Shown: positions 1-64,000 of the stretch, piece after piece
How the letters are laid out: each line of letters starts with the position of its first letter
Numbering within the stretch: position 1 is the first letter of the stretch
Assembly: GCA_009835735.1 (NCBI GenBank)
Contig: VXWX01000019.1
Span: 979 to 64,978 of the forward strand
Reading direction: 5' to 3'
DNA length: 64,000 nucleotides
From: Acidimicrobiaceae bacterium
GTDB lineage: Bacteria; Actinomycetota; Acidimicrobiia; Acidimicrobiales; Aldehydirespiratoraceae
Translations under genes and position numbers: made by a program
Notes under the pieces: generated by a model
Database searches by the model: none
What the model was told of the DNA's origin: nothing
Seen by the model: only the letters and a program-made list of their open reading frames with translations

Positions 1-432
1 GCCCGCAAGGAGGGTCGGGCCAGCTCCGGCAACGGGCGCCGCCAGAGCTACCAGCACCTGCCCATGGTCCGGATGACCAACACCTACATCGACAACGGCG
101 ACGCCGACCCCGACGACATCGTGGCCGACACCTCCCACGGCGTGTACGTGGCTCAGCTCGGCGGGGGTCAGGTCAACACCGCGACCGGCGATTTCGTGTT
201 CGGCATGACCGAGGCCTACCTGATCGAGAACGGCCGGATCACCGCCCCGATCCGCGAGGGCAACCTCATCGGCAACGGACCCGACGTGCTCACCCGCATA
301 GACGCCCTCGGCAACGACTTCGCCATGGGATCTCCAGGCACCTGCGGAAAGGACGGCCAGGGTGTGCCCGTCGGCGACGGCACGCCCACGCTGAGGGTGA
401 CCTCGCTCACCGTCGGCGGCACCGCCGCGTGA
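1..432 (+). CDS. tldD: TldD-family metalloprotease, C-terminal part (5' end lies outside the window)
   Basis: Frame 1 is open from base 1 to TGA at 430-432. The tail ...TGDFVFGMTEAYLIENGRITAPIREGNLIGNGPDVL...GTCGKDGQGVPVGDGTPTLRV looks like the conserved TldD/PmbA C-terminal domain. The stop overlaps the GTG of the next gene (GTGA at 429-432). Confidence 0.8.
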   Translation, partial: ARKEGRASSGNGRRQSYQHLPMVRMTNTYIDNGDADPDDIVADTSHGVYVAQLGGGQVNTATGDFVFGMTEAYLIENGRITAPIREGNLIGNGPDVLTRIDALGNDFAMGSPGTCGKDGQGVPVGDGTPTLRVTSLTVGGTAA

Positions 433-1775
433 GCCCGAGCCTGCTCGACATCGCAGAGCGGGTTGTCGGCTGGGCCGGCGACGACATCGATGTGGAGGCC
501 TTCGTAGCTCGCGACCACGAGACCGAGATAAGGGCCTACCAGGGAGAGGTGGAGTCGCTCACGGTGGCGTCGTCGGTGGGGATCGGCGTGCGCATCGTGC
601 GTGACGGCCGGCAGGGCTTCGCCTACGCCGCCGCTCTCGACGACGAGACGCTGCGGGAGACCTTCGACGAGGCGCTGGACAACTCCCGCTTTGGCAGCGT
701 CGACGAGTTCGCGGGGGTGGCCGAGCCCGACGGTGTGGAGCCCGCATCCCTGGACCTGTACCGGTCCGAATTGGTCGACTTCGGAACCGAGGACAAGGTC
801 GCTCTGGCGCTGGAGCTGGAGCGGGCCACCCTGGCCGCCGACCCCCGGGTGACCGGCGTGGAGTCGGCCGACTACGCCGACACGATCTTTGAGGCGGCGG
901 TGGCCACTTCGCGCGGCGTGGCCGCATCGGCTCGCGAGACCGGCTGCTATCTGGCCGCCTACAGCTTGGCGTCGGACGGCGACGAGACCCAGACGGGGTT
1001 CGGCTTCTCGGTCGGACGGCATCCGGGCGAGTTGTCGGCGGAGACGGCCGGTGGCGACGCGGCCGACCGGGCCACCCGCTTGCTGGGCGCGACCAAGGCT
1101 CCGACTCGCCGCTTGACCGTCGTGCTCGATCCCTACGTGACCGCCCGGTTCCTCGGCATCGTGGGCGCGACGTTGAGCGGCGACGCCGTGCTCAAGGGCC
1201 GATCGTTGTTCGCGGACCGCATGGACGAGGCGGTGGGAGCGTCGTCGCTCACCCTGGTCGACGACGCCACCGACCCGGAGGCCTTCACTGCCTCGGCCGT
1301 CGACGCCGAGGGGCTGGCCACCCGGCGCGTGCCGTTGATCAGCAACGGGGTGCTGCAAGCCTTCCTCTACGACACCTACACGGCCCGGCGGGCCGGCGTT
1401 TCGTCCACCGGCTCGGCGGTGAGGGGAGGGTTCAAGGGCACCCCCGGCGTCGGTGCTCACGCGCTGAGGCTCACGCCTGGAGCCCGCCCCCAAGCCGAGA
1501 TCGTGGCCGACATCGACGACGGACTGCTGGTGCAGGGTGTCACCGGCCTTCACAGCGGCGTGAACGCGGTGTCGGGCGACTTCTCGGTGGGAGCGGAGGG
1601 CCTGCGAATACGCGACGGCGAGACGGCCGAGCCGATCAGGGAGGTGACCATCGCCAGCACGATCCAGCGGCTGCTGATGGACGTGACCGAGGTGGGGTCG
1701 GACCTGGAGTGGCTCCCTATGAGCGCGGCCGGGGTGACCCTGGCCATCGCCGACGTGACCATGTCCGGCAGTTGA
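429..1775 (+). CDS. pmbA: PmbA/TldE-family metalloprotease partner
   Basis: 448-aa ORF translationally coupled to tldD. It has the PmbA_TldD-type C-terminus (GLHSGVNAVSGDFSVGAEGLRIRDGE...PIREVTIAS). The tldD-pmbA pairing is typical. Confidence 0.85.
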   Translation: MSPSLLDIAERVVGWAGDDIDVEAFVARDHETEIRAYQGEVESLTVASSVGIGVRIVRDGRQGFAYAAALDDETLRETFDEALDNSRFGSVDEFAGVAEPDGVEPASLDLYRSELVDFGTEDKVALALELERATLAADPRVTGVESADYADTIFEAAVATSRGVAASARETGCYLAAYSLASDGDETQTGFGFSVGRHPGELSAETAGGDAADRATRLLGATKAPTRRLTVVLDPYVTARFLGIVGATLSGDAVLKGRSLFADRMDEAVGASSLTLVDDATDPEAFTASAVDAEGLATRRVPLISNGVLQAFLYDTYTARRAGVSSTGSAVRGGFKGTPGVGAHALRLTPGARPQAEIVADIDDGLLVQGVTGLHSGVNAVSGDFSVGAEGLRIRDGETAEPIREVTIASTIQRLLMDVTEVGSDLEWLPMSAAGVTLAIADVTMSGS

Positions 1776-1818
1776 GATCTCGGCAGGTGGACGGGTCCAA
1801 CCTCTAGCCTCGACGGCG

Positions 1819-2631
1819 GTGCCGATCCTCCACGCCATCGTGCTGGGCATCGTGCAGGGGCTGTCGGAGTTCCTGCCGATCTCATCCAGCGGTCATCTGA
1901 TCCTGGTCCGCTGGCTCTTCGGCTGGGACGAGTTGTCCGGCGACGCGGCCACGGCCTTCGATGTGGCCGTCCATGTCGGCACCCTGGTCGGCGCGACCGT
2001 GTATCTGCGCCGTGACGTGGTCACCTACGCGGGTGCGGCTCTCGCGCCGATGCTCGGCCGCGGGCCGCTCGGACCGGACGGCCGCGTCGGCTGGTCGCTG
2101 GTGGTCTCGGCCGTGCCCGCCGGGATCGTGGGGGTCGCCTTGGGCGACGCCTTGCGGGGCTCGGACCGCATAGTTCTGGTGGCTCTGGCGCTGATCGTGT
2201 TCGGTCTGCTGCTGGGCGTCTCCGACCGGCTGGCCGAACGGCGCGACCAGTCCGACTTCGGCCCCCTGCACGCGGTGGTGATGGGCGTCGGCCAGGCCCT
2301 CGCCCTCCAGCCGGGGGTGTCGCGCTCGGGCGTGACCATGACGGTCGCACGGGGTCTCGGCTATGGCCGCGAGGCGGCGGTGCGCCTGGCCTTCCTGATG
2401 AGTCTGCCCGTGATCGCCGGCGCGGGCGTCTACGGCCTTGCCGGGCTGAGCATCCCGGCGTCGTTGTGGCCCGCGCTGGCCTGGGGCGCGGCGTCGTCGA
2501 TGGTCACCGGCTGGATCGCGGTGTGGGCCACCGTGCAGATCGTGACCCGGGTGAGCCTGCGGCCCTTCGTCGCCTATCGGGTCCTGGCAGGCTGCGCGGT
2601 GCTGGCTCTAGTCGCCACCGGATTGCGCTGA
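1819..2631 (+). CDS. uppP: Undecaprenyl-diphosphate phosphatase (BacA/UppP)
   Basis: GTG start. The N-terminus ILHAIVLGIVQGLSEFLPISSSGHLIL and the later PGVSRSGVTMT motif are UppP signatures. It is a polytopic membrane protein of 270 aa. Confidence 0.9.
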   Translation: MPILHAIVLGIVQGLSEFLPISSSGHLILVRWLFGWDELSGDAATAFDVAVHVGTLVGATVYLRRDVVTYAGAALAPMLGRGPLGPDGRVGWSLVVSAVPAGIVGVALGDALRGSDRIVLVALALIVFGLLLGVSDRLAERRDQSDFGPLHAVVMGVGQALALQPGVSRSGVTMTVARGLGYGREAAVRLAFLMSLPVIAGAGVYGLAGLSIPASLWPALAWGAASSMVTGWIAVWATVQIVTRVSLRPFVAYRVLAGCAVLALVATGLR

Positions 2632-3054
2632 CGGTACGAGCACCAGCATCACCCCTCCAGTCGCCAGCGCATCGACGGTCGCATCCACCTGTTCCTCGGG
2701 CACGGCCACCACGACTTCATCCTCACCGGCGTCGACGATCAGCGCGCCGCGCACGACTGCCGTGCCGTCGAGCACGGCGTGGACGTCCACCCAGTCGCGT
2801 GCTGCGAACACCGGGCTGTCCACGGGGACGGCAACGCCGCGGGTGCCCGGCGGGAGCAGGCCGGCCGGCCCGGGCGGTGCGATTTCGATGGGCGACGGCG
2901 CCGGGCCGGTTCGATCGTCGGTGAGGGCAATCAGCACGGCCAAGGCTGCACCGCCCGCGGCGATGAAGCGAACCCACCGATGGCGGTACAGCACCGACTG
3001 GATCCGTCCGACCGTGCTTCGGCCGTTACGAGCACTGGGTCTGGCAGGCGACAT
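2608..3054 (-). CDS. Membrane-anchored SAF/CpaB-like domain protein (hypothetical)
   Basis: The track ORF 2608..3435 has an Arg/Pro-rich N-terminal extension that looks unreal. The internal ATG at 3052-3054 gives MSPARPS..., then a TM helix (FIAAGGAALAVLIAL) and a small beta-rich domain (GTRGVAVPVDSP...WVDVHAV). In actinobacteria a gene of this type often sits beside the FmdB/Ruc-like gene. Confidence 0.5.
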   Translation of the reverse strand: MSPARPSARNGRSTVGRIQSVLYRHRWVRFIAAGGAALAVLIALTDDRTGPAPSPIEIAPPGPAGLLPPGTRGVAVPVDSPVFAARDWVDVHAVLDGTAVVRGALIVDAGEDEVVVAVPEEQVDATVDALATGGVMLVLVPSAQSGGD

Positions 3055-3142
3055 CCGGCCTCCTCGCTGCTGGCGGGCGCGCACGGCCCGCGGTCCGGGC
3101 GGCGTCGCGTTGGACGCGACGCCGGGCCGCAGTGGCGGCGAG

Positions 3143-3553
3143 TCAGCTAGTCGAGGAGGACGACGATGCGCCGGCGTCGGCCTTCGACGGGCTCGAATCC
3201 GACTTCGAAGCCGAATCGGACGACAACGAAGAGTCTTTCGAGTCCTTCGAGTCCTTCGACGCTGATGAGGAGCCGTTGGACGACGTCGAGGAGGCTTCCT
3301 TCTCCTTGCGCCGGCCCTTGGCGATGGAGCCGTGGTCGTTCTTGTAGAAGCCGTCGCCCTTGAACGCGATGGCCACTCCGCTGAACACCTTCTTGACGGG
3401 GCCCTGACCGGGCGAGACGCAGGAGGCCGGGCCACCCTCGGGCGGGCAGACCGTCAGCGTGTCGTCGCTGAACGACTGCCGTACCTCGAACTGCGTGGTG
3501 CAGCGCTCACAGCGGTAGTCGTACACCGGCACGACGGCGAAGGATAACGGCAC
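3143..3553 (-). CDS. FmdB-family zinc-ribbon protein with disordered Ser/Asp/Lys-rich tail (Ruc/Rv0991c-like)
   Basis: N-terminus (V)PVYDYRCERC...FEV...CP...C is the FmdB/CxxC zinc-ribbon pattern. An alternative GTG start lies at 3530-3532. The C-terminal ~55 aa are low complexity (SKDSKDSKDSSLSSDSASKSDSS...). Confidence 0.75.
   Translation of the reverse strand: MPLSFAVVPVYDYRCERCTTQFEVRQSFSDDTLTVCPPEGGPASCVSPGQGPVKKVFSGVAIAFKGDGFYKNDHGSIAKGRRKEKEASSTSSNGSSSASKDSKDSKDSSLSSDSASKSDSSPSKADAGASSSSSTS
3231..3257. repeat. Three tandem 9-nt units (gagtctttc gagtccttc gagtccttc) inside the zinc-ribbon protein tail
   Basis: Read directly from the sequence. It encodes KDS-KDS-KDS on the minus strand, and being in-frame it could slip in 9-nt steps. 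Confidence 0.8.
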
Positions 3554-3584
3554 CGCCCCGGCTCGGCACCGTACTATTCCGGGC

Positions 3585-4169
3585 GTGACGGTCTGGATGG
3601 GGGTGGCCTTTGTCGTCGCCTACGCGGCGGGCATGTTCCCCACCGCGGTGCTGGTCGGCAACAAGATCGGCCGCGACCCCACCAGCGAGGGCTCGGGCAA
3701 CCCGGGCGCCACCAACATCTACCGCCTGGGCGGCCGGCTCGCCGGCGTGGCCGTGGCTCTGGGCGACATGGCCAAGGGCGCTGCGCCGGTCGGAGCGGCC
3801 CTGCTGCTGTGGGACCGTCCCGAGGCGATGGCGGCATGGATCGGAGCGGTGGCCGGCCATGTGTGGCCGGCAATCAGGCGGTTCCGGGGCGGTAAGGGGA
3901 TGGCCACCGCGGGTGGTGGCGGAATCGTCCTCGACCCGATCATCGGCCTGATCTGCGTAGTTGTGTTCTTCGGCATGGTGCGGTTGACCCGGGTGGCCGC
4001 GCTGGGCTCGCTGAGCGTGGGTGTGACTTACCCGGTACTGGCGCTGGTGTTCGGATGGCCTGCTACCGAGGTGATCGTGGCCGCAGTGGTGATGGGGGTG
4101 ATGGCTATGCGCCACCACGGCAATATCGTGCGGCTGTTGCGCGGCACCGAAAGGAGACTGAAGAGTTGA
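3585..4169 (+). CDS. plsY: Glycerol-3-phosphate acyltransferase PlsY
   Basis: The GSGNPGATN motif, HVWPAIRRFRGGKG and a multi-TM profile are present. The start is GTG 3585 or ATG 3597. Confidence 0.9.
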   Translation: MTVWMGVAFVVAYAAGMFPTAVLVGNKIGRDPTSEGSGNPGATNIYRLGGRLAGVAVALGDMAKGAAPVGAALLLWDRPEAMAAWIGAVAGHVWPAIRRFRGGKGMATAGGGGIVLDPIIGLICVVVFFGMVRLTRVAALGSLSVGVTYPVLALVFGWPATEVIVAAVVMGVMAMRHHGNIVRLLRGTERRLKS

Positions 4170-5374
4170 TCCCGTTGCACGAGGCCCGGGCCCATGTGCT
4201 GGAGCGGGTCGAGGCCCTGCCCGCCCGCCGGTTCGATCTTGCCGAGGCGCTGGGCCTGGTGCTGGCCGAGCCCGTGTTCTCCTCCGAGCCGATTCCCGGC
4301 TTTGCCAACACTGCCATGGACGGGTACGCCGTTCAGGCGGACGACACCCGGGGCGCGCCCGTCGAGCTGGACGTGGTCGGCACCATCGGCGCCGGCGACG
4401 ACGGGTCCCTCCGTGTCGGCGCGGGCCAGGCGGCCCGCATCATGACCGGCGCGCCCATCCCCGACGGCGCCGACGCAGTAGTCAAGGTCGAGCTCACCCG
4501 CCGCATCGAGGGCTCCGAGGACCGGGTCCTGGTGGAGGCCAGGGTGAAGTCCGGCAACCATGTGCGCCGGCCGGGCGAGGACGTGGCCGCCGGCGAGCAG
4601 GTGCTGGAGCCGGGCACGGTGGTGACCCCGGGTCGGGTGGGCCTTCTGGCCGCGGTAGGCGCCTACGAGGTCTCGGCCCACGCCCGCCCCCGGGTGGGGG
4701 TTCTCTCGACCGGCGACGAACTCGCGGATGCGGCCGGGCCGCTGCGACGCGGCCAGATCCGCGACACCAACCGCCGCACGCTGCTGGGCCTGGTGGCCGA
4801 GGCCGGCTTCGAGGGAGTGGACCTGGGGATCGCCCGCGACGACCCCGCCGACATCGAGCGGCTGTTCCGCAGCGGCACCGCCCGCTGCGATGCGGTGCTG
4901 TCGTCGGGGGGCGTGTCCATGGGCGACTTCGACTACGTGAAGGTGGTGCTCGACCGCATCGGCGACATGAGGTGGATGCAGATCGCCATCAAGCCGGCCA
5001 AGCCGTTCGCCTTCGGAGTCGTCGACGGCGTCCCGGTGTTCGGCCTGCCCGGCAATCCGGTGTCGTCGATGGTGAGCTTCGAGCTGCTGGCCAAGCCCGG
5101 GCTGCGGGCCATGGCGGGCCACGGCCCCGACGATCTCGGGCCGGCGCTGGTGCGGGCGGTCAGCGAAGGCGACCTCGGCCATCGCAGCGACGGCAAGACC
5201 CACTATGTGAGGGTTGCCGCCCGGCGTGATGACCAGGGCGTGCTGCGGGTGAGGCGCTCGGGCGGGCAGGGTTCCCATCAGTTGGCGGCCATGACCCGGG
5301 CCGATGCCCTGGCCGTGGTGCCCGACGGCTCGCCGGCCGGCGAGGGCGACCCGGTCGATGTGATCGTGCTCTAA
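4166..5374 (+). CDS. moeA: Molybdopterin molybdenumtransferase MoeA
   Basis: MoeA-like body (FANTAMDGYAV, IMTGAPIPDGADAVV, LSTGDEL, SSGGVSMGDFD, GLPGNPVSS). The track start 4055 lies inside plsY. The in-frame TTG at 4166 overlaps the plsY stop and gives a normal N-terminus (LIPLHEARAHVL). Confidence 0.85.
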   Translation: MIPLHEARAHVLERVEALPARRFDLAEALGLVLAEPVFSSEPIPGFANTAMDGYAVQADDTRGAPVELDVVGTIGAGDDGSLRVGAGQAARIMTGAPIPDGADAVVKVELTRRIEGSEDRVLVEARVKSGNHVRRPGEDVAAGEQVLEPGTVVTPGRVGLLAAVGAYEVSAHARPRVGVLSTGDELADAAGPLRRGQIRDTNRRTLLGLVAEAGFEGVDLGIARDDPADIERLFRSGTARCDAVLSSGGVSMGDFDYVKVVLDRIGDMRWMQIAIKPAKPFAFGVVDGVPVFGLPGNPVSSMVSFELLAKPGLRAMAGHGPDDLGPALVRAVSEGDLGHRSDGKTHYVRVAARRDDQGVLRVRRSGGQGSHQLAAMTRADALAVVPDGSPAGEGDPVDVIVL

Positions 5375-5419
5375 GCCCGGGGTGATCGTGCGCTGAGCCC
5401 GGCGCTAGCCTGCGGGCTA

Positions 5420-6403
5420 ATGGCGGCCCAACTTGTCGACAGCTTCGGGAGAGTCCACCGGGACCTGCGGATCTCGGTCACCGACCGGTGCAACTTCCGA
5501 TGCACCTACTGCATGCCCGCTGAGGGACTGGAATGGGTGCCCCGCGACGACCTGCTGACCTTCGAGGAGATCGCCCGGGTGGCTCGCATCATGGTCGAGC
5601 GCTACGGCGTCAACGGCATCCGCCTCACGGGCGGCGAGCCCACCGTGAGGGCCAACCTCCCGGTGCTCGTCGGTCTGCTGGCCGAACTCGGTACCGACCT
5701 GGCCATGACCACAAACGGGGTGTCGCTGCCTCTGCTGGCCGGCGATCTGCGGGCGGCGGGCCTGCGCCGGGTGAACGTGTCGTTGGACTCGCTTCGGGCG
5801 TCCCGCTTCGCTGAGCTGACCCGGCGCGACAGCCTCGATCGGGTGCTCGACGGCATCGACGCGGCCATCGCCGCCGGGTTCGATCCGGTGAAGGTGAACT
5901 GCGTGGTCATGCGGGGCCTCAACGACGACGAGATCGCCGACTTCGTCGACTTCGGGCGGCGCAAGGGTGTCGAGGTCCGCTTCATCGAGTTCATGCCGCT
6001 GGACGCCGACGGCATCTGGACCAACGATCTGGTGGTTCCGGTGGACGAGATCCTGGCTCGGGTCAACGACGCCTGTCCGGTGGAGCCGGTCGAGCGCACG
6101 TCGGCCCCGGCCACCCGCTACCGCTTCGCCGACGGGTCGGGGTCGGTGGGAATCGTGGCGTCGGTCAGCGACTCGTTCTGCTCGACCTGCGATCGGGTGC
6201 GCCTCACCGCCGACGGGCAGTTCCGCAACTGCCTGTTCGCGGTGACCGAGACCGATGTGCGGGCCCTGCTGCGGTCGGGAGCGAGCGACGACGAGATCGG
6301 AGCCGCCCTGGAGGGTTCGGTGGCATCGAAGTGGGCCGGTCATCAGATCAACCGGGTCCACTTCATAAGGCCCAGCCGGTCGATGTCGCAGATCGGCGGC
6401 TAG
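5420..6403 (+). CDS. moaA: GTP 3',8-cyclase MoaA (radical SAM)
   Basis: The CNFRCTYCMP radical-SAM cluster motif, the C-terminal CSTCDRVRLTADGQFRNCLF second cluster and the GG tail are all present. Confidence 0.92.
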   Translation: MAAQLVDSFGRVHRDLRISVTDRCNFRCTYCMPAEGLEWVPRDDLLTFEEIARVARIMVERYGVNGIRLTGGEPTVRANLPVLVGLLAELGTDLAMTTNGVSLPLLAGDLRAAGLRRVNVSLDSLRASRFAELTRRDSLDRVLDGIDAAIAAGFDPVKVNCVVMRGLNDDEIADFVDFGRRKGVEVRFIEFMPLDADGIWTNDLVVPVDEILARVNDACPVEPVERTSAPATRYRFADGSGSVGIVASVSDSFCSTCDRVRLTADGQFRNCLFAVTETDVRALLRSGASDDEIGAALEGSVASKWAGHQINRVHFIRPSRSMSQIGG

Positions 6404-6418
6404 AGGCTGGGCGGCTGA

Positions 6419-6895
6419 GTGATGGGCTTCACCCATCTCGATCCGCAGGGCCGGGCTCGAATGGTGGACGTGTCGACGAAGGAGCCGACCCATCGCCGGG
6501 CCGTGGCCCGTGGCCGGGTGCGCATGGAGCCCGAGGTGGCCGCGGCGTTGCGGGCCGGAGAGATCGGCAAGGGCGATGTGCTGGCCGTGGCCCGGGTGGC
6601 CGGTATCCAGGCTGCCAAGCGAACCTCGGAGCTCGTCCCCTTGTGCCACGGCCTGTCGGTGAGTTCGGTCGCGGTGGACTTCGAGGTGGGCGACGACTCG
6701 GTGGGGATCGAGGCGCAGGTGGAGACGGTCGACCGGACCGGCGTGGAGATGGAGGCGCTGACCGCGTGCAGCGTGGCCGCACTGACTATCTACGACATGT
6801 GCAAGTCGATGGACCGATCGATGACGATCAGCGACATCGCCCTGTGGGAGAAATCCGGCGGCCGGTCCGGAACCTACCGGCGCGAGGACTCCTGA
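6419..6895 (+). CDS. moaC: Cyclic pyranopterin monophosphate synthase MoaC
   Basis: The motifs LTHLD..G.ARMVDVS.K, LVPLCH and TGVEMEALTA are MoaC hallmarks. The protein is 158 aa. Confidence 0.92.
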   Translation: MMGFTHLDPQGRARMVDVSTKEPTHRRAVARGRVRMEPEVAAALRAGEIGKGDVLAVARVAGIQAAKRTSELVPLCHGLSVSSVAVDFEVGDDSVGIEAQVETVDRTGVEMEALTACSVAALTIYDMCKSMDRSMTISDIALWEKSGGRSGTYRREDS

Positions 6896-7053
6896 ACCTT
6901 TCCGTTAGACATCCACCACTTGGCTTGTCATCGGTGCCATCCTTGTTGGGCCGTCGTCTGCATGTACGGGTCATCGAAGCGGCGTGTGGCGTGCCACCGG
7001 CGCACCAGTAGCGGCGGTGACTCGATTCGTGCTTACGAGGAGGACAGCAACCC

Positions 7054-7536
7054 GTGACTCTGATCGTATTGACGGTATTGGCCACGGCCTGGCTGGGCTA
7101 TTTCGCGCTGTGGTTCCGGGACAAGCGGGCCTCCCGGTCGCCGCGCGGCGATGATCTGGACGGCTTCACCCCGTCCTTCGGTGCCCTGGCCGGCGGGGCA
7201 GTCTCGATAAGGAGCCTCGAGGCTGGTTCACGATCACGGGGGGACCTGTGGGATTTGCCCCGGACCCCGGAGCAGGCCCATCGCCGGCGCCGGCACGTGG
7301 CCACGATGCTCGGCGGGCTGGCCCTCGCTTCCCTGATGGCCGTTCCGGTATTCGGGGCGACTGCGCTGGTCGTTCACGTGGTGGTCGACGTGGTACTGCT
7401 GCTGTTCGCCTTCGGCTCGACCCACCGCCAGCAGCCGCCGGCCATCAACCTGGCCGATGTTCGGGTGCTCTATCCCGACCGGCCCGCTCCGGGCGATGCG
7501 GTGGCCACGCCTCTTGGGCAGGTCGCCAACGGCTGA
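7054..7536 (+). CDS. Hypothetical membrane protein
   Basis: GTG start preceded by aggagga. There is an N-terminal TM helix and two central TM helices. I recognise no family. Confidence 0.5.
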   Translation: MTLIVLTVLATAWLGYFALWFRDKRASRSPRGDDLDGFTPSFGALAGGAVSIRSLEAGSRSRGDLWDLPRTPEQAHRRRRHVATMLGGLALASLMAVPVFGATALVVHVVVDVVLLLFAFGSTHRQQPPAINLADVRVLYPDRPAPGDAVATPLGQVANG

Positions 7537-7618
7537 CACGTCTGCAGGCGAGGCCCGGTGTGGTGGCCTCTCAGGGACGCGTCGAACCCTGAGTCGCGCC
7601 GATAAACTCGCCGGCCGC

Positions 7619-7694
7619 GGGGGTGTAGCTCAGTTGGCTAGAGCGCCTCGGTCGCATCGAGGAGGCCAGGGGTTCGAATCCCCTCACCTCCACC
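7619..7694 (+). tRNA. tRNA-Ala (anticodon CGC)
   Basis: A cloverleaf was folded by eye. The acceptor stem is GGGGGTG/CACCTCC with the alanine identity pair G3:U70. The anticodon stem CCTCG/CGAGG has loop gT-CGC-at, and the T arm is AGGGG-TTCGAAT-CCCCT. Confidence 0.9.
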
Positions 7695-7711
7695 GCAGAA
7701 GCCGCCGCCGG

Positions 7712-8203
7712 TCAGGATCTGGCGCCCGCGGCGACGAGATCGGCGACGCTGCGCACCAGAGCGGTGTGCAGGGCGAGGAGGGTCTCTGTCCGGCGAACCT
7801 CGTCGATGGCGGCGATCCGCTGGAGGATCTCGTGGAGCTCGTCGTTGGTAGCTGCGACGATCTTCACGAGTAGGTCGCCGCGCCCGGTCACCGTGTGTAT
7901 CTCGAGGATCTCATCGATCTTGGACAGCGCCCGCACGGTGGTCTCGTGCGCTCCCTGGGCGATGGTGAGCGTCGTGAAGGCGCAGACGCCGAACCCGGCC
8001 GAGCGAGGTTCGATGTCGGGTCCGTAGCCCACAATCACTCGCCTGGCCTCAAGACGCCGGAGGCGATCGTGCACCGTCCCCCTGGCGAGACCCGTCAGCC
8101 GGGCCATCTCCGACACGCTGCTGCGGGGTTTCCGGCGGAGCACGTCGACGAGCCGGCGATCGATGCCGTCCAACGGGATGTGCATTCTGTATCCGTCGGG
8201 CAT
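7712..8203 (-). CDS. Lrp/AsnC-family transcriptional regulator
   Basis: N-terminal HTH (LDGIDRRLVDVLRRKPRSSVSEMARLTGLARGTVHDRLRRLE) followed by a RAM/AsnC_trans_reg domain. It is divergent from the VOC gene. Confidence 0.85.
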   Translation of the reverse strand: MPDGYRMHIPLDGIDRRLVDVLRRKPRSSVSEMARLTGLARGTVHDRLRRLEARRVIVGYGPDIEPRSAGFGVCAFTTLTIAQGAHETTVRALSKIDEILEIHTVTGRGDLLVKIVAATNDELHEILQRIAAIDEVRRTETLLALHTALVRSVADLVAAGARS

Positions 8204-8347
8204 GCCCTCAGCCTCCGGTGCCGTCAGTCTAGTTGCTAATCTGACAAATATTGATCAGTTTGCTTATTCTACTTGAAGATAGGCGCTCAGTCTGATTGTC
8301 TGCGTTCCCATCCGTCGATCAGATCGGGAGCACTGGGAGCGAACGCC
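8204..8347. promoter_or_regulatory. AT-rich divergent control region between the AsnC regulator and the VOC gene, with two copies of TCAGTCT(A/G)(G/A)TTG
   Basis: This is locally the most AT-rich stretch of the left half (ctaatctgacaaatattgatcagtttgcttattctacttgaagat). The motif copies sit at 8224-8236 and 8287-8299, 63 bp apart. The function is inferred only. Confidence 0.3.
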
Positions 8348-8977
8348 ATGACACACCTAAAGAAGGTCGATCACATCACTTACGCCTGCGAGAAGGGCTC
8401 CATCGAGCGATGGGCCTGGTTCCACATCGAAGTGGAGGGCGGAACGCTCATCAACCGGATCGACGACGTGCGTCCGGACGATCCCGATTCGAGCATGAAG
8501 CTCTGGTGCATCGACTTCGGAGACTTCGGGGTAGCGCTGATCGAGGGCATCGATCGGGCCGAGTGTTCGCAGGTATCCAAGTTCGTGGAGCGACACGGCG
8601 ACCACTCATGCCAGCACGTCGCCTACGAGACCCATAACCTCGACACCTTCACTGCGCATGTGCAGCAGATGGGGGGATCGGTGCGCGGCCCCAAGCTGGT
8701 GCGCCACGACGGGTTCGGCGTGCTCCAGCAGCTCTTCGCCCGCGGCTACACCGAAGGCGAGGCGGACGAGGTGCCGTTCCCGGAGTACGTGCAGCGCCCC
8801 GAGGCCGGAACAGGCGACGAGGTGGCAATAACCTTCGCCGCCGAGACCGGGCAGGGGTTCTACGCGCAGATCGCCGACGCGGTGGCGGCGGATGACCATG
8901 AGCCGTTCTTCGACTTCTCCGCCATGCCGAAGGACTGGGCTGTCCCCGAGGCCGCGCCCCGAGCGGCCGCGGCCTGA
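8348..8977 (+). CDS. VOC (glyoxalase/dioxygenase) superfamily protein
   Basis: The start is taken at ATG 8348 (MTHLKKVDHITYAC...). It has VOC-like beta-alpha-beta modules with His/Glu ligand candidates (HITY, HVAYET, E..). The track start 8273 is a TTG in the AT-rich region. Confidence 0.65.
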   Translation: MTHLKKVDHITYACEKGSIERWAWFHIEVEGGTLINRIDDVRPDDPDSSMKLWCIDFGDFGVALIEGIDRAECSQVSKFVERHGDHSCQHVAYETHNLDTFTAHVQQMGGSVRGPKLVRHDGFGVLQQLFARGYTEGEADEVPFPEYVQRPEAGTGDEVAITFAAETGQGFYAQIADAVAADDHEPFFDFSAMPKDWAVPEAAPRAAAA

Positions 8978-9030
8978 GGCTCAGGCGCGCAACAGGACGC
9001 GCCGAGAGGTTTCCGCGAAGGACCGGCTGC

Positions 9031-9969
9031 TCAAACGCCGGCGAGGGTGGGGTCTGAGATCAGGACCCGGGCCCGCCGGACAGTCTCCGAGGGCAACTCG
9101 CCGAAGAGATCGTGATAGTCGCTCGAGAACCGGCCGAGATGATGGAGGCCGCTGCAGGTGGCCGCCCGGCTCACGGAGTGCCGGCCGCTCTCGATCAGGC
9201 GGCGGGCGTTGTTGAGGCGCAGCAGCTTGTGGAACCTCGCCGGGCTCACAGAGACGCACTTGTCGAAGGCCTGCTCCAGCGTGCGGCGAGACGTCCCCAC
9301 CCGTGAGGCCACCTCCGGCATCGACAACGGCTCGGCCAGGGCATCCAGCATCACGTCACGGGCCGCCCGGTACAGCTGGATCGAGGCGTGTGACGAGCCC
9401 TGGGCCGCACTCGGCGCGGTCAACAACTCCAGCATCAGCCCGTGCATCACCGACCGGGGCACCGAGATGCTCCGGGAGGCCGCATCCCAGGACCGCAGAG
9501 CGTTGGCCGCCACCGCCCGGAACTTCCGGCTCAGCTCGGGATCGGCGATCCGGCGGATCCGTCCGGCCTGCTGGCTCGACAGGCGGCGCAGCGGCAGGGC
9601 GGCCGCCGACTCCAGCGAGACACCGAACACCGCCGGCTCCACGCCCGCGTCGACCACAGCCTCGTACGCGCCGCCGGGTCCCACCAGCAGGACGTCGTCC
9701 ATCGTGAACGGCGATCCGTTCGAGACCGTTTGGCCGGGGTCGCTGAGCAGCACGACCGCGCTGATCACGCCGGCTGGGCCCGCACCCTGCTGGCCCAGCC
9801 GCCGGTTGGTGCGCTCGACGAAGAACCCGACCTCGTCGCTGTCACAGGCCAGGAACGCGCCGTCATACGACCCGCAGTCGAGCTGCTGGTAGGCCTGATC
9901 GAAGCCGGTCAGCTGCTCGGCCTGATGGTCGATGTTCGTGTACCGCTGGAACGTCGCCGCGGCCCGCAT
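9031..9969 (-). CDS. AraC-family transcriptional regulator
   Basis: C-terminal dual HTH (LSMPEVASRVGTSRRTLEQAFDKCVSVSPARFHKLLRLNNARRLI...SGLHHLGRFSSDYHDLFGELPS). The start is placed at ATG 9967-9969 (MRAAATFQRY). The remaining 466 codons of track ORF 9031..11367 run antisense through neighbouring genes. Confidence 0.8.
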   Translation of the reverse strand: MRAAATFQRYTNIDHQAEQLTGFDQAYQQLDCGSYDGAFLACDSDEVGFFVERTNRRLGQQGAGPAGVISAVVLLSDPGQTVSNGSPFTMDDVLLVGPGGAYEAVVDAGVEPAVFGVSLESAAALPLRRLSSQQAGRIRRIADPELSRKFRAVAANALRSWDAASRSISVPRSVMHGLMLELLTAPSAAQGSSHASIQLYRAARDVMLDALAEPLSMPEVASRVGTSRRTLEQAFDKCVSVSPARFHKLLRLNNARRLIESGRHSVSRAATCSGLHHLGRFSSDYHDLFGELPSETVRRARVLISDPTLAGV

Positions 9970-10221
9970 AGACAGGGACAGTACGGCCCCCGTCGCGGGC
10001 CTGTCCACAGTTGGTTGCGCAAAACGGACAAGGAAAGTCCCAATCGGGACAGCAGCCGGCGCTCGGTGGACAGGAGCCGGCGCTGGGCGGATAGCTGCGG
10101 AGACCCCGAGCGATTGCCATGGGCGTTCCGACACCCCCTCCCGGCGGCGCGGGTCGCACTCAAGCCCGCGCCGCCGGCTCGGGGCATCCGCAACCGACCA
10201 GCGACCCCGGGGAGTCCCACC

Positions 10222-11055
10222 ATGGCCACACTGACCACCAACGACGGCGTCGAGTTGCACTACGACGTAGCCGGGACCGGCCCACCGCTGGTGCTGGTCC
10301 ACGGCTGGAACCAGACCGCCGCCCTGTTCGAGCGTCAGGTGGCCGGCCTGAGCGACCGCTTCCAAGTCATCACCTTCGACCTGAGGGGCCACGGCGAGTC
10401 CGAGCGACCCGACCACGGCTACCGCATCGCCCGCTACGCCATGGACCTCCACACCGTCATCGACAAGGTGGCCGGACAGCCCGCCCACGTGCTCGGCCAC
10501 TCGATGGGGTGCTGCGTGCTGTGGTCGTACTTCGACCTGTTCGCCGGCGACGGCATCAAGAAGGCCGTGTTCGTCGACATGATGACCCACCCCATCGCCA
10601 ACCCCGCCTTCACGGAGCAGCAGGTCGCCGACTACGGGTCGATCCTCAGCCCCGAAGCGTTCTTCGGGGTCTTCAACGGATTGACCGCGGGCGCGGCGGC
10701 CCAGGTCGTGCCCGGCCTGATCGACGGGATGGTCACCGAGAACATCTCCACCGAGGACAAGGCCTGGCTGCTGGCCGAGAACGCCCGCATGCCGGGACCG
10801 CTCTCGGCCAGGGAGTTCTTCACCGACATCCTGGCCGACTGGCGAGACGTGCCGCCCCGGATCAACCGGCCTTCCCTTTACATCGCCGGCGAGGGGTCGT
10901 TCATTCCGATCTCGGCCACCCGCTGGGCCGCCGAGCAGACCCCCGGCGCGCAGTTCGAGTCCATCCCGGCCGGCGAGGGCGGCAACCACTTCATGTTCAT
11001 CGAGAACCCGGGCCGGTTCAACCGGCTCGTCAGCGAGTTCTTGACAACGACCTAA
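10222..11055 (+). CDS. Alpha/beta-fold hydrolase
   Basis: ATG at 10222 (MATLTTNDGVELHYDV.GTGPPLVLVHGW), nucleophile elbow GHSMG and a C-terminal GGNHFMFIENP. The track ORF start 9442 is an upstream artefact. Confidence 0.85.
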   Translation: MATLTTNDGVELHYDVAGTGPPLVLVHGWNQTAALFERQVAGLSDRFQVITFDLRGHGESERPDHGYRIARYAMDLHTVIDKVAGQPAHVLGHSMGCCVLWSYFDLFAGDGIKKAVFVDMMTHPIANPAFTEQQVADYGSILSPEAFFGVFNGLTAGAAAQVVPGLIDGMVTENISTEDKAWLLAENARMPGPLSAREFFTDILADWRDVPPRINRPSLYIAGEGSFIPISATRWAAEQTPGAQFESIPAGEGGNHFMFIENPGRFNRLVSEFLTTT

Positions 11056-11092
11056 TCGACAACAGCTTGTGAGACCCACAAGGGGGGAATCC

Positions 11093-12457
11093 ATGACAAC
11101 CAACACCACCAGGAAGAGACTCTTCCGGATCCTCGCCGCAGTGCTGGCACTGGCGCTAGTGGCCGCCGCGTGCGGCGACGACGAGGGCGACGCCGAGGCG
11201 CCGGCCACCACCGCGGCCCCGGCACCGACCGAGGCGCCTGAGCCGGCCCCGGACCCCGAGCCGGCCGAGCCCGAGGCTGCGGAGCCTGAGCCGGCCGAGC
11301 CTGAGGCTGCGGAGCCCGAGTCCGAGCCGGAGCCGGCCGCGCCCATGGACCTGGACGTCGACGCCATCCTGGCGGCCGACCTCGCCGCCTGCGGCCCGGC
11401 GCCGCAGGGGGAGCCACTGCGGATCGGCTACGCGGCCGACTTCAGCGATCTCGGAGGCTTCGTCGACATCCCGGCGGCCAAGGCGGCCGAGTACTTCGTC
11501 GAGCTCCTCAACTGCTGGGGCGGCGTGGACGGCCATCCGGTCGAGATGGTGATCCGCGACATCGAGGGCGACCCCGAGACCGCCGGCCGGGTCGCCCAGG
11601 AGCTGCTCGACGAGAAGGTGACCGCCATCCTCGGCCCGGCCTTCTTCGACGTCAACCAGGCCATCCTCCAAGTCACCGCCACCCGGGTGCCGACGATCTC
11701 GGTGTCGTCCACCGAGCCGCTGCTGGCCGACCCCGAGCAGCTGTCGCTGCTGGCCTCGTTCACCGACACCGCCCAGGCGGTGGCGGCCGCCCAGTTCGCC
11801 ATCGAGAAGGACTGGACGACCGCGGTCACCTTCAGCGTGCCCGGGCCCTACTTCGGCTACGTCGTGGAGGTCTTCACCGAGGAGTTCGAGTCGCTCGGCG
11901 GGCAGGTGCTCGGCGACTTCCCGTTCGTGCCGGGGCAGACGACCGACTTCTCCGCGCAGGTCAACGAGATCGCCGGGCTCACTCCCCAGCCCGACGTCGT
12001 GTACTCGGCGCTGCTGGCCTTCCAGGCCGCCATCCTCGGGGCCCAGCTCAGCGAGGCCGAGGTCGGCGCCGAGATGCTGGTGGCCGACGCCTTCACCGCC
12101 ACCGGCGGCTACTTCGTCGACGGCGTGGAGGGGTTCTTCCACACCTCGCACACCTTCCCCGAGCCCGATGGCCGGATGGTGCGCTTCCTGGCCAGCTACG
12201 AGGCCGCCAAGGGCGGCGTCCTCGAGAGCGAGTCGTACTCGGCGCTGGCCGCCGACGCCATCCTCGTGATCTCCGACGCCGTGATCCGCTCCGGCTCGCT
12301 CGACCCCGTTACCGTCGGCGAGGCCATCATCGCGGGCACCGGCGTCGACGGCTTGACCGGCGTGCTGACCTACGACGGCGGAGGGTCGCCCAACACGCCC
12401 GTGTACGTGCACGAGGTCGTGAACGGTCAGCCGACCCTCGCCGCGGTCTACGGCTGA
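11093..12457 (+). CDS. ABC transporter substrate-binding lipoprotein (LivK/branched-chain amino-acid type)
   Basis: RBS aagggggg precedes ATG 11093. A signal peptide with lipobox (LALVAAAC) is followed by a Pro/Glu linker and a Peripla_BP_6-like body. The gene is followed by livF/H/M/G-type genes. Confidence 0.85.
   Translation: MTTNTTRKRLFRILAAVLALALVAAACGDDEGDAEAPATTAAPAPTEAPEPAPDPEPAEPEAAEPEPAEPEAAEPESEPEPAAPMDLDVDAILAADLAACGPAPQGEPLRIGYAADFSDLGGFVDIPAAKAAEYFVELLNCWGGVDGHPVEMVIRDIEGDPETAGRVAQELLDEKVTAILGPAFFDVNQAILQVTATRVPTISVSSTEPLLADPEQLSLLASFTDTAQAVAAAQFAIEKDWTTAVTFSVPGPYFGYVVEVFTEEFESLGGQVLGDFPFVPGQTTDFSAQVNEIAGLTPQPDVVYSALLAFQAAILGAQLSEAEVGAEMLVADAFTATGGYFVDGVEGFFHTSHTFPEPDGRMVRFLASYEAAKGGVLESESYSALAADAILVISDAVIRSGSLDPVTVGEAIIAGTGVDGLTGVLTYDGGGSPNTPVYVHEVVNGQPTLAAVYG
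11252..11341 (+). repeat. Three in-frame tandem 30-nt units encoding (D/E)PE(P/S)(A/E)EPE(A/P)AA in the SBP linker
   Basis: Read directly: DPEPAEPEAA / EPEPAEPEAA / EPESEPEPAA at 11252-11281, 11282-11311 and 11312-11341. Confidence 0.8.
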
Positions 12458-12492
12458 GAGAATCGGGCCGAATTCTGGACCGCCCGGACGCT

Positions 12493-13200
12493 GTGCTGAC
12501 CCTTGACAGGGTGGAGGTTGGCTACGGCAGCGTCCGGGCGGTTCACGGCGCCTCGATGTCGGTGCCCGAAGGCGAGACGGTCGCCCTCATCGGCCCCAAC
12601 GGAGCCGGCAAGAGCAGCCTGCTGAACGCCGTCATCGGGCTGCACGCCCCCAGCGGCGGCACCATCCGCTGGCACCGGACCGACGTCACCGGATGGTCCC
12701 CACAGCGGATGCTGCGGGCCGGCATCGCGCTGGTCCCCGAGCACCGCCGGATCCTGACCGGGCTGACCACCGAGGAGAACCTGCTCGTGGCGGGGATCCT
12801 CACCGGCCGGCGCGCCCGCCGCCGGCTCGCTGCGGAGTTGATGGAGCGCTTCGAGGTGCTCGGCCGGCAGCGGTCTGTGCCCGCCGGCCTGCTGTCGGGC
12901 GGTGAGGCCCAGCAGCTGGCCATCGCCCGAGCGCTGATGAGCCGCCCGAGCGTGCTGCTGATGGACGAACCCGCCCTCGGCTTGGCGCCCCTAATGCGCA
13001 GCCAGGTGTTCGAACTGCTCGGCGAACTGGCCGCCGCGGGTATCACCCTGCTTGTCGTCGAGCAGGACGCCCACCGCCTCCTGGAGATGGCCGGCACCGC
13101 CTACATCATGCGCAGCGGCGACATCGTCGCCAGCGGCCCGGCCGGCGAGCTGGCGGCCCGCGAGGACCTCTTCGAGGCGTTCCTCGGCAACGGCACGTGA
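12493..13200 (+). CDS. ABC transporter ATP-binding protein (LivF type)
   Basis: Walker A GPNGAGKSS, signature LSGGEAQQLAIARAL and Walker B LLMDEP.LGLAP are present. The protein is 235 aa. Confidence 0.85.
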   Translation: MLTLDRVEVGYGSVRAVHGASMSVPEGETVALIGPNGAGKSSLLNAVIGLHAPSGGTIRWHRTDVTGWSPQRMLRAGIALVPEHRRILTGLTTEENLLVAGILTGRRARRRLAAELMERFEVLGRQRSVPAGLLSGGEAQQLAIARALMSRPSVLLMDEPALGLAPLMRSQVFELLGELAAAGITLLVVEQDAHRLLEMAGTAYIMRSGDIVASGPAGELAAREDLFEAFLGNGT

Positions 13201-13207
13201 CGGCACA

Positions 13208-13255
13208 TGAGGGCGCGGACGTGAAGGACGGGACGTGAGGGCGCGGACGTGAAGG
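13208..13255. repeat. Perfect 20-nt direct repeat TGAGGGCGCGGACGTGAAGG x2 (13208-13227 and 13236-13255) in the livF-livH spacer
   Basis: Read directly. The period is 28 nt. The copies lie between the livF stop (13198-13200) and the livH start (13263/13266). Each copy ends in an SD-like GAAGG. Confidence 0.85.
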
Positions 13256-13262
13256 GCGGCAT

Positions 13263-14153
13263 GTGATGGTCGAGCTCATCCAGCAGCTGATCGACGGCCT
13301 GGGCCTCGGCAGCGAGTACGCCCTGCTGGCCCTGGGGATCGGCCTGACCTTCGGGGTGATGCGCATGATCAACTTCGCCCACGGCGAGCTCATCACCGTC
13401 AGCGCCTACGTGGCCTACGGGCTGACCTTGATCGGGCTGGACTGGTGGATGCTCGTGCCGGTCATCGTGGCCACCTCCATCGCCACGTCGGTGGCGCTCG
13501 AGCTGGTGGCGTTCAGGTGGGTGCGGGGCGCCAGCGACTTCGCCATGCTGCTCATGTCGTTCGGCGTGCACTTCGTGGTGCAGGCCGGCTTCGTCATGTA
13601 CGTGTCGGCCAGCGCCCGGGCCTTCGACCGGCCCAGCTGGATCAACAACACGGTGTCGGTGGGCGGGGTGCGGGTCGAGGTGGTCGATGTCGCGGTGATC
13701 GCGGTCACCGTGGCCACGCTGCTCGGGACCCTGGCCATCCTGCGCAGGACGGTCTACGGGATGGCCATCCGGGCCGCGGCGGAGGACTTCGACACCGCCC
13801 AGATGCTCGGCGTCCGCAGCAACCTCGTGATCCGCTCCGCCTTCGCGCTAGCTGGGCTGTTGGCCGGGGTCGCCGCGGTGCTGCTGTTGATGAGGACCGG
13901 CCGAGCCGCGCCCGCGGCCGGACTCATCCCCATGCTCAAGGGCGTCCTGGCGGCCCTCATCGGCGGCCTGGGCCGGCTCCAGGGCGCGGTGGTCGGCGGC
14001 CTCGTGCTCGGCGTGGTCGAGGTGCAGCTCGTCTCGCGGCTGCCCGACGAGGTCGACGGCATGGTCAACGGGATCGTGTTCGTGCTGATCGCGCTGCTAT
14101 TCATCTTCCGGCCGGCCGGGATGCTCCAGACCGCCGCCGCGGAGCGGGTGTGA
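13263..14153 (+). CDS. Branched-chain amino-acid ABC permease (LivH type)
   Basis: 296-aa polytopic protein with N-terminus LIQQLIDGLGLGSEYALLALGIGLTFGVMRMINFAHGE, typical of LivH. Confidence 0.85.
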   Translation: MMVELIQQLIDGLGLGSEYALLALGIGLTFGVMRMINFAHGELITVSAYVAYGLTLIGLDWWMLVPVIVATSIATSVALELVAFRWVRGASDFAMLLMSFGVHFVVQAGFVMYVSASARAFDRPSWINNTVSVGGVRVEVVDVAVIAVTVATLLGTLAILRRTVYGMAIRAAAEDFDTAQMLGVRSNLVIRSAFALAGLLAGVAAVLLLMRTGRAAPAAGLIPMLKGVLAALIGGLGRLQGAVVGGLVLGVVEVQLVSRLPDEVDGMVNGIVFVLIALLFIFRPAGMLQTAAAERV

Positions 14154-16024
14154 CCGTCCTGGCCCGGCGGGTGCTGCCCGACGTGGCGGCCGGCGGCGTG
14201 CTGTTCGCCGCGGTCGCCGCGATCGGGCTCGTCTACGTCTGGGGAGCGGGCGACGCGGCCTCCGAGCGGCTGTTCACGTCGCTGCTCATCAACGTCACCG
14301 TCGTGGTGGGGATGCAGATCTTCATCGGCAACACCGGGATCCTGTCGTTCGGTCACGTCGGTTTCGGAGCTGTCGCCGGGTACGCCTTCGTGCTGTTCGC
14401 CATCGACACCGACCGCAAGGCCCGCCTGGTGCCCGACGCCCCGTTCGGGCTGGTGGACCTGACCGTGCACCCGGCCGCAGCCATTGCCGTCGCGGTGGCG
14501 CTGACCGTGGCCGTGGCCGCCGTCGTCGGGCTCGGGCTGGTGCGCTCGGCGGCCGCGTCGGGCGCCATCGCCCCCACCGTCATCACGCTGTCGCTGCTGT
14601 TCGCCACGTTCGAGTTGGCCGTCAACTGGACCGACTTGACCGGCGGCAACCGGGCCGGGCTGAGCTTCCGCCCCGGCACCGCCATGGCCGGCCGGGGATA
14701 CGCCTACGCGGCGCTCGCCGTCGCCCTGGTGGTGGCCGGGATCTACCGCCGGTCGCGCTCGGCCCGCCTCGCACGGGCGGTGCGGGAGGACGGCGTGGCG
14801 GCTCGCAGCCTGGGCATCCATCCCGCCACCCACCAGATGTGGGCCCTGCTGCTGTCGGTGGCGGTGGTCGCGGTCGGGGCGTCGCTGCGGGTCTGGCTCA
14901 CCGGAACGATCTCGCCCGAGCGGTTCTTCATCGACTACACGCTGCTGACCATCACGATGCTGGTCGTCGGAGGCCGCAACAGCATCACCGGCGCCACCCT
15001 CGGCACGGTCGTGATCACCGTGCTGACCGAGGCCGCCCGGGTGGTGTCGGGACCCGACGTCGACCCCGGGCCGTTCGACGTGATCCTGCGCCCGGGCCTG
15101 TCCGACCTGGTGCTGGGTGCCTCGATGCTCGGCTTCATGGTCCTGAGGCCGCGGGGGCTGCTCGACGACTGGGAGTTGGCGGACTGGCTCGGCCCCCGGC
15201 TCCGTAGCCGGCTAGGGCTCCCCGGCTCTCCCAGCGCGGCACCTCAGGAAGTCACCCGGGCGGTGCCGCGCGCCGAACACCACAGGGCGGTCCCGGCGGC
15301 TGTCCAGCCCGCCCCGGACCGGCTGGCCGCGGCCGGCCTTACCGTTGACTTCGGCGGTCTGCGGGGCCTGGACAACGCCCACATCTTGGCCCACAGCGGG
15401 CGGGTGGTGGGGCTCATCGGACCCAACGGCGCGGGCAAGACCACCATGCTGAACGCCATCACCGGCCTGGTCGGAGCCCAGGGTCGGATCACCCTCGAAG
15501 GTCAGGACATCGTCGGGCTGGCGCCCCACCGGCTGGCCCGGCGGGGCCTGGCTCGCACGTTCCAGAATCTGCGGCTGTTCGAGGCGCTCACCGTTCAGGA
15601 GAACATCGAGGTGGCCGCGCTGGCTGGCGGCCGCTCATCCCGGCAAGCGGAGCAGACCGCGGCCGGCCTGCTGGGGCTGTGCGGCATCGCCGACATCGCC
15701 GACGTGCGGGCCCGGGCCCTCGACTACGGCGCCTCGAAGCGCCTGGAGCTGGCCCGGGCCGCGGCGCAGGCCCCCGGCTTCCTGCTCCTCGACGAGCCCA
15801 CCTCGGGCTTCTCGGAGCTGGAGTCGGTGATCATCGTGGACCAGATCCGCCGCATCGCCGACGTGCTGGGCTGCGGCGTGGTGGTGATCGACCACGACCT
15901 CGCCTTCATCACCAACCTCTGCGACCGGGTCTACTGTCTCGACCAAGGCTCGGTGATCGCCGTCGGGTCACCCGCGGAGATCCGGACGCACCCGGCCGTC
16001 CGGGCCGCCTACCTGGGCGGCTGA
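14150..16024 (+). CDS. Fused ABC permease (LivM type) and ATP-binding domain (LivG type)
   Basis: GTG 14150 overlaps the livH stop (GTGA). The first ~370 aa are polytopic (LivM-like: FIGNTGILSFGHVGFGAVAGY). A linker follows, then an ATPase with Walker A GPNGAGKTT, signature-region YGASKRLELARA and Walker B LLLDEPTSG. Track ORF 13445..16024 begins inside livH in another frame and is not real there. Confidence 0.8.
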   Translation: MTVLARRVLPDVAAGGVLFAAVAAIGLVYVWGAGDAASERLFTSLLINVTVVVGMQIFIGNTGILSFGHVGFGAVAGYAFVLFAIDTDRKARLVPDAPFGLVDLTVHPAAAIAVAVALTVAVAAVVGLGLVRSAAASGAIAPTVITLSLLFATFELAVNWTDLTGGNRAGLSFRPGTAMAGRGYAYAALAVALVVAGIYRRSRSARLARAVREDGVAARSLGIHPATHQMWALLLSVAVVAVGASLRVWLTGTISPERFFIDYTLLTITMLVVGGRNSITGATLGTVVITVLTEAARVVSGPDVDPGPFDVILRPGLSDLVLGASMLGFMVLRPRGLLDDWELADWLGPRLRSRLGLPGSPSAAPQEVTRAVPRAEHHRAVPAAVQPAPDRLAAAGLTVDFGGLRGLDNAHILAHSGRVVGLIGPNGAGKTTMLNAITGLVGAQGRITLEGQDIVGLAPHRLARRGLARTFQNLRLFEALTVQENIEVAALAGGRSSRQAEQTAAGLLGLCGIADIADVRARALDYGASKRLELARAAAQAPGFLLLDEPTSGFSELESVIIVDQIRRIADVLGCGVVVIDHDLAFITNLCDRVYCLDQGSVIAVGSPAEIRTHPAVRAAYLGG

Positions 16025-16037
16025 TAGCCCGGAGCCG

Positions 16038-16058
16038 GCGCTCCCAGTATGGGAGCGC
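16038..16058. terminator. Candidate bidirectional hairpin terminator between convergent genes
   Basis: Perfect 9-bp stem GCGCTCCCA / TGGGAGCGC with a 3-nt loop (gta). It fills the 34-nt gap between the livMG stop (16024) and the sterol-reductase-like stop (16059). There is no U-tract. Confidence 0.45.
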
Positions 16059-17195
16059 TCAGTAGATCTTGGGGAAGATCCGGTAGGGCACCCGCTCCTG
16101 GTACTCGGCCCACTTCTCGGGCCCGTACTTCTGCTCGCACTCCCGCTCGTCGAAGCGCTGCCGGACGGTGAAGAACGAGATCACGAAGATGGAGTAGGTC
16201 CAGGCCCACAGGTTGCCGGGGTGGCCGAACACCAGGGCGAACGAGATGGCCAGGATTCCCTCGCCCAGGTAGTTGAAGTGGCGGGCGACGCCCCACCATC
16301 CGCTGGTCAGGATCTTGCGCTCTCCCGCCTCGATGTAGGAGGGCTCGACCCACAGGAACTTGCGGTCCGGCCAGCGCTTGAACGTGTACTTCTGGAGGTT
16401 GGCGCCCCGACCTATGGTCCAACCGCCCAGGAACAGCACCGACACTCCGATGAGCCAGAGGTACGTCAATCCGGTCGAGAGCCCGGGATCCGGATGGGCG
16501 GCCATTCCCCACAGCGGCAGGATGAACAGCCACCCGTAGGCCACCAGGCCGCCCCACCACAGCTTGAAGCCGATGTGCTCGTGGATCAGGTCGTAGGTGT
16601 AGAGCTGGACCCGCTCCCAGATGAAGTAGTCGAAGGTGTAGAACGCCCAGAAGGCGGCGTACAGGTAGATACCCGGGTTGGCGTTGTCGCCGAATTGGTC
16701 GTGGTGCCACGCCGCCCCCGACAGGGCGTTGAGCGACAGCATCGTCCCGCCGACCACGTACCACCACATCTTGATGTCGATGCGGTTGTTGAACAGCTGC
16801 AACTCCTGGGACCGGCCCTCCCACAGCGCCAGCCACGGGTTGGCGATCTCGCCCTTGGGCTGGGTGAACACCGACCACACCGCGAAGATGGCGCAGAAGA
16901 CCGTGCCCCCGACCACCGCCCACAGCGACGACCGGTAGAACCAGTCGCGGGGCAGCCCGCCGATCTCGAATGCCCACACGATGTGCGCGATCACGAACAC
17001 CAGCAGGCCGTTGAGCCGGTAGTTGCGGGGCTCGCCGGTCTCCCGGTCCTTCACGTAGCCCGTGACCCGCCTCGCGGGCAGGACGATCTGCAGCACGAAG
17101 AACACCGCGAAGATGATCAGCGGCGTGAAGAACGCCCAGACCGCCTCCCCGCCGGAGAGCTCCGTGAGGTGCTCGATACCTAGCGCTTCAGCCAT
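16059..17195 (-). CDS. ERG4/ERG24-family sterol reductase homologue (DHCR7 / delta-14 / delta-24(28) reductase type)
   Basis: C-terminus ILTSGWWGVARHFNYLGEGILAISFAL...VRQRFDERECEQKYGPEKWAEYQERVPYRIFPKIY closely mirrors the family signature LLTSGWWG.ARH.NY.GD...R..RD...C..KYG..W..Y...VPYR..P. The protein is 378 aa and polytopic. Confidence 0.85.
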   Translation of the reverse strand: MAEALGIEHLTELSGGEAVWAFFTPLIIFAVFFVLQIVLPARRVTGYVKDRETGEPRNYRLNGLLVFVIAHIVWAFEIGGLPRDWFYRSSLWAVVGGTVFCAIFAVWSVFTQPKGEIANPWLALWEGRSQELQLFNNRIDIKMWWYVVGGTMLSLNALSGAAWHHDQFGDNANPGIYLYAAFWAFYTFDYFIWERVQLYTYDLIHEHIGFKLWWGGLVAYGWLFILPLWGMAAHPDPGLSTGLTYLWLIGVSVLFLGGWTIGRGANLQKYTFKRWPDRKFLWVEPSYIEAGERKILTSGWWGVARHFNYLGEGILAISFALVFGHPGNLWAWTYSIFVISFFTVRQRFDERECEQKYGPEKWAEYQERVPYRIFPKIY

Positions 17196-17263
17196 GGCCG
17201 AAACTTAGCGCTTCAGCCAGCGCCGAGCGGCCCTTCGGAAGATGATGCGGTTGCCGGTGCGGG

Positions 17264-18655
17264 TCAGTCGTCGAATTCCTCGGGCATGAGGACGAACTCG
17301 GGGTAGGTCTCGATGCCCAGCTCGGCGGTGTCCTGGCCCAGGCGCTCGGCCTCGGCGCTCACCCGCAGGCCTATGACCATGTCCATCAGCTTCCACACGA
17401 TCAGGGAGGAGATGAACGCGAAGGCGCCGATGGCCACCACGCCGAGCAGCTGTGTCCCGAAGTTGGCGCCGCCCGCGATGCTCGCCGCCAGCGTTCCCCA
17501 GATGCCGCACACCAAGTGGGCGGGGATGGCTCCCACGACGTCGTCGATCTTCAGCTTCTCCAGCCCCTTGATGGCCACGGTGCAGATCACCCCGCCGATG
17601 GCGCCGATGATGACCGCCCACCAGTGCTCGGTTATGTCGGGCGCGGCGGTGATCGAGACCAGCCCGGCCAGCGCGCCGTTGAGGCCCGCGAACAGGTCCA
17701 TGCGACCGAAGATCGGCCGCGAGACGACCAGAGCGGCCACCACCCCGGCCGCCGCGGCCAGATTGGTGTTGACCAGGATGTTGCTCATGGCCACCGCGTC
17801 GGCCGCGCTGCCCAGAGCCAGCTGCGACCCGCCGTTGAAGCCGAACCAGCCGAGCCACAGGATCAGCACCCCCAGGGTCACCAGCAGCACGTTGGAGGGC
17901 GGGGTGGGCTTGACCGTGCCGTTCTTGCGGTACTTGCCGAGGCGCGGCCCGATGATTATCACGCCGGCCAGAGCGGCCCAGCCGCCGGTGCTGTGGACGA
18001 TGGTGGACCCGGCGAAGTCCACGAAGCCCTGCTCGGCCAGCCAGCCGCCGCCCCAGTACCAGGATCCGACGATCGGGTAGATGAAGGCGGTCAGGATCAG
18101 GGTGAACAGGAAGAACGCCCACATCTTGATCCGCTCGGCGATAGCACCCGACACGATCGACGCGGCGGTGGCCACGAACACCATCTGGAAGAACCAGTCC
18201 GACATGACCGCGTAGCCGTTGCCGACCACCTCGCCGAGGTGGTCGGCCGCACCGTCGAGCAGGCCCAGCTCGGCGTCGGACGGTCCGTAGAGGAACTGGA
18301 ACGAGCCCACCACGTCGCCGACGTCGACGTACATCAGGTTGTAGCCGATGAAGTAGTAGGCCAGGCCGGCGATCGAGTAGATGCCGATGTTCTTGAGGCA
18401 GATCATCGAGGCGTTCTTGGTGCGCACCGCGCCCGACTCCAGCATGGTGAAGCCGGCGCACATCCACATCACCAGAGCGCCCCAGATGAGGAAGGCGAAC
18501 GTGTTCAGGATGAACTGCAGTTCCTCACGCGGCAGGCCCGAAGACTCGCCTTGTGCTGCGTCGGCCAGAGCGGTGGCCGGCAGTGCGAGCAGGAGCGCTG
18601 TAGCCGCTAGCGCTACTCCGGCCGTCTTCAAGCCGCGTCGTCGAATCGGACTCAT
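17264..18655 (-). CDS. amt: Ammonium transporter (Amt family)
   Basis: ATG at 18653-18655 (MSPIRRRGLKTAGVALA... signal-like). Amt motifs are present: FILNTFAFLIWGALVMWMCAGFTMLESG, DFAGSTIVHSTGGWAALAG, WLGWFGFNGGS and VCGIWGTLA. The 356 upstream codons of track ORF 17264..19723 run through fabH in another frame. Confidence 0.9.
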   Translation of the reverse strand: MSPIRRRGLKTAGVALAATALLLALPATALADAAQGESSGLPREELQFILNTFAFLIWGALVMWMCAGFTMLESGAVRTKNASMICLKNIGIYSIAGLAYYFIGYNLMYVDVGDVVGSFQFLYGPSDAELGLLDGAADHLGEVVGNGYAVMSDWFFQMVFVATAASIVSGAIAERIKMWAFFLFTLILTAFIYPIVGSWYWGGGWLAEQGFVDFAGSTIVHSTGGWAALAGVIIIGPRLGKYRKNGTVKPTPPSNVLLVTLGVLILWLGWFGFNGGSQLALGSAADAVAMSNILVNTNLAAAAGVVAALVVSRPIFGRMDLFAGLNGALAGLVSITAAPDITEHWWAVIIGAIGGVICTVAIKGLEKLKIDDVVGAIPAHLVCGIWGTLAASIAGGANFGTQLLGVVAIGAFAFISSLIVWKLMDMVIGLRVSAEAERLGQDTAELGIETYPEFVLMPEEFDD

Positions 18656-18720
18656 GCGGGGCCCCCTTGTGTCTAGGAATGGGTCAAGACCGACCGCGAC
18701 AATAGCAGTAGGAACCAGTC

Positions 18721-19821
18721 TCAGTCCGCTCGGCTGTGGGTATGCAGCGGCGCGTAGAAGTCGCGGTTGGAGGCCAGCAGGTCGAAGACGGTCTCGTCGC
18801 AAGGAGGCAGCTCGAGATCGCAGTGGCCGAGGGGCTCGACCCGCTCGCCCCAGCGCGTCACCGTCGACCCCCAGGTGACGCCCCCGCCGAATGCGGTCTG
18901 CACCACGATGGAGCCCGGCTGGATCATCCTGGCGTCGAGGGCGTCCGACAAAGCCATCGGCACCGACGCGGCCGCGGAGTTGCCGTGGGTGGCGATGTTG
19001 AGCATCACGCGGTCGGGGTCGAGGCCTAGTCGCCGGCCCGCAGCGGTGATGATCCGCTCGTTGGCCTGGTGGGGGATCACTGCATCGACATCCGCGAGGC
19101 TGAGGCCGGCCCGGTCTACCGCACGCCGCACGGATTTCTCGATGCCCTGCACCGCGATCTTGAAGACGGCCTGGCCGTCGAAGTGCAGGCGGTGCAGGAA
19201 GGGGTCCCGAACATTGCTCAGCCGGCCACGGGTGCCCAGCGTGGGGAACACCATGGTGCGACCGGCCACGCCGTCGGCGCCCAGGTCGATACCCAGCACG
19301 CCGTCGCCGTTTTTCGATGGCTCCAGCACCGCGGCGCCCGCGCCGTCCCCGAAGAGGATGCAGGTGGCCCGGTCCCAGTAGTCCATCACCCAGTGCAGCT
19401 TCTCGGCCCCGACGAGCAGCACCCGCTCGGCCACGCCCCCGGTGATCATCGACGACGCGGTGGCCGTGCCGTAGATCCACCCGCTGCACGCCGCGTTGAG
19501 GTCGAACGCGGCCGCGTTGACCGCCCCGAGGCGCTCCTGCAGCACGCAGGCGTTGCTCGGGCAGGTGATCTCGGGCGTGACGGTGGCCAGGATCAGCATG
19601 TCGATGTCGGTTGTCTCCAGGCCGGCCGCGGCCAGGGCCCGCCGGGCGGCCACCTCGGCGAGGTCGGTGGTCTCCACATGGGAGATGCCGCGCTCGTGGA
19701 TTCCCGTCCGCTCCACGATCCACTCATTGTCGGTGTTCACGAGCTGTTCCAGATCGGCGTTGGTCAACTTCACTGGGGGCACGCACTTGCCCCAGCCTGT
19801 GAACGTCGCCCGCACCGCCAT
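18721..19821 (-). CDS. Beta-ketoacyl-ACP synthase III (FabH-like)
   Basis: ATG at 19819-19821 (MAVRATFTGWG). The Cys-His-Asn triad context is present (NAACSGW, IPHQANERI, GNSAAASVP). There is a ~45-aa C-terminal extension. No acpP or fabF lies nearby. Confidence 0.8.
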   Translation of the reverse strand: MAVRATFTGWGKCVPPVKLTNADLEQLVNTDNEWIVERTGIHERGISHVETTDLAEVAARRALAAAGLETTDIDMLILATVTPEITCPSNACVLQERLGAVNAAAFDLNAACSGWIYGTATASSMITGGVAERVLLVGAEKLHWVMDYWDRATCILFGDGAGAAVLEPSKNGDGVLGIDLGADGVAGRTMVFPTLGTRGRLSNVRDPFLHRLHFDGQAVFKIAVQGIEKSVRRAVDRAGLSLADVDAVIPHQANERIITAAGRRLGLDPDRVMLNIATHGNSAAASVPMALSDALDARMIQPGSIVVQTAFGGGVTWGSTVTRWGERVEPLGHCDLELPPCDETVFDLLASNRDFYAPLHTHSRAD

Positions 19822-19829
19822 CGCCGGCC

Positions 19830-21086
19830 TCAGACGCCCTCCGTGGCCAGGGCGACCACGGTGTTGAGCAGGACGTTGGCTCCGGCAATGAGATCGTCCG
19901 GCTCGGTGTACTCGGCTGGATTGTGACTGATGCCCTTCACGCTGGGCACGAACACCATTCCCGCCGGGCACACCGCGGCCAGGATCTGGGCGTCGTGTCC
20001 CGCTCCCGAAGGCATCCTCCGCACCGACAGCCCCAACGCCGAGGCGTTGGACTCGACCAACTCCACCACCCGGGGATCGAACACCACCGGCTCGAAGCGG
20101 GCCACCCACTTGGTCTCGATCTCGACATCCTCCGAGTCGGCTATTCGCCTGACCTCGGTCAGCAGGCGTCGCTCGGCCGACTGCAGATCATCGTCGTCCG
20201 TGTTGCGCAGGTCGATGATGAGCTGGGCCCGGGCCGCCACCACGTTCACAAGGTCGGGGTGCAGTCTCAAGGCCCCGACTGTTCCCACCTGGGTCCCGCC
20301 CATCTCGTTGGCGATGCGCCGCACCGCCACCACCAGCTCGCCGGCGGCCAGTCCCGCGTCGCGCCGCATGCTCATCGGGGTCGTGCCCGCGTGATTCGAC
20401 TGGCCGGTGATGTTCACCTCGGTCCACGAGATGCCCTGGACGCCGGTGACGGCACCGATGCGCATGCCGTCTCGCTCCAGCACCGGCCCCTGCTCGATGT
20501 GGAGCTCCACGAAGGCATAGGGAGCCGGTCCCGGGCACGGCACCGGGCCCCGGTAGCCGATGCGGTCCAATTCGTCCCCGACCGCCACCCCATTGGCGTC
20601 GGTAGTCGACATGGCCTCCTCGACGGTCAGCCCGCCGGTGTAGCAGAGGCTGCCCATCATGTCGGGCGGGAAACGGGAGCCCTCCTCGTTGGTGAAGAAG
20701 GCTGCCGCCAGCGGGCGCTCAAGGTCGATGCCGCTCTCGATGGCGGTCTCGATCACCTCCAGCGCTGCCAGCACTCCCAGATTGCCGTCGTACTTGCCGC
20801 CGGTGGCGACGGTGTCGATGTGGGAGCCCATCATCACCGGCGGGCCGCGGCCCACGTCGGGCTGCACCGCCACGACGTTCCCGATGGTGTCGATGCTCAC
20901 ATCGAGGCCGAGGTCGCGCATCCAGGTGACCACCAGGTCACGGCCCTCCTTGTCGGCGTCGGTAAGGGCGAGGCGATTGTTGCCCCCTCCGGGGATCGGT
21001 CCGATCTCGGCCAGGTCCCACAGCCGTTGCAGCAGGCGCTGACCGTTTACCTCCAGAACCTGGCGATATCCGCTGGAACCGGCCAT
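19830..21086 (-). CDS. M20-family Zn hydrolase of the carbamoylase / allantoate amidohydrolase type
   Basis: Motifs GSHIDTV..GG.YDG..GV, FTNEEGSRF and the C-terminal SGAGHDAQ match the hydantoinase/carbamoylase-family amidase pattern. Confidence 0.8.
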   Translation of the reverse strand: MAGSSGYRQVLEVNGQRLLQRLWDLAEIGPIPGGGNNRLALTDADKEGRDLVVTWMRDLGLDVSIDTIGNVVAVQPDVGRGPPVMMGSHIDTVATGGKYDGNLGVLAALEVIETAIESGIDLERPLAAAFFTNEEGSRFPPDMMGSLCYTGGLTVEEAMSTTDANGVAVGDELDRIGYRGPVPCPGPAPYAFVELHIEQGPVLERDGMRIGAVTGVQGISWTEVNITGQSNHAGTTPMSMRRDAGLAAGELVVAVRRIANEMGGTQVGTVGALRLHPDLVNVVAARAQLIIDLRNTDDDDLQSAERRLLTEVRRIADSEDVEIETKWVARFEPVVFDPRVVELVESNASALGLSVRRMPSGAGHDAQILAAVCPAGMVFVPSVKGISHNPAEYTEPDDLIAGANVLLNTVVALATEGV

Positions 21087-21119
21087 CGCGGGCGAGGTTA
21101 GCCGCGCCGCCAGTCTCTT

Positions 21120-21941
21120 CTACCCGGCCAGAAAGTCCAGGATAGCGTCCAGCGACTCCTCCTGCTGCTCGACGTAGTGCCCGTGGCCGCTGCCCTCGAA
21201 GATGACCAGCCGGGCGTCGGGCAGGTTCTCGGCCACGTACCGGGCGCCGGCTCCGCCCGGCCCGGCATCCAGCGGGGTGAGCACGTCCTCCGATCCCACC
21301 ATGACCAGCGTCGGTGCCGCCACCCGGTGGAGCTGGCCGGTGACGTCGGTGTCGATCATCGCCTGGCAGGCGTCGACGAAGACATCGGTGCCCACGTTGC
21401 GGGCGGTGATCTCCTGCATCAGGTCAACGGCCTCGTCGCCGCCGTTGGGGCCGTCGAGAAAGGCGCGTGAGAAGGCGTCGATGAGCAGCTGCTCGGCCAG
21501 CTCCTTCGACGCCGCCCCGTAGGCCCGGGCCAGGCTCTGCCAGACCCTGAACTGGAGCACCCCCATGCGGTCGCACCGGCCCACGGCCCCGGCCCCGAGG
21601 ACCAGCTTGTCGACCCTGTCGGGATAGCGGGCCGCGAAGTTCACCGCGATGAAGCTGCCCATCGAACCGCCGTGGATGTGGGCTCGTTCCAGGTCGAGCG
21701 CATCCATCAGCCCGGCCAGGTCGTCGCTCCAGGTGTCGAGCGTGTAGCGCTGGGCGGGGCGGTCGCTGCTTCCGTAGCCGCGGTGGTCGTAGTCGAGCAC
21801 GCGGTAGTGCTGCGACAGCCCGGGCGTGATGGTGGCGTACCCCTCATGGGCGCTGACGGCTCCGCCGATCTGGACGACGGTGGCGCCCTCGCCGCTGAAC
21901 TGGTACCAGAGTTCGACTCCGTTGGCATTGACCTTGGGCAT
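21120..21941 (-). CDS. Alpha/beta-fold hydrolase
   Basis: HRGYGSSD, nucleophile elbow GGSMG and a C-terminal GHGHYVEQ are present. The protein is 273 aa. Confidence 0.8.
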   Translation of the reverse strand: MPKVNANGVELWYQFSGEGATVVQIGGAVSAHEGYATITPGLSQHYRVLDYDHRGYGSSDRPAQRYTLDTWSDDLAGLMDALDLERAHIHGGSMGSFIAVNFAARYPDRVDKLVLGAGAVGRCDRMGVLQFRVWQSLARAYGAASKELAEQLLIDAFSRAFLDGPNGGDEAVDLMQEITARNVGTDVFVDACQAMIDTDVTGQLHRVAAPTLVMVGSEDVLTPLDAGPGGAGARYVAENLPDARLVIFEGSGHGHYVEQQEESLDAILDFLAG

Positions 21942-22051
21942 CGGACGGCCTCCTGTGTCGGCTTGGGGGAATTGGCAGCGGTGGGCTCCCTAGAGGGCGT
22001 TCCTGGCTGCCAATTCGCGGTCGAACTGACGGCAGCCTATATTGACCGCCG

Positions 22052-22453
22052 ATGCCGCTGGAATCCGTGGTGGACGTGCCCGGGCTGTGCCCGCCGCCGG
22101 AGCCGTACTCCTACGCGGTGCGGGCCGGCGACACGCTCTACCTGGCCGGCCAGGTGGCCTTGGACGAGGCTGGCAACGTGGTGGGGGAGACCGTCACGGA
22201 GCAGGCCCGTCAAGTGTGGGACAACATCGCCAGCGTCCTGGCCGCTTCGGGCAGCTCCATCGCCGACGTCGTGAAGGTCACCTACTTCATGCAGGACGTG
22301 CGAGAGATTGCCGAGGAGATGGAGATTCGCCGCGAAGTGTTCGCCGGCCGGCCGTTCCCTGCGGTGACCGCGTGCCAGGCCGCCGCCCTGGGCCTGCCCG
22401 GCCTCAAGATGGAGGTGGACGTGATCGCGGTGATCGGTGCCGGTCGTGGGTGA
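22052..22453 (+). CDS. RidA/YjgF-family reactive-intermediate deaminase
   Basis: YSYAVRAGDTLYLAGQVALD..GNVVG...EQARQVWDNI..VL...G....DVVKVTYF is the RidA fold signature. The protein is 133 aa. Confidence 0.85.
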   Translation: MPLESVVDVPGLCPPPEPYSYAVRAGDTLYLAGQVALDEAGNVVGETVTEQARQVWDNIASVLAASGSSIADVVKVTYFMQDVREIAEEMEIRREVFAGRPFPAVTACQAAALGLPGLKMEVDVIAVIGAGRG

Positions 22454-22661
22454 CGCAGCTCCCGGCGATCCGGTCGAGCAGACCGCGGCCCGGATGCGTG
22501 CACTAGGTCTCGACCATGAGGTGCTCGACCCGGCGGCCACACATGCCGATCTGGCTGAGCGGATCGCGCAGAGTGAGAGCCTGGATGCGTTGCTGTCGGA
22601 GAGCGGTGGGCTGGACCCCACCGCCTTCGATCCGAGCTGGCCGACGGGCGCTACCGATTAA
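22437..22661 (+). CDS. Small ORF upstream of the amidase; possible AtzG/GatC-like (DUF4089-like) amidase partner
   Basis: It overlaps the RidA stop and ends 15 nt before the amidase ATG. Candidate starts are GTG 22437, GTG 22446 and ATG 22494. The sequence MRALGLDHEVLDP...ADLAERIAQSESLDALL...LDPTAFDPSW resembles, from memory, the small partner proteins found beside AtzE-type amidases. This is not verified. Confidence 0.35.
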   Translation: MPVVGDAAPGDPVEQTAARMRALGLDHEVLDPAATHADLAERIAQSESLDALLSESGGLDPTAFDPSWPTGATD

Positions 22662-22675
22662 CCCCGGAACGGGCA

Positions 22676-24070
22676 ATGACCGACATCGGTGAGGCCGGCA
22701 GGGCGCTGCGCTCGGGCCGCATCACCAGCCGGGCGCTCACTGAGGCCAGCCTGGCTGCGGCGGCCGCCCTCGATGCTGATCTGTCGGCTTTCGTGGTCAT
22801 GGACCCCGACGGTGCCCTGGCCGCGGCCGACGCCGCCGACGAGGCGATCGCAGCCGGACGCGACCTCGGGCCCCTGATGGGCGTGCCGGTGGCGATCAAG
22901 GACATCGTCGACGCCGCCGGCCTGCCCACGAGATGCGGCTCGCCGGCCTACCCGGCGACACCGGCCGCGACCGACGCCACGCTGGTGTGGCGCCTGCGCC
23001 GCGGCGGAGCAGTCATCGTGGGCAAGACGACCACCCACGAGCTCGCCTGCGGGGTCTACAGCCCGCCGGTCTCCAATCCCTGGGACCTGGGACGGATTCC
23101 CGGCGGGTCCAGCGGCGGCTCGGGTGCCGCGGTCGCGGCCGGGATCGTGCCCATGGCCATCGGCAGCGACACCGGTGGCTCGATTCGCATCCCTGCCTCG
23201 CTGTGCGGAACGGTGGGACTGAAGGCCACCTACGGGCGGGTGTCCCGTGCCGGCGTGGCCGCGCTGGCGTGGTCGCTCGACCACCTCGGGCCCCTGACCT
23301 CTACCGTCGAAGGCTGCGCCGCCAGCCTGGAGGTTCTCGCCGGACCCGACCCCTTGGATCCCTCGGCCTCGTCGAGGCCGGTGCCCCAGTACTCCAGCGG
23401 CCTTGACCGGGGTGTCGATGGGTTGCGGATCGGCGTGCTCGGCGGTGCCCCGCTCGAACCCATGCAACCCGACGTGGCGGAGACCTTCTCGGCCTCCGCC
23501 GACCTGCTCGGCGGCCAGGGCGCGGCCATGGTCGGCGTGGAGGTTCCCGAACTGGAGCACGGCTTGGCCGCCGAGTTCGGGATTGTCGCTCCCGAAGCCG
23601 GCGCGTACCACCGGGAGCTGGTGCGCAGCCGACCCGACCAGATCGACCCCGGCATCCGCACCCTGCTGGTGGCGGGCCTGATGCTGGAGCCCGAGCACTA
23701 CTTCAAGGCGCTGGAGGCCCGCCGAGTCATCGCTGAGGCCCTGCGGAGCGCCTTCGTCCGCAACCGGCTCGACGCGCTGATCACACCGACCCTCCCGGCC
23801 ACCGCCGCGCCCAGGGATGCCGACGACTTCCGGTTCGGGGACTCCGCCGAGCCGGTGACGCTGGCCTACGTGCGCACCACGGGCCCGTTCAACCTGTCGG
23901 GCCTGCCCGCTCTGTCGGTGCCGGCCGGCTTCGACCGTGACGGTCTGCCCATCGGACTGCAGATCGCGGCCGGGCCGTTCGACGAGGAGACAGCACTAAG
24001 GGTCGGCGCCTGTTTCGAGGCGGCCGCGGGCATCCGGGGCCGGCGGCCCCCGACCCACGCGTCGGGCTGA
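22676..24070 (+). CDS. Amidase-signature (AS) family amidase (GatA/AtzE-like)
   Basis: [22 protein letters not shown] and [12 protein letters not shown] are the Ser-cisSer-Lys AS signature. The protein is 464 aa. Confidence 0.88.
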
Positions 24071-24095
24071 GCCAAGACCAGAGAGGACGTCCTCG

Positions 24096-24926
24096 ATGCC
24101 CTTCGTCAACCTGCCCACCGGGATAGAGATGTACTACCAGGTCGAGGGAACCGGAGACCCCCTGCTGCTCATCATGGGCACGGCCGCCGATCACACCACC
24201 TGGGCCGCCCAGGTGGAGGCTTACCGGCACCACTACACGGTCATCACCTACGACGCCCGAGGCACGGGACGGTCCACCCATCCGCCCGGTGTCGGCGACT
24301 ACTCGATGCGCATCCTGGCAGACGATGCGGCCGCGCTCTGTGGCAGCCTCGGGGTGGAGCGAGCCCACGTGTCGGGCTTGTCCCTCGGATCGGCCACCGC
24401 CCAGGAGCTCGCGATCAACCATCCCGGCCTGGTGGCCACCCTGCAACTGCACTGCACCTGGGGCCGTTCCGACGAGTGGTTCATTCGCATGATCGACACC
24501 AACGAGACCTACATCCTCCATGACGACCCGGCCGGGTACATCCGGACCGCCCTGTTGTGGGTGGCCAGCCCGACGTTCATCAACGACCAGCCGGCCGATG
24601 TGGAGGCCTTCGAGCGGGGCTTCATCCTCGAGAACCCGCATCCGCCCTCCAAGGCCGGAATGCTCGGCCACTTCCATGCCGACAAGACCCACGACACGCT
24701 CGACCGCCTCGGTTCGATCGAGGTACCGACCCTGATCACCTCGGGAGAGGTGGATTGGCAGGTGCCGACCCGCTACGGCCTGGAGGTGCAGCGAGCAATC
24801 GAGGGCTCGACCATGCACGTGTTCCGAGGCCCCCACTCCAGCCACATCGCCTTCCACGAGATGGTCGACGAGTGGAACGCGTTCACTCTTGGCTGGCTCG
24901 ACCGCCAGTCCCGCATCGCGGGCTGA
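24096..24926 (+). CDS. Alpha/beta-fold hydrolase
   Basis: GTGDPLLLIMG, ARGTGRS, nucleophile elbow GLSLGS and a C-terminal HSSHIAFHE are present. Confidence 0.8.
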   Translation: MPFVNLPTGIEMYYQVEGTGDPLLLIMGTAADHTTWAAQVEAYRHHYTVITYDARGTGRSTHPPGVGDYSMRILADDAAALCGSLGVERAHVSGLSLGSATAQELAINHPGLVATLQLHCTWGRSDEWFIRMIDTNETYILHDDPAGYIRTALLWVASPTFINDQPADVEAFERGFILENPHPPSKAGMLGHFHADKTHDTLDRLGSIEVPTLITSGEVDWQVPTRYGLEVQRAIEGSTMHVFRGPHSSHIAFHEMVDEWNAFTLGWLDRQSRIAG

Positions 24927-24938
24927 GTAGCTGTACTC

Positions 24939-25754
24939 GTGACCCCCAGGCGTCGGCGCCTCGACATCGAGATGGTGCGCCGCGGCCTGGCCGGCAGCCG
25001 TACCGAGGCCCAGCGGCTCGTCGAGGGTCGGCGGGTGACGGTCGGCGGATCGGTGGCGGTCAAGGCGTCGCGCCTCGTCGACCCGGCCGAGCCCGTGGTG
25101 GTGAAGGGCGACCCGCCCCGCTTCGTGTCCCGGGGCGGGCACAAGCTTGAGGCCGCGCTGGCCGGATTCGCCATCGGTGCGAGCGGGTGCCGGGCCATCG
25201 ACGTGGGCGCGTCGACCGGGGGCTTCACCGATTGCCTGCTGCAGCACGGTGCCGCCGCCGTGGTCGCCATCGATGTGGGCCGCAACCAACTGCACGAGCG
25301 TTTGCGGGCCGACCCGAGGGTGGCATCGTTCGAGCGCACGGATGTGCGCGACGTCGCCGAGGCTGCCATCGGCGGGCCTGCCGAACTCGTCGTTGCCGAC
25401 GTCTCGTTCATCTCGCTGCGTCTGGTAATGGCCGATCTCTGCCGGCTGGCAACCGCCGACATCGTCGTGTTGGTGAAGCCCCAGTTCGAGGCGGGCCGGG
25501 CCGACGCCGACCGGGGTCGCGGCGTGATCCACGACCCGGAAGTGTGGCGGCGGACGCTGTCCGGAGTTTGCCGCGCCGTTGTTGGCGCCGGAGCGGCCAT
25601 CATGGGGGTCATGGTCTCGCCTCTGACCGGCGCCGAGGGCAACGTGGAGTTCCTGCTGCACGCCGATGTGCGCCGTGGTGCCGACGGTCTGGCAGAGCTC
25701 GACGCTGCCGTTGACCGAGCCGTAGCCGAGGCAGCTGGAGTCCGGGGGGCCTGA
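24939..25754 (+). CDS. tlyA: TlyA-family 16S/23S rRNA (cytidine-2'-O)-methyltransferase
   Basis: S4 domain (RLDIEMVRRGLAGSRTEAQRLVEGRRVTV), FVSRGGHKLEAAL and SAM motif DVGASTGGFTDCLL are present. Confidence 0.88.
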   Translation: MTPRRRRLDIEMVRRGLAGSRTEAQRLVEGRRVTVGGSVAVKASRLVDPAEPVVVKGDPPRFVSRGGHKLEAALAGFAIGASGCRAIDVGASTGGFTDCLLQHGAAAVVAIDVGRNQLHERLRADPRVASFERTDVRDVAEAAIGGPAELVVADVSFISLRLVMADLCRLATADIVVLVKPQFEAGRADADRGRGVIHDPEVWRRTLSGVCRAVVGAGAAIMGVMVSPLTGAEGNVEFLLHADVRRGADGLAELDAAVDRAVAEAAGVRGA

Positions 25755-25759
25755 GATCG

Positions 25760-26617
25760 ATGGCGATTGTCGGGCTGATCGTGCACCAGGGCCGTCCGGA
25801 GGCCACCGCTGCAGCTCGTGATCTCTCGGTGTGGCTCGCCTCGCAGGGTCATCAGGCCTGCATGCCTCCCGAAGAAGCGGCTGCCACATCCTGTCCAGAC
25901 CTGCAGGTTGATCCGGCTCAGTTCGCGGCGGGCCTGGACGCAGTGGTGACCCTCGGCGGGGACGGCTCGATCCTGCGCGCCGTCGAGCTCGTCGGCGAGT
26001 CGGGTGTTCCTATTCTCGGCGTCAACTTCGGCCGGATGGCCTACCTCACCGAAGTGGCGCCGGCCGACGCGCACGCGGCCATCGATCGGGTGCTGGCCGG
26101 TGATCACCGTGTCTCCGAGCGGATGCTGCTCACCGTGGAGTTCGATGCCGGCGGTGGGCAGGGCCGGCAGCGGAGAGTCGCTCTCAACGAAGCGGTCGTG
26201 GAACGGCCCGCGGCCTCCTATGCCCTGCGCCTGGGAGTGTCGTTCAACGGCGAGCAGTTCACCACCTACGCGGCCGACGGCCTCATCGTGTCCACGCCGA
26301 CCGGATCTACTGCGTACTCGCTGTCCGCCGGAGGACCCGTCATCGATCCCAACCATCGGGCCTTGCTGCTCACCCCGGTCTCGCCCCACATGCTCTTCGA
26401 CCGGTCCGTGATGGTTGCGCCTGAGACGCGACTGCAACTCGAGGTCCTCTCGGATCGGGGTGCGGTGCTGTCGGTGGACGGTCGCCGGCTGGCCGAACTG
26501 AATCAACACGACGAGGTGGTCTGCTCCGCGTCGCGGAATCCAGCTCGTCTGGTGACCTTCGGGACTCGCAAGTTCCATCAGGTGCTCAAGACGAAGTTCG
26601 GACTCAATGACCGCTGA
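25760..26617 (+). CDS. nadK: NAD kinase
   Basis: GGDGSILRA, the NE motif and STPTGSTAYSLSAGGP are NadK hallmarks. The tlyA-nadK synteny supports the call. Confidence 0.9.
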   Translation: MAIVGLIVHQGRPEATAAARDLSVWLASQGHQACMPPEEAAATSCPDLQVDPAQFAAGLDAVVTLGGDGSILRAVELVGESGVPILGVNFGRMAYLTEVAPADAHAAIDRVLAGDHRVSERMLLTVEFDAGGGQGRQRRVALNEAVVERPAASYALRLGVSFNGEQFTTYAADGLIVSTPTGSTAYSLSAGGPVIDPNHRALLLTPVSPHMLFDRSVMVAPETRLQLEVLSDRGAVLSVDGRRLAELNQHDEVVCSASRNPARLVTFGTRKFHQVLKTKFGLNDR

Positions 26618-26666
26618 ACGTCCCCCGGGACTGAGCGTCCGCCGGGTTCTCTGGTTATCGCGGTAG

Positions 26667-28346
<1,680 letters not shown>

Positions 28347-28349
28347 CCG

Positions 28350-28898
28350 GTGGAGCCGGGACTGGACTTCCGCAAGGTCAGCGAGCGCGAGATCCACGCC
28401 GGCAGGGTCGTGCGCCTGACCGAGAGTGTCTTCACCACCCCCGACGGCGGCCGCATAACGAGAGACGTGGTACACCACCGCGGCGCGGTGGTGGTGGTGG
28501 CTGTGGACGGCGACGAGGTCGTGCTGTTGCGGCAGTACCGCACGCCGGTGGAGAGCGAACTGCTCGAGATCCCAGCCGGCACCCGCGACGTGGGCGGGGA
28601 GGATCCCGCGGGCACGGCCCGCCGGGAGCTCGCCGAAGAGGCCGGTCTGGCCTGCGACTCGCTGGAGGAGTTGGGGACGTTCTTCAACTCACCGGGCTTC
28701 TGCGACGAGTTGTCCCACGTCTTCCTGGCCACCGGGCTTCGCCCCGTGCCCCGTGCGCCCGACGGGGCCGAAGAGGAGTGGATGACCATCGAGCGGGTCG
28801 GCCTGGACGAGGCCGAGGCCATGATCGACCGGGGCGAGATCCGCGATGCCAAGACCATCATCGGCGTGCTTCTGGCGTTGCGCCGTCTCAGGCAATGA
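28350..28898 (+). CDS. NUDIX hydrolase (ADP-ribose pyrophosphatase-like)
   Basis: Nudix box G...(GEDPAGTARRELAEEAGL). It occupies the conserved position between pyrG and xerD. Confidence 0.85.
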   Translation: MEPGLDFRKVSEREIHAGRVVRLTESVFTTPDGGRITRDVVHHRGAVVVVAVDGDEVVLLRQYRTPVESELLEIPAGTRDVGGEDPAGTARRELAEEAGLACDSLEELGTFFNSPGFCDELSHVFLATGLRPVPRAPDGAEEEWMTIERVGLDEAEAMIDRGEIRDAKTIIGVLLALRRLRQ

Positions 28899-29866
28899 GC
28901 CCCACTGCCTCGCCGCCAGCGCCGCTGTCCGAGGCAGTTCTCGACATCAGAGCCGAGGAGTTCCTGGCCTGGCTGGCTGTGGAGCGGGGCCGATCCCCCC
29001 GCACCGTCGAGGCCTACCGCCGCGACCTGTTGCGCTACGCAGGTCATGTCGCGGCCAGGAAGCGCAACCTCGACGACGTCGGGACGGGCGACGTCGTTGC
29101 ATTCGTCCGCGCCCTGCAGCACGACGGGCTGGCCCCGGCCTCCGTTACCCGGATGCTCGTTTCGGTGAGGGGACTGCACCGCTTCCTCGCCGCTGAAGGT
29201 CATCGAGACGACGATCCGACCGTCGACGTCGAGATACCGAGCCTGCCCCGGGGCCTGCCCAAGGCCCTGTCGGTCGCCCAAGTCGCCTCCCTGATGGATG
29301 CCGTCGTCGGTGACGATCCACCGGCCCGCCGCGATCGGGCCGTGCTGGAGCTGCTGTACGGCACGGGCTGCCGGATCTCGGAGGCCGGGTCGCTGTCGCT
29401 TCCCGACGTGGACCTCCACGACGGCCTGGTGCGCCTCACCGGCAAGGGCGCCAAGGAGCGCATAGTGCCGCTGGGCCGATGCGCCGCGGAGGCGCTGGAA
29501 CGGTGGCTGGCGCCGACAGGACGCGGTGCGCTGGAACCGGCTCGCTGGGCTCGCCGCGGCGACGCCGAGGCGGTGTTCCTAAACCAGCGGGGCGGGCGCC
29601 TCGGTCGCCAGGGACTGTGGCTCATCGTGCGCCGTCACGGCGAGGCGGCCGGGATCGGGTCGTTGCTCACTCCCCACGTGCTGCGCCATTCCTGCGCCAC
29701 CCACATGCTCGACGGCGGCGCCGACATACGCATCGTGCAGGAGATGCTCGGCCACGCCTCCATCTCCACCACCCAGATCTACACCAAGGTCTCCACCGAG
29801 CGCCTCCGGGCGGTCTACCGGGCCGCCCACCCCCGCGCCGCGGCGCCGACTAGCCGTCGGACGTAG
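28895..29866 (+). CDS. xerD: Site-specific tyrosine recombinase XerD
   Basis: ATG 28895 overlaps the nudix stop (ATGA). The N-terminal SAM-like domain (FLAWLAVERGRSPRTVEAYRRDL) and the catalytic residues in context (YGTGCRISE, HVLRHSCATHML, LGHASISTTQIYTKV) are present. An unusual 10-aa tail follows HPRA. The upstream 464 codons of track ORF 27503..29866 are an artefact inside pyrG. Confidence 0.9.
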   Translation: MSPTASPPAPLSEAVLDIRAEEFLAWLAVERGRSPRTVEAYRRDLLRYAGHVAARKRNLDDVGTGDVVAFVRALQHDGLAPASVTRMLVSVRGLHRFLAAEGHRDDDPTVDVEIPSLPRGLPKALSVAQVASLMDAVVGDDPPARRDRAVLELLYGTGCRISEAGSLSLPDVDLHDGLVRLTGKGAKERIVPLGRCAAEALERWLAPTGRGALEPARWARRGDAEAVFLNQRGGRLGRQGLWLIVRRHGEAAGIGSLLTPHVLRHSCATHMLDGGADIRIVQEMLGHASISTTQIYTKVSTERLRAVYRAAHPRAAAPTSRRT

Positions 29867-32018
29867 CCCACTTCAGTAGAGCGCGAAGAAGGGACGTGGC
29901 ACCACGTCCGTTCACACGCACCAAACGCGACGACTCAACCGAGCGCTCGATCGCGATAGTAGCTGCGTGCTTTGCGTGGCTGGTCTGCATGAGGACGACA
30001 TCCGAACGACGCACGAAGCCATCCAACTCGGAGTTGTTCGCTTTGGCGTGCGATAGCCGTACCTCAACGCCGGGCCACTCGTCACGGATCCACTCTGCGG
30101 CGTTCTTGGCAGCCGATTCGGACAACGAGTAGATGCCGACCCGATCAAAGGCTTTGGCCTTTCGAGAAACATGGGAGCCGGCCTGATCCGTAGGCGGCGG
30201 ATCGAAGTCGAGACCTATGTGCGCGAACAGCTTCCTAAGTACGGTCGCTTCGGTCTCGTCGATCCGCCCGTACCACGAGACGGCGACGCCGAGCGCCTCG
30301 GCGAACAACTCGGCACGCAATCGGGTGTCGGGGACCGCGCTCAACAACTGAACGTCCAACATCCCCGTCAACCAGTCGACCTCCCGTGGGCCAAGGAGGA
30401 CTAGTTGGTCGCGCAGGGCGGCTACGGCGGTCCGGTACTCGTCCGCCGAGCAACCCGTCAGAAGGATCTCGCCGAGCAGATCGAGAGCGGCGAGCCTTTC
30501 CGCTCGACCCGGATCGCTTCCAAGCATGATGTCGAAGATGGTCACTGCCAGAGGTATGGACGAAGGCCGAAGACCGTCGTCGGACGCGAGCCACTCAACG
30601 AGGGCTGGGAGGCCATTTCGTACGCGGCCCCGACGATCGTCGTTTAGAGCGTCGAGCAGTTCACCAGCGAGCGTGTCGGCTGCTTCATGGGCTGAGGCGA
30701 TGTCGCGCTCCCAAGCTGAAGACCAGTCGTTGAGGAGATCCGGGCGGTCGGGCCATTCGCCTCGCAGCCAATCCATCCAGTCTTCGGGGACCTGAGTGCC
30801 CTGATTGCGTTCGACCAACTGTCTGTAGAACGCGCCTTCGACGGCTTGCGATAGCAGAGCGTCGCGGTCGGCTGCCGGAAGTCGATCTACGAGGGCGACC
30901 GCACGTGCCGCGGCTCCAGCACTGCCCAGATTGAGTGCGGCATGCATGACTGCGGTCGCGACATCCCGATCAGGCTTGGCTCGTTCGGCGGCATCAAGCG
31001 CCAGTTCGAGATCCCCGCGCTGGTGATGACCCAGGATCGCGGAGACGCCGTCCAGACGTTCAGTCTCTTTGGAGGTTCGCTCGGTGGCGGACTCGAGTGC
31101 AGCCACGATTCCTGCCACCAGGGCGTCCTCGCTCCAGTCCGATCGAAGGAAGTCGATCACCCCGCGCCTTGGAGACTCGGCGAGGAGTTCGATTAGCGCG
31201 AGACACCTCGCGCCGTGAACAGACCGAACCTGACTCGGGTGCGATAGCAGTCCAGGCCATGCCTCCTCAATGGCCGACGCAACTGACCGCCAGGTGTCGT
31301 ATCCCGACTCTTCCGCAGTCGGAGGGATGTGAAGGGCGTCGGCGGCGCGGGCGAGATAGTCGCTGACGGCTGGGGGACGCCGTAGCAGTGAGATGTCTTC
31401 GAGGAGAGGATCGTGCCGGAGTTCTTCGGGAGATCCGAGGCGACCAAGCAGTTCGACACGGAGGAATCGGATGTTGGTCGCCGAGAGCAAGCCTCCAGCG
31501 CGGATCTCCTCCAGTGCCTCCGTCGCTGAGTCTCGATCCCTCGCGGCGATCGCTTCGTAGAAGTGCCTCAGGACTCTGCCAACAGGTCGCGGCGTGTGGG
31601 GAGCGCGCTCTGGGGTGAGCGCCCATACATCGACCAATGAGTGGACGTTCTGGCGTGCCTCACTCTGCCAGCCCGCTGTGACACGACTCCGCAAGACGAT
31701 CCCATCGCTGTTGAACTGTGCTGCTCGTTCGTCAATCACGTCCTCGGGTGTCTCGACAACAGATGGGCCGTCGCACAAAGGAGGTCCGAGCCACGAGGCC
31801 ATCTCCTCTGTCAGCAGCCGGCCGTCACGATCGGATCCGGCGATCCCGTACCACCTCGTCCTGTTGTTGATCCTGGCCGGCAGCAGCGTCCGCTTGCCGT
31901 TTGCGAGCCGGCTCAGTAGGACTCGCATCAATTCTGCGGCCTCCCCTGGAAGGGTGCTGAAATCGACTTCGTTGGGCTCTTCGTAGAAGGTGCTCACGCG
32001 GGGGTCGATCTCACTCAT
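29850..32018 (-). CDS. Large uncharacterised protein, last gene of the cluster (possible DpdD equivalent)
   Basis: 722-726 aa. ATG 32016-32018 overlaps the PLD-gene stop (ATGA), and an alternative GTG lies at 32030. I recognise no catalytic motifs. It appears mostly helical, with a C-terminal alpha/beta-looking ~100 aa (VGIYSLSESAAKNAAEWIRDEWPGVEVRLSH...VVLMQTSHAKHAA). The assignment to DpdD is by elimination only. Confidence 0.45.
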   Translation of the reverse strand: MSEIDPRVSTFYEEPNEVDFSTLPGEAAELMRVLLSRLANGKRTLLPARINNRTRWYGIAGSDRDGRLLTEEMASWLGPPLCDGPSVVETPEDVIDERAAQFNSDGIVLRSRVTAGWQSEARQNVHSLVDVWALTPERAPHTPRPVGRVLRHFYEAIAARDRDSATEALEEIRAGGLLSATNIRFLRVELLGRLGSPEELRHDPLLEDISLLRRPPAVSDYLARAADALHIPPTAEESGYDTWRSVASAIEEAWPGLLSHPSQVRSVHGARCLALIELLAESPRRGVIDFLRSDWSEDALVAGIVAALESATERTSKETERLDGVSAILGHHQRGDLELALDAAERAKPDRDVATAVMHAALNLGSAGAAARAVALVDRLPAADRDALLSQAVEGAFYRQLVERNQGTQVPEDWMDWLRGEWPDRPDLLNDWSSAWERDIASAHEAADTLAGELLDALNDDRRGRVRNGLPALVEWLASDDGLRPSSIPLAVTIFDIMLGSDPGRAERLAALDLLGEILLTGCSADEYRTAVAALRDQLVLLGPREVDWLTGMLDVQLLSAVPDTRLRAELFAEALGVAVSWYGRIDETEATVLRKLFAHIGLDFDPPPTDQAGSHVSRKAKAFDRVGIYSLSESAAKNAAEWIRDEWPGVEVRLSHAKANNSELDGFVRRSDVVLMQTSHAKHAATIAIERSVESSRLVRVNGRGATSLLRALLKWATSDG

Positions 32019-32542
32019 GGTTCGCCCCACCTGTCTCGATACGTAGCCCGCGCCCGTGCAACCGCATCGCTGTCATCCGTGAGATGAACGACTTCCTCGA
32101 GCTTCCGCAGTCCGTTGTAGGTCAAGTTCATCGAGCCGCTGAGCAAGGTGGTGGCAAATAAGATTCCCTTCTCGTGCAGTTCAGGAGACATGCTGATGCG
32201 CACACACTGTTCACGGTCGAGATCCCGAGCTCTGCGCTGGATCTGGTCTGTGAACGATCGGTTGTGGTCGTCGGGGCGGCAGGCGACGACGAGGGATCCG
32301 CCCCGAATCAACTGCTGGTCGATGATTTCGCCAAGTCGAATCCAGCGTTCCGGGAGTGCCGGGATTAACCCTGCGAAGCGACCCGCTCGGTTGTCAATAA
32401 TCGGAACGTCAGAGATCCACGGAGTCACCATCCACAGAGGCGTGCTGGGCACGAGAACCTCGGCGACGAAGAGGCACTGGAGCGCGTCTGCCAACTCCTC
32501 CCGAGAGCCGAAGGCCGTAGTGCGGAGACTCCGGACCGTCAC
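32015..32542 (-). CDS. dpdK: Phospholipase-D/HKD-family nuclease (DpdK-like)
   Basis: Single HKD motif HEKGILFATTLLSGSMNLTYNG (HxK-x4-D-like-x6-GSxN). GTG 32540-32542 overlaps the stop of the upstream helicase (GTGA). About 175 aa from this start; the track start 32695 lies inside the helicase gene. Confidence 0.8.
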   Translation of the reverse strand: MTVRSLRTTAFGSREELADALQCLFVAEVLVPSTPLWMVTPWISDVPIIDNRAGRFAGLIPALPERWIRLGEIIDQQLIRGGSLVVACRPDDHNRSFTDQIQRRARDLDREQCVRISMSPELHEKGILFATTLLSGSMNLTYNGLRKLEEVVHLTDDSDAVARARATYRDRWGEP

Positions 32543-35500
32543 TGTTGTGCCTCGCGGATGTCCACCGTCAGGGTGATCTCGGCTGTCGACCGTTCGACGC
32601 CAACCACCCGGGGATGAAACTCCAGGACGCCGACCGCGGTCGGCGCTGTCAGCAGTTGATGCAGGGCGTGCGCTGCCTCTGCCTCGTCCGTGCATGCGAT
32701 CCGCGCGACTCCGTCGAGGCCCAAACGGTTGTCGAGGTCGTTTCTCCAGTCGGCGGTGCCGAACCGAACGGCGGCAGCGGGCGCTTGTGTGATGGACTCG
32801 ACAAGCAGACGCTCGGTATTCGGCGGCTGACGGTACGGGTTGTAGCTGTCCAGACTCGCCGCACGCAACTTGCTACCGCGGGGCCATAGCAGCCCGACGA
32901 TCTGCCCGACAGTCCACTCTGAATTCTGGTCGGCCTCCGATGCGATGGCGGCCAGTGCCCGGCGAGTCTCGTCATGTTGAGCCGCTATGTAGGCGAACAC
33001 ACGGAGATCAACTTCAAGTCCCAGTTCGGCCTCCAGCGCGTCCCAGCGATGGAGCAGGTCTCGGCACAGTCGCTCTACCGGCGTGTCGCTGCCTGCTCGG
33101 AGGAGTCGAGTAGCAAGTGCGCTGATCACGGTCTGGTCCGCGTCAATCCCAGTGCGGAACATCCTCTCGCGAAGCGACGCCCAGGCCCTCGTCGTGGCGG
33201 CGAGGTTCGAGGCCGCTCGGATGTGGTCGACTTCGCTGGAGAGGCGCCCTTCGTCTCGGTCTCTCAAGAACCGGCGCAGCGCCCCGTCGACGCGCTCGCC
33301 GTCGCATGGGCCGAGAACACTTGTCACTACGGCCCAGAACGCTCGCGGATCCTCGGTGATCCGGTCGACCGCAGTCTCAACTACGCCGCTCCCACCGGGT
33401 TGATCCTCTGAGATCGTGATTTGCGCGAACGGCTTGTCGTCATCGGACGACAGGAGTTCGAAGTCCGCCCGCAGATCGTCAACCTCAAGGTCGGGGCACA
33501 CTGCCTGCATCGCTCCGATGAGTCCCGCCGCGACCGTGGACGCATAGCGCTCGTGTATCCATGCGAGCGACTCCGCCGGCATCGGCCTGTTCAGGACCAT
33601 CAGACACCGTCGGAGCGCGACCACGTTCTCACTGTCGCGGAGGGCGAGCTCCACGTCTGTGACGAGACCTGGGTCGCGGACGGGTTCCGCCGGATCGTCC
33701 GACGGTCCCTCAGCGCCGAATACCGAGCGAGCGGCCTCGACCATCGCTCCGGTCAGAGCCGCGGCGGAGGGTTCAACGAGGCTCGCCCCGGCGCTGGCGG
33801 ACGCGGTCACCACCGCGCACAGCGCGAGTTGTGCGAGCCACTCGCGAAGGAATGGAGACGGAACTCCCTCAGCCAGCACGGAGTCGGTGAGAACCAGGTG
33901 CTCGAAGTAGGTGGTGCGAAGGGCGCGGTCGAGTGCAGTCCCAGGCAGGGAGGGCAGATCCTCGGGCAGCTCGACGTCGAACCGGAGCCCGTCGACCTCC
34001 ATCGCGAACCCGATGGCGGCATCGTCTCCCGCCAGTCGCACTCGGTGCCGTGTCGCCGGCGGCTCGGTCGGAACGTGTCGCTCGATCTCAACAGTCCGTG
34101 CTATCCGCCAGATGGTCAGCGGTGCCCGGGCTCGGTGGGTCATCACCGCCACGGATCGAACCTGCTTCGTCCACGGAGTGCCGGATGGAACGTCCAGTGC
34201 GGCCGGTGCGCCGTCGACCCGGAAGAACACTTCCCAACTCCATCTGCCGTACGACGAGTCGGGCACGCGGTGAAGATCGGGGCGCGTCAACTGAAGCGAA
34301 CGGGGTTGGACCACGGGCTCCTGTACGCCGGGTGGACATGCCAGGTGCAGGTAGTCCGAGCAGAAGGTGTCGAGGTCGAGGCTCGGTTCCGTCGATGGCG
34401 GCGGCTCGACCCACATACGCTCGCGCTTGCCTCCGAGGGCGAACCGGTAGCTGACTCTTCCGGGAGCAAACTCGCGCATCGACGGCGCTATCGGTTCGAT
34501 CTTGGGCTCGGGCTGGACCGATCCGGTATGGGGGAGTTCAATCCGCACCTCGGGGGTCTGTAGCAGAGCGAAGAGCGTGCTCGGGACGAAATCCACGAGG
34601 GGATCGCCCCATCGGAAGCGGCTGGGCAAATTGTGCTGGCTGACGACGGCTTCGAGACGACGAATGATCGTCGGCAGGACGGTGGTGGCAATCGCACGCG
34701 GGTAGTCGAAGAGGACCGAACGAGCTTCCTCCTCACTGATCCGAAAGGACCGTTGGAGGTCGCTCCCTATCCTGTCGAGGCCTTCGTCGGTCAGCAGTTT
34801 CCTGGCTGCGGTCAGTGCATCGCCCGCTGCCCGGACTTGCCGGTCGGGGTTGCGCGACCACGGCGACTTGAGCACGGATCGCAGAGGAGTTCCGCCCGAT
34901 GCTCGTGTCAGGTGGTCGACCAGCCACCATGTGGCCTGCATCTTGAGAATGACCCGGTTCTTGATTGGCAGGTGGGAGGGTTGGACCTTAGGATCGAACA
35001 GGGATTCGTAGGCTTGGAACGCGAGCCGGTCTCGTCCATAGTCGGACAGGGCCACGGCCGTCCAGGGCCGCATCGCTGGGTCCCTGCCGGCCCTCCCCCG
35101 ACGTTGAAGGAACTGCGCCGAGTCACGTGGGGCCTTGTGCTGAAGCACCGCGCCGACATTCGGATCGTCGAATCCCACCTCGAGGGAGGCAGTGGCGACG
35201 ACGATGTCGCTCTTGCTGTCGACGCCAGCGTCCTGCGAAGTCGTACGGTCGACGACAACATGGCGGTCCAGCGTGCCCAACTCCGAGGAGGCGTCCCAGA
35301 GTTGGCCCACCTCGTCTCGCGGACCGTTGTCGTTGCCTGGGGCGCGGAGGAGCGCGAGGCTTCCCTCCGGCTTACGGTCCACGCCCCCCGGCTTCCAGCC
35401 TTCGGCGTCCTGCAGTTGCGAATGGAGCCGGTTGACGACGTCGAGCTTGTCGGTGAATGCGAAGACGCGGTTCCCGAATGCGCCGCCGCTGGGGACGCCG

Positions 35501-36897
35501 GACTCGACGTCGAGCATGCGACGCATGAGCATCGCCGTTTGGATGGTTGTCGAGAGCAGGGACGTCTGCGACGCGGGATCGCCGCGGAGTGCCATGAAAT
35601 ACTCACGGCCCGACTCGCGCATTTCGGCATCGCTGGGTGCCACGACGGCCACATTTCCGGTGTCGGCTCCCATCAACTGGGAGAAGAACCCCGCCGGGTC
35701 GGCAAGCGTGGCGGACAGCCCGACCACGTGGCTCGGATGCGCCATCTCGGCGCGCCACCGGCGAATGAGATGAGCCACTTGCGCGCCGTGTGTCCCGGAG
35801 TAGGTGTGGATCTCATCGAGCAGGACAAAATCGGGGGCGCCGCTGGAGTCCCCGACAAGCAGTCGTCGCATACGGGGCGTTCCAAGCAGCCGGTTCACCA
35901 TCTCCGTCGTGGTAAAGAGGATCTCGGGCGGCTTCGAGGTCAGCGTCCGGCGGGAGAACACGAGCGACTCCAACTCGAATCCGCATCTGCTGCACCGAAG
36001 ATGGAGGCCTTCTTTGGCGCCGTCCGGCCAGACGAACTCGCCAGAGCATCCGTCCGCGATGCAAGTGACCATCGGTGATGTAAGCCCTTCTGCTGTGGAG
36101 CGCCATCCTCTGAGCCGGTTCCACCGCGCCTCATCCCGGTCGTGCGGTGTCGCTCCATAAAGAGCACCCACTCGCAGGCGGACCGAACCGCGTTCCTTCA
36201 AATCCTCAGCAAGCTCCAGGATCGTGCCGAGTTGGTCTCGCAGCAGTTCGGTGCGCGGGTATATCGCGACGATGCGGGGAATCCCAGCGGGTGCGGGAAC
36301 GCTGAGCGCGTGAGTCAGCGCGGGGAGATAGAAGGCCAGCGTCTTGCCAGCGCCCGTGCCTGCGGTGACGCAGGTTCCTCCGCGGTCGCCCACCGCGCTC
36401 AACAGCCTCTCGGTTGACCTCGCCTGAAACTCTGACACCGACCGCCCGCCGAGGATCGCGCTCAGGGTTGCTTCATGGCTGACCGTCCACCGCTCGCCCA
36501 GGTCGGTGCTGAGACGGTCGGTCAACTCCCGTTCATCGACAGCTCGAACGGGAACAACGCGCGGACGGGCAAGGAAGCGCATGTCTGAGACGAGCGTCTT
36601 GGCCGTGCGCCAGTCGCTTCGAGGGCCGTGGAACCACTGCCTAAGGTGCCGAGCCAGGCGAACCGTCTCTGCCATGCGTGTCCGGAACCGACTCCCGGCG
36701 AGTCCACGCTCGAAGACCAGCCCAGCCGCGAGGAGCCGCTTCAGGAGGTCCTCGGGATCGTCTTGGGGCTTCACCGCTTCCAGCAGTTCGAGGATCTCGT
36801 GCTCGCCGTATGCACCACTCGTGACGCCCCATGTGAGAAGGGGCATCTCGCGCGCCTCCAGTTCGTTGAGAACCTCAACGAGGACAGGGTCGGTCAC
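32539..36897 (-). CDS. dpdJ: Giant DExH-box superfamily-2 helicase with long C-terminal extension (DpdJ-like)
   Basis: 1452 aa. Motif I TAGTGAGKTLAF, motif II LLDEIHTYSG, motif III GLSATLA and motifs V/VI ATASLEVGFD...QRRGRAGRD are present. A Cys4 insertion (CIADGCSGEF...LRCSRCGFE) lies between motifs I and II. About 800 aa downstream have no family I recognise. Confidence 0.8.
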   Translation of the reverse strand: MTDPVLVEVLNELEAREMPLLTWGVTSGAYGEHEILELLEAVKPQDDPEDLLKRLLAAGLVFERGLAGSRFRTRMAETVRLARHLRQWFHGPRSDWRTAKTLVSDMRFLARPRVVPVRAVDERELTDRLSTDLGERWTVSHEATLSAILGGRSVSEFQARSTERLLSAVGDRGGTCVTAGTGAGKTLAFYLPALTHALSVPAPAGIPRIVAIYPRTELLRDQLGTILELAEDLKERGSVRLRVGALYGATPHDRDEARWNRLRGWRSTAEGLTSPMVTCIADGCSGEFVWPDGAKEGLHLRCSRCGFELESLVFSRRTLTSKPPEILFTTTEMVNRLLGTPRMRRLLVGDSSGAPDFVLLDEIHTYSGTHGAQVAHLIRRWRAEMAHPSHVVGLSATLADPAGFFSQLMGADTGNVAVVAPSDAEMRESGREYFMALRGDPASQTSLLSTTIQTAMLMRRMLDVESGVPSGGAFGNRVFAFTDKLDVVNRLHSQLQDAEGWKPGGVDRKPEGSLALLRAPGNDNGPRDEVGQLWDASSELGTLDRHVVVDRTTSQDAGVDSKSDIVVATASLEVGFDDPNVGAVLQHKAPRDSAQFLQRRGRAGRDPAMRPWTAVALSDYGRDRLAFQAYESLFDPKVQPSHLPIKNRVILKMQATWWLVDHLTRASGGTPLRSVLKSPWSRNPDRQVRAAGDALTAARKLLTDEGLDRIGSDLQRSFRISEEEARSVLFDYPRAIATTVLPTIIRRLEAVVSQHNLPSRFRWGDPLVDFVPSTLFALLQTPEVRIELPHTGSVQPEPKIEPIAPSMREFAPGRVSYRFALGGKRERMWVEPPPSTEPSLDLDTFCSDYLHLACPPGVQEPVVQPRSLQLTRPDLHRVPDSSYGRWSWEVFFRVDGAPAALDVPSGTPWTKQVRSVAVMTHRARAPLTIWRIARTVEIERHVPTEPPATRHRVRLAGDDAAIGFAMEVDGLRFDVELPEDLPSLPGTALDRALRTTYFEHLVLTDSVLAEGVPSPFLREWLAQLALCAVVTASASAGASLVEPSAAALTGAMVEAARSVFGAEGPSDDPAEPVRDPGLVTDVELALRDSENVVALRRCLMVLNRPMPAESLAWIHERYASTVAAGLIGAMQAVCPDLEVDDLRADFELLSSDDDKPFAQITISEDQPGGSGVVETAVDRITEDPRAFWAVVTSVLGPCDGERVDGALRRFLRDRDEGRLSSEVDHIRAASNLAATTRAWASLRERMFRTGIDADQTVISALATRLLRAGSDTPVERLCRDLLHRWDALEAELGLEVDLRVFAYIAAQHDETRRALAAIASEADQNSEWTVGQIVGLLWPRGSKLRAASLDSYNPYRQPPNTERLLVESITQAPAAAVRFGTADWRNDLDNRLGLDGVARIACTDEAEAAHALHQLLTAPTAVGVLEFHPRVVGVERSTAEITLTVDIREAQQ

Positions 36898-37631
36898 GAT
36901 CGGCGAACTACGAAGGCGTCCAGCACGCCGGCCGACCGGAGCGCGGCCATGAGTTCGGGCGTCACCTCGCTGAGGGGCAGGCCGCCGGATGATGTTGCGC
37001 GCTGGATGGCGACCTGCACCTCCGGTGGCCTTCGAGCATGATCCCGGTCTATGTCAGCGATCACCTCTCGAAGTTCTTGGATGAGTTTGTTGACTTGCTC
37101 GATGCAGGCACCAAGGCCTCTCGTCTTGAGGTGCGCTTCCAACTCGGATCGTTCCCTGATCGGGTCCAGGTTGCGAACAACTCCAAGCGTTCGGGCACGG
37201 TTCTGTGCTCTCACCTTGTCTGTGGTCGTTCCGTGGAGGTCGGCGGAGTTCGCGCGCTCCAGCAACTCTTCGACAGTGGCGAAGTTGTCTCGCCAGGTCG
37301 ATCTGGCCCAGCGGTCGACCCGCCTGATCTGGTCAGCAACGACATCGTGTAGCGTGGCTGCCGACTGCTGCTGAAGTGCCTTGGGACCGCTCTTGGAGAG
37401 GGCGCCGCGAAAGCGACCGATGGCCTGACGGATCGCGCTGGTGTCCAGCCTCGGCGGATCCGTGCGACCAATCGCTGCTCGGTAGGACTGAACAGCCTCG
37501 AGGTACTCAGCCGCCGATGCGATGTCACTCCGCACAGTCTGTCCGCGCGCCAGCAGTTCATCTTCCGTGTCCGCTGTGCTCGCAGCTTCCAGCTGGAGTC
37601 GAAGCTCGTTGGCGGTCTCGAAGAGTGTCAC
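36894..37631 (-). CDS. Uncharacterised helical/coiled-coil protein (DpdI position)
   Basis: 245 aa. It has GTGA overlaps at both ends (37628-37631 and 36894-36897). No motifs are recognised, and the assignment is positional. Confidence 0.55.
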   Translation of the reverse strand: MTLFETANELRLQLEAASTADTEDELLARGQTVRSDIASAAEYLEAVQSYRAAIGRTDPPRLDTSAIRQAIGRFRGALSKSGPKALQQQSAATLHDVVADQIRRVDRWARSTWRDNFATVEELLERANSADLHGTTTDKVRAQNRARTLGVVRNLDPIRERSELEAHLKTRGLGACIEQVNKLIQELREVIADIDRDHARRPPEVQVAIQRATSSGGLPLSEVTPELMAALRSAGVLDAFVVRRS

Positions 37632-40606
37632 TTCTCAAGTTCCTTGATCGCTGCGTCGAGTCGACTGAGCGCTGCTGGAATACGCGCGACGACCTTCTCA
37701 AGGGTCTCATCCTCCGACTCTCCGGCACGCCGCTCGTCCAGATCCCTCGCAATCCCGGACATTGCCTGTTCTGCCAGCGCGATGAACCCGCCGGTAGTCG
37801 CCACAGTGTCCGGGAGAATGCTGGCGACTGCCCGAAGCCGTTCGATGAACGGCTTGTCAGCGCCCGTGAGTTCTGCAGCCCTTAGAAGATCCCGGTGCGC
37901 GTTCTCATCCTGTTCGGCGGCAAGGGCACGGAGGCCGTGCGCCGTGTCGTGGTCGCGTAACCGTCCTGCTCGGTGGGCTGCATCAACCAACTCGAGTACG
38001 CGCTGCGTCTGTTCAGACCAGGAGCGGCTCGAGTCGACGAGAGGCACGGCCTCCTGAGCCATGCGTTCCAACACTTCCCATTCGGCCTCCACGGCGGGCC
38101 TTACGGACCGCATGAATCGATCGATGGCCGAGTCATCTGACTCGAGCCGCCATGACTCGGCGAAATCCTGGATCACCGTAAGGATCTGATCCGCTCTCAC
38201 AGCCCGCGTCGCGCCGGTACCACGCGCCTCTCCGAAATGGGCCTCGACGACTGGGCGCAGTCGGTGGTAGGTGGTGTTGGCGGCTGTTGCGACCTGCTGC
38301 CACTTCGGGGAGCGTTGCTCACCCGGGGTCGAACTAGTTCCTCCAAAGAGCGCCGCGAGATAGTCGTGCGAGTCGGTCGCCTCTTCGCACGCCCCCGCTA
38401 CGACAGCGCACACGAGCAGTCCAGCGATTGCCTGAGCTGCCGCTGGCTCGGGCGATTGATCAAGCCTCGCGGTGACGCGATCCGTCCACTCCTCCAGATA
38501 TCGCGCCGCTTGTCGGCGATAGATGTCGGCTTCCGCGTCGTCGATGTCTGGCAGTTGATCAAGGAGGATGAGGCCTTGGAGTGCTGCGGCGGTGTCCGCA
38601 TCTTGTTCAATGACAATGATCGGGTCACCTCGATGCTGCACTGTGACGGAACCCTCGATTCGCAAATCTCTCTCTCGGTTGAAGCGTTCCTCATCGAGGT
38701 TGATCGGCATGGCGCTGAAGTCGAGACTCTGACGAACCGACTTGTGGACGAGTTTCTTCAGTTCGTTCGTAGCGGGAGCGCCGAGGTCTTGCCGATTGCC
38801 AGCCCAGCCGCGCAAGTCAGCAAAGATCTTCGCCCAAGGAGAGCGGAGTCGCGATGCGAGTGTCGCTTCGTCTTCAGGCTCGGGGGCGTCTCCGGCGTGG
38901 CGCGGCCCTCGCGGCTTCTTCGGCCTCGAACGCTGTGTCGGAGGGATCTCCGGCGCTTCGAGCGGATCGAGTCCGAAGGCTGCGAGGGTGGCGTCTCCCA
39001 CTCCCTCGGGCACCTCTGACCAGTACCTCATCGAGTTCACGACCCGCTCGAAGTCGGCCGGTCGCGTGGCCTTGAGTTGGGCTTGGACAAGCGGATCGAT
39101 TGGATCGCTCCGGTCATTGAACGGCCCAACCAGTTCATCAGATGGGAAGTCGGCTCGTCGAAGATCGGTCCCGGCCACTATGAGGAAGCGGTCCACGAGT
39201 TCCCTGACCACCTCGCGCGGATCGAACCGTTCGCCCGACAGCGACTTCACGAGTCGGTTCACTGCTACCGGGTTGTACGGGTAGAGCCCGTACCCCTCCT
39301 CGCTTCGGTCGAACGTCTCGTGGCAATGCACCTGGTGGTCGCACGCGTCGCAGGCGTTTGGCATCCACGCGTCGCTTTGCCGATTGGCCCACAGTTCTTC
39401 GACAATGGCCGGGTCCTGTCGGCAGGCGTTGAGGTATCGACCAAGGAACGACATGGCCTCCTGTTGCCCCAAGCCGTCGGGACCGTAGGCAGTATCTAGC
39501 CAGTAGGCGTCATCGCACCGGGTACGGACAGTGTCAAGTCCGTCGAAATGATGCTCCGTCACCGCGAACAGGACCCGCAGCCCGCAGAGGTCACCGCCAG
39601 GCGATCGCGCCGACTCAATGATCGCATCAAGGAACTCGCGCTCCACCCCATGAAGGACGGTCAAGTCCTCAATGAAGAGAACCAACTCCTTGCCCGAGGC
39701 CAGGAGTTCTTTGCGAACATCTCGGAACACCCCGATCAAGTCGACCTGGTCTGAGACGAACACCCGCTTGACGGCGGAGGGAAGTGCTTCGTTGAGAAGA
39801 TCCAATGCTGCTGACTTGAGGTCAGGGTTCACCAGTTGACTCAACAACTTCTGGGCACCCTTGCTTGCTTCACCGATTTCTGCGAACGCCAGCGGCAGAT
39901 CCTCCTCCACCACCCGTATCGCGTCGTTGTCGAGTCCGTCCTCGTCGCTGCGGCCTCGCATCGCGAGCCCCACGAGACGGGGAATGACCGCACCTTCCCC
40001 GGTGAGGCGCCTGCGTACTACTGGGTCGCGCAGTATGTCTGGCAACTCGCGATGAAGCTTGTCTGCCATCTGTACTGTCCTGCGGTCAGTGAAGTCGGCA
40101 TCCGCCATCGACTCCTCAGACGTGATGAGGGCGAGTTCATCAAGCAGCCGTTCCGCCAGCACATCCTCGCTCTCCGACCGGGCCGGTGCAGTCTCCAGCG
40201 CTTCACGTGCGGCATCGATGGCATCGCCATCGAGGCCCTCGATAACGATCTCGATGACGTTGCGGATGCTGGTGCGGTTCTTCGCCAGGTATCGGCTCTC
40301 CCAATTGTCGCGGCCCTTCGTGCGGTCGGCCACCCAACGGACAAGGTGGGACTTCCCCGTGCCCGACCTTCCCACCACCGGCACGAGCAGGTAGCCGTCA
40401 GGCCTGAGCGGCCCCTCAAGCACCTCAACAATCTTGGTCTCCTCCACCCGCCTTCCCCCGCTTCGCCTGCCCAACGGTCGCCGTTGCAGCTTCAAGGGAT
40501 GGTGCACCGCTTGGAAGTGCCCTGGTCCGAGCGACGCAGCATCCCGGGGGGTGGAGGCTCTCACCGCGTCGTCCGTCCAGCACACGTAGTGATGCATCTC
40601 AGTCAT
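37628..40606 (-). CDS. Large P-loop NTPase of unknown function (DpdH position)
   Basis: 992 aa. Walker A is VVGRSGTGKSHLVRW and a Walker-B-like ELVLFIEDLTVLHG is present. A Cys/His cluster NACDACDHQVHCHETF follows. ATG 40604-40606 overlaps the upstream stop (ATGA). Confidence 0.65.
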   Translation of the reverse strand: MTEMHHYVCWTDDAVRASTPRDAASLGPGHFQAVHHPLKLQRRPLGRRSGGRRVEETKIVEVLEGPLRPDGYLLVPVVGRSGTGKSHLVRWVADRTKGRDNWESRYLAKNRTSIRNVIEIVIEGLDGDAIDAAREALETAPARSESEDVLAERLLDELALITSEESMADADFTDRRTVQMADKLHRELPDILRDPVVRRRLTGEGAVIPRLVGLAMRGRSDEDGLDNDAIRVVEEDLPLAFAEIGEASKGAQKLLSQLVNPDLKSAALDLLNEALPSAVKRVFVSDQVDLIGVFRDVRKELLASGKELVLFIEDLTVLHGVEREFLDAIIESARSPGGDLCGLRVLFAVTEHHFDGLDTVRTRCDDAYWLDTAYGPDGLGQQEAMSFLGRYLNACRQDPAIVEELWANRQSDAWMPNACDACDHQVHCHETFDRSEEGYGLYPYNPVAVNRLVKSLSGERFDPREVVRELVDRFLIVAGTDLRRADFPSDELVGPFNDRSDPIDPLVQAQLKATRPADFERVVNSMRYWSEVPEGVGDATLAAFGLDPLEAPEIPPTQRSRPKKPRGPRHAGDAPEPEDEATLASRLRSPWAKIFADLRGWAGNRQDLGAPATNELKKLVHKSVRQSLDFSAMPINLDEERFNRERDLRIEGSVTVQHRGDPIIVIEQDADTAAALQGLILLDQLPDIDDAEADIYRRQAARYLEEWTDRVTARLDQSPEPAAAQAIAGLLVCAVVAGACEEATDSHDYLAALFGGTSSTPGEQRSPKWQQVATAANTTYHRLRPVVEAHFGEARGTGATRAVRADQILTVIQDFAESWRLESDDSAIDRFMRSVRPAVEAEWEVLERMAQEAVPLVDSSRSWSEQTQRVLELVDAAHRAGRLRDHDTAHGLRALAAEQDENAHRDLLRAAELTGADKPFIERLRAVASILPDTVATTGGFIALAEQAMSGIARDLDERRAGESEDETLEKVVARIPAALSRLDAAIKELEK

Positions 40607-41505
40607 CGCGCTCCGCCTCGCGACACATGCGAAAAGGTCGTTCCGTCGGGTCGGGTGATCCTCGGAGCGTCGGCACGGTCCTCGAAGGTCAAGTGTCCGG
40701 TCGTCTCAAGCCGTCGCAGAGCGTCCGTTGTCGCGGAACTCAGCGGCCCGTCGGGCTCTGACGAACGGTTCCAGTTCCTCTCCACAAACAGTCGGTACGC
40801 GCCTGACTCCATAACGGGAAGGTGCGCACCGAGGGCGGCAACAAAGGAACGGCCATCAAGCGTCGATTCGCTCTCGAATATCGCGGGAATCGAGTCGCGC
40901 ACGGCCGGAGTGGGATCGGGGATCAGGCGTCCGGACGGAGAGCGCCACGCAAAGCCCAGCGAGCACGCCCAGCGCTGGAACGTATTCCATCGAGTGCTGT
41001 TGGAGATCGGCCAGCCGCTCCTATCGTCGTCTTCGCTTTGTCGCGGACCGAAGTCGGCCTCCTGCTGGGACTTCACCGAAGGCGGATCACCCTCCATTCG
41101 GGCGGGCGCATCGGCAGGCCTGAAGGTGAGGTACCACGAAAGAGCGTTAGTGAGGTCGCGCGCGCCTTGCTGGCTGCCCCAGGCAGCGGTGTTCAGCTCG
41201 GCGGACAGGACCCGCCTGCGCACTAGCGCCGCAATCGCTGAGGTTCCACGCCTAGCGGCCTTGATGCTCTCGGGGCTCAATGACACCCGCTCACCGTCGC
41301 GGACGGCGAGGCCGATCTCGACCGCGCTGGCAAGGTTGAGCCTGGCGTCGAGTTGGTGCTTCTGCGGTGACTCGGTGAGGCTCGGCGGCGAGATCGCGTC
41401 GACGATACGGGTCCGTTCATCACGCTGGCCCCGACACTGGGCGAGATAGAGAACTATGACGCTCATCATGCTCGCTCGCAGTTCTGGTGGATTGAGCAAG
41501 GCCAT
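40603..41505 (-). CDS. Uncharacterised protein (DpdG position)
   Basis: 300 aa. The ATG at 41503-41505 is preceded by a GAGGGGGG-like RBS 11 nt after the upstream stop. No motifs are recognised. Confidence 0.55.
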   Translation of the reverse strand: MALLNPPELRASMMSVIVLYLAQCRGQRDERTRIVDAISPPSLTESPQKHQLDARLNLASAVEIGLAVRDGERVSLSPESIKAARRGTSAIAALVRRRVLSAELNTAAWGSQQGARDLTNALSWYLTFRPADAPARMEGDPPSVKSQQEADFGPRQSEDDDRSGWPISNSTRWNTFQRWACSLGFAWRSPSGRLIPDPTPAVRDSIPAIFESESTLDGRSFVAALGAHLPVMESGAYRLFVERNWNRSSEPDGPLSSATTDALRRLETTGHLTFEDRADAPRITRPDGTTFSHVSRGGAR

Positions 41506-41516
41506 GTCACCCCCTC

Positions 41517-44093
41517 CTAGAGAATGCGCTCAAGATCGGCAACGCGAATCGCCCCATCATGGTCTAGAAGTGACCGGCCGGACGCCCCAACACGCAGGCC
41601 GCAGGATCCGAGTACGACGAAGAGGCTCGACCGGGCGCTGCCGTCCAGCAGAGGTTCCGGATCGACGCCCTCGTCCACGATCACTAGCGTCGGGACGCCC
41701 ACCTCGGTGAGCGAGTCGAAGTCGTCGAGCGAGCTGACCATCAGCGGCAGTCGCGCGCCAGCGTGTGGATGGCACCAGTCGCCAACTATGTGAAGCATGT
41801 CGTCTGGCACCGCGAGAAGTTGGATGCCGCCCGCAGTTACGAGAGACCGAACGATGCGCCGGAGTCTGCGGCCGGATTGGATTGTCGACACTTCAACCCC
41901 GACGATCAGCCGCGGTCCCCAGCGGCCCTGCGCTGCGAGTTGATGGAGCCGGGTTGGGTTGGCACGGGGAGCTTCGATTCCGCTGGGGCTGGGAGATGGC
42001 GAAGACCATCTGCGGCAGCCGTACTGACGGCAACGGGCACACCCTCCACAACTCGCGAAACACGCCGTCTGCAACCGAGGGGGACTCGAGATCGAGTAGT
42101 TGCGTCTCAGCAGTTCCCCCATGCACTCTCGAGCGGACAGGGCTGTTCTAAGACTCTTCAACCCTTCACGCGACCCTTCGACCATCCGAGTCCGGACATC
42201 TTCGGCGACCCTGCGCCAGAAGTCCGGCGACTGGTGGTTGCCGCGAAGGATGCGGACGGTCAGCCATCCACCGTCGTCGAGGGGTGGATCGGAATCTGTC
42301 GATAAGTGGTCGAGACTGAAGTCCCAGGCGAGAGCGCCCGCTCGAGCCATCAGGCTGACCGTGAACAGATTCCATCGCTCGTTGTAGTCGGTGTTCTGAT
42401 CCAGATTCCTCGGGACCGCGGTCAGAGGTACTCGGATTAAGTCGGAACCGAGCACATCCCTAGCCTGGAACATCGCGGTCCACCGGTCGCGCGCACGGTC
42501 CGCCGTAAGCACCCGCGGTGTCGCGATGCCGCCTGCGACCTCCTCATCTGCTTCTGTGCGCAGCACCAGGGAGATCATCGGTCGCCCGTCACGTCCACCC
42601 CTCCCCACCTCTTGGTAGTAGCGGTCGAGGCTCTCGGGCACGCAAGCGTGGATGATTGTGCGGACGTCTGGAACGTCGAGGCCGAGCCCGAAGGCGGATG
42701 TGGCGAACACGAGATCGATGGTGGAGGACCGCCCTGGCGAGTCGCGGAGGTCGCGGAGAACGGCCTCCCGGTGTGAGGTCGTAGAAGAGCCGTCCACCAC
42801 TGCGAAGCGGGTGAACCCGTGAGCTGACGCGAGCCGACTGATCCGCTTCGGGGTCAGGGTTCCTGGGCGCGCCGCTCGCTCGTCGCGCAGAGTCGTATAG
42901 ACGATGCCCGGCCGCGGAAGATGTCGCAGCGACTCGATTAGTCGGGCCTCTCTTGCATCCGTGTCAGCCGTGGGCGCGGCCCAGAAGCTCGGCTCGGGCC
43001 GCACAACCGGCGCGCCGACATGAAGGAACGGACCCGGTCGGCCGAAGAGACTCTTGAGCAGGAGCAGCGTATCCCCGGTGATGGTGGCACTCGCAAGCAC
43101 CGTCTTGAACGCCTCGTGGCCAGCGGCGCTCGCCTCGCGCAGCAAGTGAGTGCGCAACCCGGCCAACGCGTGGAAGTGTGGCCGGAAGGAGTCTCCCCAG
43201 GACGCGACGATATGGGCCTCGTCAATGGCGAGCAGTCGGAGCCGACCGCCTGCCGCGGCAGAACTCAGGGGCCGTGCGAGGGAGGTGACGAGAGCTTCAG
43301 GGTTCGTGAAAATGATCGGTTGGCTGCCGGATCGCAGACGAGCTAGGAAGTCAGCCTTCTCGTCCGACGTCAGCCCACCGTGGTAGGCGGTGGGCGGCGC
43401 ATGCGGATGCTGGCTCGCGTACCGCCGCTGCTGGTCGAGCGCGAGTGCAACCGTTGGAACGACGACGGCCGATACAGAGTTGCTGGTCGAGGCGGTAACT
43501 GCTGGCGCGAGCATCGCCAGGGTCTTGCCGCCGCCGGTCGGGAGATTGATGACAAGCGTGCTTCCAGCGCTCGCGATCAGCGCGCTACGAACAGCTGCGC
43601 GCTGACCGGGCGTCCGATACGTCGTGAAGTCCTCGTCGATGAGCGCGAGGAACGGATCTCCGCGTACCGATTCGTCTCTGCGCACCACGCGAAGATCCGA
43701 GACGTCATGGTCAACCGCGGGGACTGAGCGACAGTCGAGCCACTGAGGCGTCCACGGAGCAGCGCGAATGCGTGTCGCGGCCTCGCGGCGCGGTTGAGCT
43801 TCGAGCCCGAAGTCCCTCCACCGATAGTCCGGAGGGAACGACCGAGAATGAGGCACGTCGAGCCAGGCCGCGGTCGCTCCAACTTCAGCGTCGGCACTAT
43901 CCCCCCGCCCGCATGGGCTGCGGCGAACATCGTCGCAGCGGAGCACCTGGCGAAGCAGCACCGCGGCATCCGCTGTTCCGCCGAGCCCATCCGATGCCGA
44001 CTGGAGCGCGGCTGAGATCCGGTCGCAGACCTCGATCCGCTGGCCAGCGGCCAGACAGTAGAGAAGCGACTGAACGTCTTGGACGGTGCGCAT
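41517..44093 (-). CDS. dpdF: RecQ-like DEAD/DEAH-box helicase (DpdF-like)
   Basis: 858 aa. Present are YRTPGQRAAV (Q-motif-like), motif I NLPTGGGKTL, motif II LLAIDEAHIVASWGDSFRPHF (RecQ-style), motif V/VI FATSAFGLGLDVPDVRTIIH...YYQEVGRGGRDG and a C-terminal Cys cluster (CFASCGGCARCRQYGC). Confidence 0.8.
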   Translation of the reverse strand: MRTVQDVQSLLYCLAAGQRIEVCDRISAALQSASDGLGGTADAAVLLRQVLRCDDVRRSPCGRGDSADAEVGATAAWLDVPHSRSFPPDYRWRDFGLEAQPRREAATRIRAAPWTPQWLDCRSVPAVDHDVSDLRVVRRDESVRGDPFLALIDEDFTTYRTPGQRAAVRSALIASAGSTLVINLPTGGGKTLAMLAPAVTASTSNSVSAVVVPTVALALDQQRRYASQHPHAPPTAYHGGLTSDEKADFLARLRSGSQPIIFTNPEALVTSLARPLSSAAAGGRLRLLAIDEAHIVASWGDSFRPHFHALAGLRTHLLREASAAGHEAFKTVLASATITGDTLLLLKSLFGRPGPFLHVGAPVVRPEPSFWAAPTADTDAREARLIESLRHLPRPGIVYTTLRDERAARPGTLTPKRISRLASAHGFTRFAVVDGSSTTSHREAVLRDLRDSPGRSSTIDLVFATSAFGLGLDVPDVRTIIHACVPESLDRYYQEVGRGGRDGRPMISLVLRTEADEEVAGGIATPRVLTADRARDRWTAMFQARDVLGSDLIRVPLTAVPRNLDQNTDYNERWNLFTVSLMARAGALAWDFSLDHLSTDSDPPLDDGGWLTVRILRGNHQSPDFWRRVAEDVRTRMVEGSREGLKSLRTALSARECMGELLRRNYSISSPPRLQTACFASCGGCARCRQYGCRRWSSPSPSPSGIEAPRANPTRLHQLAAQGRWGPRLIVGVEVSTIQSGRRLRRIVRSLVTAGGIQLLAVPDDMLHIVGDWCHPHAGARLPLMVSSLDDFDSLTEVGVPTLVIVDEGVDPEPLLDGSARSSLFVVLGSCGLRVGASGRSLLDHDGAIRVADLERIL

Positions 44094-44094
44094 G

Positions 44095-47000
44095 TCACTT
44101 CCCGATCCGGCCGGGGTCGGCCAGAACGATCACTCCGCAGCCGATCACCTCGACCGCCATCTCCACGCGGCTGGGAACTGCTGACGTAAGCGCCTCGAAC
44201 GTCTGTACCTGTTCGTCTACCGGCTCCAGGCCCGTCGCAGTCCGAGCACGCAGTGCGGCAAGGTGGCCGTCGATCGACGATCTGAGCGACTGCGCCGCAT
44301 GGGCGGCGCGAGGCCCGACCGAGTCGCGACCGTCGAGGATGCGGCTCGCACTCGCGAGACCCTGACCGCACACCGCCTCCCAGTCGAAGTGTTCAGTGAG
44401 TTGATCGAACATCTCCGTTCGCCGCATGAGGTTCCGGTCACTCTTCGCTTTCTCGAAGGGACGAGTCGCTGACCCACCGTCCACCTCCACACCTTGGTCG
44501 GACATGTACACAGTCTCCAGAACAGGGGGCACGAGCGACTCACGCTGGACCTGCAGCCAGGACGTAACTCCCTGCTCGCGGGCGATGCGATCCAGTTCAT
44601 CCGTAGTCCACCCTCGCACCAGGAAGTCCGTCCGAAACACCACCGTAGGCGGCCAGCACCCCCGCTCTGGCCGCATGAAGGCGAATGCAACGCCGCGGTC
44701 ATCGTCGCGGAGGTGGCGCACGATCGCATCCAACAACCCGTGGCCAGGCCTCACGAGCGGCACCTTGCGATCCACGGCCGCCTCACGTGACAGCGCAATT
44801 TCGGTATCGAACCATGGAGCCATCGCACGCTCGAGCGCGAACGGAACTTGAGGGCGCGGGCGGTTGGCGATCCGAAGGCTGCCCTTGGCAGGACTCCACA
44901 TCTTCGCCCCCACTCCGGTCAGCCACGTCTTGAGCGCCGCGCCGAGCCGTGGGTTGGCGTCCTCGTGAATGAGACGCTCGTTGAGGCCGCGGTGGAGGCC
45001 GCTCACCGAGTCAAGGGAGTCGTGCGCCGCGATCCGCTGAGCCTCGACATCAAGGCTGTCGCGTCTTGACTCGACATCGGAGTCGAACACCTCGGCGCCG
45101 CCCGCGATCAACTGGCCCAGCACTTCGGACTCCAGGTCAGCAAGGACATATTGCAGCGACGAGACCGACCGGTCGAACACCCCGCAGGAGTCCGCCGCGA
45201 ACAGGAACCATCCCGACCCGTAGACCTGATCGCCGTAGATGAACACCATCGACTCGACAGGCTGTGACTTGCCGCGGACGAATCGGTCGGCTCGGCCGAG
45301 TCGCTGTTCGAGGCGGAACACGTCCCACGGCAGGTCCAGGTGGACGACCACGTCGGCTGACTGGAGATTGATGCCCTCCTCAGCGCTGGCATCGCAGATC
45401 AGGAGGCGACAGTTCGCGTCCTTTCGCCACCGGTCGACACTCGCCGCGTTCTCCTCCCGTGACCGGGCGCTCAGATGCTCGGCCACTCGGTGCGTCCCGG
45501 AGGAATCCACTACGGCCGAATACACGACCTGCGCCACCCTCGGGTAGGCGCTCGCCACGACGACCTTCCCGAGATCCTTGGCTATGGCCATCCTGACGAT
45601 CTGACGTGCCGTCTCATCAAGAACGATTGGAGCGGCGGCCTCCATTTCACGCCGCCAAGCCTCACCCCTGGACGCGAGCCAGTGCGACACCAGTCCGACC
45701 GCTCCTGCGGACTCGTCGTGATCCATGAGTTCCAGAACTGCATGGGGCAGTGAGCCACAGGCTTGGCCCAGCATCCGTAGTGCTTCTGTCGCTCGCTCGA
45801 CTCCGACCTTCTCTGAGTCGATGAGTTCGGCCATATGCAGTCGGAAGCCTTCGATCAGGTCGATCCGGACTTCTTCGCTGTCGTCGCCGATCTCAACGGT
45901 GAAAGGTCTGCCGCGGCGACGGCCGCGCACGCCGAAGCTGGCGCTGATCTGCGGGCTCCGGCGGGTCCGAAGGAGCCGGTGGTGTAGCCGGTAGGTTTCC
46001 GAGAGATGCTCTCGGACCCTCACTATCCGGTCGGGCCGCTGGGTATCGGTGCAGTCCTGGGTGTGGCTGATAAGCAGATCAAGCGCCTTGTCGTTCGGGA
46101 AGAGGGATCGAAGTTGGTCGGCGAATAGCGAGAAGTCGAAGTCGTCCAAGTCGGGGGTGAGCGAATGGTGAATGAGTGCGAGGTCGTCGCGCATCTCGAC
46201 CCGACGAGTGAACTCGCCGAGATCCTGCGGCTGGTAGTTCTTCGGGTCAAGCAGGTGCAGAAGATCAAGGAAGGCCACCTCGTTCGTGCGGACCGGTGTC
46301 GCCGAGAGGAGGAGAACATCTCTCGCTCCGTGCGCCAAATCGGTCACACGCACCAGCGTCTCCGCCGGTAACGGGCCGGCGTGAGTGAGGTGGTGGGCTT
46401 CGTCAACCACGAGAACGCCCACAGGTCCGTCGGGCCATGTCTCCGGTTCCTCGTGGGCACGGATTCGAATCGAGGCCCTCGGAAAGTGATCAGCATGGAA
46501 CTTACCGATTAACTCTTCGACCCACTGTTGACGGAGGTGGTCAGGAGCCAGCACGAGCACTTCGCCGGTGGGCCGGTCACGCAATGACTGCCACACGAGT
46601 GCGCCGGCCTCGACGGTCTTGCCGAGGCCTACCTCGTCGGCCAGAAGGTACCGATGTTCGTGGTCGTCCGAGACGCTGCGCACGACCGTGAGTTGGTGGT
46701 CATGGAGTTCAACCGATCCCAGCAGAAGTCCGTCAACCCCGGCTGCGGCGGCCCGCAGAACGTGCCACGACGCGAGGAGATCTACTCTTGGCTCGTACAC
46801 ACGCGGGCTGGTGCCACCGAGCGCGGCGAGTATCTCATAGGGATCCTCGATTCGAGGCGCCCATCGGACATCGAACTGGTCGCCCGACAAGATCTCACCC
46901 TCGCGGTTCGGCAAGGCCACGACGTACTGCTCGTCACCGCGGTGGTCGCCGTCGACCCGCCCGCTCCTCCAGCGGTGTCCATCGTGGAAATACACCCGCG

Positions 47001-47247
47001 AATGGGCCCGGATCTCGGCAACAGCGACCTGCTGCAGATCTACCTCGCGCTCGACGTAGGGTTTCTGCACCGGAGCTCGGAAGTAGCGGATGCGAGCAGT
47101 CGCTCCGTCGACGCCCACGAGGCGACCGATGCCCAGTTCTGGCTCGCCGACGACGAACCGGCCCAGATCAGATGGGCCAATCTGAGCGGGACCCGCCCCG
47201 CCAACTCCTCGCCCGGGCTGAGCGCTGGGTGCACGACTCCGCCGCAT
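44095..47247 (-). CDS. dpdE: SNF2/RapA-type helicase-ATPase (DpdE-like)
   Basis: 1050 aa. Present are LHDHQL, motif I LLADEVGLGKTVEAG, motif II LVVDEAHHL, motif III LLLSATPVRTN and the C-lobe LLICDASAEEGINLQSADVVVHLDLPW...LEQRLGRADR. The stop lies 1 nt before the next gene's ATG. Confidence 0.8.
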   Translation of the reverse strand: MRRSRAPSAQPGRGVGGAGPAQIGPSDLGRFVVGEPELGIGRLVGVDGATARIRYFRAPVQKPYVEREVDLQQVAVAEIRAHSRVYFHDGHRWRSGRVDGDHRGDEQYVVALPNREGEILSGDQFDVRWAPRIEDPYEILAALGGTSPRVYEPRVDLLASWHVLRAAAAGVDGLLLGSVELHDHQLTVVRSVSDDHEHRYLLADEVGLGKTVEAGALVWQSLRDRPTGEVLVLAPDHLRQQWVEELIGKFHADHFPRASIRIRAHEEPETWPDGPVGVLVVDEAHHLTHAGPLPAETLVRVTDLAHGARDVLLLSATPVRTNEVAFLDLLHLLDPKNYQPQDLGEFTRRVEMRDDLALIHHSLTPDLDDFDFSLFADQLRSLFPNDKALDLLISHTQDCTDTQRPDRIVRVREHLSETYRLHHRLLRTRRSPQISASFGVRGRRRGRPFTVEIGDDSEEVRIDLIEGFRLHMAELIDSEKVGVERATEALRMLGQACGSLPHAVLELMDHDESAGAVGLVSHWLASRGEAWRREMEAAAPIVLDETARQIVRMAIAKDLGKVVVASAYPRVAQVVYSAVVDSSGTHRVAEHLSARSREENAASVDRWRKDANCRLLICDASAEEGINLQSADVVVHLDLPWDVFRLEQRLGRADRFVRGKSQPVESMVFIYGDQVYGSGWFLFAADSCGVFDRSVSSLQYVLADLESEVLGQLIAGGAEVFDSDVESRRDSLDVEAQRIAAHDSLDSVSGLHRGLNERLIHEDANPRLGAALKTWLTGVGAKMWSPAKGSLRIANRPRPQVPFALERAMAPWFDTEIALSREAAVDRKVPLVRPGHGLLDAIVRHLRDDDRGVAFAFMRPERGCWPPTVVFRTDFLVRGWTTDELDRIAREQGVTSWLQVQRESLVPPVLETVYMSDQGVEVDGGSATRPFEKAKSDRNLMRRTEMFDQLTEHFDWEAVCGQGLASASRILDGRDSVGPRAAHAAQSLRSSIDGHLAALRARTATGLEPVDEQVQTFEALTSAVPSRVEMAVEVIGCGVIVLADPGRIGK

Positions 47248-47329
47248 CGAGCGAGACTATTGGGAAATCCTCATTCAATGGCGAGCCGAGGCGCCCTTCG
47301 GGAGCACGATCGCTCGTTCTTCATCGGCT

Positions 47330-48496
47330 TCATACCTCACTTCCATGCTCATGTGGTGCACGCTGGCGCTCGGCTTGAGAAAGCCGCCGGTAGGTTCGGT
47401 GCAAGTAGCCGGTGAGTAGATTGATGTCTTTAGGGGTGTTCTGAAGTTCGTTCCATCGCCTCCGGGAGTCGGGGTCGAATTGCCAGTACCCGCCAGTCCA
47501 CGCACACTCGTCTCGCAGGAGTTCAAGTTCTGCTACGTAGTCAGGCTCGTCCGGCAACATCCCCCGAGCGATGTACTCGTCGGTGATCGCATCCATGAGG
47601 TAGCCCAAGCTCGCGATTCCAACCCCGTGCATTAACCGGGATCGACGAGGCGGCAGACCCCATGCTTCCTCGAAGACCGTCTGAACTGCTTGCCAGAACG
47701 GCTTCAGAACCAAGAGCATCTCTTCGATATCGCCGCTGCCTGTATCGGGATCGCGGTAGTGGTAGAGGCAGCCGTTGGTCAAGCTGTTCTCAACCATGCG
47801 GAGGATGGAGTTCCCCTTGACCACACCGTCCGGGGAGGTGGGTGTCTGAATCAGTTGGTAGAACGGTGAGTCGTCGTCAAAGTTCAGCCGCTCGACCACG
47901 AAGGATGGGAAGCGCTTGCGCATCAGTGCAGGTGGGAGCGGGCCGTCGGTGGACGGCAAGAGTTCGTAGACCAGACCCTTAGGAAGTGGTTTCGTCGAGT
48001 TCACGAGGATGAACTGAGCCCGTTGCTCGCCTGCGCTAGCTGTGATGAACGCGGTGATGCACAGCGGGAAGGAGTCCACCTCCGCCTCTCGGACGGCGGC
48101 ACACCTTTGCTGGCCGTCGACGACCCAGCCCGGCTTGTCTTCGTCCGGCAGATCTTCGTCCACGGGGACGATCAGCGTGCCCGGTGTCACATAACCATTG
48201 TCCATGGTGACGGCTTCCGACGGCTCGAAACGAACTCGAGTGTCGAATGCGACGACGATCGCGTTGGGGATCATGGGCGAAGCCGTCTCGATGTAGGAAC
48301 GGATCGCGGCAACGTGGGCTAGCACCTCCGGCCTCTGGTAGCCCGCGATCTGCCGCTCGTCACGCCGGACGCGGCTCACCGTGGTGAACTTCGGCAATTC
48401 CTTGCCGTCTACAGCGAACGTATAAAGCTGCCGATCACTGCCCTGCCGCACTTCAAGTGCAGGAAATCTCAGTTCATATGTTGAAGTTCTGCCCAT
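47330..48496 (-). CDS. dpdB: DGQHR-domain (DndB/ParB-like) protein DpdB
   Basis: 388 aa. The N-terminus is ...LYTFAVDGKELPKFTTVSRVRRDE..IAGYQRPEV..HVAAIRSYIE. The motif VVDGQQRCAAV is a DGQHR variant, followed by FILVNSTKPLPKGLVYEL. It lies immediately downstream of the TGT-like gene. Confidence 0.88.
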   Translation of the reverse strand: MGRTSTYELRFPALEVRQGSDRQLYTFAVDGKELPKFTTVSRVRRDERQIAGYQRPEVLAHVAAIRSYIETASPMIPNAIVVAFDTRVRFEPSEAVTMDNGYVTPGTLIVPVDEDLPDEDKPGWVVDGQQRCAAVREAEVDSFPLCITAFITASAGEQRAQFILVNSTKPLPKGLVYELLPSTDGPLPPALMRKRFPSFVVERLNFDDDSPFYQLIQTPTSPDGVVKGNSILRMVENSLTNGCLYHYRDPDTGSGDIEEMLLVLKPFWQAVQTVFEEAWGLPPRRSRLMHGVGIASLGYLMDAITDEYIARGMLPDEPDYVAELELLRDECAWTGGYWQFDPDSRRRWNELQNTPKDINLLTGYLHRTYRRLSQAERQRAPHEHGSEV

Positions 48497-48504
48497 GGTG
48501 CCGA

Positions 48505-49752
48505 CTAGTTCCTCGAGTCAGTCCGATCAAGTTCCCGGCGCAGTCTCTTTGAGAACACCGCGAGATTGTGGAATCCTCGTCTCCGGTTGCGGTCGGCCCC
48601 TCGAAATATGATCACCTCGACCCCAATCTCCCGGCAGACCGTACAACGACACCGCTTCCACGGCATGGCCTCGAGCGTTCGTCGGTACTCAACGGTCCGA
48701 TCCTTCTTCGTCCCGAGCAGTTCCGCGTACTCGCAGATCGCATCGAGGACAGTCTCCACGCCAGCATCACCCTTGTCGTAGTTGCGCAGCCGACCGAGAC
48801 ACTCGCGTTCGAGCCGCCGAGCCGACTTCTGGTCGACTAGGCCCGCAGTCACTTGCCTGCGCAACCTGGTGTTGCCATCTACTTGAGGGATGCGAAGGGC
48901 TACGAAACTGGCATCGAGCGTGTAGTAGTTGTCCTTTTCGTCCTTGAAGGCTTGGCGGAAGGGTGACGTGCTGTCGAAGCTCGTCACACCGAAACCCGCG
49001 AAGTCCGGTATGTGCGCCGTGCGGGTGACGCCCAGAAGGTGCAGTTGCGCCGCAGGATCCAGAGCGACCGAGACCTCTTTGAGCGCATCGAGGATGTCGG
49101 GGGTCCTTAGCGGCACCATCCCTCCGAGTGCAATCCGGTGATAGCCAATCCTCTGCAGTTGCGTCACTGCTCTCGCGTAGGACAGCGGGCTCCAGCCGTG
49201 CGCCACTGCCATGGGCTCGAACCGGCACCTGCGAGCCCGGTGCAAACGAAGAAACTCCGCTGCCAGTTCGATCGTGAGAGCCTGACGGAACCGCCACTCC
49301 TCCGGGACGTCGTTGGTGCCTTTCGTGTCCAACTCTGCGTCGTAGCCGAAGATCAGATGGTCCATCGCGATTCCTAGGTCCAAACCGGACTCTTCGTAGA
49401 AGTCCAAGACCTCCCCGACGCTGTACACGGGCTCATGCTCGCGCACGTAGGTGAACGCCCCGCAGTCACCCATGATCTTGAGGCCTTCGTCTCCCTGACC
49501 GAGCCGGAAGAAGCGCTTGGCGCCTTCCCGGTAAAGGCGGTTGCGCTGCGCCTCGGTGTACTTGGCCCCCGCTCCTGGAAGGCCGTCCACGATGGGCTTG
49601 GAGATCAGCAGTCCGTCGTAGGGCGGCGGGTTGATGACCTCGTGGGCATAACGATCATCCCTCTGGCGAACGCGATGAATCGATCGCTGCTCCGTGATGA
49701 AGTCGAAGCTCGGGTCTACCTGATCTTGGCTGTCGGGAAAGTAGAACTGCAT
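48505..49752 (-). CDS. dpdA: TGT-like DNA-guanine transglycosylase DpdA
   Basis: About 415 aa starting MQFYFPDSQD. It has a TIM-barrel TGT-like core (IMGDCGAFTY, IALGGMVPL, HLLGV) and the TGT zinc motif CRCTVC-x21-H (WKRCRCTVCREIG...RGFHNL). A GTG lies one codon upstream at 49755. Confidence 0.88.
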   Translation of the reverse strand: MQFYFPDSQDQVDPSFDFITEQRSIHRVRQRDDRYAHEVINPPPYDGLLISKPIVDGLPGAGAKYTEAQRNRLYREGAKRFFRLGQGDEGLKIMGDCGAFTYVREHEPVYSVGEVLDFYEESGLDLGIAMDHLIFGYDAELDTKGTNDVPEEWRFRQALTIELAAEFLRLHRARRCRFEPMAVAHGWSPLSYARAVTQLQRIGYHRIALGGMVPLRTPDILDALKEVSVALDPAAQLHLLGVTRTAHIPDFAGFGVTSFDSTSPFRQAFKDEKDNYYTLDASFVALRIPQVDGNTRLRRQVTAGLVDQKSARRLERECLGRLRNYDKGDAGVETVLDAICEYAELLGTKKDRTVEYRRTLEAMPWKRCRCTVCREIGVEVIIFRGADRNRRRGFHNLAVFSKRLRRELDRTDSRN

Positions 49753-49867
49753 CACGCCCGCCCGACGCTGAAGCAGACGCGGAAGAAGAGGTTCGCTACC
49801 GGGCGCTGGTTGCGGGCAGCATTCGTGCGGGCGACCCTCCGCAGCGAGAGGTCGTCCGACAGGATCT

Positions 49868-50815
49868 TCACGTCACTATTTCCCGGGCATGGTCGAAGAG
49901 CCTGCCGAATCGGGCCTGCTCGCAGGCACTGCCCTCGTCCCGGAAGCGCTGGAGTGCCGCCGTCTTGTTCCCGTTCGGGACCTCCGCCAAGTGATCGAGG
50001 ATCCACTCCAAGATCATGTCATCGCATTGTCGTCGCCGGGCAAAGAAAGGAAGTGCGCCAGTTGTTGCCGCCAGTTTGCCCACGATGCTGCGAGCTCTAT
50101 CGGCATCGGGAGGTGAGGTGCCGAGTTCTGCGAGCACAGCCATGGCAGCGCGGGGACTGGTCGAGGACAGCGAACCGCCAAGCGTGAGCCTCAGACTTCC
50201 GGGCACCGTGACCCAACATCTCTCGAGGCCAGCCGGAGCCGTACCGGAAGCGAAGACCATCACCCGTTCCGGATCGCTGAGACTCTCGACAAGAGTTGCC
50301 AAGTCCTTGGCCACCGCATCCAGGTAGCTTCGTCCGATGCAGACCATCACACTCGCGTTCGGTCCGTGCTCCGCGAGGTCGACAAGACGACTGGGACGAT
50401 GGTGACCAAGAATCCCGGCGCGTGTCAACCCGTCCCACCACTGCTGGCGCACTTGGCTTTGTGCCGCTGAGCCGGAGGCTGCGAGCACGGAATCGGGGTG
50501 GCGAGGAGCAAGAGTGGCGCTGTACATGGGCACTTCGTCGTCAATTCCGACTAGGCCAAGTCCGGCTGACACCACGGAGACCTTGATCTGCCCAGCCAAC
50601 TGGGCGCGGGATGCGAGTTCCATCCCAGTCTGCCAGTACTCCCCGGCGTACAAGTCAACTGCGATGTACCGACGAGGAGCCCTCGAGACGAGCGCTGCCC
50701 ACCGTTCGACTCGGACCGGTACAGGCGCCCGGCCCACACTACGCAGCCGGGGGTATCCCGGCTCCGACGCACGCTTACGAGCAGTGCATGAGAGGACGAC
50801 GTGAAGATCCTGCAT
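49868..50815 (-). CDS. Uncharacterised first gene of the cluster (possible DpdC equivalent)
   Basis: 315 aa with ATG at 50813-50815. The N-terminal pattern LHVVLSCTARKR...AVDLYAGEYW...PMYSATL reminds me of the DUF6884/YaaA-like fold. The C-terminal ~70 aa look helical. The assignment is positional and from memory only. Confidence 0.45.
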   Translation of the reverse strand: MQDLHVVLSCTARKRASEPGYPRLRSVGRAPVPVRVERWAALVSRAPRRYIAVDLYAGEYWQTGMELASRAQLAGQIKVSVVSAGLGLVGIDDEVPMYSATLAPRHPDSVLAASGSAAQSQVRQQWWDGLTRAGILGHHRPSRLVDLAEHGPNASVMVCIGRSYLDAVAKDLATLVESLSDPERVMVFASGTAPAGLERCWVTVPGSLRLTLGGSLSSTSPRAAMAVLAELGTSPPDADRARSIVGKLAATTGALPFFARRRQCDDMILEWILDHLAEVPNGNKTAALQRFRDEGSACEQARFGRLFDHAREIVT

Positions 50816-50937
50816 CTACTGTGGGCGTTTCCCCATTCACTGGTCTGGTCGATAAGGCGGGGGTGGTTCCCGCGGCGTGACGGTAGTTGAGTTCGTGCTG
50901 GCCCGATGTGGAAGTCGGTGTGGCATCTGGTGATGTA

Positions 50938-50985
50938 GCGAGTGAAGCCACTCGCATACCGACCGGCGCGCTGTTGCCCGGTCGG
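50938..50985. promoter_or_regulatory. Two adjacent perfect hairpins in the presumed 5' leader of the dpd operon
   Basis: The first is GCGAGTG-aagc-CACTCGC (50938-50955). The second is CCGACCGG-11 nt-CCGGTCGG (50959-50985). They lie 123-170 nt upstream of the first gene's ATG (50815) on the minus strand. Confidence 0.35.
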
Positions 50986-51096
50986 GGTAGCGGTGCTGGC
51001 GCTTCGGCGTCGGTCGGGGTGTGTCGGTCATCTGGAACAGAATCCATCGAGTCAGTGTAGTTGCCAGTCTCTGATAACTCTAAATCACTAAGTTGA

Positions 51097-51125
51097 TTGA
51101 AACTACAGAAGTTAGATGCTACTAT
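51097..51125 (+). promoter_or_regulatory. Sigma-70-like promoter candidate for the 51209 gene
   Basis: TTGAAA (51097-51102), a 17-nt spacer, then TACTAT (51120-51125). It sits in the most AT-rich patch of the window (51050-51130). Confidence 0.35.
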
Positions 51126-51208
51126 CGTCGCTAGCCCGGCTGCCGGGCGCTATTGGAGCTGTCAACGGCTCCCGCTAGTCGAGATCACGAGTAGACGGGA
51201 GGCCCGGA

Positions 51209-51574
51209 GTGGCGACGACCCAAGCGCAGCGAGCCTCGCTGTTCAACACACTGACGGAACTAATGGGCACAGAAGACGCCGAGACCCTCATGCAGCAACT
51301 GCCTCCGAGCGGTTGGGACAGCATGGCCACCAAGGACGACCTTCGAGTCCTCGAGGCGACGTTCACCGCCGCCCTCGCCGAGTTCAGGGTCGAGGTCACG
51401 ACCGCCCTAGCTGACACCAGGATCGCCGTCACGAACGGCTTCGCCGAGGCGGCCAAGGATCGGGCCGAGATCGTCAAGAGTCAGGCCAGGCACCTCTACA
51501 TCACGGTGTCCACCATCTGCCTGGCCACCATCTCCATCTGGATAGCGCTGCTGGCCGGCCCGGCCGGGGGCTGA
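51209..51574 (+). CDS. Hypothetical coiled-coil protein with C-terminal membrane anchor
   Basis: GTG start with GGGAGG 7 nt upstream. The protein is 121 aa: a helical region (ATKDDLRVLEATFTAALAEFRVEV...) followed by a TM tail (LYITVSTICLATISIWIALLAG). Confidence 0.55.
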   Translation: MATTQAQRASLFNTLTELMGTEDAETLMQQLPPSGWDSMATKDDLRVLEATFTAALAEFRVEVTTALADTRIAVTNGFAEAAKDRAEIVKSQARHLYITVSTICLATISIWIALLAGPAGG

Positions 51575-51590
51575 GAGCCCGACTTGAGCT

Positions 51591-52571
51591 CTAGGGAGCG
51601 AGCAAGCCGATGTTGGAGCGGGCCCGTTCGAGGGTGACGGCCGCGATGGCCCGGGCTTTGTCGGCGCCGATCTGAAGCAGCCGCGACGTCTCGGCCGGGT
51701 CGGCCTCCAGCTCGGCGAAGCGGGTCTGGATTGGCCGCAGCAACTCGACCACCGCGTCGGCGGTGTCGGCCTTGAGCTGCCCGTACATCGTGTAGTCCCC
51801 GGCGGCCTCCTCCGGGGTGCGGCCGGTGGCCGCCCCCAGTATCGACAGCAGGTTCGACACCCCCGGCTTGGCCTTGACGTCGTAGCGGACCTCGGCCTCG
51901 CTGTCGGTGACGGCCGACTTGATCTTGCGGGTGATGACCGACGGGTCGTCGAGGATGTCCACGGTGCCCCGGGGCGAATCCAATGACTTGGACATCTTGT
52001 TGGTCGGGTTCTGCAGGTCCATGACCCTGGCCCCCGCCGCCGGAACCACCGCGGCAGGCAGCTTGAAGGTCTCGCCGTAGCGGGAGTTGAACCGCTCGGC
52101 GATGTCGCGGGTGAGCTCGATGTGCTGGCGCTGATCGTCACCCACCGGCACTTCGTCGGCGTCGTACAGCAGGATGTCGGCCGCCTGGAGCGCGGGGTAG
52201 GTGAACAGCCCGGCCGAGATGAACTGCTGCTGGCCCGACTTGTCCTTGAACTGGGTCATCCGGCTCAGCTCACCGAACGACACCGTGCACTCCAGCAGCC
52301 AGGCACACTCGGTGTGTTCCCTCACATGGCTCTGCACGAAGATCGTGCAGACCTCCGGGTCGAGCCCGGCGGCCATCAGCATCTGCGACATCCGCAGCGT
52401 CGCCCGACCCAGCTCGCCGGGCTCCTGAGGCACGGTCACGGCGTGGAGATCCACCACCGGGTGGAAGGCGTCGGCGGTGTGCTGGATTCTCGCCCAGTTG
52501 CGGATCGCGCCCAGGTAATTTCCCAGGTGCAGATCACCGCTGGGCTGGATGCCGGACAGGACCCTCACCAT
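51591..52571 (-). CDS. trpS: Tryptophan--tRNA ligase
   Basis: Class I HIGH variant SGIQPSGDLHLGNYLGA and KMSKS (NKMSKS) are present. The protein is 326 aa. Confidence 0.93.
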   Translation of the reverse strand: MVRVLSGIQPSGDLHLGNYLGAIRNWARIQHTADAFHPVVDLHAVTVPQEPGELGRATLRMSQMLMAAGLDPEVCTIFVQSHVREHTECAWLLECTVSFGELSRMTQFKDKSGQQQFISAGLFTYPALQAADILLYDADEVPVGDDQRQHIELTRDIAERFNSRYGETFKLPAAVVPAAGARVMDLQNPTNKMSKSLDSPRGTVDILDDPSVITRKIKSAVTDSEAEVRYDVKAKPGVSNLLSILGAATGRTPEEAAGDYTMYGQLKADTADAVVELLRPIQTRFAELEADPAETSRLLQIGADKARAIAAVTLERARSNIGLLAP

Positions 52572-52605
52572 GGCGGGCCAGCGTAGGGGAGTAATCTCGC
52601 GTTCA

Positions 52606-53394
52606 ATGTCCTATGTCGTGTCCACGCCCGCCTACAGCGGGCCGTTCGAGTTGCTTCTGCAACTCATCCTGCGTGAGCAGGTGGAGATCTACGACATTCC
52701 CATCGCCCGAATCACCGACTCCTTCCTGGCCGAGATCGAGCGGATGTCTGATTGCGACCTGGAGGCAGCCACCGAGTTCCTGCTGATGGCCGCAACCCTG
52801 GTCGACATGAAGGTCAAGCGCCTGCTACCCACTGAGGCTGCGGTGGACCTTGATGACGAGTTGGAGGCGATCTCGGAGCGGGATCTGCTGCTGGCCCGCC
52901 TTCTGGAGTGCAACACGTTCCGTGAAGCGTCCCAGAGGCTGCGCCGGCTGTTCGAGGCGGCGGCTCGCAGTCACCCCCGCACAATGGGCATCACCGAGGA
53001 TCGCTGGCTCATGCTGGCGCCGGCCGTGTTGGAGGGAGTGTCTCCCACCGACCTCCGCACCGCCTACCTGCGGGCCGCGGCTCCCCGTGCCGCGCCGCGG
53101 GTCGACACAACCCACATCACGCCGATCTCGCTGACGGTGGGCGACGCAGTGGCCGAACTGATCGGCGAGCTGACCAGTTCGGGACAGGCCACCTTCCGGC
53201 GGCTCACCATCGGCATCGACGATCGTCTGGAACTGGTCGTGCGGTTCCTGGCTGTGCTTGAGCTGGTCAAGCAGGGACTTGCCGACGTCCAGCAGGCGAC
53301 CACGTTCGGAGACATCGTCATCTCGTGGACCGGCGGCGACGATGCCGGTTTGCGCCAGGCCGCGATGGCCGGCGCGGACGCCTACGACGGTTGA
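52606..53394 (+). CDS. scpA: Segregation and condensation protein A
   Basis: ATG 52606 gives MSYVVSTPAYSGPFELLLQLILREQVEIYDIPIARITDSFL, the kleisin ScpA N-terminus. The track start 52549 overlaps trpS. Confidence 0.88.
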   Translation: MSYVVSTPAYSGPFELLLQLILREQVEIYDIPIARITDSFLAEIERMSDCDLEAATEFLLMAATLVDMKVKRLLPTEAAVDLDDELEAISERDLLLARLLECNTFREASQRLRRLFEAAARSHPRTMGITEDRWLMLAPAVLEGVSPTDLRTAYLRAAAPRAAPRVDTTHITPISLTVGDAVAELIGELTSSGQATFRRLTIGIDDRLELVVRFLAVLELVKQGLADVQQATTFGDIVISWTGGDDAGLRQAAMAGADAYDG

Positions 53395-53402
53395 GTCCAC
53401 CG

Positions 53403-54041
53403 GTGACCAGCGCTCAGGACAACGCGACTTCGCCGGACGCCGCGATCGCGGCCGCGCTCGAGGCGGTGCTGCTGCTTGCGGACGAGCCCCTGGCGCCGCA
53501 AGTGCTGGCGGCTGTAGTCCAGACGTCGACGGAGCAGGTGCGCTCCACCTGCGATGCGCTCGCGGCCGAGTACGAGTCACAGGGACGCGGCTTCGTGCTG
53601 GCGCGGGTGGCGGGCGGCTACCGCTACCAGACCGCGCCCAGCCAGGACGTCTACGTGGAGCGGTTCGTGCGGGAGGGCCATGGCGGGCGGCTCTCGGCTG
53701 CCGCACTCGAGACGCTGGCCGTGGTGGCCTACAAGCAGCCGGTTTCCCGCCATCAGGTCGCCGAGATCCGCGGTGTGAACGTGGACGGCGTGATGCGGAC
53801 CTTGAGACGCCGCGGCTACATCGACGAGATCGCTCGTCTCCCGGGACCGGGCCAGGCGGTGCTGTACGGGACGACGTCTCAGTTCCTGGAGCATCTGGGC
53901 CTCGACTCTCTCGACGAGTTGCCCCCGCTCGGCGAGTTCATCCCGGACCCCGATGCGGTCGAAGCCATGGAGCGACGATTGCGGGTGGTGTCCGACACCG
54001 ACGGGCCGGACCCGGACGGAGTCGCCGGCAGCGGCCAGTGA
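53403..54041 (+). CDS. scpB: Segregation and condensation protein B
   Basis: The GTG 53403 start is chosen just after the scpA stop. Motifs LEAVLLLADEPL, GGYRYQT and ETLAVVAYKQPVSR..V..IRGV are ScpB winged-helix motifs. Confidence 0.88.
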   Translation: MTSAQDNATSPDAAIAAALEAVLLLADEPLAPQVLAAVVQTSTEQVRSTCDALAAEYESQGRGFVLARVAGGYRYQTAPSQDVYVERFVREGHGGRLSAAALETLAVVAYKQPVSRHQVAEIRGVNVDGVMRTLRRRGYIDEIARLPGPGQAVLYGTTSQFLEHLGLDSLDELPPLGEFIPDPDAVEAMERRLRVVSDTDGPDPDGVAGSGQ

Positions 54042-54769
54042 CATCGGCCGACGGTGAGCGACTGCAGAAGGTTCTGGCCCGGTGCGGGTTCGGGAGTCGC
54101 CGCGCCTGCGAGTCCCTTATCTCAGATGGACGGGTGCGAGTCGACGGCGCGGTGGCTCGGCTGGGCGCCCGCATCGATGCGTCGCGGGCGGTAGTCGAGG
54201 TCGACGGAGCGGTCGTCGGCGTGCGACCCGACCTCGTCCACTACCTGCTCAACAAGCCGCCCGGGGTCGTGACCACGGCGCACGACCCGCAGGGACGACC
54301 GGTTGTCACCGACCTCGTTCCGGCCGAGCCTCGTGTCTTTCCCGTCGGGCGTCTTGATCTGATGACCGAGGGTCTGCTGTTGCTCACCAACGACGGGGAC
54401 CTCGCCCATCGGCTCGCTCACCCTTCGTTCGGCATCGCCAAGGAGTACCTCGCCCATGTGTCGGGGGAGCCGAAGCCCGCTGCGGTGAGGGCCCTGCGCG
54501 AGGGTGTGGAGCTCGATGACGGGCCGACCGGGCCAGCCAAGGTAGCCCTGGTGGCGCCTGACGTGCTTCGCATCACCGTCCATGAGGGGCGCAATCGGCT
54601 GGTCCGCAGGATGTGCGAGGCGGTGGGCCACCCGGTGCGCCGCCTGGTGCGGACCAGGATCGGTCCCCTCGCCGATCGGCGCTTGGCTCCGGGCTGCTGG
54701 CGGTCGTTGACAACCGCAGAAACCAGGAGCCTTGAGAAGGCCGCGGCCGCACCAACATCACACCGGTAG
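54038..54769 (+). CDS. rluB: Pseudouridine synthase (RluB/RsuA family)
   Basis: GTG 54038 overlaps the scpB stop (GTGA). Present are the S4 domain (ERLQKVLARCGFGSRRACESLISDGRVRVDG) and the catalytic motif GRLDLMTEGLLLLTNDG. The upstream part of track ORF 53258..54769 is an artefact. Confidence 0.88.
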   Translation: MTSADGERLQKVLARCGFGSRRACESLISDGRVRVDGAVARLGARIDASRAVVEVDGAVVGVRPDLVHYLLNKPPGVVTTAHDPQGRPVVTDLVPAEPRVFPVGRLDLMTEGLLLLTNDGDLAHRLAHPSFGIAKEYLAHVSGEPKPAAVRALREGVELDDGPTGPAKVALVAPDVLRITVHEGRNRLVRRMCEAVGHPVRRLVRTRIGPLADRRLAPGCWRSLTTAETRSLEKAAAAPTSHR

Positions 54770-54814
54770 CACGACAGCAGAGAGAGCTGGATCACACCGG
54801 TAGCATCGCCGTTC

Positions 54815-55879
54815 ATGGCCCGAACCCGCAGCGCCATCATTGCCGGCACGGGACTCATCGGGGGCTCCGTCGGCCTGGCTCTGCGTAAGGCCGGGTGGCA
54901 GGTCACCGGTATTGAGCCCGACCCTCTACGAGCCGCCTCGGCCGTGGCCATGGGCGCGGTGGATTGCATCGGCGAACCGGCACCTTGCGACCTTGCCGTC
55001 GTCGCCGCTCCACCCTCAGTGCTGGCCCCGGTCGCCCAGCAACTGCTCGACGCTGGCGCGTCTATCGTCACCGATGTCGGCAGCGTCAAGGTGCCAGTGT
55101 GCAGCGCGGTGAACGATCCCCGGTTCGTAGGCGGCCATCCGATGGCAGGCAGCGAGCAGGACGGCTTGGACGGCGCCCATCCCGGCCTGTTCCGGAACGC
55201 GGTCTGGGTGCTCACCCCCACCGCGATGACTGACGATTCGGCCCTGGCCGACGTGCGCGAGATCGTCGCGCAGCTGGGAGCCCAGCCGATCGCGCTCTCG
55301 CCAGAGCGCCATGACGCGTTGGTGGCGGTCGTCTCCCATGTGCCGCACCTCACCGCGGCTGTGCTGATGCGCATCGCCGAAGGACGCTCGAATGAACACC
55401 GCGCCCTGATGAGGCTCGCGGCCGGCGGTTTCCGTGACATGACCCGGGTTGCCGCGGGCCACCCCGCCATCTGGCCCGAGATCTGCGTCGAGAACCGAGC
55501 CGCCATCACCGATGTTCTCGACGAGTTGCTGGACGAGCTGGCCGAGATGCGCCTGATCGTCTCCGGTGGCGATCGTGCGGAGCTGCTGGCCCGGTTGGAG
55601 GCGGCCCGCGAGAGCCGGCGGAGCCTGTCCACCGGAGCACCCGAGCCCTCGCGTCTGACCGAGGTACGGATCGCTATACGCGACCAGAAGGGCGAGCTGG
55701 CCAGGATCACAACCCTTGCGGCCGACCTCGACGTGAACATCTACGACCTTGAGATAGCGCACTCGGCGGAGGGGGCGCGCGGCGTGGTGCTGACTCTGGT
55801 CGACAGCGACGCGGCAGAGCAGTTCGCGCAGAGCCTGACCGACGCCGGGTATCGCCCGTCCCTCAACCCGCTCGGATGA
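54815..55879 (+). CDS. tyrA: Prephenate dehydrogenase with C-terminal ACT-like domain
   Basis: Rossmann IIAGTGLIGGSVGLAL, GGHPMAG, SHVPH and the tail (RIAIRDQKGELARITTLAADLDVNIYDLEI) support the call. Confidence 0.85.
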   Translation: MARTRSAIIAGTGLIGGSVGLALRKAGWQVTGIEPDPLRAASAVAMGAVDCIGEPAPCDLAVVAAPPSVLAPVAQQLLDAGASIVTDVGSVKVPVCSAVNDPRFVGGHPMAGSEQDGLDGAHPGLFRNAVWVLTPTAMTDDSALADVREIVAQLGAQPIALSPERHDALVAVVSHVPHLTAAVLMRIAEGRSNEHRALMRLAAGGFRDMTRVAAGHPAIWPEICVENRAAITDVLDELLDELAEMRLIVSGGDRAELLARLEAARESRRSLSTGAPEPSRLTEVRIAIRDQKGELARITTLAADLDVNIYDLEIAHSAEGARGVVLTLVDSDAAEQFAQSLTDAGYRPSLNPLG

Positions 55880-57171
55880 TGGAGTCGTTGGACATCGCCC
55901 CGCTTGAGTTCCCGCCGAACGCGACCGTGACGCTGCCGGGATCCAAGAGCATCACCAACCGGGCTCTGATCTGCGCCGCGCTGGCTTCGGGCGAGACCAC
56001 GCTCACCGGAGCTCTCTTCGCCGACGACACTGAAGCCATGGTTGAAGCGGTCAGGTCGCTGGGCGCCGAGGTGATCTGCACGCCCGACAAGGCGGCCATG
56101 CGGATCCGCGGCGCTGCGGGGACGGTCAATACGCCCGAGGGTGCCGTGGTGGACGCCCGAATGTCGGGCACGACGAGCCGTTTCATAGCGCCGGTGCTGG
56201 CCCTGTCCGAGCGGCCGGTGACCCTGGACGGCCATCCGCAGTTGAGGGCCCGGCCCTTCGGCGATCTGGCCGACTCGCTGCGGCGACTCGGCGCGCATGT
56301 GGAGTTCCCGTCCGGTGGTGACGGGCTGCCAATGCTGATCCGCGGACCCATCCGCTCCGACGAGGCTGCGGTGGCCACCGATCGTTCCAGCCAGTTCCTC
56401 TCCGGACTGATGCTGGCCGGGCCGCTCGTGCCGGGCGGGCTGAGCTTCAGAATCAACCGGTCGGCCGTGAGCTGGCCTTACGTGGAGATGACGGCGGCAG
56501 TGATGCGGTCGTTCGGAGCTGCCGTCACGGTTGAGCCGGAGGCAGTGCATGTGGCGGGGGACGGCTACAAGCCGGTGGAGAACTACGCGGTGGAACCGGA
56601 CGCTTCGGCGGCGTCCTACTTCTGGGCTACGGCCGCGATCACATCTGGGACGGTGGTAATCGAGGGTCTCGGAGCCGACTCCATCCAGGGCGACGCCCGC
56701 TTCGTGGCGCTGCTGCGGCAGATGGGAGCGTCGACGGAAGAGGACTCGAATCGCACAACCGTGACGGGCGGTCCGCTGCAGGGTGTCGACGTTGATCTTT
56801 CGGATATGTCCGACACCGCTCCCACGTTGGCCGTGGCCGCGTCACTGGCGTCAACACCGACCACGGTGCGGGGCATCGGGTTCGTGCGGGGCAAGGAGAG
56901 CGACCGGATAGCCGCCGTGGTCTCGGAGCTCCGCCGGTGCGGCGTCGAGGCGCGGGAGTTGGCCGACGGGTTCGAAGTCGTGCCCTCTCCGTCTCCGGTG
57001 GGTGCCCGAGTCCGCACCTACGACGACCACCGGATCGCGATGGCCTTCTCGGTGCTGGGCCTGGTGGTGCCGGGGATGCAGATCGAGAACCCCGGGTGCG
57101 TGGCCAAGACGTTCCCCGGCTTCTACGAGACCCTGGAGACTCTGAGGCTGCCCGCCGGAGCGCACCGATGA
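55876..57171 (+). CDS. aroA: 3-phosphoshikimate 1-carboxyvinyltransferase (EPSP synthase)
   Basis: LPGSKSITNRAL, an LFADDT-type motif, a GNSGTT-like MSGTTSRF and DHRIAMAF are present. It has an ATGA overlap with tyrA. Confidence 0.92.
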   Translation: MMESLDIAPLEFPPNATVTLPGSKSITNRALICAALASGETTLTGALFADDTEAMVEAVRSLGAEVICTPDKAAMRIRGAAGTVNTPEGAVVDARMSGTTSRFIAPVLALSERPVTLDGHPQLRARPFGDLADSLRRLGAHVEFPSGGDGLPMLIRGPIRSDEAAVATDRSSQFLSGLMLAGPLVPGGLSFRINRSAVSWPYVEMTAAVMRSFGAAVTVEPEAVHVAGDGYKPVENYAVEPDASAASYFWATAAITSGTVVIEGLGADSIQGDARFVALLRQMGASTEEDSNRTTVTGGPLQGVDVDLSDMSDTAPTLAVAASLASTPTTVRGIGFVRGKESDRIAAVVSELRRCGVEARELADGFEVVPSPSPVGARVRTYDDHRIAMAFSVLGLVVPGMQIENPGCVAKTFPGFYETLETLRLPAGAHR

Positions 57172-57184
57172 GGGTCACAGTCAT

Positions 57185-57853
57185 ATGAGGGTCATAGCCA
57201 TCGACGGTCCGGCCGGCTCGGGCAAGACCAGCGTCGCCCGGGCCGTGGCCGCCCGGCTCGGCCTGGAGTACCTCGACACCGGGGCGATGTACCGGGCGGT
57301 CACTTTCGCTGTGCTGCGGGCCGGCGGGGATCCCGCCGACAACGGCTTCAGCGCAAAGGTGGCCCGCGCCATCGACCTGCGGGTCGAGCAGGACCAGGTC
57401 TTCGTCGACGGGGTGGACGCCACCGTGGAGATCCGGGGGCGGTCGGTGAACCGGGCTGTGAGCCTGGTCGCGGCCAACCCCGACGTGCGGTCCGAGATGG
57501 TGGCCCGCCAGCGCGAGTGGGTCCGGCGCCGCGGCGGGGGAGTGCTGGAGGGACGCGACATCGGCACAGTGGTGTTCCCAGACGCCGCGGTCAAGGTCTA
57601 CCTGACCGCGGACCCCGCGGTCAGAGCCCTGCGCAGGGCCCGCCAGGACGGCCTGGCCGACGCACCGAACCCGCCCGACGGCGGACCCGAAGCCGCAGGA
57701 GTCGAGGCCGTCGCCGCCGATTTGGCCCGGCGTGACATGATCGACTCCACCCGCCGCGCCGGTCCGCTGGCATTGGCTTCGGACGCATTGGTGATCGACA
57801 CCACCGACAAGACCTTCGACGAGACGATCGAACAGATATTGGAACTGGTGTGA
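57185..57853 (+). CDS. cmk: (d)CMP kinase
   Basis: IAIDGPAGSGKTSVARAVA..LG..YLDTGAMYRAVT and EGRDIGTVVFPDA are present. Confidence 0.92.
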   Translation: MRVIAIDGPAGSGKTSVARAVAARLGLEYLDTGAMYRAVTFAVLRAGGDPADNGFSAKVARAIDLRVEQDQVFVDGVDATVEIRGRSVNRAVSLVAANPDVRSEMVARQREWVRRRGGGVLEGRDIGTVVFPDAAVKVYLTADPAVRALRRARQDGLADAPNPPDGGPEAAGVEAVAADLARRDMIDSTRRAGPLALASDALVIDTTDKTFDETIEQILELV

Positions 57854-58587
57854 GCCGCAGCGCATACGGGCGCCGTAGCGGAGCCGACCCTTCGGGCGAC
57901 GGCGCTTTCCGCCGCAGCCACCAGCCTTTGTGGGGGCGCATCCTCTACCGGGTCCTGCGGTCCATGGTCCTCGCCCTGTGCAAGCTGCTGTTCAGGCTGC
58001 GTGTTGAGGGCAAGGAGAACTTCCCGCCTGGTCCGTTCATCCTGTCGCCCGTACACCGGTCCTTCATCGACACCCCGATCGCCGGGATGGCCACCAGCAG
58101 GCGACTGCGCTTCATGGGAAAGGAGAGCCTGTGGGAGAACAGGCCCCTGGGCGCATTCCTCACCCTGCTGGGCGGTTTTCCCGTGGAGCGCGGAACCGCC
58201 GACCGCACCGCGCTGCGCGCCGCCACGGACGTGCTGGCACTCGGCGAGCCGCTGGTGATGTTCCCTGAGGGGACACGCCGCACCGGGGATCGGGTCCGGC
58301 GCGATGACATGCTGGACGGGCCGGCGTTCGTTGCGGCCCGCGCCGGGGTCCCGATCGTTCCCGTCGGGCTCGGCGGAACTGTCCGTGCCCTTCCAGTGGG
58401 TTCGTTCGTGCCGCGCCCCCGCCGGGTGGTCGTCGTTGTCGGCGAACCCATCCCGCCGCTCACCAAGGTCGACGGGCGGGTACCGCGCCGGGCCGTGAGC
58501 GAGGTCACCGACCGCCTCTTCGTCGAGTTGGGCGACCTCTATGTGGAGGCCCGCGTGCTTGCCGGTCAGGAACCGCCCCAGGCCTGA
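57850..58587 (+). CDS. plsC: 1-acyl-sn-glycerol-3-phosphate acyltransferase family protein
   Basis: HxxxxD box (VHRSFIDT) and FPEGTR motif are present. It has a GTGA overlap with cmk. Confidence 0.85.
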   Translation: MSRSAYGRRSGADPSGDGAFRRSHQPLWGRILYRVLRSMVLALCKLLFRLRVEGKENFPPGPFILSPVHRSFIDTPIAGMATSRRLRFMGKESLWENRPLGAFLTLLGGFPVERGTADRTALRAATDVLALGEPLVMFPEGTRRTGDRVRRDDMLDGPAFVAARAGVPIVPVGLGGTVRALPVGSFVPRPRRVVVVVGEPIPPLTKVDGRVPRRAVSEVTDRLFVELGDLYVEARVLAGQEPPQA

Positions 58588-58601
58588 AGCTGAATCAGGA
58601 T

Positions 58602-59723
58602 TTAGGCGACGGGGCGCGGGCTGAGCCTGTCGAGCAGATCGCTGGCGTCGATCGTGCGGTCGCTCAAGGGCTCCCGGTCTCGGGTTCGGGATCCGAGGCT
58701 CACGACGGCGGCCGCCTCCACGGCGGCCAGCAGGTCGCGAAGGTTGCGCGGCGGCGGGAAGTACTCGTCCTCGTCGATTACGGTCACCTCGTCGGTGCCC
58801 TGAGCCGGAGCCAGGCGCTCGATGACCCCCCTGACGAGGTCCTCGGGTGCGGAGGCTCCCGCAGTCACGCCGATCGTTCCCGATAGGTCGGAGGGAATTT
58901 CGTCGGCGTCGTTGATCCTCAGCACCCTGCGACAGCCCGCCTCAGCTGCCAAGTCCACCAAGGATTGAGTATTGGAAGAGTTGGCTGATCCGATGACCAG
59001 CACGGCATCGCACTCGGGCGCGATTTCCATCAGCGCCGACTGCCGGTTGGTGGTCGCGAAACAGAGGTCGCTGATGCTCGGCTGCCACAAGTCGGGGAAG
59101 CGCCGTCGGGTGTGCTCCAGCACACCCTCCCACTCACGGTGCGAGAGGGTGGTCTGGGCCAGGACGGCGACCGGTTCCTTGAACTCGGGCAGGGCGGCCA
59201 CGCCTCTGGCGTTCTCGACGCGGTAGATGGCCTCAGGGGCCACGGCCATCGTTCCCACCGCTTCCTCATGGCCCTCGTGGCCCACGTACACGATCTTGTA
59301 GCCCTTGGCGGCCCGGGTCTTGACCTCGTGGTGGACCTTGGTGACCAGGGGGCAGACGGCGTCCACGACGTAGCCGCCGCGATCGCGGGCATCCTGCACC
59401 ACCTCCGGGGCGGAGCCGTGGGCCGAGAGCATGATCGGCTCGCCGGGCGGCACCTCGGAGATGTCGTCGACGAACACGACGCCCGCGTCCTCAAAGCGCT
59501 TCACAACCTTCTGGTTGTGGATTATCTCGTGGTAGCAGTACACGGGCGGATCGAAGGCCTGAATCATCCAGGTCAGCGCCTTGATCGCCATGTCCACTCC
59601 GGCGCAGAAACCGCGGGGTGAGGCCAGTAGTACCCGATCGATCACGTTCCTCAGGCTAGTCGTTGACACCAGCGCTTGAGGCCCGCATTTGTGGCGGACA
59701 GCGGACGTTGGCTGTGGGGGCAT
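58602..59723 (-). CDS. ispH: 4-hydroxy-3-methylbut-2-enyl diphosphate reductase
   Basis: SPRGFCAGVDMAIKAL, HEIIHN and CPLVTKVH match, along with the conserved Cys triad context. The likely true start is GTG 59643-59645 (VIDRVLLASPRGFCAG). The first 26 codons of the track ORF are doubtful. Confidence 0.9.
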   Translation of the reverse strand: MPPQPTSAVRHKCGPQALVSTTSLRNVIDRVLLASPRGFCAGVDMAIKALTWMIQAFDPPVYCYHEIIHNQKVVKRFEDAGVVFVDDISEVPPGEPIMLSAHGSAPEVVQDARDRGGYVVDAVCPLVTKVHHEVKTRAAKGYKIVYVGHEGHEEAVGTMAVAPEAIYRVENARGVAALPEFKEPVAVLAQTTLSHREWEGVLEHTRRRFPDLWQPSISDLCFATTNRQSALMEIAPECDAVLVIGSANSSNTQSLVDLAAEAGCRRVLRINDADEIPSDLSGTIGVTAGASAPEDLVRGVIERLAPAQGTDEVTVIDEDEYFPPPRNLRDLLAAVEAAAVVSLGSRTRDREPLSDRTIDASDLLDRLSPRPVA

Positions 59724-59859
59724 ACTCGTGGCCGGCTAGTTGGGCCGAGATGGACGTGTATCCACCTTCTTCCGCGGTCATTGCCATAGACTGTGCTCGA
59801 TCTCGTCGTAGGGCATGCTGTTCGTGCGATGAGCTTCGGCGGGCCTAAGTCATCATAAA

Positions 59860-60153
59860 ATGGATCGAAAGGCAACTATAGCCATGATCGATGAAGAACA
59901 ACCCGAGCAGACTCAAATCGAGTGGCTGGGTACGACCGCGGCGGCCAAACGCCTCGGCATCACGACGCGAACGCTGTACCGCTTCATTGATGAGGGATAC
60001 ATCGCTGCCTACCGGATGGGCCGGGTGATCCGTGTCAAGGGCGAGGACGTGGATGCCTACATCGAGTCCTGCCGCATCGAGCCCGGCACCATCTCCCACC
60101 TCTATCCCGAGGTGGCGCCCCGGGTCTCGGAGCCCGATTCGGGCGACGACTAG
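59860..60153 (+). CDS. Excisionase-family (MerR-like) helix-turn-helix DNA-binding protein
   Basis: WLGTTAAAKRLGITTRTLYRFIDEGYIAAYRMGRVIRVKGEDVDAYIE is the excisionase/BldC-type HTH pattern. An alternative ATG lies at 59884. Confidence 0.75.
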   Translation: MDRKATIAMIDEEQPEQTQIEWLGTTAAAKRLGITTRTLYRFIDEGYIAAYRMGRVIRVKGEDVDAYIESCRIEPGTISHLYPEVAPRVSEPDSGDD

Positions 60154-60171
60154 ACCTGAGAGCGGCCTGGG

Positions 60172-61242
60172 TCAGAGCCGGATCTCGTAATACCAGTTGG
60201 TCGGGTCCAACTCGACGTCATGGCGGGTGAAGCGGGTGAAGCCGGCCCCTGTGACCATCTCCTCCAGCCGGGCCGGGTACAGCCCCAGGGTCCCCAGGCC
60301 CTCACCCCCCGGCTCTGACAGCGCGGAGGACATGCAGTAGAAGACTGACATCGCGTACATGTAGGGCAGCACCGGGATCTTCCGGTTGGATTCCAGGTCC
60401 CCGCGCCCCTTGATGTCGGCTACCAGCCACCAACCGTCGGCGGTCAGATTCCGCTTGGCGGCCGCGATCGCTTCCTGCGGTCGCGGAAGGTCGTGCAGCA
60501 CGTCGAGGGTCACCAGCAGGTCCACCGGCCCGAAGCGGTCCAGGTCGTCGAAGGTTCCCTGCTCGAAGGTCACGTTGTCGAGGCCCGCGGCTTCCGACTC
60601 GGCTCGGGCCGCGGTGATCGCCCGCTCGGAGGGGTCGATGCCCACCACGGTCGCCTGGGGGAAGCTCGACGCCAGCAGCCTGGCCGCGACGCCCGCGCCG
60701 CAGCCGACATCCACGATGCGGGCACGGCCGGCTCGCAGCCGGTCGGTCGCTCCATCGAAGGAGGCCAGGACGGTCGGTACGAGGAAGCTCTCCTGCCGTG
60801 CAGCTGACATGGCGCACTGCATGTGGCAGGCGTGCTCGCCGTGCTCGGCCCAAGTCATTCCCACGCCGGTGCGGAACGCCTCCGCGGTGCGCTCGATCTC
60901 GTGGTGCGTCATGGGAGGTCCGAACACCCCGGGCATGAAGGACCAGTGGTCCCTGTCGGTCAGCGCCACCCGGGCCTCAGGCGTCAGGGCGAACCGGCCG
61001 TCGTCATGCTGCACGAGTTCTGTGGCGGCCATGCCGTGCAACCACTCTCGCACCCAGCGTTCCTGGAAGCCGGATGCCTCGGCCAGTTGGGTGCTCGTGC
61101 AGGGCTCGGAGTCTCGGAGCGCTTCCCAGAGGCCCAGGCGCGTGCCCAGGTGCATGAGGGCTGAGACCATCTCCCCCTGCTTGATCCTGAAGAGCTCCAG
61201 GATCGTCAGGGGCAGCCGGTCGGGATCGAACTCGGTGCGCAT
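60172..61242 (-). CDS. Class I SAM-dependent methyltransferase with N-terminal winged-helix-like domain
   Basis: SAM motif I IVDVGCGAG, DLLVTLDVLHD and an N-terminal ~100 aa resembling a wHTH dimerisation module. The protein is 356 aa. Confidence 0.8.
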   Translation of the reverse strand: MRTEFDPDRLPLTILELFRIKQGEMVSALMHLGTRLGLWEALRDSEPCTSTQLAEASGFQERWVREWLHGMAATELVQHDDGRFALTPEARVALTDRDHWSFMPGVFGPPMTHHEIERTAEAFRTGVGMTWAEHGEHACHMQCAMSAARQESFLVPTVLASFDGATDRLRAGRARIVDVGCGAGVAARLLASSFPQATVVGIDPSERAITAARAESEAAGLDNVTFEQGTFDDLDRFGPVDLLVTLDVLHDLPRPQEAIAAAKRNLTADGWWLVADIKGRGDLESNRKIPVLPYMYAMSVFYCMSSALSEPGGEGLGTLGLYPARLEEMVTGAGFTRFTRHDVELDPTNWYYEIRL

Positions 61243-61246
61243 GCGA

Positions 61247-62530
61247 TCAGTCTGGTGCCTGCTCGGGTTGCACCCGGGCCTTTGAGGAGTAGTACGCGTC
61301 GCGGAAGAGGTTGCGGGCCATCAACGACTGCTCACTGTCGCGGCGGGTCCGGTACACCTCAGCCCTCGCGGCGTGGACCTCCTCGTCGGCGGGTGCGGCC
61401 TGGGCGGCCCACTCGACCAGCTGGCAGGCGAGCCGCAGCTCGCCCGCGTCGCAGAGCTCGGTGGCCCGCCGGGCCAGCGCTCCGGCCCCTCCGGCCAGAG
61501 CGGCCACCTCGGCTGCCACGGCGTGGTCGGGCGGGGGCTTGAGGCGGGCGGGGTTGGCGTCGTGCCAACCGCCGTAGAGGCGCCAGATGTTGCGCACTAC
61601 GAACTCGGGCTCGTCGTAGGAGGGGCGCAGGTAGGGCCGTTCCAGGAGATCGGTGGGCACCCGCACCGTGTGCACGATCTCATCGAGGCGAGCACCGGAG
61701 TTCATCATCTCCAGCGTGTCGCGCACTAAGCCCTCGAGCGCGGTGGCGGTGTCGTCGAGGACTCGGGCGATCCGCTCGGTGCCGGCGACGGGCAGGCCGT
61801 GCGCGGGAGCCAGCAGTGAGGGGCGCAGATCGATCATGCGCCGCAGCGCCGCGGCCCACTCCAAGGGGTAGCGCTGCGCCTTCTGGGGGTTGCCCGCGTT
61901 CGGGAAGGCCCAGATGACCAGGTCACCGGTGAACAGAACCCCCTGCTGCGGTACCCACGCGATTGTGTGATCGTCGGTCTCGCCCTTCTCGTGAATCAGT
62001 TGCATCCTGGTCTGGCCCACCTCCAGCTCCAGTCCGTCGGAGTAGGTCACCTGAGGCCGTACCCAGTCGAAGTCCAAGAACCCGGCCCTGTATCTCCTGC
62101 CGAACTGGCGGGCGTTGATGCACTCGTTGTAGCCGCGGGTGAGTTCGTAGCGGCTGAAGCGTCGCGCCACGGCGTCGTGGGCTACCACCCGTGGCGAGCG
62201 ATGCCTGCGCGCTGCGGCGTCGTCCCGAAAGACAGACGCGCCACTGACGTGGTCCACATGCCCGTGGGTGTAGACGATGGTGTCGACCGGAACGTCCCGC
62301 CACCGGCGGAGATGCTCCAGCGCGGCCGACGCGAAGTCGGGCTGGGAGGTGTCCACCACCGCGAGCCCCTCGCCGGTGTCGAGTGTCCAGATGTGGGAGA
62401 AGCCGCACACTATCCCCACGCCGTCGGCGATCTCGTGGAACGACGCGTCCAGGGGATTGACGCTCTCGGGTCCCTCGTAGACGGACCCGTCGATGAAACG
62501 GGCCGAGCGTTCGAGCAGCGACTCAGCCAC
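61247..62530 (-). CDS. MBL-fold metallo-hydrolase with alkyl-sulfatase-type dimerisation-like C-terminal domain
   Basis: HxHxDH motif (YTHGHVDHVSG), then a helical C-terminus (LARRATELCDAGELRLACQLVEWAAQAAP) like the alkyl-sulfatase dimerisation domain. No SCP2 domain is present. Confidence 0.75.
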   Translation of the reverse strand: MAESLLERSARFIDGSVYEGPESVNPLDASFHEIADGVGIVCGFSHIWTLDTGEGLAVVDTSQPDFASAALEHLRRWRDVPVDTIVYTHGHVDHVSGASVFRDDAAARRHRSPRVVAHDAVARRFSRYELTRGYNECINARQFGRRYRAGFLDFDWVRPQVTYSDGLELEVGQTRMQLIHEKGETDDHTIAWVPQQGVLFTGDLVIWAFPNAGNPQKAQRYPLEWAAALRRMIDLRPSLLAPAHGLPVAGTERIARVLDDTATALEGLVRDTLEMMNSGARLDEIVHTVRVPTDLLERPYLRPSYDEPEFVVRNIWRLYGGWHDANPARLKPPPDHAVAAEVAALAGGAGALARRATELCDAGELRLACQLVEWAAQAAPADEEVHAARAEVYRTRRDSEQSLMARNLFRDAYYSSKARVQPEQAPD

Positions 62531-62568
62531 GGGGTGTGCGCCGGTGCGAAATGGTCTGCATGGTTACG

Positions 62569-62640
62569 AGCGGGCGACCGGAATCGAACCGGCATCATCA
62601 GCTTGGAAGGCTGAGGTTCTAGCCGTTGAACTACGCCCGC
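62569..62640 (-). tRNA. tRNA-Gly (anticodon TCC)
   Basis: The reverse complement reads GCGGGCGTAGTTCAACGGCTAGAACCTCAGCCTTCCAAGCTGATGATGCCGGTTCGATTCCGGTCGCCCGCT. The acceptor stem is GCGGGCG/CGCCCGC, the anticodon loop is cT-TCC-aa, the T arm is CCGGTTCGATTCCGG and the discriminator is U. Confidence 0.9.
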
Positions 62641-62749
62641 GGGGTCCTCACGGTAGCGGTCTTCAACCGTGGCCGTGCTTCGATCATGGAGCCGGTCGGG
62701 CGGCGCGACTGCCGTAGTGCCGCGGGGCTGCACGGGTACACTCGCGGCC

Positions 62750-64000
62750 GTGCACAGCAGCGTCGAGACGCTCACCGACAACCGCGTCCGACTGACCGTC
62801 GAGTTGGACGAGGCAGAGTTCGAGACCCAGGTCGAGGCGGCCTTCAAGCGCATCGCTCGTGAGGTGAGGATTCCGGGTTTTCGCCCCGGAAAGGCGCCCC
62901 GACGGCTGTTGGAGGCGCAGCTGGGACCGGTGGCGGGCCGGGCAGAGGCTCTGCGGGCCTCCCTGCCCGACTACTACGCCCGCGCCGTCGTCGAGCACGA
63001 CATCGACGTCATCGACGCGCCCCGCATCGAGGTCACCGAGGGTTCGGAAGCAGGTCCGGTGTCCTTCGAGGCGGTGGTCGACGTCCGCCCGGCCATTCTG
63101 GTGTCGGGCTACGACGAGTTGAGCGTGCAGATCCCCAGCCCCGCAGTTGACGAGGACGAGGTTGTCGCCGAGATCGACAGGTTCCGCACGCAATTCGCGG
63201 AACTGGCTCCGGTGAAGCGGGCTGCGGTCGATGGCGATCATCTCACCATCGACATCACCGGCACCCTGGGCGGCGAGACCATCGACGGTCTCACGACCTC
63301 CGACTACGACTACTTGCTCGGCACCGGGGCGGTGGTACCCGAGATTGACGAGAACCTGCGCGGTTCCACCGCCGGCGACATCTTGGAGTTCCTGGCCTCG
63401 CATCCCGATCCGGAGGAGGATCAGAAGCTCCGTTTCCGAGTGCTCGTCAAGGAAGTGCAGGAGGCCGTCCTGCCCGACCTGGACGACGAGTTCGTGGGGG
63501 CCAACACCGAGTTCGACACCGCCGAGGAGTTCCGCGCCGCGCTCGAGACCGGGCAGGCCAGAACCAGGGTGATGTACGCCGAATCGGTGCGCCGCGAGGC
63601 CATCGCCTCCGCGGTGGCTGATCTTGTCACCGACGAGGTCCCCGACGCGATGATCACGTCGGAGGTAGAGACCCGGCGCGAGAGCCTTGCGAGAGACCTC
63701 GCTCAGCGGGGTTACGAACTCGATGACTATCTCGACAGCATCGGCCAGTCCCGCGAGGAGTTCGAGGACGGCCTGCGGCTCAGCGCCGATCGCAGCGTCA
63801 AGTTGGATCTCGCTCTGCGGGCCGTCGCCGTGGCCGAGGGTCTCGAGGCGGACGAGGCCGCCGTCGATGCCGAACTGGAGCAGGCCGTGCTCGCCGCCAG
63901 CAACGGAGCCGAGGTCGATGCGGCGGCCGAAGCCGCCCGACTGCGCGACGCGCTGGCCTCTTCCGGACAGCTGTCGGACATGCGTTCCCAGATCTCCAAG
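62750..64000 (+). CDS. tig: Trigger factor (3' end outside the window)
   Basis: This gene is not in the supplied ORF track because there is no stop in the window. Hand translation from GTG 62750 gives VHSSVETLTDNRVRLTVELDEAEFETQVEAAFKRIAREVRIPGFRPGKAPRRLLE..., the trigger-factor N-terminal ribosome-binding signature. The frame is open to base 64000. Confidence 0.9.
   Translation, partial: MHSSVETLTDNRVRLTVELDEAEFETQVEAAFKRIAREVRIPGFRPGKAPRRLLEAQLGPVAGRAEALRASLPDYYARAVVEHDIDVIDAPRIEVTEGSEAGPVSFEAVVDVRPAILVSGYDELSVQIPSPAVDEDEVVAEIDRFRTQFAELAPVKRAAVDGDHLTIDITGTLGGETIDGLTTSDYDYLLGTGAVVPEIDENLRGSTAGDILEFLASHPDPEEDQKLRFRVLVKEVQEAVLPDLDDEFVGANTEFDTAEEFRAALETGQARTRVMYAESVRREAIASAVADLVTDEVPDAMITSEVETRRESLARDLAQRGYELDDYLDSIGQSREEFEDGLRLSADRSVKLDLALRAVAVAEGLEADEAAVDAELEQAVLAASNGAEVDAAAEAARLRDALASSGQLSDMRSQISK

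Follow-up and report, generated by a model that had tools for sequence, protein, structure and literature searches.

The minus strand of the 64 kb window analyzed here (the whole stretch of DNA under study) carries a run of eleven co-directional genes between positions 29850 and 50815. These raise the question of whether a complete Dpd-type DNA modification and restriction system is encoded at this locus and whether it was acquired horizontally. The first-pass annotation had read the genes as an uninterrupted series forming a complete system, and the ORF list of the window bears out the series, in the order dpdC-A-B-E-F-G-H-I-J-K-D. The first and last genes, which that annotation left unnamed, encode DpdC and DpdD. 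The region is very probably a complete, intact and canonical Dpd restriction-modification system on a horizontally acquired island of 21.2 kb. The host lineage consists of uncultured, MAG-derived, sponge-associated Acidimicrobiia. The features of the locus are listed in Table 1.

Table 1. Coordinates, assignments and matches of the dpd genes and flanking features in the window (bit scores are followed by the model cut-off in parentheses).
Feature	Position	Strand	Length (aa)	Assignment	Basis
dpdC	49868..50815	-	315	First operon gene; predicted conversion of preQ0-DNA to ADG-DNA	PADLOC DpdC PDLC02817, E=1.8e-58, full length
dpdA	48505..49752	-	415	DNA-guanine transglycosylase, predicted to insert preQ0	NF041059, 570.6 bits (200); PDB 7UI4
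dpdB	47330..48496	-	388	ParB/DndB-like ATPase partner of DpdA	NF041060, 481.1 bits (300); Pfam DndB
dpdE	44095..47247	-	1050	SNF2-family helicase/translocase	NF041062, 746.9 bits (500)
dpdF	41517..44093	-	858	RecQ-like DEAH helicase	NF041063, 684.9 bits (550)
dpdG	40603..41505	-	300		NF041064, 176.3 bits (80); PF28110
dpdH	37628..40606	-	992	P-loop NTPase	NF041065, 583 bits (450)
dpdI	36894..37631	-	245	Divergent DpdI	Position, size, weak HMM match
dpdJ	32539..36897	-	1452	YprA/DrmA-like DExH helicase	NF041067, 1369.1 bits (800)
dpdK	32015..32542	-	175	Phospholipase-D-family nuclease	NF041068, 180.5 bits (100); Pfam PLDc_2
dpdD	29850..32018	-	722	Last operon gene	NF041061, 361.1 bits (300); PADLOC DpdD, E=2.7e-184
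Presumed promoter and leader	50816..51080	-		Island-borne region upstream of dpdC	
xerD	28895..29866	+		Native left flank	NCBIfam tyrosine recombinase PRK00283, 331 bits
trpS	51591..52571	-		Native flank outside island	TIGR00233, 331.8 bits; GC3 0.92

Family membership is clear for most of the proteins. Nine of them (DpdA, B, D, E, F, G, H, J and K) exceeded the curated NCBIfam equivalog cut-offs with alignments running end to end, and DpdC matched its PADLOC model, in support of the proposed completeness. PADLOC Dpd models were the best match for 10 of the 11 proteins, and orthologues of all eleven, DpdI tentatively included, were found in the annotated Enterobacter and Agrobacterium dpd islands. 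The restriction genes dpdD, E, F, G, H, J and K are all present and intact. The order given in the first-pass annotation, dpdE-F-G-H-I-J-K, was confirmed by the family matches, with DpdI being assigned by its position, its size and a weak HMM match (NF041066, 37.5 bits, well short of the cut-off of 150; E=2.4e-9) that is nevertheless end to end (residues 1-242 against 1-239). DpdI had no PADLOC match and its pairwise similarity to the reference proteins was marginal; its length and its place between dpdH and dpdJ match those expected, and both reference islands likewise list a "hypothetical protein" at this position. For DpdC, no match was obtained to an NCBIfam DpdC model or to Pfam at E<=0.01, and the protein is 25-27% identical to the product of the gene in the DpdC position of the Enterobacter and Agrobacterium islands.

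The modification genes were examined down to the residues expected of active enzymes. The only PDB match of DpdA was 7UI4, "DNA-guanine transglycosylase" (E=8e-127), the crystallised Salmonella enzyme to which it is ~55% identical, and the best-scoring tRNA-TGT model, TgtA, reached 23.1 bits, far below its cut-off of 350, which argues against a tRNA-specific enzyme. The zinc motif claimed from the sequence was found as C368-x-C370-x-x-C373...H395. Asp96, Phe100, Asp131, His185 and Asp260 align with Asp95, Phe99, Asp130, His181 and Asp256 of the Salmonella Montevideo enzyme, for which the roles of these residues have been described (PMC10164549), and the equivalents of its Met208 and Leu236 are also conserved, as is the Zn site. 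The partner gene dpdB lies 8 nt downstream of dpdA. Its assignment to the DpdB family stood, together with the DndB likeness; the motif given for it did not, reading DGQQR (residue 127) rather than DGQHR, as it does in all 8 other DpdB homologues examined.

The helicase and NTPase motifs of the dpd proteins are likewise intact. DpdE carries SNF2-related and Helicase_C domains with a DEAH box at residue 282, and DpdF carries DEAD and Helicase_C domains with DEAH at residue 291. A Walker A motif is present in DpdH (GRSGTGKS, residue 79), which together with DpdI has been described as BrxC-like (bioRxiv 10.1101/2025.09.15.676423), and in DpdJ (residue 179), along with DEIH at residue 361. For DpdG, an identical protein carries the precomputed Pfam assignment PF28110 DpdG. 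DpdK, the likely restriction effector, has an H123-x-K125...GSMN motif conserved with the Enterobacter and Agrobacterium proteins; this HxK and GSxN arrangement is without the Asp at +4, also in both reference proteins.

In a rival reading, the helicase and nuclease genes are part of a DISARM- or BREX-type system and only happen to adjoin a TGT/DndB pair. Models for DrmD and BrxH also pick up DpdE, those for DrmA, DruE and BrxH pick up DpdJ, and the families are related (bioRxiv 10.1101/2025.09.15.676423), with DpdE, DpdJ and DpdH/I being homologous to DrmD/BrxHII, DrmA/YprA and BrxC, respectively. However, the Dpd models score 5-20 times higher on the same proteins (747 bits against 133 for DrmD in the case of DpdE, and 1369 against at most 69 for DpdJ), the operon is continuous with overlapping genes, and no methyltransferase, PglZ or DrmB is present. 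PglX and DrmMI are also missing, and self-marking in Dpd is by base exchange to a 7-deazaguanine, in contrast to the methylation used in DISARM, BREX and Druantia. A neighboring DISARM or BREX system is, in our judgment, scarcely credible here.

The junctions between the genes also point to a single operon. All five of the 4-nt overlaps noted in the first-pass annotation are present in the sequence, as ATGA at 40603-06 and 32015-18 and as GTGA at 37628-31, 36894-97 and 32539-42, with the starts of dpdK (GTG, in place of the longer 32695 ORF) and dpdD (ATG) refined to those in Table 1. Such a chain, running from dpdG to dpdD, would suit subunits that are translated together in a fixed stoichiometry. 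The remaining gaps are 1 nt (E/F), 11 nt (F/G), 82 nt (B/E) and 115 nt (C/A). A sigma-70 scan of the minus strand found no promoter for the operon and no terminator was detected; the 3' end of dpdD overlaps the stop of xerD by 17 nt.

The eleven genes lie on an island in a housekeeping setting, pyrG-nudix-xerD | trpS-scpA-scpB-rluB, as had been suggested. Its lower G+C content was borne out as well (63.7%, compared with 68.9% elsewhere in the window), and the GC3 values of the 11 dpd genes (0.68-0.76) do not overlap those of the 34 flanking genes (0.78-0.98), at 0.72 against 0.87 (Mann-Whitney U=0, p=8e-7). Among the 55 related species representatives showing both xerD and trpS, none (0/55) has dpd genes between the two, and in the closest relatives the genes abut with a gap of 5-18 nt; the island is therefore an insertion, and universal presence of the genes at this locus does not apply. 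Each refuting condition of the first-pass annotation that could be computed came out in favor of its reading. In the xerD-scpA interval which that annotation named, trpS and a small ORF are native and lie outside the island. In addition to the GC3 separation and the empty sites, island status rests on the recurrence of the island, identical or at 95% identity, in sponge metagenomes assembled independently; an intact island was present at the same site on one metagenome contig.

The island extends from ~29845 to 51080. On the left, homology to relatives stops at ~29840-29853 and the C-terminal tails of XerD differ, which places the boundary at ~29843-29850; the last few xerD codons are therefore island-derived. 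The right boundary falls at ~51040-51085: in relatives with an empty site (L029, L010 and L013), alignment with the window starts only at 51087-51143, and in a relative with a remnant locus (L027) at 51038. No mobility signature accounts for the insertion: the 11 island genes include no recombinase, the island boundaries show no repeats, neither end has a tRNA within 10 kb, and no dif-like site was found.

That remnant locus occupies the same site, with only pieces of dpdD, dpdK and dpdC left, and a MAG that also holds the present island has a second dpd island in which dpdF is fragmented and dpdG truncated. Loss of dpd therefore occurs in this lineage, and the cluster in the window might itself be in decay, or have kept modification alone and no longer restrict DNA. 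The state of the genes makes this highly improbable, as each of the 11 products is covered from end to end by its family model, with the catalytic motifs in place, and no internal stops or frameshifts were found in the reading frames.

An intact Dpd system being the preferred reading, its novelty can be judged against known islands. The first-pass annotation had expected an informative new high-GC Actinomycetota version with a rearranged layout, and this expectation was not upheld, as the layout is already known. The order E-F-G-H-I-J-K-D is identical in the proteobacterial islands of Enterobacter and Agrobacterium, and co-directional dpdC-A-B upstream of dpdE recurs in, and is usual for, Acidimicrobiia. 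The island is an ordinary, already catalogued system. The Dpd system of Salmonella enterica serovar Montevideo (Thiaville 2016; Yuan 2018; Gedara/Hutinet et al. NAR 2023, PMC10164549), which is near-identical to enterobacterial islands such as that on Enterobacter cloacae plasmid pPOL9A, shares with the window all eleven gene families (dpdI probably among them), the restriction gene order, the DpdA catalytic and Zn residues, the DGQQR of DpdB and the HxK...GSxN of DpdK. In the enterobacterial islands, however, dpdC-A-B is located downstream of the restriction operon and points towards it from the opposite strand, whereas it is upstream on the same strand in the window; protein identities are only 23-49%, and the host here is a high-GC member of the Acidimicrobiia.

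Within the phylum, a GATOR-GC survey counted 333 unique dpd islands with complete operons in Actinomycetota, and dPreQ0/dADG modifications were measured experimentally in DNA of Kineococcus radiotolerans (PMC12235509). By their description, these resemble the window in phylum and in having complete synthesis and restriction operons, and differ from its lineage of uncultured sponge-associated Acidimicrobiales. The Acidimicrobiia islands (Ca. Poriferisodalis L090; sponge MAG L087, L089 and L093-L095; Microthrixaceae L091/L092) share the co-directional arrangement dpdC-(dpdB')-dpdA-dpdB-dpdE-dpdF-dpdG-dpdH and have DpdA proteins 62-95% identical to that of the window. In several of them DpdA is preceded by a second DpdB, and an HNH nuclease and an additional DGQHR protein are encoded as well; the window has the minimal 11-gene form. 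Most of these islands are located at other chromosomal sites.

Activity, target sequence and restriction mechanism are what we infer from these comparisons. Based on the biochemistry of the Salmonella Montevideo proteins, DpdA would replace guanine by preQ0, taken up as the free base, at particular sites in DNA, using Asp260 for nucleophilic attack and Asp96 for general acid/base catalysis, in a reaction that would require ATP hydrolysis by the ParB/DndB-like DpdB. DpdC would then hydrate the nitrile to give 2'-deoxy-7-amido-7-deazaguanosine. The first-pass annotation described the restriction half (dpdD-K) as mechanistically uncharacterised, which is consistent with the literature consulted, and our reading of it draws on domain content only. 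Unmarked incoming DNA may be engaged by the ATP-driven motors DpdE (SNF2), DpdF (RecQ-like), DpdH/I (BrxC-like P-loop) and DpdJ (YprA/DrmA-like) and next be cleaved by the PLD-family nuclease DpdK, with DpdD and DpdG possibly having accessory roles.

For the modification steps, preQ0 would have to be salvaged or made by genes located beyond the window. A scan of 47 genes in the window, all of them outside the dpd operon, found no folE, queD, queE, queC or transporter, and a search for QueC homologues returned nothing pointing to this lineage. Similarly, no preQ0 genes lie beside the sponge-Acidimicrobiia islands L087, L089, L090 and L093, whereas the Microthrixaceae relatives carry queC-queE-queD-folE2 inside the operon, between dpdB and dpdE. 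Many Actinomycetota are not known to have the queuosine pathway. On these grounds, a genuine Dpd cluster could be functionally orphaned in a host without preQ0 synthesis, being inactive or reliant on the salvage of preQ0 or similar bases within the sponge holobiont. We consider this unlikely. The 11 frames are intact and 95-100% conserved across independent samples, which argues for selection on function; the enterobacterial islands, that of pPOL9A included, likewise have no preQ0 genes of their own and draw on those of the chromosome; and the window covers only 64 kb of a genome of ~3-4.6 Mb.

There is a slim chance, which we rate as small, that the host is a sponge symbiont with an intact Dpd system and no preQ0 pathway of its own, in which self-marking depends on 7-deazaguanine precursors salvaged from the holobiont. 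If this were true, the avoidance of self-restriction would hinge on salvaged precursors, and the discrimination of self from non-self would be metabolically coupled to the community.

Eleven minus-strand ORFs, extending from 50815 to 29850 in the ORF list and with starts refined beyond that raw list, very probably constitute a Dpd system in the order dpdC-A-B-E-F-G-H-I-J-K-D (see table). The first-pass annotation had proposed a complete eleven-gene system, and this identification was correct: nine proteins (DpdA, B, D, E, F, G, H, J and K) scored above the cut-offs of their NCBIfam equivalogs, with essentially end-to-end alignments in all nine, DpdC was recognized by PADLOC, and DpdI gave a weak match. 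The products it had named DpdA and DpdB were among the nine, and the two genes it had left unnamed, the first and the last, encode DpdC and DpdD. The dpdI slot is likewise labelled 'hypothetical protein' in the annotated reference islands of Enterobacter and Agrobacterium. The local Pfam copy returned no match for DpdC, DpdG, DpdI or DpdD; newer Pfam families (PF28109, PF28110) are on record for proteins identical to those of the window. For dpdA, a GTG start at 49755 was discarded, as an exact look-up gave no match and gene callers use ATG 49752. The sequence contains all five 4-nt start/stop overlaps reported previously (ATGA at 40603-06 and 32015-18; GTGA at 37628-31, 36894-97 and 32539-42), and the other operon junctions measure 1, 8, 11, 82 and 115 nt.

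Genes of the dpd island and other features located in the window
Feature	Coordinates	Strand	Length	Evidence
dpdC	49868-50815	-	315 aa	PADLOC DpdC E=1.8e-58
dpdA	48505-49752	-	415 aa	NCBIfam equivalog 570.6 bits, cut-off 200
dpdB	47330-48496	-	388 aa	NCBIfam equivalog 481.1 bits, cut-off 300
dpdE	44095-47247	-	1050 aa	NCBIfam equivalog 746.9 bits, cut-off 500
dpdF	41517-44093	-	858 aa	NCBIfam equivalog 684.9 bits, cut-off 550
dpdG	40603-41505	-	300 aa	NCBIfam equivalog 176.3 bits, cut-off 80
dpdH	37628-40606	-	992 aa	NCBIfam equivalog 583 bits, cut-off 450
dpdI	36894-37631	-	245 aa	weak match: 37.5 bits vs cut-off 150, E=2.4e-9, full-length alignment
dpdJ	32539-36897	-	1452 aa	NCBIfam equivalog 1369.1 bits, cut-off 800
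dpdK	32015-32542	-	175 aa	NCBIfam equivalog 180.5 bits, cut-off 100
dpdD	29850-32018	-	722 aa	NCBIfam equivalog 361.1 bits, cut-off 300; PADLOC E=2.7e-184
small membrane ORF	51209-51574		121 aa	C-terminal hydrophobic helix, no family match
ERG4/ERG24-family (sterol reductase-like) membrane protein	16059-17195	-	378 aa	Pfam E=3e-34
tRNA gene	7619-7692	+		
tRNA gene	62569-62640	-		

The catalytic motifs of the encoded proteins were also intact. DpdA matched PDB 7UI4, the crystal structure of the DNA-guanine transglycosylase of Salmonella enterica serovar Montevideo (Sm), with E=8e-127. Applying the 20-residue offset of the 7UI4 chain, Asp96, Phe100, Asp131, His185 and Asp260 correspond to Sm Asp95, Phe99, Asp130, His181 and Asp256, residues whose roles were set by mutagenesis and structure (PMC10164549), and the zinc ligands C368, C370, C373 and H395 correspond to the Sm zinc site. 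A sequence search of the PDB found no solved relative of DpdB. This protein had been described as DGQHR/DndB-like; its assignment to the DpdB family held, and the motif itself reads DGQQR. The same motif occurs in all eight other DpdB proteins examined, so it is the norm for DpdB and was rejected as an anomaly; the DGQHR form was seen in the neighbouring non-Dpd DGQHR protein of one compared locus, L087. Similarly, DpdK carries H-x-K and GSxN motifs lacking the Asp of the 'HKD' signature, as do the Enterobacter and Agrobacterium DpdK proteins, and this too is normal for the family. Walker A/DExH motifs are unbroken in DpdE, F, H and J.

The biochemistry of DpdA, DpdB and DpdC has been solved (PMC10164549). 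DpdD-K are described by domain content only, with DpdE BrxHII-like, DpdH/I BrxC-like, DpdJ YprA-like and DpdK a PLD nuclease (10.1101/2025.09.15.676423; PMC12839542), and the earlier comment on an uncharacterised restriction half was thus fair. The window island gives no special handle on the DpdD-K mechanism. The analysis establishes its family membership, gene integrity and island status, and we infer its activity, target site and restriction steps. In the most likely mechanism, preQ0 would come from salvage or from synthesis encoded elsewhere in the genome; DpdA would exchange it into DNA with ATP hydrolysis by DpdB, and DpdC would turn the inserted preQ0 into the amide. The motors DpdE, F, H/I and J would engage unmarked DNA as it enters the cell, and DpdK would then cut it.

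No preQ0 biosynthesis genes were found anywhere in the 64-kb window, and the dpd island of Enterobacter cloacae pPOL9A likewise lacks them. Two Microthrixaceae islands (L091, 12407-14657; L092, 8351-10601) carry queC, a 211-aa gene that is probably queE, queD (PTPS) and a short GCHY-1 ORF that is folE2-like, all between dpdB and dpdE, where the window has a spacer of just 82 nt. A QueC homologue search for preQ0 synthesis in the window lineage retrieved Microthrixaceae-like and metagenome proteins only and was uninformative.

The layout, which had been regarded as rearranged and as an informative new instance, is not new. The pPOL9A island and that of an Agrobacterium vitis plasmid contain orthologues of all eleven window proteins (23-49% identity) and share the operon order E-F-G-H-(I)-J-K-D; they differ from the window solely in their C-A-B module, located downstream in the opposite orientation there and co-directional with the operon here. 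The co-directional C-A-B-E form is common in Acidimicrobiia: it occurs in Microthrixaceae, in Ca. Poriferisodalis and on several sponge MAG chromosomes, and these islands often have added genes, namely a further DpdB, an HNH nuclease, or a queC-queE-queD-folE2 set between dpdB and dpdE.

Composition distinguished the island from its surroundings, in agreement with the lower G+C noted at first. G+C was 63.7% in the island vs 68.9% in the remainder of the window (1-kb values of 0.60-0.67 over 30-51 kb and mostly 0.68-0.73 outside), and GC3 ranges were disjoint (0.68-0.76 in the 11 dpd genes vs 0.78-0.98 in 34 flanking genes; U=0, p=8e-7). The flanks are housekeeping, with a tlyA-like methyltransferase, NAD kinase, pyrG, a nudix-like ORF and xerD upstream, and the small membrane ORF, trpS, scpA, scpB, rluB, tyrA, aroA and cmk downstream. 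Separately, the ERG4/ERG24 gene has an unusually low first-position G+C (0.57) and its surrounding kilobase is locally lower in GC; this family is uncommon in Actinomycetota, and the window lineage is sponge-associated.

The left boundary falls at ~29845, within the final xerD codons, where the stop end of dpdD overlaps xerD by 17 nt, and the right boundary at ~51040-51085. The XerD C-terminal tail (…AAAPTSRRT*; 29843-29866) is encoded by island-derived DNA, and XerD tails are unlike one another across all relatives compared. Searches of the boundaries found neither direct or inverted repeats nor tRNA or other Rfam families (both window tRNA genes are distant), and no actinobacterial dif-like site or recombinase for the island was found. 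XerCD/IMEX-type integration is unsupported. A sigma-70 promoter/terminator scan of 50700-51300 gave nothing for dpdC and a single plus-strand promoter-like site (TTGAAA-17-TACTAT, extended TG), which belongs to the small ORF. This ORF (51087-51574 with its upstream sequence) is found in some relatives only (L010, L013, L027 and L029), and the upstream stretch around the site aligns with the same four loci, best with L027 and L029.

A XerD scan of GTDB species representatives yielded 80 Acidimicrobiales loci, Ca. Aldehydirespirator among them. None of the 55 loci showing both xerD and trpS had dpd genes between them; the island is therefore not universal at this position. Among the closest relatives, whose XerD proteins are 84-94% identical, the xerD-trpS gap is 5-18 nt, and because the two genes adjoin in these dpd-free genomes, trpS (GC3 0.92) and the small ORF are native. 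The island was thus inserted in the xerD-scpA interval, and these two genes of the interval are not part of it.

The sponge-metagenome MAG GCA_009839365.1 and related runs contain an identical island, and another locus, L093, holds an intact island at the same site (DpdA 95% identical). At that site in a related Acidimicrobiia MAG (L027, JAJEHD010000008.1, 10950-11400; XerD 83% identical) lies a decayed island, comprising ~230 nt of the dpdD 3' end, an inverted 61-nt dpdK piece, an 89-nt dpdC piece and the island upstream region. The intact and fragmented copies therefore indicate that the island was gained in this sub-lineage and later decayed in at least one descendant.

Other loci hold different genes between xerD and trpS: L012 (OY763490.2, 10945-16424) a 1029-aa type IIG restriction-methyltransferase, an ABC-type ATPase and small-protein pair resembling HEC-01/AbiL, and a duplicated 143-nt xerD fragment (119-aa Phage_integrase-like ORF); L016 an ammonium transporter; and L019 a 1375-aa FN3/SLH surface protein. 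The site is only partly a dedicated defence hotspot, being a general variable spot that at times holds defence cargo. GCA_009839365.1 also has a second dpd island (L095, contig VXPV01000038.1; and L094; DpdA 88% identical), in which DpdA is preceded by an additional DpdB, dpdF is fragmented and dpdG is truncated. This island may be a true second system in decay, or strains may have been mixed during binning.

A 2025 survey counted 2335 unique dpd islands, of which 333 are from Actinomycetota and have both operons, synthesis and restriction, complete, and the modifications were experimentally validated in Kineococcus radiotolerans (PMC12235509). Knowledge of Dpd is unchanged by the window island, whose genes PGAP/NCBIfam, PADLOC and DefenseFinder would name automatically. 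It is one further intact, minimal 11-gene Dpd island, in an uncultured sponge-associated member of the Acidimicrobiia, and structural studies of the DpdD-K restriction machinery could draw on its compact, high-GC orthologues. With the same xerD-trpS site empty, occupied and decayed, it offers a clean natural experiment that could let Dpd gain and loss be followed in symbionts.

What the first reader, a model, noticed from the sequence alone, without database searches (positions are those of the whole stretch)
32015..47247. Restriction module: three different SF2 helicases, a P-loop NTPase and an HKD nuclease, translationally chained
Within about 15 kb the cluster encodes the following components.
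- An SNF2 remodeller-type ATPase (DEVGLGKT / DEAH).
- A RecQ-style helicase (DEAHIVASWGDSFRP).
- A DExH helicase of 1452 aa with a Cys4 insertion and an ~800-aa unassigned C-terminal region.
- A 992-aa Walker A/B NTPase.
- A minimal single-HKD nuclease (~175 aa), which would have to dimerise to form an active site.
Four motor proteins feeding one small nuclease is unusual compared with the defence systems I know. How unmodified DNA is sensed is not evident from any domain I can recognise.
Basis: partly seen in the sequence, partly recalled or inferred. Interest (0 to 1): 0.65.

Follow-up and report, generated by a model that had tools for sequence, protein, structure and literature searches.

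The report
Known Dpd (7-deazaguanine) restriction operon
The cluster is real, but it is the restriction half of the already described Dpd system, which marks the host's own DNA with 7-deazaguanine bases and attacks unmarked DNA; this copy is an ordinary, complete one in an Acidimicrobiaceae metagenome genome.

Summary
Window 32015-47247 (minus strand) holds seven intact genes, most joined by 4-nt start/stop overlaps. They are not a new system. Six of them (DpdE, F, G, H, J, K) pass NCBIfam equivalog cut-offs; DpdI scores below its cut-off but sits in the conserved position between dpdH and dpdJ. The modification genes dpdC-dpdA-dpdB (47330-50815) lie directly upstream on the same strand.

The 21-kb island has lower GC and GC3 than its flanks and interrupts a housekeeping block between xerD and trpS/scpA. 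The same 11-gene order occurs in four MAGs from two phyla. The restriction order E-F-G-H-I-J-K-D is the same on an Enterobacter cloacae plasmid annotated by PGAP. Catalytic motifs are intact. The Asp of DpdK's HKD motif is Ala here, at a position that varies across the family.

New here:
- Natural DpdJ-DpdK fusion proteins exist.
- DpdG is predicted with high confidence and its helix/strand order resembles winged-helix modules.
- DpdD is predicted as an alpha-solenoid with alpha/beta end domains.

How Dpd senses unmarked DNA is still unknown in the literature, but the locus itself is ordinary.

The parts
49868..50815 (-). dpdC (315 aa). In Salmonella, DpdC converts preQ0 in DNA to the amide ADG.
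   Evidence: PADLOC DpdC PDLC02817, 196 bits, E 1.8e-58. No NCBIfam hit. Only a weak Pfam DUF6884 hit, E 0.01. 62-82% identical orthologues sit at the same position in L001, L002 and L004.
48505..49755 (-). dpdA (416 aa), a TGT-like DNA guanine transglycosylase
   Evidence: NF041059 DpdA, 570.6 bits against a cut-off of 200.
47330..48496 (-). dpdB (388 aa), a DGQHR/DndB-like ATPase partner of DpdA
   Evidence: NF041060 DpdB, 481 bits against a cut-off of 300. Pfam DndB.
44095..47247 (-). dpdE (1050 aa), an SNF2-type ATPase related to DrmD and BrxHII
   Evidence: NF041062 DpdE, 746.9 bits against a cut-off of 500. Pfam SNF2-rel_dom and Helicase_C. PADLOC DrmD 1.5e-32 and BrxH 6e-32. Motifs GLGKT 207, DEAH 282, SAT 315, QRLGR 648.
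41517..44093 (-). dpdF (858 aa), a RecQ-like DEAH helicase with a C-terminal Cys cluster
   Evidence: NF041063 DpdF, 684.9 bits against a cut-off of 550; recQ_fam 2.5e-34. Motifs GGGKT 189, DEAH 291, SAT 335, QEVGRGGR 494. Cys 678/682/685/688/693.
40603..41505 (-). dpdG (300 aa). Predicted fold has three helix/strand units resembling winged-helix modules; function unknown.
   Evidence: NF041064 DpdG, 176 bits against a cut-off of 80. AF2 model pLDDT 91.7, pTM 0.90. Foldseek against PDB gave no significant hit; the weak hits are winged-helix proteins such as IclR, MarR, DtxR and the FokI recognition domain.
37628..40606 (-). dpdH (992 aa), a P-loop NTPase
   Evidence: NF041065 DpdH, 583 bits against a cut-off of 450. 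Walker A core SGxGKS and Walker B hhhhED are conserved from Acidimicrobiia to Enterobacter; the acidic Walker B pair also holds in the Paenibacillus dpdH-position homologue.
36894..37631 (-). dpdI (245 aa), a small helical protein and the least conserved component
   Evidence: NF041066 DpdI, only 37.5 bits against a cut-off of 150. No PADLOC or Pfam hit. Positional orthologue between dpdH and dpdJ in all relatives, 54-68% identical in the MAGs and 23% in Enterobacter.
32539..36897 (-). dpdJ (1452 aa), a YprA/DrmA-family DExH helicase with a Zn-ribbon insertion in RecA1
   Evidence: NF041067 DpdJ, 1369 bits against a cut-off of 800, full length 10-1452. Motifs GTGAGKT 184, DEIH 361, SAT 395, QRRGRAGR 598. 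Cys 279/284/302/305. Weak PDB sequence hit to YprA 6znp.
32015..32542 (-). dpdK (175 aa), a single-HKD phospholipase-D-family nuclease
   Evidence: NF041068 DpdK, 180.5 bits against a cut-off of 100. Pfam PLDc_2, 29.8 bits against a cut-off of 27. H123, K125, G136, S137 and N139 match the near-invariant family columns. The GTG start at 32542 gives a GTGA overlap with the dpdJ stop.
Predicted alpha-solenoid flanked by alpha/beta domains.
   Evidence: NF041061 DpdD, 361 bits against a cut-off of 300. An identical 722-aa protein is annotated in an NCBI Acidimicrobiaceae MAG. AF2 pLDDT 85, pTM 0.54. Foldseek gave TPR/PPR-type repeat matches, E about 3e-4 with low TM.
50816..51208 (.). Upstream non-coding region of the island, with an AT-rich stretch at about 51040-51200. 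This is the right-hand island boundary.
   Evidence: Sequence read. GC3 changes from 0.68-0.76 for island genes to 0.83-0.92 for the right-hand flank genes. One promoter-like site on the + strand at 51097-51125, no more than chance gives.

Best explanation
The span is the restriction operon (dpdE-F-G-H-I-J-K, continuing into dpdD) of a complete, canonical Dpd system. Dpd is a 7-deazaguanine-based restriction-modification island.

Shown for orthologues in the literature:
- DpdA, with the ATPase DpdB, swaps specific guanines in host DNA for preQ0.
- DpdC hydrolyses that base to the amide ADG.
- dpdD-dpdK reduce the establishment of DNA that lacks the mark.

Inferred here for how the restriction half works:
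- DpdJ, a YprA/DrmA-type helicase, and DpdK, a half-site PLD nuclease, form one helicase-nuclease effector. Two DpdK copies must come together to build one active site.
- DpdE (SNF2, like DrmD/BrxHII) and DpdF (RecQ-like) supply ATP-driven translocation and unwinding.
- DpdH is a large P-loop NTPase. With its small partner DpdI it acts as an assembly or licensing switch.
- DpdG, if its winged-helix-like modules bind DNA, is a candidate reader of the mark or of its target site.
- DpdD, an alpha-solenoid, is a scaffold.

On DNA carrying dPreQ0/dADG the complex is held inactive. On unmarked DNA it is licensed and DpdK cuts. The tight start/stop overlaps fit proteins made in fixed proportions for one multi-subunit machine.
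For: Identity:
- Seven of the eight restriction proteins exceed NCBIfam equivalog cut-offs, and all but DpdI hit PADLOC Dpd models.
- DpdA and DpdB exceed their cut-offs, and DpdC hits PADLOC.

Functional unit:
- The same order C-A-B-E-F-G-H-I-J-K-D occurs in three Acidimicrobiia-group MAGs and one Dehalococcoidia MAG, at 54-91% protein identity.
- The PGAP-annotated Enterobacter cloacae plasmid pPOL9A has dpdE-F-G-H-(hypothetical)-J-K-D, again with overlapping junctions.

Intact motifs.

DpdJ-DpdK coupling:
- GTGA overlap between the two genes.
- Single polypeptides of 1657-1739 aa match full-length DpdJ plus DpdK.
- One such fusion cluster has five members across three sources, with 12 contig sightings listed.

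Relationship to DISARM and BREX parts: PADLOC hits of DpdE to DrmD and BrxH, of DpdJ to DrmA and DruE, and of DpdK to DrmC. Also bioRxiv 10.1101/2025.09.15.676423.

Roles of DpdA/B/C and assignment of dpdD-K to restriction: PMC10164549, PMC12707154.

Folds of DpdG and DpdD.
Against: - No biochemical role is known for any of DpdD-K. A 2025 review says the restriction activity has not been explored further (PMC12707154).
- The winged-helix reading of DpdG rests on secondary-structure order and on non-significant Foldseek hits (best E 0.025).
- The reported DpdH/I-BrxC relationship could not be reproduced by sequence here. There was no BrxC hit at E <= 5, and only P-loop matches in PDB.
- DpdI is below its family cut-off.
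- DpdK carries Ala where most family members have Asp.
- No preQ0 biosynthesis or salvage gene was found among the flank ORFs scanned, which did not cover every ORF. The substrate supply is therefore unverified.
- The sequence comes from a metagenome assembly, so expression and activity are untested.
Confidence: 0.85

Rival explanations
1. The helicase/nuclease genes form a DISARM- or BREX-like defence module. It acts independently of 7-deazaguanine and merely sits next to dpdCAB.
For: DpdE, DpdJ and DpdK have recognisable similarity to DrmD/BrxH, DrmA/DruE and DrmC.
Against: - Scores to the DISARM models are far below their cut-offs (DrmD 132.7 against 610, DrmA 24 against 999). The Dpd equivalogs are exceeded.
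- No methyltransferase, PglZ or PglX was detected in the island: every ORF chosen as an island gene is assigned to a Dpd family.
- The restriction genes stay linked to dpdA/B in every relative examined, across phyla.
Confidence: 0.05
2. The cluster is a decaying, non-functional remnant in a reduced symbiont genome.
For: DpdK has Ala at the Asp position of HKD. DpdI is poorly conserved. No preQ0 genes were found among the flank ORFs scanned. A relative carries recN and an AAA_14 gene between nadK and pyrG that are missing here.
Against: - All eleven ORFs are full length against their family models, and the helicase, Walker and H/K/GSxN motifs are intact.
- The Asp position is variable in the family: D 82, E 14, S 13, G 7, A 6 of 139.
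- The 4-nt overlaps are preserved.
- Only about 27% of dpd islands carry preQ0 genes nearby (PMC12235509).
Confidence: 0.06
3. DpdD-K are accessory factors that help DpdA/B reach and modify chromosomal DNA, or repair it afterwards. They are not a restriction machine.
For: Base exchange creates abasic-like intermediates. Helicases and an SNF2 remodeller could plausibly assist access. No cleavage activity has been shown for DpdK.
Against: DpdA/B/C alone reconstitute modification in vitro and suffice in vivo. dpdD-K are credited with the restriction phenotype (PMC10164549), and the eight genes lowered transformation efficiency when transplanted (PMC12707154). A PLD nuclease overlapped with, and sometimes fused to, the large helicase fits an effector.
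Confidence: 0.04

Closest known systems
Dpd system (dpdA-dpdK) of Salmonella enterica serovar Montevideo and related islands, e.g. Enterobacter cloacae plasmid pPOL9A NZ_CP086409.1
   Same: The full gene set is shared: DpdA, B, C, D, E, F, G, H, I, J, K. The restriction gene order E-F-G-H-I-J-K-D is the same, with overlapping junctions. DpdI and DpdC are the components that curated models miss, and PGAP also labels them 'hypothetical' in pPOL9A.
   Different: - Protein identity to proteobacterial copies is low: DpdJ 33-37%, DpdH 24%.
- dpdCAB lies upstream on the same strand, so all 11 genes read one way. In pPOL9A the modification genes are on the opposite strand.
- The island sits between xerD and trpS/scpA rather than at tRNA-leuX.
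- No preQ0 genes are nearby.
- DpdK has Ala at the HKD Asp position.
- DpdH carries a clade-specific Cys/His cluster.
DISARM (DrmA/DrmB helicase, DrmC PLD nuclease, DrmD SNF2 helicase, DrmMI/MII methyltransferases)
   Same: Both combine a YprA-family helicase, an SNF2 helicase and a small PLD nuclease in a modification-dependent defence system (bioRxiv 10.1101/2025.09.15.676423).
   Different: The mark is a 7-deazaguanine installed by a transglycosylase, not a methyl group. There is no methyltransferase. The helicase is one polypeptide. Dpd has the extra components DpdF, G, H, I and D. Scores to DISARM models are far below cut-off.
BREX (BrxC ATPase, BrxHII helicase, PglX, PglZ)
   Same: DpdE resembles BrxHI/HII (PADLOC 6e-32). 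The literature equates DpdH+DpdI with BrxC (bioRxiv 10.1101/2025.09.15.676423).
   Different: There is no PglX and no PglZ. The DpdH-BrxC link was not detectable by sequence here. BREX has no PLD nuclease effector.

Membership tests
Dpd system | DpdA (TGT-like DNA transglycosylase) and DpdB (DGQHR/ParB-like ATPase) are encoded in the cluster | tested here: met
   NF041059, 570.6 bits against 200. NF041060, 481.1 bits against 300. The genes lie at 48505-49755 and 47330-48496, directly upstream of dpdE.
Dpd system | DpdC is present (needed for the ADG form of the mark; optional in some islands) | tested here: met
   PADLOC DpdC, 196 bits, E 1.8e-58. No NCBIfam model matched, and Pfam DUF6884 was only weak.
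Dpd system | Restriction proteins DpdD, E, F, G, H, J and K each match their equivalog model above the curated cut-off | tested here: met
   Bits against cut-off: D 361/300, E 747/500, F 685/550, G 176/80, H 583/450, J 1369/800, K 180.5/100.
Dpd system | DpdI is present | tested here: inconclusive
   NF041066 scored 37.5 bits against a cut-off of 150, and there was no PADLOC hit. A 245-aa gene occupies the conserved H-I-J position and aligns end to end with the positional orthologues.
Dpd system | Genes are colinear in one island in the canonical order | tested here: met
   Same order in four MAG loci. Same restriction order as the PGAP-annotated pPOL9A.
Dpd system | Catalytic motifs of the ATPases and the PLD nuclease are intact | tested here: met
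   Helicase motifs I, II, III and VI are present in DpdE, F and J. DpdH has Walker A and B. DpdK has H123, K125 and GSxN. The HKD Asp is Ala, at a variable family position.
Dpd system | Host DNA carries dPreQ0 and/or dADG | not testable with these tools
   This needs LC-MS/MS of genomic DNA.
Dpd system | Unmodified incoming DNA is restricted in a dpdD-K-dependent way | not testable with these tools
   This needs transformation or phage assays.
Dpd system | A source of preQ0 is available (folE/queD/queE/queC or a YhhQ-type transporter) | tested here: not met
   None was found among the flank ORFs scanned in the 64-kb window, which did not cover every ORF. This is not a defining feature: only about 27% of islands have these genes nearby (PMC12235509). 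The rest of the genome could not be examined.
DISARM | DrmA plus DrmB (DUF1998) plus DrmC core, with a DrmMI/MII methyltransferase | tested here: not met
   DISARM models scored far below cut-off (DrmD 132.7/610, DrmA 24.3/999). No methyltransferase was detected in the island.
BREX | PglX methyltransferase and PglZ phosphatase together with BrxC | tested here: not met
   No such proteins are in the island. DpdH gave no BrxC hit at E <= 5.

The most novel reading that the evidence does not exclude
The most novel reading not excluded is a mechanistic one about the known system. DpdG would be the subunit that reads the 7-deazaguanine status of DNA. DpdJ-DpdK would be an obligate helicase-nuclease effector whose half-site nuclease is completed only when two units meet on unmarked DNA. 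This Acidimicrobiia-type version has all 11 genes in one direction with 4-nt overlaps, which would make it a compact template for testing that model. A weaker variant: the clade-specific features (DpdK Ala130, the Cys/His cluster in DpdH, no local preQ0 genes) reflect a different mark or a different licensing rule from the Salmonella system.
Probability: 0.15. Interest if true: 0.5.

Novelty: already known. Interest (0 to 1): 0.15.

Why it matters
For genome annotation, an 'unusual four-motor restriction module' becomes a routine call: a complete Dpd island. Current NCBIfam and PADLOC models would label it automatically.

The wider interest belongs to the Dpd family, not to this locus. No role is yet assigned to any of DpdD-K. 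Three by-products of this check may help whoever studies the mechanism:
- natural DpdJ-DpdK fusions;
- a high-confidence DpdG model whose helix/strand order resembles winged-helix modules;
- a solenoid-scaffold prediction for DpdD.

The locus also shows the same island moving between Acidimicrobiia and Chloroflexota MAGs.

Tried and rejected
- Flanking direct repeats that could mark integration sites: only short chance-level matches.
- Sigma-70 promoter and intrinsic-terminator scans of the island ends and of the dpdB-dpdE gap: nothing above shuffled expectation.
- Sequence search of PDB with DpdK, DpdH, DpdD and DpdJ, and profile searches with DpdH and DpdG alignments: no solved Dpd restriction protein. 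Only generic helicase cores or P-loops matched.
- Test of the published DpdH/I = BrxC equivalence with PADLOC at E <= 5: no BrxC hit. I report it as a literature claim only.
- Search for preQ0 synthesis or salvage genes among the ORFs flanking the island: none found.
- The idea that DpdK is inactivated by its missing Asp: rejected after aligning 139 diverse family members.
- The original Dpd paper (PMC4801273) and the 2024 MMBR review (PMC10966956) are not held in the library. Their content is cited only through papers that quote them.


Full report
**1. What is in the sequence**

Window 29850-50815 carries eleven consecutive minus-strand ORFs.

Against NCBIfam, six of the seven exceed the curated equivalog cut-off of a Dpd protein:
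- 44095-47247: DpdE, 746.9 bits against 500.
- 41517-44093: DpdF, 684.9 against 550.
- 40603-41505: DpdG, 176.3 against 80.
- 37628-40606: DpdH, 583 against 450.
- 32539-36897: DpdJ, 1369 against 800.
- 32015-32542: DpdK, 180.5 against 100.

The seventh, 36894-37631, matches DpdI only weakly (37.5 bits against 150). It aligns end to end with the gene at the same H-I-J position in all relatives.

PADLOC gives the same names. Pfam sees only the generic domains: SNF2-rel_dom, DEAD, Helicase_C, AAA_16 below threshold, and PLDc_2.

**2. Surroundings**

The next gene downstream, 29850-32018, is DpdD (361 bits against 300).

Directly upstream on the same strand are:
- DpdB, 47330-48496, 481 bits against 300.
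- DpdA, 48505-49755, 570.6 bits against 200.
- DpdC, 49868-50815, PADLOC 196 bits.

The window therefore holds a complete Dpd island in the order dpdC-A-B-E-F-G-H-I-J-K-D.

**3.

- DpdE: DEVGLGKT, DEAH, SAT, QRLGR.
- DpdF: GGGKT, IDEAHIVASWGDS, SAT, QEVGRGGR, plus a Cys cluster at 678-693.
- DpdJ: GTGAGKT, DEIH, SAT, QRRGRAGR, with C279/C284/C302/C305 inserted between motifs I and II.
- DpdH: GRSGTGKS and LVLFIED. The Walker A core is invariant in an alignment reaching Enterobacter and Paenibacillus homologues. The acidic Walker B pair holds in all but the more distant second Paenibacillus P-loop protein.

DpdK is 175 aa from GTG 32542. Its motif reads LHEKGILFATTLLSGSMNLT. His, Lys and GSxN are present, but the Asp of 'HKD' is Ala.

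I aligned 139 diverse DpdK homologues from an exhaustive HMMER search. H, K, G, S and N are each present in at least 134 of the 139. The Asp column is variable: D 82, E 14, S 13, G 7, A 6. The substitution is therefore not evidence of inactivation.

Gene junctions:
- E->F: 1-nt spacer.
- F->G: 11 nt with GGAGGGGG.
- G/H: ATGA overlap.
- H/I, I/J and J/K: GTGA overlaps.
- K/D: ATGA overlap.

The 'translationally chained' description is correct and extends to dpdD.

**4. Is it a unit?**

A scan of one genome per species found four loci with the identical 11-gene order (dpdC not recovered in L003). Three are Acidimicrobiia-group MAGs and one is a Dehalococcoidia MAG. Per-protein identity is 54-91%. 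The short flank captured downstream of dpdD in L001 holds different genes from the window's xerD.

The PGAP-annotated Enterobacter cloacae plasmid pPOL9A has dpdE-F-G-H-(hypothetical)-J-K-D with overlapping junctions. Its dpdB, dpdA and a hypothetical gene at the dpdC position are on the other strand.

A survey in the literature counts 2335 unique dpd islands, 333 of them in Actinomycetota. Complete operons are the commonest form, and dpdD and dpdI are the least consistently detected genes (PMC12235509). Neither is met.

**5. Origin and context**

An identical DpdD is annotated as a hypothetical protein of an Acidimicrobiaceae MAG. An identical DpdG lies on several metagenome contigs and on GCA_009839365.1.

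Island genes have GC 0.60-0.66 and GC3 0.65-0.76. Flanking genes have GC3 0.78-0.95.

The island splits a housekeeping block. On one side are an amidase gene, a hydrolase gene, tlyA, nadK, pyrG, a NUDIX gene and xerD. On the other are trpS, scpA, scpB and rluB.

A 3.87-Mb relative has the island at the same site. Its DpdD protein is 95% identical, and its island DNA is 85% identical over the aligned stretch. The flanking core genes are 93-97% identical.

No flanking repeats, promoters or terminators of note were found.

**6. What is known about function**

In Salmonella Montevideo, DpdA and DpdB insert preQ0 into DNA in an ATP-dependent exchange. DpdC converts it to ADG. [quoted passage not shown] It also notes that the eight genes lowered transformation efficiency when transplanted (PMC12707154).

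A 2025 preprint places DpdJ in the YprA family with DISARM DrmA/B and Druantia DruE. It describes an N-terminal winged helix, a zinc motif in RecA1 and a C-terminal ALBA-like domain. It equates DpdE with BrxHII and DpdH+I with BrxC (10.1101/2025.09.15.676423).

My PADLOC results agree for three proteins:
- DpdE: DrmD 1.5e-32, BrxH 6e-32.
- DpdJ: DrmA 8e-12, DruE 1e-15.
- DpdK: DrmC 5e-4.

The BrxC link was not detectable by sequence. No Dpd restriction protein has a solved structure by sequence search.

**7. New pieces of evidence from this check**

(a) Several DpdK homologues are C-terminal domains of 1657-1739-aa proteins that also match full-length DpdJ. One fusion cluster has five members drawn from three sources, with 12 contig sightings listed. 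Another is an NCBI Dehalococcoidia MAG protein. Together with the J/K overlap, this argues that DpdJ and DpdK work as one helicase-nuclease.

(b) DpdG, modelled from 42 homologues, gives a confident model (pLDDT 91.7, pTM 0.90). The helix-strand order looks like three winged-helix-like modules. Foldseek against PDB finds nothing significant (best E 0.025). The weak hits are consistently winged-helix DNA binders: IclR, MarR, DtxR and the FokI recognition domain. This is suggestive only.

(c) DpdD (pLDDT 85, pTM 0.54) has three predicted parts: an N-terminal alpha/beta domain, a roughly 450-residue alpha-solenoid, and a C-terminal Rossmann-like domain. The solenoid matches TPR/PPR-type repeat proteins at E about 3e-4 with low TM-scores. 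The C-terminal domain has a faint DUF2325 hit. A scaffold role is the simplest reading.

**8. Most likely mechanism**

The modification half marks self DNA with dPreQ0/dADG. This is shown for orthologues.

The restriction half is a multi-subunit, ATP-driven surveillance machine. This part is inferred.
- DpdJ-DpdK is the effector. The single-HKD nuclease needs two copies to form an active site, which is established PLD-family knowledge (for example Nuc).
- DpdE and DpdF provide translocation and unwinding.
- DpdH/I acts as an NTP-dependent switch.
- DpdG is a candidate DNA or mark reader.
- DpdD is a scaffold.

I put about 0.85 on the identity and overall role. Any individual subunit assignment deserves much less.

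**9. Verdict**

The system is already described, catalogued and covered by annotation models. This copy is a typical complete member. Novelty: already known. Interest is low for the locus. The open question of how Dpd senses unmarked DNA belongs to the family as a whole.

Noticed in passing
window 29619-29866; L011 12166-12393 and 13138-14097: The 3' end of xerD overlaps the 3' end of dpdD by 17 nt, convergently. In the 3.87-Mb relative this xerD 3' segment occurs twice. One copy is a 75-aa integrase fragment abutting dpdD. The other is part of an intact xerD about 750 bp further on, with a 131-aa ORF between them. This may be a trace of how the island was inserted or exchanged.
   Followed up: partly
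window 26617-26679, compared with L011 16443-19608: In the relative, a recN-like SMC_N gene (528 aa) and an AAA_14/DUF4143 gene (419 aa) lie between nadK and pyrG. In the window nadK is followed directly by pyrG, so about 3.2 kb including recN is absent at this position. It could be a real deletion or an assembly difference.
   Followed up: partly
window 29619-41993 compared with the flanks 24065-29845: Between the window and the 3.87-Mb relative, island DNA is 85% identical and the flanking core genes are 93-97% identical. The defence island has either diverged faster or been exchanged.
   Followed up: no
window 39320-39355 (DpdH residues 419-429): DpdH has a CDACDHQVHCH Cys/His cluster. It is conserved in the Acidimicrobiia and Dehalococcoidia copies and absent from the Enterobacter and Paenibacillus DpdH homologues. 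It may be a clade-specific metal site.
   Followed up: partly
window 51209-51574 (+): A 121-aa ORF with host-like GC3 (0.85) and no family match lies between the island and trpS. An AT-rich stretch at about 51040-51200 next to it carries the only promoter-like hit in the region.
   Followed up: no
window 16059-17195 (-): A 378-aa protein matches the ERG4/ERG24 sterol-reductase family (Pfam E 3e-34). This is uncommon in bacteria.
   Followed up: no
L010 (Paenibacillus sp. 37 plasmid pART37, NZ_CP043762.1) 5970-38515: This is a variant Dpd-like island. It has queC/queD/queE and a VUT transporter, a long 689-aa DpdA, a second TGT-like gene, two dpdJ copies and two large P-loop NTPases. It is more elaborate than the canonical layout.
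   Followed up: no
proteins P0263, P0296, P0317: Natural DpdJ-DpdK fusion proteins of 1657-1739 aa exist in metagenomes, including a Dehalococcoidia MAG protein named DpdJ by NCBI (MEX2375169.1).
   Followed up: yes
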